Notes: a model not told the origin generated them from the sequence alone. Counted from the first letter of the stretch, positions 1 through 32,000 are shown. The stretch: DNA of 32,000 nt from Puniceicoccales bacterium (GCA_031288595.1 JAITRB010000016.1:1-32000); one strand, 5' to 3'. Translations and numbers: made by a program.

Positions 1-1
1 A

Positions 2-811
2 CCGGAAATTGAAGCCACGGCCGATTACAGCGCACTGTCGGAGCAGGAATGTATCTTTTTTGCCTGCCCGTCTAAGGTACTGCCAGAGGTCTGTCAGCGA
101 GTCAGCGCCTGTTCCTTGGGTGTAGAGATCTGTTTCATCTCCCTGTGCAAGGGCCTGCAAGCCGATCGTTTGGCACTGCCCTCCGATGTCTTTCGCTCCT
201 TTAATTTTCCGAATCCCTTTGCCGTCATATCCGGCCCGACCCATGCCCGGGATGTGGCCCTCGGTCATCCGACAGCGGTGGTGGTAGCGGCAGAATCGGA
301 GGACATAGCCCGCCATCTCCAGCGGGAGCTGCGCTGGCCGACGGTGCGCCTTTACCGCTCGCAGGATGTGCGGGGAGTGGAACTGGCCGGTTGTCTGAAA
401 AATGTCTACGCCATCGGCGCCGGGATGAACGACGGTCTGGGCTATGGCGAGAATGGGAAATGTTCCTATCTCAGCTGTGTCCTGCAGGAGATGACGGTAG
501 TTGGCCAGGCTTTGGGCGGAAGGAAAAAGACCTTTTCCGGCTTCAGCGGTCTGGGGGATCTCATGGCGACTTGCGGAGGAAGCTGGAGCCGCAATCGGCA
601 GTTCGGGGAGGACTGGGTGAAGAACCAGCGTCCGCCAGGCGGTGCGATAACCGTCGAGGGCTATGCGGCGACGCAATCCTTCTACCTGCTCTGCCAGCAG
701 AAGCAGATTCAGGCCCCCATTCTGGAGAGCATTTACGAGGTTCTCTACAAAAAGCTTCCGGTTCTGACAGCTGTAGAGCGGATCCTCTCTCGCCGCTCCT
801 CACAGGAGTAG
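2..811 (+). CDS. gpsA: NAD(P)H-dependent glycerol-3-phosphate dehydrogenase, C-terminal part (5' end lies upstream of the window)
   Basis: The frame is open from the window start (PEIEATADYSALSEQECIFFACPSKVL...). GpsA-type motifs are present: GPTHARDVALGHPTAVVVA, KNVYAIGAGMNDGLGYGENGK, GLGDLMATCGGSWSRNRQFG. Confidence 0.9.
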   Translation, partial: PEIEATADYSALSEQECIFFACPSKVLPEVCQRVSACSLGVEICFISLCKGLQADRLALPSDVFRSFNFPNPFAVISGPTHARDVALGHPTAVVVAAESEDIARHLQRELRWPTVRLYRSQDVRGVELAGCLKNVYAIGAGMNDGLGYGENGKCSYLSCVLQEMTVVGQALGGRKKTFSGFSGLGDLMATCGGSWSRNRQFGEDWVKNQRPPGGAITVEGYAATQSFYLLCQQKQIQAPILESIYEVLYKKLPVLTAVERILSRRSSQE

Positions 812-916
812 TGAAGCCAAAAATGTCGGAATTTTGGGTGATCTAAGGTGGCTTGGTTTCTCCGGTGTGAGCTCCATCGAGGTATAGCCGATCGGAGCCG
901 AGGTTTTGTTTCGGCC

Positions 917-1003
917 TTCGCCGTCTTTGCAAGCCACAAACCGAAGGTTTGTGGCTTGGTGCCCGCGGAGCGGGCGATTCCTTTGGAATCCAAAGACGGC
1001 GAA
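917..1003. repeat. Closed multi-hairpin palindromic intergenic element, copy 1 (subfamily A)
   Basis: Outer stem 917-928 TTCGCCGTCTTT pairs with 992-1003 AAAGACGGCGAA (12 bp, perfect). Inner hairpin 1: 930-942/946-958, 13 bp, loop GAA. Inner hairpin 2: 961-966/970-975, GCCCGC-GGA-GCGGGC. Inner hairpin 3: 976-981/985-990, GATTCC-TTT-GGAATC. Confidence 0.85.
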
Positions 1004-1095
1004 TAGAACAGAGGCAGCAGAATGCGAAAATTCTCCCAGGGGCCATCGACTGAATTTCCCCTTCCTCTGCTCTTGTGTTTCGCCAAACGCTATGA

Positions 1096-1548
1096 ATGAT
1101 GAGCTTGCGCATGAAACTTCCAGTGCTAGCTGTGCTTTTTCTCTCGCCGCTATCGTTGGCAGCGACCCAGAACTTTCTGTCGCTACAGGCCCCTATTCAG
1201 AAAATTTTCCTGCCCCTGTTCGGCTTGGATGGCCGTAGGCAGTGGGAAGTCGAGGGGAAAGAGGCCAGGATGAACAGCCTCGACCGCATAGAGATTAAGG
1301 ACATGAAGATGCGCCTGTTCCTCCAAAACAAGGCGGAGACCTGGCAGGTGGAGAGCCCCTCGGCCTATGTCTTTCCCCGAAGTGCCGTGGTGGAGGGACG
1401 GGAATGGCTCTCTGTGCAGGGGCGCGGGTTCTATGCCTGGGGCTGCGATTGGCAGTGGTTCGGCAAAAATCGCCACCTGCGGATCCATCAACAGGTGGAA
1501 GTTCATTTTGTCGATGCCTCCACTTCCCCGGATTCGGAGCAGCCATGA
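1096..1548 (+). CDS. Secreted/periplasmic LptC-like protein (candidate LPS export component)
   Basis: N-terminal signal-like segment MKLPVLAVLFLSPLSLAA. Small beta-rich protein located directly upstream of lptA-like and lptB. Its stop overlaps the next start (ATGA at 1545-1548). The true start may be the ATG at 1111. Assignment rests mainly on synteny. Confidence 0.5.
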   Translation: MMSLRMKLPVLAVLFLSPLSLAATQNFLSLQAPIQKIFLPLFGLDGRRQWEVEGKEARMNSLDRIEIKDMKMRLFLQNKAETWQVESPSAYVFPRSAVVEGREWLSVQGRGFYAWGCDWQWFGKNRHLRIHQQVEVHFVDASTSPDSEQP

Positions 1549-2372
1549 TTGCCCTTAGCGGTCTCCTCCTTTTCGCCAGTTGCCGCATGAGCTTTGCGGC
1601 CAAGACCCTTCCGGCAACGGGAGCAGCAGGGGCATCAGTGGGAAACCCTTCGGGGACTGTCATCCGCAGCGATGCGATGGAGATGCGATCACCGGAAGGG
1701 GGCGATACGGTCTTTCGGTTCACGGGCGATGTTCAGGTGGAGTCCGAAAACTTTCAGGCGAGCGCTCAAGCACTCACCGCCCATCTGTCCGGCAACCCCA
1801 TTGAGGAAAATTCTCGGGAAAGGGAGGGTGCAGCAAGTCCCCACCTGACCCAGCTTCTTGCCGAAGGAGAGGTGCGGATTCAGGTTCACCAGGAAGAAGG
1901 CGAGCGCCTCGGTTCAGCCGATAGGGTCGAGATCGACCCACCCAACGACCTCTTCGTGCTCTCGGGCCATGCCCAGATTCAGCAGGAGGGGAAAGGCACC
2001 GTAGCCGGAGGGCGCATCGTCCTCGATCGCGGGCACAACTCCCTGAGCATCGAGGGCGATTTGCCGGAAGGAGAGGGCTCCCCAGCGTCTCGTCCTCGCC
2101 TAAGGCTTGAGCCCTCGGCCATTCCTGAGGCTGTTCGGGTCGGAGCGGAGGCCGAGATCCCCGCTGTGGTGACCGGAGGGGAGGCTTCCGGCTCGGCCTC
2201 TCCACCGGGCAGGGAGGAATCCATCGGGCCGGTGGCAGCCTTGCCCAAAGAAAATTGTCCGGAAGAGGAAAGGGATGGGGAGAGAGCTTCTTCTTCAAGG
2301 GGAACATCCCTAGGATCCCGCCCTTCGGCATCTGAAGGGCCGTCAGCCCCATCCGCTGCCAACGTGCCATGA
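1545..2372 (+). CDS. lptA: LptA/OstA-like periplasmic protein with a Pro/Ser/Glu-rich C-terminal tail
   Basis: The internal ATG at 1545 follows the hydrophobic leader MIALSGLLLFASC. OstA-N-like repeated pattern: IRSDAMEM...FRFTGDVQVESENFQASAQALTAHL...AEGEVRIQV...ADRVEIDPPNDLFVLSGHAQIQQEGKGTVAGGRIVLDR. ATGA overlaps occur with both neighbours. The track ORF start at 1404 is rejected because it overlaps the previous gene. Confidence 0.6.
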   Translation: MIALSGLLLFASCRMSFAAKTLPATGAAGASVGNPSGTVIRSDAMEMRSPEGGDTVFRFTGDVQVESENFQASAQALTAHLSGNPIEENSREREGAASPHLTQLLAEGEVRIQVHQEEGERLGSADRVEIDPPNDLFVLSGHAQIQQEGKGTVAGGRIVLDRGHNSLSIEGDLPEGEGSPASRPRLRLEPSAIPEAVRVGAEAEIPAVVTGGEASGSASPPGREESIGPVAALPKENCPEEERDGERASSSRGTSLGSRPSASEGPSAPSAANVP

Positions 2373-3112
2373 ATCGGGAAGAGGGGGCAGCAGGCGAGCT
2401 GAAGGCCGTGGGCCTTGCCAAGAGCTATGGGCGGCGGGAGGTGTTGCGGGGCGTCAACATCGAGTTGCGCTCCGGTGAAATCGTGGGACTGCTGGGCCCG
2501 AATGGGGCCGGCAAGACGAGCTCCTTCCACATCATCGTCGGGCTGCTCCGGCCGACGCGGGGCGAGGTCTTCCTCAACGGGATTCGCGTGACCTTTATGC
2601 CCATGTACCGCCGTGCACGGCGTGGCATCGGTTACCTTCCGCAGGAGCCCTCCATCTTCCGCCGGCTCAGCGTTGAGGACAATCTGCGTGCCGTTGCGGA
2701 GCATCTCTCGCTCACGAAGGCAGAGCAGCGGGCACGCGTCGATGCCCTGCTTGAAGACCTGGGCCTGACGGCGCTGCGGAAGCAGGAGGCCATCACCCTG
2801 AGCGGAGGTGAGCGGCGGCGTCTGGAAATCGCCCGTTCCCTCGTCCCACAACCGCGCTTCATCCTCATGGATGAGCCCTTTAGCGGTGTCGATCCGATCA
2901 ATGTCGCCGACCTGCAGCGGATGATCCTCGCCCTTCGGGAGCGCTCCATCGGCATCTTGATCACCGACCATAATGTGCGCGAGACCCTGAGTATCGTCGA
3001 CAGGGCCTATCTCATCCACGACGGCCGCGTTCTCTGCCGCGGCGACCGGCAGATGCTCCTGAATGATCCCCAGAGCCGGGAATTCTACCTCGGAGAGAAT
3101 TTTAGCCTTTAG
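2369..3112 (+). CDS. lptB: LPS export ABC transporter ATP-binding protein
   Basis: Walker A GPNGAGKTS, ABC signature LSGGERRRLEIARSL, Walker B FILMDEPFSGVDP, H-loop ITDHNVRETL. Length of 247 aa and position after lptA-like fit LptB. Confidence 0.9.
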   Translation: MNREEGAAGELKAVGLAKSYGRREVLRGVNIELRSGEIVGLLGPNGAGKTSSFHIIVGLLRPTRGEVFLNGIRVTFMPMYRRARRGIGYLPQEPSIFRRLSVEDNLRAVAEHLSLTKAEQRARVDALLEDLGLTALRKQEAITLSGGERRRLEIARSLVPQPRFILMDEPFSGVDPINVADLQRMILALRERSIGILITDHNVRETLSIVDRAYLIHDGRVLCRGDRQMLLNDPQSREFYLGENFSL

Positions 3113-3115
3113 CCC

Positions 3116-4255
3116 ATGTCCCTGCATCCAAATTCCGTTCTCGAACGCCTTCCCTCGCTGAAGCTCGTCGTCATCGACATCCGTATTCTCTGTGACACGG
3201 AGCATCCCCTGTCCCTCGGGCCTGCGATAACCCGCAGGGAGGAATTCATCTATATTCCGGACAGAGATGCCGATGAGGACACGATGGCCCTGAACTTTCG
3301 GACCGGTGACGGTTTCACCGTTCGGCATCTCTTTCAGGACATCCTGCGGCTGCCGGTGCTCGTCCTTTCAGCCGGTGCAGGGGATGAGGCGATTTATCGC
3401 CGGCGCTGTGACGCCATGCGCGTGGCAGAACTGTTCTGCGGCGTTGTGGATAAAAATGCCTTTCTCCAAAAATATGTCCAGGTGCACGATCTCGCGCTGC
3501 AGGAGATATTGCTCTTCGATAAAAATCTCTCTCCGGCCAATCCGGTGGATTATCAGTTGGCCGCTTCCGTCGGACTTTTGGTCGGCCCTCCGGAGTTCGC
3601 CTCAAGTCCACGGGTTCCCCACGTAGCCATTGCACCGGAACTCCACGGCTATATTCGGGGATTCAGCAGCCGCTACCTCGAATCGACGGGCCCCATTCTG
3701 AACTACTACGAGCAGACCCGGGAAGGCAAGACCCCACTGCCTCCCGAGCTTCTCTCCGGTCCCAGGTCGATTCGGGCACTCGTGCTGGACATCGACGGCA
3801 GCTGCACCGATGGGTGCCGGATTTTTTCCCAGGATGGCCGCGAGTGGAAGCGATTTGGGCAAAAGGACCTTCAGGCCCTGCGCCATTGGGTCGCTGCGGG
3901 GAAAATCCTATGCTTCCTTACCGGTGAGAGCAATCCGGTCGTCGTCCGCTGGGCCGAGGCCTGTGGGGTGGACTCTGAAAGGAATCTTGTCCAGGGGGCC
4001 TCCCACCAAAAGGTTCAACACCTGCAGCGCCTGGCAACGCAGTTCCAGCTGAAGCTCGGCGAAATCGCCTACATGGGCGACGATACGAATGACCTAGGCG
4101 TTCTAGAGCTCATCTCCGAGCAGAACGGTTTCGCCGCCTGTCCCCAAAATGCCGTTCCTCAGATCCTCCATATCCCCGGCATTCATCTCATGCCTTCCTA
4201 TGGCGGGAGCGGTGCCTGCGCCGATGTGGTGGCCGCTATAGCCGGGCGCACCTAG
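3116..4255 (+). CDS. Two-domain HAD protein: C-terminal KdsC-like Kdo-8-phosphate phosphatase domain preceded by a degenerate KdsC-like domain
   Basis: The C-terminal half has HAD motifs: ALVLDIDGSCTDG (DxD), FLTGES, and YMGDDTNDLGVLE with GFAACPQNA, collinear with KdsC. The N-terminal half is collinear with the same fold but has lost the catalytic residues (VVIDIRILCD, LFDKNLS). Confidence 0.7.
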   Translation: MSLHPNSVLERLPSLKLVVIDIRILCDTEHPLSLGPAITRREEFIYIPDRDADEDTMALNFRTGDGFTVRHLFQDILRLPVLVLSAGAGDEAIYRRRCDAMRVAELFCGVVDKNAFLQKYVQVHDLALQEILLFDKNLSPANPVDYQLAASVGLLVGPPEFASSPRVPHVAIAPELHGYIRGFSSRYLESTGPILNYYEQTREGKTPLPPELLSGPRSIRALVLDIDGSCTDGCRIFSQDGREWKRFGQKDLQALRHWVAAGKILCFLTGESNPVVVRWAEACGVDSERNLVQGASHQKVQHLQRLATQFQLKLGEIAYMGDDTNDLGVLELISEQNGFAACPQNAVPQILHIPGIHLMPSYGGSGACADVVAAIAGRT

Positions 4256-4364
4256 GGCGAAATAAAATATGGAATTGTTCTTAGATTTCTAAGTGCAAGA
4301 AGTGTCATTTCAGCGAAGATGGGATAAGCCATAAAAGTGACTTTCCCTCAAGGGCAATTTCCTT

Positions 4365-6116
4365 ATGAGCTATTATTTTTCCAGGTTGGAATCCAGATTA
4401 TCAGGTTTAAAGAAGAAATACAGCTCTCGTGAACTAAAGGTAGCGCGCAAGCTGCTGACCTGGACATTTTGGGAGTTCTTCAGGACGCTGCTCAGGCGAT
4501 CGTCACCTGTCGCACGCCCATTGAGTATAGAGCGGCAAGAAGATCATAGCCGGCGAGGGGACGATGAGTTGAAGATAGCCATTGCCGTCTCCGGTGGGGT
4601 CGGCGATATCCTCATGTATGGACTGGCCGTGAAGGAGATATCGAAGCACATTCGCTGCGAGCATTCGATAGACATATATGTGGATGGAGAAGATAAAAAG
4701 GCCGTGTTGGATTTTGTCTTCCGAGCGTTCCCTTTCATACATCGGTGTATGTGGGAGGGTGACCCTAAAGGCCCAAAGTTTTTGAACCATGCGCTTTCGG
4801 CGGAAGAATCGTTGTATGATGTGCAGATGAGGATGGATAGATGTACGGCTGTCATGTATTGCGATTATGGACGCGTTGATGAGAGATCTCCATGGCTGCG
4901 TCATTTTTGTAAGGAAAATGAATTGTTTTATGTGAAATATCGCAAATTTTTTGAGAATGCGCCCCTTCACCATTCGATGGTGGATCAATGGTCGATTCTC
5001 AAGAAGAAAAAGCGGATACAACAACCGGATCAGTGTCAGATCTTGGGAATTGATGATTTCAGCTGTACATTCCTAAACCTGGAACCAGCTCCTATGAAGA
5101 TCCTCTCTGAGCTAAGATTGCAGGACAGGCCCTACATAACACTTCAACGAGGGCTGGGGCGTTGCGATAGCTTGCGCGATAGTACGAGGCTCTGGCCGAT
5201 ACGCTTTTATGAAAAGTTCATCGAGTTGTTTCACGAAAAATACCCAGATATAAAGATCCTTCAACTGGGGTATTCCTCCAGTACCTGCGCATCGCTTCCA
5301 GGAATCGATATCGATCTCATCGGGAAAACTTCACTGGAGGAAGTGGCCATCCTATTGAAGCATTCCCTGTTTCACCTCGATGGGGATGCCGGGATGGTGC
5401 ATATGAAAAGATTTCTCAATGGTCGATCGATTGTCCTTTTCGGGACGACGCCGACTGAAATGCTGGGGTATCCGGGAAACGTTAATATCACCGGCAATGG
5501 GTGCCATAGCTGGTGCGAGTGGGTATCCAATGACTGGAATAAAACCTGCTTGCGTGGCTTTGCCGAAGCTCCCTGCATGGCCTCCATCACGCCGGAAATG
5601 GTCATGAACGCCGCCGACGGCCTGTTGCGGGAACGTGAGAATTACTCCTATGCCCTTGAAGAAGAGGGCATTGGGGAAGATATTGTCGCCCACATCCTCC
5701 AGTACTGCCGGGATCCAAACGCCAAAATTGTCGATATTTTCAACCGGAAGGGTTTGGAACTCGCCCGGATATTGCGGAAAATTTTTGCCGATGTCACCGT
5801 CTTTGACCTGAACTTTCAGTTCGATTCCTTCGCGAAGGCCGAGGCGGCAGGACTGAGGCTGGAGTGCGGCTGCCTCTACAACATCGCCCTGCCGGATGAT
5901 TCCAGCGATGGGGTGATCTGGCAGAACGGCGATCCCTCGGTAGCGCAGCTCCGTTATGTCTTGAAGGAACTGTTTCGAATCCTGAAACCGGACGGATTCC
6001 TATTCGTCTCCGGTGTGAGCTTCCAGCCGGAAGATCTTTTGCCCTTTGGCATCGAGGTGGGCGAAGGAAAGTTCTCTCCGGAGGGCACGAGCGTTTTTAG
6101 GAAAAGGCTGGGATGA
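4365..6116 (+). CDS. Glycosyltransferase family 9 (heptosyltransferase-like) fused to a C-terminal class I methyltransferase-like domain
   Basis: GT9-like N-terminus LKIAIAVSGGVGDILMYGLAV. GT9-like C-lobe RLWPIRFYEKFIELF...KILQLG...LIGKTSLEEVAILLKHSLFHLDGDAGMVHMKRFLNGRSIVLFGTTP. The C-terminal about 150 aa end with the methyltransferase-type LKELFRILKPDGFLFVSG, but the SAM-binding glycine motif is degenerate. The gene is visibly more AT-rich than its neighbours. Confidence 0.6.
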   Translation: MSYYFSRLESRLSGLKKKYSSRELKVARKLLTWTFWEFFRTLLRRSSPVARPLSIERQEDHSRRGDDELKIAIAVSGGVGDILMYGLAVKEISKHIRCEHSIDIYVDGEDKKAVLDFVFRAFPFIHRCMWEGDPKGPKFLNHALSAEESLYDVQMRMDRCTAVMYCDYGRVDERSPWLRHFCKENELFYVKYRKFFENAPLHHSMVDQWSILKKKKRIQQPDQCQILGIDDFSCTFLNLEPAPMKILSELRLQDRPYITLQRGLGRCDSLRDSTRLWPIRFYEKFIELFHEKYPDIKILQLGYSSSTCASLPGIDIDLIGKTSLEEVAILLKHSLFHLDGDAGMVHMKRFLNGRSIVLFGTTPTEMLGYPGNVNITGNGCHSWCEWVSNDWNKTCLRGFAEAPCMASITPEMVMNAADGLLRERENYSYALEEEGIGEDIVAHILQYCRDPNAKIVDIFNRKGLELARILRKIFADVTVFDLNFQFDSFAKAEAAGLRLECGCLYNIALPDDSSDGVIWQNGDPSVAQLRYVLKELFRILKPDGFLFVSGVSFQPEDLLPFGIEVGEGKFSPEGTSVFRKRLG

Positions 6117-6150
6117 GGCTCAAAATCTGAGGCTTGTATTCCAAGAGAAC

Positions 6151-6226
<76 letters not shown>

Positions 6227-6323
6227 AGGAAAGAGCGTCGAGGGAGGCGAATGCCCTGGGGAAGTCAATGCTTTTACGGCGGAGGGGGATTGGGCGTATA
6301 GGGCCTAGCTTGGCTTGTTTTTC

Positions 6324-6418
6324 GGGGCTGGCTTTCGATTCCGGAGGAATCGGGCCCGCGAAGCGGGCCGCCCGGAGGGAAATGCCTCCGGCATTTCCTC
6401 CCGGGCAAAGCCAGCCCC
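6324..6418. repeat. Closed multi-hairpin palindromic intergenic element, copy 2 (subfamily A)
   Basis: Outer stem 6324-6335 GGGGCTGGCTTT pairs with 6407-6418 AAAGCCAGCCCC (12 bp, perfect). Hairpin 1: 6336-6342/6346-6352, CGATTCC-GGA-GGAATCG. Hairpin 2: 6353-6359/6363-6369, GGCCCGC-GAA-GCGGGCC. Hairpin 3: 6371-6386/6390-6405, 16 positions with one A-C mismatch and one G-T, loop TCC. Confidence 0.85.
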
Positions 6419-6689
6419 ACACCAAAAACCCAGCCTCCGAACTGAGCCTTCACCGATCGGTCCCTTTCGTGTCGATCGGTCCCCGTCTATCGACCGTCAT
6501 CCGGTGCGCTGAAGCATACCCTACATGCTCTAAGGGAGGGATGACTGCGATAGCTGCGGTGAGAGGAAGCAGAGCTGGTCAAAGTGTGAAATCCCCGGCT
6601 TTTCTTTCCCCGATATTTTCCCTTGAAAGCCACCGGGGATCGACTGAATCGGAAGCGGAGCAATCGCTAAAGAACCGGTCAGAAGAGCC

Positions 6690-8192
6690 ATGTCGCATTA
6701 CGAGGCCAGTATGGAGGAGATCATCCAGCTCTGCCGGCGGCGAGGGTTTCTCTTCCCGTCATCCGAAATCTACGGCGGCCTGGCCGGCTTCTTCGACTAC
6801 GGGCCACTGGGCTCCCAGATGCGGAAGAACATCAAAGATCTCTGGTGGTGTTCCATGACGCAGCTGCGCCCGGACATCGTCGGCATCGATACGGCCATCA
6901 TCCTGCATCCGCAGGTTTGGAAGAGCTCTGGCCATGTGGATGGGTTTTCGGATCCGATGGTGGATTGCCGGAGCTCGAAGATGCGCTACCGGGCCGACCA
7001 GCTCTTCTTCGCCCGGATTAGGGTCGATGGCGAGCAGATCGGCTACATCTCGGTGTTGGAAGAGAAGGACATGCAGGCCCGGGCGGAGGAGGAGGCCAAG
7101 AAACTGAAGCGCCGGCTTGCCAAACAGGGGGAATTGGAAGCTATTCGGCTCATTCCCTACAGCGAAGCCCGTGGAGAGGAATACGCGCTGATCCCCTCGC
7201 CGGCGACCGGAGAGCCGGGGAGCCTCACGGCCCCACGGGCCTTTAATCTCATGTTCCAGACCCGGGTCGGGGCATTGGAAGACACGAGTTCCGTCGCCTA
7301 TCTCCGACCGGAAACGGCCCAAGGGATCTTCATCAACTTCAAAAATGTCCTGGATTCGACGCGGCTCAGGCTCCCCTTCGGCGTCGCCCAGATCGGACGT
7401 TCCTTTCGCAACGAGATCACGCCGAGGAACTTCTGCTTTCGCTCGCGGGAGTTCGAGCAGATGGAGTTGGAATTCTTCATCGATGACTCGGAGGAGTCCT
7501 GGAAGCACTGGCATGCATACTGGATCGAGGAGCGCCTGCGCTGGCACCGAGCTTTGGGGATCCGTCCGGAATTATTGGACACTGAAATCCATCCCAGGGA
7601 AAAGTTGGCTCACTACGCCCGGGCATGTACAGATATCTGCTTCCGCTATCCCTTCGGCATTCAGGAGCTGGAGGGCATTTCCGCCCGGGGAGATTTCGAT
7701 CTCCGGCAGCACCAGAAGGGCAGCCGTGTATCGCTGGAGTATTTCGATGAGGCCACCCACAGGCGCTTCCTGCCGCACGTCATCGAACCGGCCCTCGGGG
7801 TCGACCGGCTCTTCCTGGCCCTGCTCTGCTCGGCCTATGACGAGGACGAGGTGGAGGGGGAGAAACGCCAAGTCCTACGCCTGCATCCGGCCGTCGCACC
7901 CATCAAGGCCGCCGTCTTTCCATTGGTCAAAAATAAACCGGAGCTGGTCGCTATGGCCGAAGGGCTTTTTCAAAGCCTGCGGAGGAAATGGCCGGTGACT
8001 TACGATGCTTCCGGGGCCATCGGGCGCCGCTACCGCCGGATGGACGAGGTCGGGACACCCTTCGGCATCACCGTGGACTTTCGTTCGTTGGAGGACATGA
8101 CTTTCACTCTGCGGGAGCGCGACAGTACTCGCCAGGCCCGTCTCTTGGAGGCCGAGCTCATCGCCACCATCGACGCTAGGCTGGAACTTTAG
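6690..8192 (+). CDS. glyQS: Glycine--tRNA ligase (homodimeric class II type)
   Basis: N-terminus MEEIIQLCRRRGFLFPSSEIYGGLAGFFDYGPLGSQMRKNIKDLWW. Class II motifs FRNEITPRNFCFRSREFEQMELEFF and GVDRLFLALL. A C-terminal anticodon-binding domain is present. The start could be the ATG at 6690 or at 6711. Confidence 0.95.
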   Translation: MSHYEASMEEIIQLCRRRGFLFPSSEIYGGLAGFFDYGPLGSQMRKNIKDLWWCSMTQLRPDIVGIDTAIILHPQVWKSSGHVDGFSDPMVDCRSSKMRYRADQLFFARIRVDGEQIGYISVLEEKDMQARAEEEAKKLKRRLAKQGELEAIRLIPYSEARGEEYALIPSPATGEPGSLTAPRAFNLMFQTRVGALEDTSSVAYLRPETAQGIFINFKNVLDSTRLRLPFGVAQIGRSFRNEITPRNFCFRSREFEQMELEFFIDDSEESWKHWHAYWIEERLRWHRALGIRPELLDTEIHPREKLAHYARACTDICFRYPFGIQELEGISARGDFDLRQHQKGSRVSLEYFDEATHRRFLPHVIEPALGVDRLFLALLCSAYDEDEVEGEKRQVLRLHPAVAPIKAAVFPLVKNKPELVAMAEGLFQSLRRKWPVTYDASGAIGRRYRRMDEVGTPFGITVDFRSLEDMTFTLRERDSTRQARLLEAELIATIDARLEL

Positions 8193-8272
8193 GGCTCATC
8201 CGCTGGCCTCGGGTTAGAGCTGCGCTTGAGGGGCGTTTGGGAAAATTTCGAGTCCCTTGGTCTCCTGATTTG

Positions 8273-8372
8273 TTTCCTGCCGGCTTTACCGGGAAGCCAG
8301 GATGGGAATCCTGGCTTCCCGGAGGCCCGCTGCGCGGGCCCGATGCCGAAGGCATCGAAAGCCGGCAGGAAA
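8273..8372. repeat. Closed multi-hairpin palindromic intergenic element, copy 3 (subfamily A)
   Basis: Outer stem 8273-8287 TTTCCTGCCGGCTTT pairs with 8358-8372 AAAGCCGGCAGGAAA (15 bp, perfect). Hairpin 1: 8289-8303/8308-8322, 15 bp, loop GGGA. Hairpin 2: 8324-8330/8334-8340, GGCCCGC-TGC-GCGGGCC. Hairpin 3: 8341-8347/8351-8357, CGATGCC-GAA-GGCATCG. Confidence 0.85.
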
Positions 8373-8517
8373 GCAGAAAAGACCCCACAGCTCCGGATCT
8401 TCCCCAATATCCTTTCTCCCTCAGTTCCTGAAATGCAGCGCAGGGCCATCTTCCCGAAGTGATTTTCCGTTGACCCAGGGGAAAATTCTTCCTTCCTTCG
8501 CCGCTGAAGACAGGAGC

Positions 8518-9108
8518 ATGAAAGCACCTTACAAGTGCCTGATCACAGGGACCCATGGTTGTGGGAAGTCGACGTTGGCTCACCGCATCTGCTCGGAGCT
8601 GAAACGCCAGGGGTATAACGCCATCGTCATCAGCGAGACGGCTCGTGAAAGCCCATTCCCTATCAATAAGGGCCAGACCTTGGACTCCACGCTTTTCATC
8701 GCGTTGCGCCAGGCGGTCAAGGAGCTGGAAGCCGTGGCTCACGGCTATACCCACCTCGTTCTCGACCGGGGTGTTCTCGACTCCTTCGTCTACTCCGCAG
8801 CGACGCGTTCGGGTCCGATTTCGGCACTCGAAGACTCCCTTCAAAAGGCCTTCGGTTCCTGGTCGCGACAGGAGTATGACCAGGTCATCTTGCTCCGCTG
8901 CGACTCGCGCGAGTCGCTTCAGGATCTTCAGGCAGATGGGGTTCGTGAGACAGACCTGGCCTTCGCGCGGAAGATCGACGAGCTTTTCGAAAATTTCATC
9001 GCCCCCGCCTCTGTTAAGAATTTTTCTTCGCTGAGCTATTCGCAGGCACTGGGCTGCCGCATCTCGGTCGAAGCGGACGGGAAAATTTTTCTAAATCATG
9101 GAAGCTGA
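8518..9108 (+). CDS. P-loop ATPase/kinase of the NadR-C-terminal (AAA_28-like) type
   Basis: ATG at 8518 is preceded by AGGAG (8512-8516). Walker A ITGTHGCGKSTLA, Walker B-like HLVLDRGVLD. Small size (196 aa). The track ORF start at 8302 is rejected because that extension is read through repeat copy 3. Confidence 0.6.
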   Translation: MKAPYKCLITGTHGCGKSTLAHRICSELKRQGYNAIVISETARESPFPINKGQTLDSTLFIALRQAVKELEAVAHGYTHLVLDRGVLDSFVYSAATRSGPISALEDSLQKAFGSWSRQEYDQVILLRCDSRESLQDLQADGVRETDLAFARKIDELFENFIAPASVKNFSSLSYSQALGCRISVEADGKIFLNHGS

Positions 9109-9367
9109 TCTCATTCCGAACTTGCTATCCTGGGTCTTCAATCCCTACACCTGCTGGGTCGCTGTCGTCTGGTCCCTCGTCGGTTCCTACTTCAATGCGA
9201 TGATGCGCATCAAGCTGAGTTACATCATCTGGCTGCCGAGCAATATCTATCTCGTGATCTACAACATCCGCATCGGCCAAAGTGCCCAGGGGGTTCTGTT
9301 CAGCTTCTACCTCTTCTTCAATCTGATGGGGCTGAAAAATACCTTCGGCACCAAGGACAGCCGATAG
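9098..9367 (+). CDS. Small 3-TM membrane protein, PnuC-like (half-size) / SemiSWEET-like
   Basis: 89 aa with three hydrophobic segments. The segment SYIIWLPSNIYLVIYNIRIGQSAQGVLFSFYLFFNLMG resembles the W..N...G...Y...G pattern of the PnuC C-terminal repeat. The start overlaps the upstream ATPase stop by 11 nt. Confidence 0.45.
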   Translation: MEADLIPNLLSWVFNPYTCWVAVVWSLVGSYFNAMMRIKLSYIIWLPSNIYLVIYNIRIGQSAQGVLFSFYLFFNLMGLKNTFGTKDSR

Positions 9368-9576
9368 GCGGAATCCCAGCGAGAGCCTCCTCTTTAGCTT
9401 CTGCCCAAGAGGAAAGGGGAGAGATCTTTCCCGATCTCTGGAGAGCTGAAAGGGATTTCGCTGTCCCATCGAGGCTCATCTCGCTTCCAAACAGGGAAAA
9501 ATACCCCCTTTCTCAGAGGCAAAAAGGGGGAATTCTGTGGGCAGGTAAATTTTTTACATTTTTTTAACTTTCAGCC

Positions 9577-9604
9577 TTGATTTCTGTGAAATCGGTTCTA
9601 GCAT
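9577..9604 (+). promoter_or_regulatory. Candidate sigma70-type promoter (TTGATT, 16 nt spacer, TAGCAT) preceded by an A/T-rich tract
   Basis: -35 TTGATT at 9577-9582 and -10 TAGCAT at 9599-9604. The upstream tract AAATTTTTTACATTTTTTTAAC is very AT-rich for this genome. No protein gene follows on the + strand. Confidence 0.25.
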
Positions 9605-9647
9605 GCCTTCTCTTACCGTAAGGTAGTACGGTTTAGTTAGGGGAGCG

Positions 9648-9681
9648 CGAGTCGACCTTTTTAGGTCGACTCGTCGTTTAT
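9648..9681 (+). terminator. Candidate intrinsic terminator (10 bp stem plus an interrupted T tract)
   Basis: CGAGTCGACC (9648-9657), loop TTTTTA, GGTCGACTCG (9664-9673), followed by TCGTTTAT. The T tract is weak. Confidence 0.3.
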
Positions 9682-9952
9682 ACGGATCAGAGATAATGAT
9701 ACGTATCAGAGACAAAAATCCCATTTTTTTTGGGGAAAAATCTCAGCTTTAGCCAGAGAGGGAATTGCTGGAGAGGAAGGGGACTCTGGGCTGCGCAGGG
9801 AATAAAGATATTTCTATGTAGAGGAACTGCTAGCTCTAGGTGAGGGAGCTGAAAGCAGCCGTGGCGAGGTTTTTTCCCAAAAGACCGCGGCCTCGAGGAA
9901 GAGGTGTTGGGGGAAGAACCTGGAGTGCCTGGAGATCAGCTGATTCCCAGAA

Positions 9953-11176
9953 CTAGGCCTCTTCTCGCCCGAGCACGGCGATGTTCTCGATGTGGCGGGT
10001 TTGAGGAAAGAGATCGACCGGCTGGAGCTCTTGCAGCCGATAGCCATGTCCCAACAAGTCCTTCAAGTCTCGAATCTGCGTGCTGGGCTCACAGGAGATG
10101 GAGAGGATTTTTCGAGGATGGAAGCGGAGCAGTTGTTGTAGAAAGACGGGGTCACAGCCCTTGCGTGGCGGGTCGATGATGACGACGCTCCGGTCAGCCG
10201 GGAAGCGAATTTTTTCAAAAATGGCATCGGCGCTTCCCCGAATGAAGCTCGCATTGCGGATTTGGTTCTTCTCGGCATTATCTCTGGCAAGTGCAACGGC
10301 ATCCTCGTCGATCTCTATCCCCATCACTTCCTGAAAATGGGCCGCTGCGGAGAGCGCGAAAACCCCCACACCGCCGTAGGCATCGATGAGGAAATCCGCC
10401 AGAGGACCTTCGCTTGCCTTTCGGACGATGTACCGGATCATTGGAGGCAGTACCTGGGTATTGTTCTGAAAAAATCCACCAGCGCGAAAGGAGAAAACCA
10501 GTGAATCTATCCTCTGTTCCACGATGCGCCGCGGGTCGCGGCAGACCTGGCCATCGATATCGCGGAAGAGCAGGGTTTGGCCACGGCAGTAAGAGGAGGC
10601 CTTCGAGTGGATTTCCGCCCGTGCCTGGCCGAGAGCTTCGTTGATGGCTTCTGTGGCGATAGGGCAGTGCGGGACATCGATCAGGGCCTGGCGACTGCCT
10701 TTCCGGAGAAAGCCGATGGGGAACTGCGCCGCCTTCGGTCTCTGGAAATGCGGGGTCAGTTTCGTGCGATAGGCCCATTCCCCGCCCGAGAGGGGTAGGG
10801 AAGGCTCGATGTCCGTCCAACTGGAACGGTGGAAGAACTCTCGTACCTGTTGCCGCTTGATCTTCCTCTGCTCCTCATAGGCGATGTGCTGGTATTGGCA
10901 GCCGCCACAGAGGCCGAAGAGCGGACAGAGGGGCTCTCTTCGCTGGGGCGAGGCTTCCAGAACCTTCAGCAGGTCCGCCTCGGAGTAATTTTTATGATTT
11001 TTGAAAATGCGTGCCCGAACGCGCTCACCCCTTAGGACGAAGGGCAGCAGAACGACCCATCCGTTCACCCGTCCGACGCCGAGCCCGAGATTCGTCATGT
11101 TTTCGACCGAGAGCTCGAGCTCTTGATGGTAGGTGAAGGGGATTGGCACAAAATTTCTAGGTGCTTCTTCAGCCAT
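9953..11176 (-). CDS. TRAM-domain RNA (uracil-5-)-methyltransferase, RlmD/RumA/TrmA family
   Basis: TRAM-like N-terminus. Fe-S cysteine cluster CPLFGLCGGCQYQH plus a distal Cys (VPHCPIA). SAM motif DAYGGVGVFALSAA, IIDPPRKG, and catalytic region ISCEPSTQIRDL. Confidence 0.9.
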   Translation of the reverse strand: MAEEAPRNFVPIPFTYHQELELSVENMTNLGLGVGRVNGWVVLLPFVLRGERVRARIFKNHKNYSEADLLKVLEASPQRREPLCPLFGLCGGCQYQHIAYEEQRKIKRQQVREFFHRSSWTDIEPSLPLSGGEWAYRTKLTPHFQRPKAAQFPIGFLRKGSRQALIDVPHCPIATEAINEALGQARAEIHSKASSYCRGQTLLFRDIDGQVCRDPRRIVEQRIDSLVFSFRAGGFFQNNTQVLPPMIRYIVRKASEGPLADFLIDAYGGVGVFALSAAAHFQEVMGIEIDEDAVALARDNAEKNQIRNASFIRGSADAIFEKIRFPADRSVVIIDPPRKGCDPVFLQQLLRFHPRKILSISCEPSTQIRDLKDLLGHGYRLQELQPVDLFPQTRHIENIAVLGREEA

Positions 11177-11252
11177 GATCGGGGATAGGCAAATGTTTAT
11201 CCGGGAGGATACAAGGCAGCTCCTCAGGAGCCCAGCGGTGGCAGTTTTCTCT

Positions 11253-11354
11253 GGCGCGATGGCCCGGTCCCCCAGCGGCTCCGCCGCTGGGGGACCAGGG
11301 CCATCCTCGCTCCGCGAGGATGGCCCCTTTGCTTGGCAAAGGGGCCATCGCGCC
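11253..11354. repeat. Closed multi-hairpin palindromic intergenic element, copy 4 (subfamily B)
   Basis: Outer stem 11253-11265 GGCGCGATGGCCC pairs with 11342-11354 GGGCCATCGCGCC (13 bp, perfect). Hairpin 1: 11266-11279/11283-11296, 14 bp, loop TCC. Hairpin 2: 11298-11310/11314-11326, 13 bp, loop TCC. Hairpin 3: 11327-11332/11336-11341, CTTTGC-TTG-GCAAAG. Confidence 0.85.
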
Positions 11355-11554
11355 CTGCACCGAAGAGCCCTCCGAAGGCGTCCCGAGCTTTGGGCTGACG
11401 CCTAGGATAGTCTTCAGCACTGGAGAGATCTCGATACCCTTTCCTCTTCGGCTAATTTTCCCGGAGTAGGCCTTAGTTCTCCCAGAAAGGATCACCCGCA
11501 TCATCCGACGATGAAGCGGCCTTCAAAGGTATCCGACACCTATCCTGTTAGCTC

Positions 11555-12304
11555 TCAGGCTCCCTCTTCGGCCCATTCGTCCGGAATGTCACCGTTGCTG
11601 TAGACGCTTTTGACATCATCCAAGTCATCTAAACGGTCCAGCATACGGAGGATCTTCTGCGCCGTTTCCCGTTCTGGAACTGGAATCAAACTGTTCGGGT
11701 AGTAGACGATTTCCGACGATGTCGTCTCCACATCAGCCTTCTGAAGCGCCTGAGCCACCTCATCATAAGCCGAAATAGGACATAGGACTTCGTAATACTC
11801 TTCTTCGGATTTGACATCTTCTGCACCGACCGCCAGGACGATTTCGATCAGGCGATCTTCGGATGCCTTGTCCCGGGAGATCAGAAATTGACCCAAACGC
11901 TGGAAGTAAAAGGCCAGGGCACCGGCACCGGCCAGGTTTCCACCCCATTTGGTGAAGACGCTGCGCACTTCGGAAGTTGTCCGGTTCTTGTTATCTGTCG
12001 TGACCTCGACGATGACCCCGATGCCACCAGGGGCATAGCCCTCGTAGATCAGCTCCTCGATGCTTATGCCCGGGATTTCTCCTGTCCCCTTTTGAATCGC
12101 CTTCTTGATATTGTCTGCCGGCATATTGGCAGTTTTAGCCTTGAATATCACGGTCCGCAGCCGCGGATTGAATTCCGGATCCTTGCCCCCGCTGCGCACG
12201 GCTAGAGTGATTTCCTTGCTGAGAAGGCTGAATAACTTCCCTCGCTTGGCATCCACAGCCGCCTTGTGCCGCTTCGTCGTCGCCCATTTGCTATGTCCAG
12301 ACAT
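11555..12304 (-). CDS. yebC: YebC/PmpR family DNA-binding transcriptional regulator
   Basis: MSGHSKWATTKRHKAAVDAKRGKLFSLLSKEITLAVRSGGKDPEFNPRLRTVIFKAKTANMPADNIKKAI is the canonical YebC N-terminus. Length is 249 aa. Confidence 0.95.
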   Translation of the reverse strand: MSGHSKWATTKRHKAAVDAKRGKLFSLLSKEITLAVRSGGKDPEFNPRLRTVIFKAKTANMPADNIKKAIQKGTGEIPGISIEELIYEGYAPGGIGVIVEVTTDNKNRTTSEVRSVFTKWGGNLAGAGALAFYFQRLGQFLISRDKASEDRLIEIVLAVGAEDVKSEEEYYEVLCPISAYDEVAQALQKADVETTSSEIVYYPNSLIPVPERETAQKILRMLDRLDDLDDVKSVYSNGDIPDEWAEEGA

Positions 12305-12332
12305 GCTACGAGTGGAGGAAAGCTAGGAAAAT

Positions 12333-14048
12333 TTAAGCCTTCGGGGAAGAAGATTTTTTCCCCTTTGGGGAAGCAGGATGGATTCTCGTCAGCGGGTGTG
12401 GCGGAATTTCCCCGGCCAATCGCCTCTGCTGAATGATGCTCAGGATATTCTGTACCGTCCAGTAGAGGATGAGTCCGGCCGGTAGGTTGTAGCAGAAGAA
12501 GAGGAAGAGCAGAGGCATCCACTGGAAGAGCCTGCGCTGCATCGGATCCAGCGTTGGGGCAAGGCTCATCCGCATCTGCCAGAAAGTGCTGAGACTCATG
12601 AGCCAGGGAAGGAGGTTGAGCGGGAATCGACCCAGATGGACGAGGGTATCTGGTCGGGATAGGTCGCGGATCCACAGAAATTCCGCGAAGCGCAGGTCTG
12701 TCGCTGTGCGCAGCATGCCATAGAGGCCGAGAAATATGGGAATCTGGATGAGAACCGGCAGGCAGCCGGCAGCCGGGTTGACCTGGTTCTCCTTGAAGAG
12801 CTTCAGAGTTTCGGTCTGCAGCTTCTGGGGCTGTCCCTTGTACCTTTCCCGCAATTGCTTGAGCGGTTCCTGCACCAGGGCCATCTGCTTCGACGAGCGC
12901 ACCTGAGCCCGGGTCAGGGGCCATAGGAGTAGGCGGATGAGGAGGGTCACGGCGATGATGGTCAGTCCCCAGTTCGGGATGAGGCAATGGATCGCCTTCA
13001 TCAGGAGGAGGAGGAGCTTGCTCACGAAGCCGAATAATCCGAACTGCATGACGCGGTCCTGTTCTAGTCCTAGGCGGTCCAGGCGGACGAAATCCTTCGG
13101 TCCGACGTAGAACTCCAGTCCCAAACTCTTCTGTTCCTGTGCTTGAAGCTGGCCCAGCTGGAAGACCAGGCTGCCGGTCATGCCCTCGGAGCTCGGGGAT
13201 TCCGTAGGCCGAAAGAGGTAGCCGGCTGCGGCACTGCTGGGAGTTAGGATGGAGCAGAAGAACTGGTTCTTGAGCGAGCCCCAGCGAATCGTGCCCGTGG
13301 CCCGGATTTCCGCACGAGCCTCCCGTTTCCCAAAACCGAGAAATCCGGAACTCTGAGAAAAATCACCATGGGGGACGAAAAAGGCCTTTTTGCCGTTGAA
13401 GTGGCCGAAGTTCAGGAAATCGCCTGCGAGGTCGCCGGCCGACGAGGGGATTTGTCCCAGCGATAGTTTCAAATCCTGCAGAGCCTGGGGCCTGGGGCCG
13501 CGATTTTCCCAGCGCAGCTGCTGGTGGATGACATAGGGGTCTTCCTTGGGATTATCCGGGTCCGACAGGCGGTAGCTGCGCTCGACGCTCAGGCCGTTCG
13601 GGTAGCGACCGAGGAAGCGCAGCTGCCGCGCGTCCTGGGAAAGTAGCTCGTACTGCGGCCGCTCGCCCGTATGGCCCAGCTGAAGCTCGAGGGCGGGCAT
13701 TGGGGCCCCGTGATTGAAGATGAAGGGTTCCGGAGAGCCCTTTTTAAAGGGATATTTCTTGAGGGCTACCTCCCGAATCGCTGCGCTGGCCAGGTGGATT
13801 TGGACGCGTATCTCCTCGTTTTCCAATGAGAGGCAGGGAGTTGAGAGATCCCAGACGGCTGTTGGACTTTCCAGAGCCGCCTCTGCTGCCGGGGATTCCG
13901 GAAAAAAATCTTCCGCCTGGGTCGTGATTTCGGTGCTGGTGATCTCCGGCTGGAGGGCTGTTGGCCGGACTTGGGCACGCTGGAAATAGATCAGCCCAAA
14001 GGCAGCCGAGAGACAAAGCAGGCCGAGAAAGAAGCTCTTGCGATCCAT
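12333..14048 (-). CDS. yidC: Membrane protein insertase YidC
   Basis: Start taken at the ATG at 14048 (MDRKSFFLGLLCLSAAFGLIYF, an N-terminal TM). A large periplasmic domain follows. The conserved C-terminal core includes WGLTIIAVTLLIRLLLWPL, NPAAGCLPVLIQIPIFLGLY, and LPAGLILYWTVQNILSIIQQ. The track start at 14207 is rejected because that extension is read through repeat copy 5. Confidence 0.9.
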   Translation of the reverse strand: MDRKSFFLGLLCLSAAFGLIYFQRAQVRPTALQPEITSTEITTQAEDFFPESPAAEAALESPTAVWDLSTPCLSLENEEIRVQIHLASAAIREVALKKYPFKKGSPEPFIFNHGAPMPALELQLGHTGERPQYELLSQDARQLRFLGRYPNGLSVERSYRLSDPDNPKEDPYVIHQQLRWENRGPRPQALQDLKLSLGQIPSSAGDLAGDFLNFGHFNGKKAFFVPHGDFSQSSGFLGFGKREARAEIRATGTIRWGSLKNQFFCSILTPSSAAAGYLFRPTESPSSEGMTGSLVFQLGQLQAQEQKSLGLEFYVGPKDFVRLDRLGLEQDRVMQFGLFGFVSKLLLLLMKAIHCLIPNWGLTIIAVTLLIRLLLWPLTRAQVRSSKQMALVQEPLKQLRERYKGQPQKLQTETLKLFKENQVNPAAGCLPVLIQIPIFLGLYGMLRTATDLRFAEFLWIRDLSRPDTLVHLGRFPLNLLPWLMSLSTFWQMRMSLAPTLDPMQRRLFQWMPLLFLFFCYNLPAGLILYWTVQNILSIIQQRRLAGEIPPHPLTRIHPASPKGKKSSSPKA

Positions 14049-14112
14049 CGCCGCCAACACTGAAATCACCTCACCGGAAGGCAAGTGATTTCTCTGTCCT
14101 TCGGTATGCGGT

Positions 14113-14220
14113 GCGCGACGGCCCCTTGTCAGAGCCAAGGTGGACCCCGAGGGGCGCGTAGCGCCCCTCGGGGTCCGCCGTTGGCGCGCGGCGCAGCCGC
14201 GCGTCAACGGGCCGTCGCGC
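14113..14220. repeat. Closed multi-hairpin palindromic intergenic element, copy 5 (subfamily B)
   Basis: Outer stem 14113-14124 GCGCGACGGCCC pairs with 14209-14220 GGGCCGTCGCGC (12 bp, perfect). First hairpin is weak (CTTG...CAAG, 14125-14139). Second hairpin: 14142-14157/14161-14176, 16 bp perfect, loop GTA. Third hairpin: 14183-14192/14196-14205, 10 bp with one G-T, loop GCA. Confidence 0.75.
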
Positions 14221-14233
14221 GAAGAGAAGCCCT

Positions 14234-15691
14234 TTAGCCTCCCTTGGATTCGCGAGCCCAGCGGTAGACCTCCAGGTAGCGCCGCGAGGGATGGGCCCAG
14301 GAGAGCTCAAGGCTCATCGCCCGCCGCTGCATCCGGCCATAGTGCTGGGGGCGGTCGTAGTAGGTGGAACAGGCCCAGCCGATGGCATTGTAGAGCGCCC
14401 CTGCCTCCAGATCCCGAAAGACGAAACCGGTGCCGTTGCCCGTGGATTCGTCGTAGTTCTCCACCGTATCGGCCAGCCCGCCGGTCTCGCGGACGATCGG
14501 CAAAGCGCCGTAGTGCATGGCGTAGAGCTGTGTCAGACCACAGGGCTCGAAGCGGCTGGGCATCAGGACGAAATCGGCGGCGGCCAGCAGTTGATGGGCC
14601 AGGGCTGTGTCGAAAGCGATGAAAGCGCGGCAGCACTGGGGAAAATGGGCGGAAAGCTCTTGGAATCGCGATTCCAAAGCCCGCTCACCCTGGCCCAAAA
14701 TGGCGATCTGCAGGCTCATATGCTGCATCAGATCGGGCAGGATCTGGGCCAGGATGTCCAAACCCTTCTGCTCGCAGAGGCGCGACACGACCGCAAAGCA
14801 GGGCAGGTCGGGCGAACACGCCAATCCCCAGCGCCGCTGCAACTCCTCCTTCGTGCGCCGTTTTCCCTCCGGATGGAAGGGGTCGAAGGGATGCTTTAAA
14901 AAAGGATCTTTTCCGGGATTCCAGAGCTCGGTGTCGATGCCGTTGGCGATCCCGATGAGGTCGGCTGCGCGGGAGCGCAGGATTGGGTCGAGGCCGTGTC
15001 CATAGTCCGCTGTTTGGATTTCCCGGGCATAGCGCGGGCTGACGGTCGTCAACTTCGAGGAGAAGTGCAGGCCCGCCTTGAGCATCTGCACCTGCCCGTG
15101 GGCCTCGACCGCATCGGGACGGAAGAGGGACTGGGGGAGGCCGGCGAAGTCCAGAATCCCTTTCGGCGCATAGCCCTGGTGCTGTAGGTTGTGGATGCTG
15201 AAGACAGAGGCAGCCAGTCCCAATGGCCGGCCGCGCTCCGCCGTCTCCAGATAAACCGGCAGCAGTCCGGCCGTCCAATCATGGCCATGGAGGATCTCTG
15301 GAATCCAGGTAAGCTGGTAGCAGGCATCCAGAACAGCCCGGGTGAAGAAGGTGAAGCGTTCCGGATTGTCCCCGTAGTCGCCCGAGGCATCGGCGTAGAT
15401 CGCCCGTCCCCTGAAATACTGCTCGTACTCGATGAAGTAGAAACGCAGGGATTCGCTTTCCCGCCGCTCCCAAAGCCGCGCATGACGGGTCCCTATGCCC
15501 AGATGCACCTCCAGGGCTGCCGGATGGGCCTCGGGCGAGGCCTGTTCCAAGATACCGTCGTAGAGCGGGAGAAAGATACGGACGTCGTGACCCTCTCGGG
15601 CGATGCTCTGGGCCAGGGCTGCCACGGCATCCGCCAGCCCACCTGTCTGGGCCCAGGGTGCGCACTCCGGAGTGACCATCGCTATCCTCAT
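14234..15691 (-). CDS. glgA: Glycogen synthase (ADP-glucose type, GT5)
   Basis: N-terminus MRIAMVTPECAPWAQTGGLADAVAALAQSIAREGHDVRIFLPLY. C-terminal PSRFEPCGLTQLYAMHYGALPIVRETGGLADTV. Length is 485 aa. Confidence 0.95.
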   Translation of the reverse strand: MRIAMVTPECAPWAQTGGLADAVAALAQSIAREGHDVRIFLPLYDGILEQASPEAHPAALEVHLGIGTRHARLWERRESESLRFYFIEYEQYFRGRAIYADASGDYGDNPERFTFFTRAVLDACYQLTWIPEILHGHDWTAGLLPVYLETAERGRPLGLAASVFSIHNLQHQGYAPKGILDFAGLPQSLFRPDAVEAHGQVQMLKAGLHFSSKLTTVSPRYAREIQTADYGHGLDPILRSRAADLIGIANGIDTELWNPGKDPFLKHPFDPFHPEGKRRTKEELQRRWGLACSPDLPCFAVVSRLCEQKGLDILAQILPDLMQHMSLQIAILGQGERALESRFQELSAHFPQCCRAFIAFDTALAHQLLAAADFVLMPSRFEPCGLTQLYAMHYGALPIVRETGGLADTVENYDESTGNGTGFVFRDLEAGALYNAIGWACSTYYDRPQHYGRMQRRAMSLELSWAHPSRRYLEVYRWARESKGG

Positions 15692-15864
15692 CTCTTTTTA
15701 TTCCGAACCCGCAGCCGGGGAGATTTTAGTCCTACTGTAGTTTAGGTGCCGTTATCTCTCCACGACTGCGCGGAATATTTTAAGAGGCTTTGCAAGTGGA
15801 GACAAGGTTTTTGGGCTAGGGGTCTAGCTATTGCTGTGCATGGAAATTTTTGTTGAAATTGGGG

Positions 15865-18075
15865 ATGTTTTCCGCTTCCCTTTCAGCCATGTCCTGCCAA
15901 TACACGATGGTTTTTTCAAGCGAGGAGAGTGCATCTCCGGTGGCTTCGGGAGCCGAGACGGGGATTCCCAAACCTGAGGCTGCCCCAGCGGTCTCCTCTC
16001 GGGCTTCCGCCCATCCCTTTCTGGACAGATCCTGGCCGATTCTCTGGTCTCAGCTTCGGCCTGAGTATGTGGTGGGGGATATACGCCTAGCCCTTGCGGA
16101 GGCCAGGGCGGACTTGGAGACGCTGGAGCGGATCCCGCTCGAGCAGCTCCACTGGGAGAATACGCTCGAGGAGCTGATCCAGTTCGATCAAAATCTTTCC
16201 GATGCCTGGGCGAAAATCAAGCACCTGAACACTGTCTGCGACTCAGAGGCCCTGCGGGCTGCCTACCTCGAAGTTCTGCCGGAGGTGACACAGTTCTTCG
16301 CCTCTATCCCTTTTCGGCCCAAGCTCTGGAAGCTCATCCAGGGCTATGCGGCTACGGAGGAGGCCGAGAATCTCTCTCCCTTGCGCGCGCGCTACCTACA
16401 GCGAACACTAGAGGCTTTCATCGATAGCGGGGCCGACTTACCTCCGGAGAAGAAGGAGCGGATTCTGGAAATCGAGCAGCGGCTCTCCCAGCTCACGAAC
16501 CAGTTCGGCAAAAATGTGCTGGATGCGAAGAATGCTTGGGCTTGTGAGGCGAGGGTAGAGGAGCTACGCGGACTGCCGGAATCCGTTCTTGAAACGCTAC
16601 CAACCGGTGCATCTCCGGCGACCAGGCGGCTGAGCCTGCAGGCACCTTGTCTGGGTCCCTGCCTGCAGTACCTCGAGAACCGCGAGCTGCGGCAGAAACT
16701 CTGGGAGGCTAATTTGGCCGTCGGTCGGGAGGATCCTTACGACAACCGACCCCTGATTCGGGAAATCCTGGCCCTGCGGGAGGAATATGCCCATATCCTG
16801 GGCGAGAAAACCCACGCTGACTGCGTCCTGCGACGCCGCATGGCCAAGGAGGGGCAGCGGGCACTGTCCTTCATCGAAGACCTTCACCGGCGCGTCGAGG
16901 CATTCGCGCTTCGGGATAGTCGAACCCTGCAGGACTTTCGGGATGAGGAAATGGGGAGTCGAGAAGCCTTGAAACCCTGGGATGCCAGTTTCTGGAGCGA
17001 GAAATTGCGGCAAAAGCTTCATCATTTCGATGAAGAGGCGCTGCGGCCCTATTTCTCCATCGATGTGGTGTTTCAGGGTATGTTCTCCGTCGTACAGAAG
17101 CTCTACGGCATCTGCGTTCGGGAGCGTCGGACCCATGTTGAAGCCGAGGCCGCTGGTCCCGACAGCGTTCCCGTATGGCAGGAGGATGTCAGGTTTTTCG
17201 AGGTCTATGAGGCATCCGGCAACTACATCGGTGCGTTCTACGCGGACTGCTTCCCTCGAGCGAGCAAGCGAAGCGGGGCCTGGATGGATGAGATTATAGT
17301 CAGTCGGCGCGAGCGCGGTGGCTGCTACCGCTATCCCGTCGGCGTCTTCTGCGCTAACCTCAGCCCAGCGGCCCATGGCCGTCCAGCCCTATTGACCCAC
17401 GACGAGGTCGCAACGCTCTTCCACGAATTCGGCCACCTGCTCCACAGCCTCTTCGGGCAAGCGGATATTGCTGAGCTCAACGGAGTCCATGTCGCCTGGG
17501 ATTTCGTCGAACTGCCTTCCCAGCTGATGGAGAATTTCTGCTGGGATCGGAAAAGCCTAGATCTCTTCGGGAGGCATTGCGAAACGGGGGAAAGTATTCC
17601 CGAAAAACTGTTTCAGGCGATGAAATCAGCCAGAAACCACCTCTCGGGCCTATCTATGATACGTCAGCTCTGTTTCAGCCGGCTGGACCTTGAACTCCAC
17701 CAACACTACGCTTCCTATCGGGATGAGCATTGGGAAAAAACGCTACAGGCACTGCTCGCCCCATACCAGCCACCCTGGAGCGTCAACAGCCCGAGCACCG
17801 TGGCGCAGTTCAGCCACATTTTCGACGGCGGTTACGACGCAGGCTACTACTCCTACCTCTGGGCGGAGGTATTGGAGGCAGATGCCTTCGGTGCCTTCGA
17901 GGCCCATGGGGTTCTCGATGCCGGGACGGGCGAGCGCTTCCGCCGATGCATCCTAAGCCAGGGCGACCTGCGCGATGCGGACCAGCTCTTCCGCGATTTC
18001 ATGGGCCGCGATCCGGATCCGACGGCCCTCCTCCGCCGCGAAGGCCTCTGGGAATCAGCGCCGGAGCTGAAGTGA
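15865..18075 (+). CDS. M3 family zinc metallopeptidase (oligopeptidase A / peptidyl-dipeptidase Dcp-like)
   Basis: Zinc motif TLFHEFGHLLH with a downstream E (VELPSQLMENF). The length and the C-terminal GGYDAGYYSYLWAEVL motif are typical of M3A. The start is uncertain: TTG at 15850, or ATG at 15865 or 15889. Confidence 0.9.
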   Translation: MFSASLSAMSCQYTMVFSSEESASPVASGAETGIPKPEAAPAVSSRASAHPFLDRSWPILWSQLRPEYVVGDIRLALAEARADLETLERIPLEQLHWENTLEELIQFDQNLSDAWAKIKHLNTVCDSEALRAAYLEVLPEVTQFFASIPFRPKLWKLIQGYAATEEAENLSPLRARYLQRTLEAFIDSGADLPPEKKERILEIEQRLSQLTNQFGKNVLDAKNAWACEARVEELRGLPESVLETLPTGASPATRRLSLQAPCLGPCLQYLENRELRQKLWEANLAVGREDPYDNRPLIREILALREEYAHILGEKTHADCVLRRRMAKEGQRALSFIEDLHRRVEAFALRDSRTLQDFRDEEMGSREALKPWDASFWSEKLRQKLHHFDEEALRPYFSIDVVFQGMFSVVQKLYGICVRERRTHVEAEAAGPDSVPVWQEDVRFFEVYEASGNYIGAFYADCFPRASKRSGAWMDEIIVSRRERGGCYRYPVGVFCANLSPAAHGRPALLTHDEVATLFHEFGHLLHSLFGQADIAELNGVHVAWDFVELPSQLMENFCWDRKSLDLFGRHCETGESIPEKLFQAMKSARNHLSGLSMIRQLCFSRLDLELHQHYASYRDEHWEKTLQALLAPYQPPWSVNSPSTVAQFSHIFDGGYDAGYYSYLWAEVLEADAFGAFEAHGVLDAGTGERFRRCILSQGDLRDADQLFRDFMGRDPDPTALLRREGLWESAPELK

Positions 18076-18117
18076 TTCGGCCCATGGGGTCGTGGAGAGT
18101 CTTGGGTTTGGGAGTTT

Positions 18118-18214
18118 TGGGTTGGCTTTCCAGAGAGGGGAAAGGACTTCGTCCTTTCCCCTCCCTGCGGCCCGCGCAGCGGGCCTGATGCCTCCGGCAT
18201 TAAAAGCCAACCCA
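18118..18214. repeat. Closed multi-hairpin palindromic intergenic element, copy 6 (subfamily A)
   Basis: Outer stem 18118-18129 TGGGTTGGCTTT pairs with 18203-18214 AAAGCCAACCCA (12 bp, perfect). Hairpin 1: 18135-18147/18151-18163, 13 bp, loop TTC. Hairpin 2: 18169-18175/18179-18185, GGCCCGC-GCA-GCGGGCC. Hairpin 3: 18188-18192/18196-18200, ATGCC-TCC-GGCAT. Confidence 0.85.
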
Positions 18215-18342
18215 CCCAGAAACCCTCTCGCCCCTTCATTTCTTCAAGTCCTTCTGGATCCCCGAAGCAGCCCTGTCCCTGCCCCATCACTTGAAATTTA
18301 AGCCTTGCTTTCCAGAGGAGACAGTTTTCTTTTGCCCAGATC

Positions 18343-18657
18343 ATGAAGGCCATCATCCGGATACAGGGAAAACAGCTGACCGTTTCGGAGGGAAATATCT
18401 TTTCCGTCAACCGCTATGCCGGTTCTCAGACCGGCGACCCGGTGGAGGTGAAGGAGGTTCTCCTTGTCGGTGAGGGCCCAGAAGCAAAGCTCGGTGATCC
18501 CTATGTGGCCGGTGCCTGCGTGCGCCTGAACATTCTCGAGAACAAACGCGGAAAGAAGGTGATCGTCTTCAAGAAGAAGCGCCGCAAGGGCTACGAGCGC
18601 AAACGGGGCCACCGCCAGGAACTCTCGGTCGTTCGGGTGGAATCGATCAGGATGTGA
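18343..18657 (+). CDS. rplU: 50S ribosomal protein L21
   Basis: MKAIIRIQGKQLTVSEGNIFSVNR...VLLVGEG...LGDPYV...KVIVFKKKRRKGYERKRGHRQ matches the L21 pattern. It sits directly upstream of rpmA. Confidence 0.95.
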   Translation: MKAIIRIQGKQLTVSEGNIFSVNRYAGSQTGDPVEVKEVLLVGEGPEAKLGDPYVAGACVRLNILENKRGKKVIVFKKKRRKGYERKRGHRQELSVVRVESIRM

Positions 18658-18692
18658 GGGGAAATTTAGATTTTTAGGAAAGAAGTTCTCCG

Positions 18693-18947
18693 ATGGCACA
18701 TAAGAAGGGACAGGGAACCTCGCGCAATGGTCGGGATAGCCCGGGGCAACGCCTGGGGGTGAAGAAGTACGATGGCGAAACCGTGCGCGCGGGCCATATC
18801 CTGATGCGTCAGTGTGGTACAAAGGTCCATCCGGGAAGAAATGTCGGCTGCGGTAGGGATTTTACCCTCTTCGCCCTGATCGACGGAAAAGTCCGCTGGG
18901 ACGGCCCCCATCGTAAGGTCCACGTAAGCCCGCTATCCACACCTTGA
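18693..18947 (+). CDS. rpmA: 50S ribosomal protein L27
   Basis: [69 protein letters not shown] is the canonical L27 sequence pattern. Confidence 0.95.
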
Positions 18948-20414
18948 GCATTGGCTGGGGGAGGAGGGTTTCTCCTTTTCTATCTTGGCCTTGTATTGCT
19001 CATGGCCATGGCATTATTAAATGCCAGAGTCGTTGCGGAATAATTGAGCTTCAGTTCTTCTGCGAGTCAAGCTCAGTGAGCTGCTCGAGAGTGAGAACTG
19101 ACATAGGGGTCTCTTCTGTTCTCTGAGTGGAGCAGATGGAGGGCCTTTACCTCAGGTAAAGGCTTGATTGATTCCATGTGCCAGGCGCACTGCTGGCGCG
19201 AGTATGGGGTAGATCAGTGGGCGAGGGGATGCTGGCCATTGGCCTTGGTGCTTCTGCTTAAGCACCTGGCCATTTTCGCTCTCGGCTTTGAGTCCAGAAG
19301 ACAGAGCATTGCAGGGAAATATCAATCTCTCCAGTAGATTTTCCCTAACCCGTCTGCTCTACAATCTAGTCGGCGATGGGAAGGCCAACACAATATCAAG
19401 GGCGCGAGTCCCGTGAGTGAAGTGGCGCCATCGAGTGATTTTTGATTTCTTCGCGAAGAAGCAAATCCGCTTTGTCTATAAAAAGGTTTTGTCCGTAAAT
19501 GAAGGGGGTTTTGTCCAGGACCCCTGTTTTTCCCGAGAAGCTACTGGGTGCTGTAAATGACGCTCATCATGCGTTAGGCAGGGACTGTTTTTCATCTCTC
19601 TGATCCCTCCGCCATCCCCCTCGGCGCATCGATGCTGCATGGCTGGGAATCGCGCCTGGCGGTGGAGGGCAGGTCCCTGAAAGCATTCCGGATCATCCTT
19701 TTTCGGTGATGAGTGCCGTTTTCTTCTTCCCTATGGATAAACAGGTCGCTCTGGGAGGAACTTTTACGTCGAACGTTTCTGTGGTTTGGAAAATCCAGGA
19801 TCGCCTGGGAGTCCTTGCTCTCTGGCTTTGCGAAGCTCGCGCGGGAATCTATTACCTCAATGAGCAGAAAATAATACAGCTCTGCCGAGCACTTTGTATG
19901 GGTATCTATCGGCTATGCCTGAATCAGTTTCCGCCTGAGTGCCGGGAAGCATTCTACAGCGACTTTAAACGGCGAGAGTTTCCCGGGTCATTCCGAAAAA
20001 TTTCCTCCGCAGATCACGGCTGTGTTTAAGCTATCTCGAGCCATGAAAGCAGTTTGCGCATTTCTCAGAGCCGATCCTCTGGGAGAAGTCCATAGCCGAG
20101 CGATACGCTCTGACGAAGATGGGAGCAAAGGATACGACGAACCAAGGCTTCGGAGTACAGAATATTCCGGGCGGAGCGCGTATTTAAAGGGATTTGGAGG
20201 ATGCACTTTATGCTGCGCTGGGTCTATCGCTGCCACCTCCGGAGCAGCAAGAGAAACCCTCGCCGCCGGGATATAGCCCCAGCTAGACCCACTGGGCTGC
20301 CCCTATGGACAAAGCCCATAATCCCTATTCAGGGCAGACTAGCTGCCAGGGAATCGCTATTCCCTATGGTACACGGGAGAGAATCTGCTTGTCCCAAGGG
20401 GCGAGGGGCTTTGC

Positions 20415-21257
20415 ATGGATAGGGTGGAATCCAGTTTACTGCGGCGTGATCCTCAAAAACTGCTCCTGCTGGCGGGTCCCTGTTCGCTGGAAAGCTGGGA
20501 AATCTCGTCCACTGTGGCGGCATTTCTCGCTGGTTTGCTGAGAGAGTATCCGGATCTGCAGATCGTTTTCAAGGGGTCATTCGACAAGGCGAATCGTTCC
20601 TCCCTTCACAGCGCTCGAGGTGTCGGCCTTCAGCGGGGACTGGAGATCCTCAGGGAGGTAAAGGGTAGGTATGCCCTTCCCGTCACCAGCGACTTCCATG
20701 TACCGGAACAGGCAGAAGCGCTGGCGGAGGTCTGCGAGGTGCTGCAGGTTCCGGCCTTTCTGTGTCGCCAGACCGACATGCTGGTCGCCGCGGCTAGAAC
20801 GGGACGGACGGTCTCGGTCAAAAAGGGACAGTTTCTCTCTCCGAAGGAGATGCGCCACGTCATCGAGAAGCTGCAGGGATCAGGCGCTCGGGAAATCTGG
20901 CCAATGGAACGCGGGGCTTCTTTCGGCTACCAGAACCTCGTCGTCGACATGCGGAGTTTTGCCATCATGAGGGCCTTTGCCTCCACCGTCCTCTTCGACG
21001 CAACCCACAGTGTGCAGATTCCAGGTGGCAGCGCCGGTGTGACGCAGGGCGAGCGCTTCTTCACCCCTCTTCTCGCCAGGGCTGCTTTGGCCGCCGGTGC
21101 AAATGGACTTTTCTTCGAGGTGCATCCACGTCCTGCCCAGGCCACCTGCGATGCAGCTAACCAGTGCCCCATGGAGGATTTCGAGGGCATTCTTCAGCAG
21201 TGCTTGGCCACGTGGAGGCTCTGCCGCACCTGGGCGGAAAAGGAAACAACTGCCTGA
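20415..21257 (+). CDS. kdsA: 2-dehydro-3-deoxyphosphooctonate aldolase (Kdo-8-P synthase), metal-dependent type
   Basis: LLLAGPCSLES has Cys at the position that is Asn in metal-independent enzymes. Other motifs: FKGSFDKANRSS, LQVPAFLCRQTDML, VKKGQFLSP, FDATHSVQIPGG. Confidence 0.95.
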   Translation: MDRVESSLLRRDPQKLLLLAGPCSLESWEISSTVAAFLAGLLREYPDLQIVFKGSFDKANRSSLHSARGVGLQRGLEILREVKGRYALPVTSDFHVPEQAEALAEVCEVLQVPAFLCRQTDMLVAAARTGRTVSVKKGQFLSPKEMRHVIEKLQGSGAREIWPMERGASFGYQNLVVDMRSFAIMRAFASTVLFDATHSVQIPGGSAGVTQGERFFTPLLARAALAAGANGLFFEVHPRPAQATCDAANQCPMEDFEGILQQCLATWRLCRTWAEKETTA

Positions 21258-21360
21258 GAGAATAGGGGCGGTCATCGCGTCGGCAGTGGCTGCCGCTTGG
21301 ATGTTTGCCCTTTACCTTCTGATATTTGACAACAGAATAGCATCGCCGATGAAGGGGAGG

Positions 21361-22761
21361 ATGGAGCATAGAGGTTTCTCATTGATGGAGCTCTTGGTCG
21401 TCATGACCGTGATCGCCCTCCTGTCCGCTCTGCTCTTGCCGGCGATACGCGCAGTATTGGGAGGAGCTCAGCGAACAAAGGCATTAGCTTACATGAAGCA
21501 GATCGCCCGGGCCTATGTTCACTGTACATACAATGCGGAGAGCGGCTTGCAGGGGATCACTGGAGGAGCAAATGCAACGGCTCATGACTGGATCCGAGTA
21601 TTGGCCGAACAGCATTATTGTAATGATCCGCGAGTGCTGATGTTCGACTGCGATTATCTCGTCAAAGCCGCTGGAAATCTTCCGCGGCGCGTATGGGATA
21701 CGGCTTCTCAAAGCCTAGATAGGGATTTTTTCCAGAAACCATTGAGTATCGCAGTTGTCGCAGGATCTTTTTCCACGGATGCCGCTATCCCCATCTGCTG
21801 GACGCGCGGGCTCCAGGAGGATGGCTATTGGGCCAAAGCAGAGGGCGATCGAGGAGGGGTGTTCGGAACTTCGGGTGGGATCATCGCCTTCACGGATGGT
21901 TCTGCCCAATGGTTCGATGATCTCCACGGAGAGAAAGCCCCGTTGAGCAAATGGGCTACAGGGGAACGCAGTTCCAATATTTACGAATGCCTCCCGCCGG
22001 GAAGCTGCGTTTTGGATTGGCGGGGAGTCTTGTACGCAGCTGGCCCTAGCTCTTCCGGAGGCGGGGCCCATGCTCCAGAACCAGAGTCTCAGGTGGCAGG
22101 TGACGAAAATGGGTTTCCCATGGATCCTGTGGAAGGAATTGAGCCTTCTCCAGAGCCCTCTGTTGGCGAATCCTATGCTGAGGATGATGGGGCAGCAGAT
22201 ATTCCTTACGACTCTTGGCCAGTTGAAATAGATTTCGCAAATGCCCTCTCGTTGAGGCGGAAGGCGCAGGCATGCGGCGTCGGTGCGGTGCTTGAAAATA
22301 TCTTGGATGTCTATGCCAATTTGCGCTCTGATGTGGCAAATGCATACATCGATTCCTCTCTCTCGCAGGCTTTCGAGTCTCTGGCCGGTACCCTGGAGAG
22401 CTTTGGCATTAATTTTGATACTTCAGAAGAGGTGCAAGCGTGCTTTTGGTCTGGATTTTTAGGCGATGAGCACGCCATGTACACCGATAATACGGACGTG
22501 CTCGGTCGCGATCCGAGGCAGGATGCCGCCGATGCGTTGACTATTTTGAACAGTGTTAATGCGGCCATCGGTGGTGCCTATGACAGCTTGGATAGGGCGC
22601 AGAAGTCCCAATTCGCAGCATTGCTGGAGGCATTTTCCTCGGGAGATGAGGCGTCGGGGATCGATTTCGATTCGGATGGAGCCAAGCTGGCCCAGGCCTA
22701 TCTCGACAATCAGGTCTGGATCACGGCAATGAAGCCCGTAGCCTTGCAAGAGGAGGGATAG
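21361..22761 (+). CDS. Prepilin-type N-terminal cleavage/methylation domain protein (pseudopilin-like) with a long acidic C-terminal extension
   Basis: ATG at 21361 is preceded by GGGGAGG. The leader MEHRG|FSLMELLVVMTVIALLSALLLPA is a classic type IV prepilin signal. The later GGIIAFTDGSAQWF resembles the C-terminal DG motif of the PVC-type pseudopilin family. The last about 230 aa are Asp/Glu-rich and look helical. Upstream track starts (21097, 21349) overlap kdsA or lack the short-leader logic. Confidence 0.7.
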   Translation: MEHRGFSLMELLVVMTVIALLSALLLPAIRAVLGGAQRTKALAYMKQIARAYVHCTYNAESGLQGITGGANATAHDWIRVLAEQHYCNDPRVLMFDCDYLVKAAGNLPRRVWDTASQSLDRDFFQKPLSIAVVAGSFSTDAAIPICWTRGLQEDGYWAKAEGDRGGVFGTSGGIIAFTDGSAQWFDDLHGEKAPLSKWATGERSSNIYECLPPGSCVLDWRGVLYAAGPSSSGGGAHAPEPESQVAGDENGFPMDPVEGIEPSPEPSVGESYAEDDGAADIPYDSWPVEIDFANALSLRRKAQACGVGAVLENILDVYANLRSDVANAYIDSSLSQAFESLAGTLESFGINFDTSEEVQACFWSGFLGDEHAMYTDNTDVLGRDPRQDAADALTILNSVNAAIGGAYDSLDRAQKSQFAALLEAFSSGDEASGIDFDSDGAKLAQAYLDNQVWITAMKPVALQEEG

Positions 22762-22801
22762 CAGGAGCTTGGCCTATGTGCTGAATTTGGTTGTTCACGC
22801 A

Positions 22802-22916
22802 GCCTTTGGAGCCCTTCGGGCTCCGGCGCGCGGCCCGCGCGGCCGCGTGCCGCGCGCTCCCGCGTGCCGCGTGCCGAGGAAAAGAAACCAGTTTCTTTTC
22901 CTCGGCACGCAAAGGC
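22802..22916. repeat. Closed multi-hairpin palindromic intergenic element, copy 7 (divergent, four inner hairpins)
   Basis: Short outer stem GCCTTT(G) 22802-22808 pairs with (C)AAAGGC 22910-22916. Inner hairpin 1: 22808-22814/22818-22824, GGAGCCC-TTC-GGGCTCC. Inner hairpin 2: 22825-22835/22841-22851, 11 bp with one G-T, loop CGCGC. Inner hairpin 3: small, 22853-22856/22861-22864. Inner hairpin 4: 22870-22888/22891-22909, 19 nt arms, effectively about 18 bp. Confidence 0.65.
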
Positions 22917-23077
22917 GGCACGGAAGGAAGCCTGGGCCCGGAGGAGAGTACCGGAGAGATCCATCCTTCCGGCGGATTTCCTGAGGGTCATCTGACCGAA
23001 GGCGCTTGACAAGGGAGAAGGAGGCGAGCATCTTTTTGAAACTGGATAAAAGAGAAACTAGAGAGAAGAAGCAGTTG

Positions 23078-23356
23078 ATGTCGGAGGATTTTATAGAGGC
23101 AGCAGGGGAGGTGACACAGGTTCTGCCGGGAACGATGTTCCGCGTGACGCTCGAAAATGGCCATGTGGTATTGGCCCATATTTCAGGAAAGTTGCGAAAG
23201 CATTTCATCCGCCTAGCCCAGGGGGACAAGGTGCGCGTAGAGATGAGTCCCTACGACCTGAGCAAGGCCCGCATCGTCTTCCGCCTGAAGAACGTGACGG
23301 TATCCAGAAATGCGCCGATCCGCAGCTTTGGGCCAAGGAATCATCGGCGGAAGTAG
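23078..23356 (+). CDS. infA: Translation initiation factor IF-1 with a basic C-terminal extension of about 20 aa
   Basis: From the ATG at 23078: [71 protein letters not shown], collinear with bacterial IF-1. The track start at 23006 adds a Lys/Glu-rich leader that IF-1 does not normally have. Confidence 0.9.
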
Positions 23357-23376
23357 GCCGGACAGCTGCCTTTCGC

Positions 23377-24744
23377 GTGTCCGGATCCGGCAGTGATACC
23401 CTCATGGCACTGGCGACGCCCTACGGGGTCGCGGCCATGGGCAAGCTGCGCATCAGCGGGCCCCGGACGCGGGAGCTGATCCGGACGATTTTTCGCCGAC
23501 AGGAGTGGCAGGCGCGCCATGTCTACTTCTCTCCCTTTTGGGACAAGAATGGGGCGAAGCTCGATGAGGTCTGCTGGTTTTTCTTCGAAGGCGATCGTTC
23601 CTATACGGGTGAGGACAGCCTGGAGATCGACGCCCATGGCAATCCGCTGATCATCCGCAAGATGCTGGAAGACCTGGAGAGTCGTGGTTGCCGCCTGGCA
23701 GACCCCGGCGAGTTCACCCGACGCGCATTTCTAAACCATAAGATCGATCTGTGCCAGGCTGAGGCGGTACTCGATCTCATACATGCGCCCAATGATGAAG
23801 GCCTGGCGGTGGCATCAGAGCAATTATCCGGCAATCTGAGCCGGAAGGTTTCCGAGTGGTATGATCGCCTGCTGGGCCTGCTCGCCTCGATCGAGCTGGG
23901 GATCGATTTTTCGTCGGAGGTGCAGGAAGAAAGCGATGTGGGGCCACCCATCGAGGCCACGATCGAAGCTCTTCTGAAAGAGATGCAAGAGCTGCGGGCG
24001 ATGCAGGGCGCTGCGGAGCAGCTGAGACGGGGGCTAAAGGTCGTCCTTATCGGTGAGCCAAACGCCGGCAAGAGCAGTCTCTTCAATCATCTTCTCCGGC
24101 AGGAGCGCGCCCTGGTTGACGCCGGAGCCGGCACGACCCGGGATTTCATCAGCGCGAATTGGGTCTGCGCCGGCCAAATCCTGGAGTTGGTCGACACCGC
24201 GGGCCTGCGCGATCCGGAAAGCGATCTGGAGCTCCAGGGAATTGAGAGGAGCGTGGCGCTGCTGGAGAAGGCCGATCTGGCCCTCTGGGTCGTCGATCCC
24301 CATGGGCCAGAACGCATTTCGGCTCAGGATTTATTGGCTCACATTGCCCCCGAGCGGCTGATCCGCGTCGAGAACAAGTGCGATTTAGGGAAATGGAAAG
24401 CTTTAACGCAAATGAAAGAGCCCACTCTGGAAGCCATATCCGTATCGGCCAGAACAGGAGAGGGCATCGAGGCCCTCTGCCAAAGAGTGGCGGGAAAAAT
24501 TCAGTCCATAAATCTTGGTTCTGGACCTTCCTACGGGATCAACGAGCGCCACGCCAGCATTCTGCGGCGAGTGGAAGAGGTATTGGCAACGACTCGGGAT
24601 CCTCTTCGCTCATCTGGACTGGCGGCCGAATGCCTTGCGAGCGACCTGCGCCTCGCGCTGGAAATTCTCGGTGAGATGACCAATCCTCATGATCAGGAGG
24701 CCCTGCTGGACCGCCTATTCTCCCAGTTCTGCATCGGGAAATAG
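23377..24744 (+). CDS. mnmE: tRNA modification GTPase MnmE (TrmE)
   Basis: N-terminal DTLMALATPYG...LRISG. G1 GEPNAGKSSLFN, G3 DTAGLR, G4 NKCD. C-terminal signature FCIGK at the end of the protein. A GTG start at 23377 is assumed. Confidence 0.95.
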   Translation: MSGSGSDTLMALATPYGVAAMGKLRISGPRTRELIRTIFRRQEWQARHVYFSPFWDKNGAKLDEVCWFFFEGDRSYTGEDSLEIDAHGNPLIIRKMLEDLESRGCRLADPGEFTRRAFLNHKIDLCQAEAVLDLIHAPNDEGLAVASEQLSGNLSRKVSEWYDRLLGLLASIELGIDFSSEVQEESDVGPPIEATIEALLKEMQELRAMQGAAEQLRRGLKVVLIGEPNAGKSSLFNHLLRQERALVDAGAGTTRDFISANWVCAGQILELVDTAGLRDPESDLELQGIERSVALLEKADLALWVVDPHGPERISAQDLLAHIAPERLIRVENKCDLGKWKALTQMKEPTLEAISVSARTGEGIEALCQRVAGKIQSINLGSGPSYGINERHASILRRVEEVLATTRDPLRSSGLAAECLASDLRLALEILGEMTNPHDQEALLDRLFSQFCIGK

Positions 24745-24817
24745 AAAAGGCAGAAGCCTAAAAACTTGCCCCTCTAGTAGCTTTTAGAAACAGGAGCAGG
24801 CGCAATGCTTGCGAAAC

Positions 24818-25810
24818 TTAGGTCATGCGGATGGCTGTGGCGCCTTGATGGAGATTGTTGAGCATCTGTTCCAAAAGCCTCATGGCGGTTTCCTGGGCCT
24901 TGGCGGCATCCTCTATGCCACCCTGGATGGATTGCTGGAGGGAGTGCCTAAGTTCGTTGACAGCCTGCCCCCGCTGCAGATCGCCTTCCATCTCGGCCAG
25001 CGCTTTCTTAGCCTCGGCCCCTACAACGGTGGCGGCGAAATTGCCCGTGGTCATGATGAGTTTTGACAAGGCATCCCCCATCTGCATGTCCTTTTGGAAT
25101 TGGTTTTCGGCTCCTCTTCTCATCTGGGTAATCTCCTCCGGAGAAAATTTCTTTAGACTTCCGGCTTCTTTGCCTGTGTCGATCGCGCTGACATCGGGCT
25201 GAGACATCTTTTCCAGATTGTCGATTTCGCCCATTTCTTTGGTTTTTTTTGTATCCGCTTTGTGGGAGAGCAAGAGAGAGGCTCCTGTAGCCATCACGGT
25301 TGTTCCGAACTGGATGGCGGCCTGGGCGATCGTCGAATTGGCCTCGAGCCTTCCCTTTTCGACAATTTTATCCGCCGATTCCATCCCAGCTTTGTAGATC
25401 TGTGAGCGCAGTTCGGCGTTCGCCTGCCGTTCTATCCGCTTGCGATCCTGGGCGGACTGTATTTGAAAGATCATCAGGGCAGTCAGCGTATCTTCTAAGC
25501 TGCTCAGCGTCATCGCTTCTCCCGCATTGCCGTACTGGGCATTGAGTTCCTTGAGTAGGGAGGCCCTTCGCTCGGGACTTAAATCCGATCTCTGCAAGCT
25601 GGTACTAATGGTGCTGTTGCTGTCTTGGATGAGAAAGTCGACGGCATCTACGTCCAGTTTCCCGTCCACCATCAGGGTCTGGGATACGCCCACGAAACTG
25701 GCGGCATCGAGTCCTGTGCTGCTTGGAGAGGCTAAGGTCTGGGCCCGCGATGGGCTCGCCCCCGGAATGCTGTCTGGTATATAGGTATTATACGCTGCCG
25801 TAATCGCCAT
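24818..25810 (-). CDS. Candidate T3SS minor hydrophobic translocator (YopD/CopD/PopD-like)
   Basis: 330 aa with no signal peptide. One central hydrophobic segment (STIAQAAIQFGTTVMATGASLLLS). Coiled-coil-like flanks and an amphipathic C-terminus. It is the last gene of the chaperone-translocator operon. An AAGGATGGAG Shine-Dalgarno sequence lies just upstream. Assignment is by architecture and synteny, not by a recognised motif. Confidence 0.55.
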   Translation of the reverse strand: MAITAAYNTYIPDSIPGASPSRAQTLASPSSTGLDAASFVGVSQTLMVDGKLDVDAVDFLIQDSNSTISTSLQRSDLSPERRASLLKELNAQYGNAGEAMTLSSLEDTLTALMIFQIQSAQDRKRIERQANAELRSQIYKAGMESADKIVEKGRLEANSTIAQAAIQFGTTVMATGASLLLSHKADTKKTKEMGEIDNLEKMSQPDVSAIDTGKEAGSLKKFSPEEITQMRRGAENQFQKDMQMGDALSKLIMTTGNFAATVVGAEAKKALAEMEGDLQRGQAVNELRHSLQQSIQGGIEDAAKAQETAMRLLEQMLNNLHQGATAIRMT

Positions 25811-25889
25811 CTCTCCATCCTTTCGCTGATTGCTCCCTCACAGTTTGTCAAAAACCTGCCGTGAGTCAATAGCTGTTTATCTGTTAAAT

Positions 25890-27002
25890 TTATTGACGAA
25901 GATTAGCGGCGATAAGCCTCGCGACTTCGGCCTGTTCCTGAATCACTTTAGAGGCGCGCTCGTAGGCGTCTCTGGTGGTGGCGAAAGTCTCGGCTATTTG
26001 TTGCATGTACTGTTCGATGATCTCCTGTATCCATTCGCTGAAGGCCTCCATCCGGCTGCGCTCAGCCTCGGCGCTGGCTTTCATCTTGATCAACTCACTC
26101 TGGGAGATGGCATAGCCGAGCTTGATGGAAGCATCTATAAGTGTATAAGCCGCTTGGACATACCTGACAACCTTTTCGATCTTTTGCGCGACTTCCGCTA
26201 CTTTTGCCGCCGTCCGTGTAGTTTTTTCTGCGGCCTGGAACCCGGTGTTGGCTGCTATACTAGCTCCGATGGTTGGAGCAGTAGCAGCAGCTCCAACCGC
26301 ACAGCCCATTTCGAGTGCCATCCAAGTGATATCGACCGCCATCGCGATCTTCTGCGCCTGTGCCTTATTTTTAGTTACCTTTTCGGCTATATTCTCGCCG
26401 ATACTCTTTCCATCTGTAGCCAGATCTGTTGCCATTTCGGCAGTCATGAGACAACAGGCGGCGATGGTAAATGCGAGCATGGGTGCGGCTGCGCCAAAAC
26501 TCGCAATGCTCGCGGCTATGGCTGCGGTGAGGGCGATGATCATGGTGATGACCTTTATGAGGCAAGTAATAAACTTCCCCCAGAAGCTATGCTTCATCCA
26601 ATTGGTCAGACGTTCCCATGGCGTTTTGTAAAGCGCCTTCTGAATTTTTTGCTGCAGTTTGAGGATATTATCCTCCCGATGGGCTATGTTCTTTTCATTG
26701 CTGATCTTCAGCCCTTCCATCTGAGTTTGCAGCGAGAGGTCCTGACCAACAGCGCTTAAGATCAGCAGAATAGCTGCCACGCCAGCCGGATTGAAAGTGG
26801 CCGGATCCAGGGTCGGTACCTCGTATTCGAGCTCCGTCACTGCCCTCGGTGTATCGAGCACAATGCCGGGAGCCCCGCTTGAGAAGAAGGCCGCAGCGTT
26901 AAATTCCTCATTCTGCATCGCCTGCCATGCTTCCAATTGCCTGATCCAGAAAGCATCGGCAGAGGAAGAAATGCTCCAGCCAGCAGGGCTTGTCGTGTCC
27001 AT
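25890..27002 (-). CDS. Candidate T3SS major hydrophobic translocator (YopB/IpaB/CopB/SseC-like)
   Basis: 370 aa. An N-terminal coiled-coil region is followed by a long hydrophobic hairpin (FITCLIKVITMIIALTAAIAASIASFGAAAPMLAFTIAACCLMTAEMA). A second hydrophobic segment follows (IAMAVDITWMALEMGCAVGAAATAPTIGASIAA). The C-terminus is a helical coiled coil. The start lies 5 nt after the stop of the LcrH-like chaperone gene. Confidence 0.7.
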   Translation of the reverse strand: MDTTSPAGWSISSSADAFWIRQLEAWQAMQNEEFNAAAFFSSGAPGIVLDTPRAVTELEYEVPTLDPATFNPAGVAAILLILSAVGQDLSLQTQMEGLKISNEKNIAHREDNILKLQQKIQKALYKTPWERLTNWMKHSFWGKFITCLIKVITMIIALTAAIAASIASFGAAAPMLAFTIAACCLMTAEMATDLATDGKSIGENIAEKVTKNKAQAQKIAMAVDITWMALEMGCAVGAAATAPTIGASIAANTGFQAAEKTTRTAAKVAEVAQKIEKVVRYVQAAYTLIDASIKLGYAISQSELIKMKASAEAERSRMEAFSEWIQEIIEQYMQQIAETFATTRDAYERASKVIQEQAEVARLIAANLRQ

Positions 27003-27007
27003 AATTC

Positions 27008-32000: not shown

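Follow-up and report, generated by a model that had tools for sequence, protein, structure and literature searches.

Closed three-hairpin repeats of Puniceicoccales, best read as a new REP/MITE-like class with a four-way-junction unit

Seven intergenic loci in a 32,000-nucleotide stretch of DNA from a Puniceicoccales bacterium (GCA_031288595.1 JAITRB010000016.1:1-32000; hereafter the window) appear to share one layout, in which an outer stem closes around several consecutive hairpins. This raises the questions of whether the layout is real, whether the loci are related to one another, and whether such a structure might act as DNA, as RNA, or both. The seven copies, with their scores under a covariance model (CM) built from related copies, are as follows.

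Element 1: 917..1003, plus strand; family I, 105 nt past the gpsA stop; CM 68 bits, plus strand; closing stem TTCGCCGTCTTT/AAAGACGGCGAA, long hairpin GCAAGCCACAAACC, a GCCCGC hairpin and a GATTCC hairpin
Element 2: 6324..6418, minus strand; family I in reverse orientation; CM 94 bits, minus strand
Element 3: 8273..8372, plus strand; family I with a 15-bp closing stem; CM 89 bits
Element 4: 11253..11354, no strand assigned; family II, closing stem GGCGCGATGGCCC/GGGCCATCGCGCC; between yebC (minus) and rlmD (minus)
Element 5: 14113..14220, no strand assigned; family II, closing stem GCGCGACGGCCC/GGGCCGTCGCGC, weak short hairpin
Element 6: 18118..18214, plus strand; family I; CM 90 bits
Element 7: 22802..22916, minus strand; family I in reverse orientation; CM 63 bits, minus strand, at 22796-22922

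The closed three-hairpin layout is real, far exceeding what chance would give. Each of the seven intervals folds as a closed four-way junction, formed by the closing stem and three hairpins, on both strands and with either RNA or DNA parameters, which confirms the layout described in the initial annotation, at z-scores of roughly -7 to -12 (RNA, both strands, -7.1 to -12.3; DNA parameters, -7.8 to -12.2). The RNA minimum free energies range from -59 to -100 kcal/mol, and none of 200 dinucleotide shuffles folds as stably. Copies 1-6 have closing stems of 12-15 bp, whereas that of copy 7 has lost its outer part to decay and measures 7 bp; junctions hold 0-4 unpaired bases, and loops are mostly of 3 nt. 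The count of three enclosed hairpins per copy holds, but the fourth hairpin originally assigned to copy 7 does not, as this copy has three branches with an irregular composite hairpin in the middle. The CM finds exactly the seven loci, with no further match in the window below E = 0.1. Shuffled controls, proposed at the outset, bear this out: 12 dinucleotide shuffles of the whole window gave no three-branch match and four weak two-branch matches altogether, while a local-fold detector for closed multiloops returned, from the whole native window, the seven loci and one other match. The latter, at 2127-2242, is weak and imperfect and lies inside a coding region.

Sequence comparison sorts the seven copies into two families, family I comprising the five at 917, 6324, 8273, 18118 and 22802, and family II those at 11253 and 14113. 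In family I, the closing stem (..GGCTTT/AAAGCC..) surrounds a long variable hairpin and two further hairpins, GGCCCGC and GATKCC. Copies 2 and 7 are oriented opposite to copies 1, 3 and 6, the hairpins of element 2 reading short, medium, long on the plus strand. The description of the copies simply as divergent in sequence needs amending, since five of the seven have conserved hairpins and the inner closing stem in common. Grouped as they are into sequence families with conserved modules, the copies are dispersed repeats, rather than seven unrelated sequences that independently arrived at one structure. Near-identical paralogs of element 1 occur at L008 2077-2163, L049 5216-5304 and L049 6617-6703; element 4 is 90% identical to L043 7036-7142, and scores 41 bits with the family I model, owed largely to common structure; and element 5 has family II relatives at L009 3905 and 6475, L039 146 and L011 2922.

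Further copies, which the initial annotation had led one to expect, are plentiful in related Puniceicoccales MAGs: about 140 occur in ~400 kb, a density biased upwards because the loci from a two-hairpin pattern search were chosen for containing a copy. In 403 kb of clade DNA the CM gave 223 matches at ~140 loci, against none in 696 kb of control DNA or in GC-rich unrelated DNA. The pattern search itself returned 59 stretches in three Puniceicoccales MAGs and only 7 single matches elsewhere (596 Gb), and the two conserved hairpins are almost never found outside the full unit. Distinct strong elements with three or more hairpins number 144, the window's seven included; essentially all have exactly three, with a median length of 99 nt, a closing stem of 13 bp and one unpaired junction base. 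Across these MAGs the same closed layout occurs in at least four sequence families. No elements were found in relatives at only 63-69% GlyRS identity, nor in Rfam, plasmids or phages.

The distribution within the window is as first reported. Six copies lie between co-directional genes: gpsA and lpt genes (element 1); glyQS and an NTPase gene (element 3, 80 nt past the glyQS stop); yebC and rlmD (element 4); glgA and yidC, both on the minus strand (element 5, 13 nt past the glgA stop); oligopeptidase A and rplU (element 6, 42 nt past the former's stop and 129 nt ahead of the latter); and a pilin-like gene and infA (element 7, 40 nt past the former). The genes in each of these pairs are functionally unrelated. 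Element 2 occupies the divergent spacer between tRNA-Phe (minus) and glyQS (plus), and the lower-GC T3SS block (24.8-32 kb of the window) contains no copy. By crude gene calls, the classified copies fall in 67 co-directional, 22 convergent and 14 divergent spacers (~86% co-directional or convergent, ~14% divergent), and their orientation relative to the upstream gene is random (27 versus 26, and 33 versus 29).

Between related genomes, orthologous sites are filled, empty, or occupied by an element of another family, subfamily or orientation. Presence/absence polymorphism, suggested as a check from the start, is found at the element 2 site: the window, L147, L040 and L148 carry the element there, whereas L149, L151 and L154 have a clean empty site. 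The filled allele is longer by 200-420 nt, more than the element alone. In bin38, the spacer orthologous to that of element 7 holds a different closed three-hairpin element, of family III (L034 5240-5318). Every ortholog examined keeps an intact fold. That of element 1 in bin38 (L047 3444-3534) differs at 3 loop or junction bases only, the long hairpin specific to the element 3 locus is retained in its L040 and L147 orthologs, and the ortholog of element 6 (L024 2626-2724) shows compensatory double changes, both in the closing stem and in the long hairpin. These orthologous elements, with their compensatory differences, come from independent NCBI, JGI and ENA assemblies.

Compensatory variation, one of the initial claims, is confirmed on a larger scale: of 45 pairs in an alignment of 49 copies, 29 have changed on both sides, with pairing in the closing stem at 99%, and changes that retain pairing are likewise seen between orthologs. 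Orthologous elements differ at 24/326 paired positions (7%) and 24/51 unpaired positions (47%), against 295/1170 four-fold codon sites (25%; paired versus four-fold, Fisher p = 5e-14); the low paired-site divergence could in part reflect ectopic conversion to the family consensus and arm-to-arm correction rather than host-level selection. The long hairpin diverges very unevenly across loci, by roughly 0 to 50%. Watson-Crick pairing is preserved in all four helices, while loops and flanks change freely.

The pairs themselves favour neither strand. Of 6228 examined, 97.9% are Watson-Crick; G.U pairs number 24 on the sense and 28 on the antisense strand, with no transcribed-strand excess, and are no commoner than A.C mismatches, both being rare. 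Triloops of the form GNA and their complement TNC are equally numerous on a given strand, and loops flip to their reverse complement between orthologs, the loop of element 3 being GGGA in the window and exactly its reverse complement, TCCC, in L147. No conserved unpaired nucleotides were found among the elements. Given ~98% Watson-Crick pairing, the absence of a G.U bias, random orientation and flipping loops, the constraint looks strand-symmetric; thus, of the structure-level selection at the RNA or DNA level originally put forward, the RNA level is not favoured.

We consider it an evenly balanced prospect that these elements are a lineage-specific, very abundant REP/MITE-like dispersed repeat acting as folded nucleic acid, with its shape, not the strand that is read, being what matters. 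The unit is ~90-110 nt long, with a ~13-bp closing stem and three triloop hairpins, and hardly any junction base is left unpaired. Folded DNA is what the strand symmetry suggests first; it may form as single-strand hairpins in replication or transposition, or as a cruciform extruded from the duplex. The fold would be what is copied and recognised during spread, and also what is corrected, by one hairpin arm templating the other or by template switching. Most copies lie in transcribed spacers that separate unrelated co-directional genes, and the stretch is without canonical terminators; in mRNA the same fold would probably serve in addition as a very stable boundary or 3'-end protection in either orientation. 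REP sequences offer precedents for such a role (PMC3733652, PMC4550694), which at the RNA level we purely infer. Element 2, which three relatives lack, is located upstream of both candidate divergent promoters; this suggests that a host function would not be needed everywhere.

Known repeats match this reading in part. REP sequences, which occur in Enterobacteria, Pseudomonas and Opitutus terrae, a REP-rich verrucomicrobial relative, are single 20-40 bp imperfect hairpins with an unpaired GTAG or CGTC tag, and REPINs are two inverted REPs folding into one long hairpin (PMC3733652). Like REP, BIME and REPIN, the present elements are high-copy GC-rich intergenic palindromes, found mainly behind genes where the spacer is co-directional or convergent, with several families per genome, clustering, pairing kept despite sequence change, and proposed roles at both DNA and RNA level. 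Unlike REP, however, the unit spans 87-115 nt, has four near-perfect helices closed into a junction, and carries no tag: in 16 kb of element sequence GTAG (12 times) and CTAC (10 times) are depleted relative to ~63 expected, and CGTC (41) and GACG (46) are neither enriched nor located at hairpin feet. No RAYT was found in the ~400 kb sample, nor any IS200-like ORF, and the link to RAYT and REP raised in the initial annotation is left unsupported. Bacterial MITEs (Correia, ERIC, BOX, QMITE) have target-site duplications, are usually AT-rich, derive from recognisable IS and fold as one long imperfect hairpin (PMC10969869, PMC3184786). The elements resemble them in being non-coding, ~100 nt long and dispersed, with terminal inverted repeats (here the closing stem), filled and empty orthologous sites and a stable predicted transcript structure, but differ in their lack of target-site duplications, in being GC-rich, in having no parent IS in the sampled DNA, and in a three-hairpin junction that recurs across unrelated sequence families. 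Their closing stem, 12-17 bp long, belongs to the repeat itself rather than to its target and is identical in the element 1 paralogs. The LIMP palindromes of Lobosphaera mitochondria are also dispersed, with a loop found in both orientations, arms of short repeated units, and proposed DNA-cruciform or RNA-processing roles (PMC4524435). Degenerate arm repeats flank element 2 (imperfect arm extensions at 6308-6335 and 6407-6434) and L045, and those of LIMP are comparable, whereas LIMP are mitochondrial single hairpins of a pentanucleotide repeat with no multi-hairpin junction.

The elements might instead be selfish, MITE-like mobile DNA and nothing more, of no use to the host. The fold would then be only the substrate of a putative transposase or recombinase, with copies staying intact through frequent overwriting from active copies and palindrome self-correction. 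We think this rather unlikely, but several findings agree with it: subfamilies with near-identical copies (92-96% identity among paralogs) at unrelated loci, one nested pair, clusters of up to four elements in one spacer, acceptance of foreign inserts in hairpin loops, random orientation, and orthologous sites that are filled, empty or held by another family. Against it, the ~400 kb sampled contains no multi-copy transposase-like ORF family and no parent element or IS; target-site duplications are absent (direct repeats at the flanks have a length of 0 in 89 copies, of 1 in 33 and of 2 in 4, matching chance), and no conserved flanking motif was found around copies. Nor would a purely selfish element be expected to keep locus-specific long hairpins (e.g. 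that of element 3) in three genomes at 25% neutral divergence, and the near absence of decayed copies among CM matches is unusual for non-autonomous elements.

Another tentative, and on balance improbable, possibility is a DNA-level device of a new kind, strand-symmetric and self-folding, that mimics a four-way (Holliday-like) junction. Its exact three-hairpin geometry would be read by a junction-specific protein, for example a recombinase, a transposase, a resolvase-like enzyme or an HU/RuvA-like architectural protein. If true, this would explain why unrelated families converge on one geometry, why both strands are equally constrained, why the fold is kept in an apparently untranscribed copy, and why elements replace one another at the same sites. 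Among known systems, folded single-stranded DNA is the working form of the parvovirus (AAV) ITR, in which an outer stem (A-A') surrounds small hairpins B-B' and C-C', with 3-nt loops each, in flip and flop orientations. The likeness, a closed multi-hairpin of palindromes within a palindrome, is one of form only: the ITR makes a three-way (T-shaped) junction recognised by Rep at the ends of a linear viral genome, whereas the elements make a four-way junction at more than 100 internal bacterial chromosomal sites. Integron attC sites, including the Vibrio VCR, are imperfect palindromes of ~60-130 nt between co-directional genes that likewise act as folded single-stranded DNA, with conserved R/L boxes (RYYYAAC...GTTRRRY) and extrahelical bases, lying between cassettes and adjoining an integrase (IntI). 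The elements, in contrast, end in ..GGCTTT/AAAGCC.. or GCGCGAYGGCCC, have perfect stems without conserved bulges, and lie outside any cassette or integrase context, their neighbours being housekeeping genes in a window with no integrase.

It is doubtful that the elements are host-selected RNA punctuation, acting only once transcribed, in either direction, as a factor-dependent terminator, an RNase processing site or a 3'-exonuclease barrier. Their spacers (co-directional for six of seven in the window, co-directional or convergent for ~86% of classified copies), the separation of functionally unrelated genes, the extreme predicted RNA stability and the REP precedent (PMC3733652) agree with such a role, as does the finding that canonical terminator-like sites in the window are not enriched over shuffles (two matches of the terminator scan fall at elements, both on internal hairpins). 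Against it stand the rarity of G.U pairs, on a par with A.C mismatches and with no sense-strand bias, the random orientation, and the ~14% of copies in divergent spacers, one of which is the conserved element 2, upstream of both candidate promoters. The sequence past the element also speaks against it, being A/C-rich and T-poor on either strand (A up to 51%), the opposite of an intrinsic terminator. The U-tract that would directly follow the hairpin of an intrinsic (Rho-independent) terminator is missing, with T at 3-10% in positions +1 to +7.

Very improbable is a set of independent small RNA genes or cis-regulatory RNAs, whether tRNA-like cloverleaf, retron-like ncRNA or riboswitch. The four-way junction superficially recalls the tRNA cloverleaf, and the closing stem, short hairpins and one long variable hairpin recall retron ncRNA. 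Retron ncRNAs, though, are single-copy and adjoin their reverse transcriptase, whereas the elements exceed 140 copies in random orientation, and no reverse transcriptase domain was found in the window ORFs examined or adjoining any window copy. Both strands fold equally well, loops vary and flip, and no unpaired nucleotides are conserved. ARAGORN calls no tRNA at the elements; Rfam 15 gives them no gathering-score match (in the window only tRNA-Phe, 6151-6226, reaches it), and a permissive scan (E up to 5) nothing credible, the sole overlap being mir-1203 (E = 1.1) in element 5. The initial view that they cannot be placed in any Rfam family is therefore supported, and we found no description of a closed three-hairpin repeat layout in the published literature. 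Finally, whole-genome amplification is known to produce artefactual palindromes, and GC-rich host DNA might fold by chance, but chance folding or chimeric inverted repeats are refuted by the orthology of elements, with compensatory differences, across independent assemblies, alongside shuffles that never reproduce the layout and the lack of CM matches in GC-rich unrelated DNA.

The best reading is thus a new class of REP/MITE-like repeat whose unit is a four-way junction, and whose spread and role we infer. It is very abundant in one Verrucomicrobia clade, the Puniceicoccales, where its base-pairing has been preserved as the DNA around it diverged.

The initial annotation had proposed closed multi-hairpin folds at seven loci, and these proved to be real: in all seven intervals a closing stem encloses three consecutive hairpins, with RNA minimum free energies of -59 to -100 kcal/mol. 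Folding was compared with 200 dinucleotide shuffles per sequence, using RNA and DNA parameters and both strands. RNA-fold z scores ran from -7.1 to -12.0 on the plus strand and from -8.6 to -12.3 on the minus strand, DNA-parameter folding gave -7.8 to -12.2, and no shuffle folded as well as the real elements. The four hairpins proposed for the last copy (22802-22916) were not recovered; it has three branches, the middle one irregular, and a closing stem of only 7 bp. The elements and their neighbours, mapped with NCBIfam, Pfam and ARAGORN, are as follows.

to 811, gpsA
917-1003, element 1
1096-6116, hypothetical ORF, lptA-like gene, lptB, kdsC-like gene, GT9/methyltransferase ORF
6151-6226, minus strand, tRNA-Phe
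6324-6418, element 2
6690-8192, glyQS
8273-8372, element 3
to 9108, AAA_28 NTPase
9953-11176, minus strand, rlmD
11253-11354, element 4
11555-~14100, minus strand, yebC, then yidC
14113-14220, element 5
14234-15691, minus strand, glgA
15850-18075, oligopeptidase A
18118-18214, element 6
18343-18657, rplU
20415-22761, kdsA, then pilin-like ORF
22802-22916, element 7
to 24744, infA, then mnmE
24818-32000, minus strand, T3SS block (SseC-like translocator, LcrH/SycD chaperone, 1456-aa ORF)

The genomic context initially described holds in this map: six of the seven elements sit between co-directional genes of unrelated function, the seventh occupies a divergent spacer, and the lower-GC T3SS block has none. 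That block comprises an SseC-like translocator (25890-27002), an LcrH/SycD chaperone (27008-27553) and ORFs of 330 and 1456 aa, the latter two without a Pfam or NCBIfam match. The ~1.4 kb after rplU/rpmA (18950-20400) is 66-70% identical to a related MAG and gave no confident gene call and no Rfam match. Gene calls for the context statistics came from a codon-usage score, which is crude; a greedy longest-ORF caller misread the lpt genes. In L053, a stretch of related Puniceicoccales DNA, two elements (2948-3046 and 3916-4040) lie deep within long ORF calls, beyond mere 5' extensions; these may be intragenic insertions like those reported for Opitutus terrae REPs, or ORF miscalls.

A strict perfect-hairpin chain finder picked up only four of the seven loci, and a local-fold detector of closed multiloops was used in its place (minimum of two branches and a 6-bp closing stem, with -0.55 kcal/mol per nt or lower). 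It returned all seven loci plus one weak, imperfect match in coding DNA (2127-2242); the remaining spacers hold no comparable structure, and twelve dinucleotide shuffles of the entire window gave four weak two-branch matches and no three-branch match. We reject chance or assembly artefact, since shuffles never give the layout and independent assemblies share elements at orthologous sites with compensatory differences. An imperfect 18-bp inverted repeat with GATGCC (3256-3339), inside the N-terminal part of the kdsC-like ORF, reached only E = 0.11 with the covariance model described below and is probably not an element.

The elements had been described as conserved in layout and divergent in sequence. 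The layout is indeed conserved, and the sequences are not unrelated: five copies form one family (I) and two another (II). The family-I plan, common to copies 1, 3 and 6 and, in reverse orientation, 2 and 7, is a closing stem (..G(G/T)CTTT / AAAG(C/A)C..) around a long variable perfect hairpin and two conserved hairpins, GGCCCGC-NNN-GCGGGCC and then GATKCC-NNN-GGMATC. Copies 4 and 5 have their own closing stem, GCGCGAYGGCCC. A pattern linking both conserved hairpins, scanned against one genome per species (596 Gb), matched 66 stretches; 59 lie in three Puniceicoccales bacterium MAGs (52 in Pcl387_bin38, four in Pcl387_bin136 and three in Ct408_bin121), and the other seven are single matches in unrelated GC-rich MAGs. 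Pcl387_bin38 (hereafter bin38) is syntenic with the window, its genes being ~80-90% identical at the nucleotide level. In the window and 59 loci (377 kb, the loci having been chosen by their match to the two-hairpin pattern), one architecture is shared by at least four sequence families, among them family III (GGGGCCCCGGGAC.., 77 nt) and family IV (..CCGGCGATCC..). The detector found 144 distinct strong elements there, and 141 of them have exactly three hairpins. The few called with two or four branches are also three-hairpin elements, either truncated at a contig end or joined by an additional fold in the flank. Medians are 99 nt for length, 13 bp for the closing stem and one unpaired base at the junction.

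A covariance model trained on 49 family-I copies, run over the window and its relatives as initially suggested, found exactly the seven loci in the window and 223 matches on both strands (~140 loci) in 403 kb of clade DNA, roughly one element per few kilobases, and none in a 696-kb control set drawn from other Verrucomicrobia and from unrelated GC-rich DNA. Closer relatives were reached through a GlyRS protein search and contig look-ups. Exact-protein look-up with the window's GlyRS and YebC gave no match, a metagenome scan with GlyRS found only relatives of at most 63% identity, without elements, and relatives at 63-69% GlyRS identity carry none of these elements. Plasmids and phages searched by blastn with element 3 likewise yielded nothing. 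The suggestion that this layout falls outside Rfam and described repeats stands, as the elements have no Rfam match and our literature searches found no description of it. These results show a dispersed repeat, present in many copies and restricted to one lineage, with a closed four-way junction as its unit.

Pairing within this unit is actively maintained. In the family-I alignment 90.6% of cells are paired, vs 75.7% when shuffled and 40-55% when partners are slid one to three columns; both-sided changes occur in 29 of 45 pairs, and the closing stem is 99% paired, with covariation in 8 of 13 pairs and no one-side-only change. Part of this covariation is due to inherited subfamily differences rather than many independent events, and the evidence from orthologs is stronger. 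Elements 1, 2, 3 and 6 occupy the same sites in bin38, within otherwise unalignable spacers. Across these four, differences affect 24 of 326 paired positions (7.4%) and 24 of 51 unpaired ones (47%); in seven flanking genes, four-fold degenerate sites show 74.8% identity (n = 1170; Fisher p = 5e-14 for paired and 1e-3 for unpaired positions against four-fold sites). Differences in stems are mostly compensatory, as element 6 shows in its closing stem and long hairpin and element 2 in its long hairpin, and decayed copies are almost absent from the covariance-model matches. Elements 2 and 3 are retained in L147, a relative at 90% GlyRS identity. Between the window and L148, where four-fold sites are saturated (51% identity), element 2 agrees at 68 of 76 paired positions, and its long hairpin is near the family consensus; this likeness may reflect independent acquisition or conversion. 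More generally, the slow change of paired sites may be due to host-level selection; ectopic conversion to the family consensus together with palindrome self-correction could produce much the same pattern. Divergence of long hairpins is very uneven across loci (roughly 0 to 50%).

The compensatory variation had been taken to point to selection on structure, at the RNA level among others. Double changes do keep the pairing, both within the family and between orthologs; selection at the RNA level is not favoured, as neither strand is constrained more than the other. Watson-Crick pairs account for 97.9% of the 6228 predicted; there are 104 G.T pairs, along with 26 A.C and 14 other 1x1 mismatches. 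Between co-directional genes, 24 G.U pairs are on the sense strand and 28 on the antisense strand, and orientation, read from which end of the element carries the long hairpin, is random with respect to the upstream gene (27 vs 26 and 33 vs 29). Triloops make up 80% of loops and are nearly all GNA, its complement TNC, TTT or AAA, GNA and TNC occurring 21 and 17 times in the middle hairpin and 19 and 20 times in the short hairpin of the oriented family-I alignment. Loops also flip between orthologs: in element 3 the loop of the long hairpin reads GGGA in the window and TCCC in L147, and the corresponding loop TCCC in L148 and GGGA in L149. In element 2, indels are placed symmetrically in the two arms. 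Flipped loops together with such indels are what template switching during replication produces at quasi-palindromes, and the changes seen here would be its footprint.

The elements are also dispersed and turn over. Paralogs of element 1 elsewhere are 92-96% identical, the 'variable' hairpin and whole closing stem included, and because they share the whole stem it must be part of the unit and not the target. Up to four elements occupy a spacer. Four genomes carry a copy at the element-2 site, in an allele longer by 200-420 nt; the site is empty in L149, L151 and L154, where the boxes GAAGTCAATG and ATTTTCCCTTGAAA abut. These boxes (6260-6275 and 6610-6625 in the window) are conserved in the tRNA-Phe/glyQS spacer of all six relatives and are candidate divergent promoter elements. 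The element-3 site is filled in 6/6 genomes examined, by two different subfamilies; the element-1 site holds another subfamily in opposite orientation in Pcl387_bin136, the element-7 site a family-III element in bin38, and bin38 has elements missing from the window, for example after kdsA. In the filled element-2 allele the flanks are degenerate arm copies, the 5' one rich in GT and the 3' one in AC. Closing-stem arms also recur, in degenerate or tandem form, just outside some elements (L045 ~7570-7616; window 6290-6323 and 6419-6450), for example GGGGCTGGAT repeated 3-4 times, giving GT-rich 5' and AC-rich 3' flanks on both strands. We found no target-site duplication or conserved flanking motif, and beyond the closing stem the flanks are no more complementary than composition predicts. 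In the ~400 kb sampled we saw no repeated transposase-like ORF family, RAYT or parent IS, nor an IS200-like ORF, the last, sought with one IS200 TnpA query, being weak evidence.

A pair of family-I elements nests or overlaps at L024 1643-1802, one inserted beside the other's GGCCCGC hairpin, with a partial copy of that hairpin, its loop flipped, on the far side. Independent nested insertion of free-living mini-palindromes is rejected, as the two conserved hairpins are essentially never found alone. Some elements of the related MAG carry G-run/C-run inserts of G-quadruplex type within hairpin loops, e.g. GGGCGGGGTGGGTGGGCG (L034 6936-7052; L041 6629-6743 and 1835-1993; L050 2612-2734 and 6851-6971; L053 3916-4040; L013 3135-3291), which enlarge the unit to 115-190 nt; none of the seven window copies has one.

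Several known kinds can be set aside. The elements are not tRNA-like genes (no ARAGORN or Rfam call), retron ncRNAs (no RT domain in the window ORFs examined, and >100 copies) or integron attC sites (perfect stems without conserved bulges, housekeeping neighbours, no integrase in the window). Nor are they intrinsic terminators, since on either strand the first seven bases beyond an element are only 3-10% T. Sites resembling canonical intrinsic terminators are no commoner in the window (19 and 18) than after shuffling (18.3 and 18.0, respectively); a convergent spacer holds one clean hairpin, GAGTCGACC-TTTTTA-GGTCGACTC (9648-9673). The behaviour is REP/MITE-like, but the defining features, a single-hairpin unit, a GTAG/CGTC tag and a target-site duplication, are missing, and the absence of the tag excludes a GTAG- or CGTC-tagged REP. 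Whereas a REP is a single 20-40 bp hairpin, and REPINs and MITEs are likewise single hairpins, the unit here is a closing stem with exactly three hairpins and almost no unpaired bases. In form the nearest analogy is the parvovirus ITR, in which a palindrome encloses further palindromes, and which has flip and flop states and acts as folded ssDNA; it is, however, a three-way junction at viral genome ends, unlike the four-way junction here.

Recurrence of the same layout in at least four unrelated families points to a constraint on the four-way-junction shape itself, and we infer that the fold matters as shape. We found no earlier description of such a constraint for a genomic repeat, and that one exact junction geometry recurs across unrelated families is the most interesting aspect of these elements. 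The strand symmetry, together with a conserved copy lying upstream of the two candidate divergent promoters, suggests folded DNA first, either as single strands in replication or mobilisation or as an extruded cruciform, which would be a substrate for copying, arm-to-arm correction and recognition. Since most copies sit in presumably transcribed spacers between unrelated co-directional genes, and the window shows no enrichment of canonical terminator-like sites, the elements folded in mRNA would probably also act as an orientation-independent barrier or 3'-end protector, by analogy with REPs (PMC3733652); a further precedent is the HU-dependent roles of REP cruciforms and REP RNAs (PMC4550694).

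In practice, the covariance model and hairpin pattern provide a marker for this uncultured Puniceicoccales clade, and the elements account for fragmented assemblies and spurious ORF calls across these spacers. They also make it possible to ask what recognises a four-way-junction shape in the chromosome or transcripts of a bacterium, how palindromes stay perfect, and whether such elements may separate transcription units in organisms without canonical terminators.
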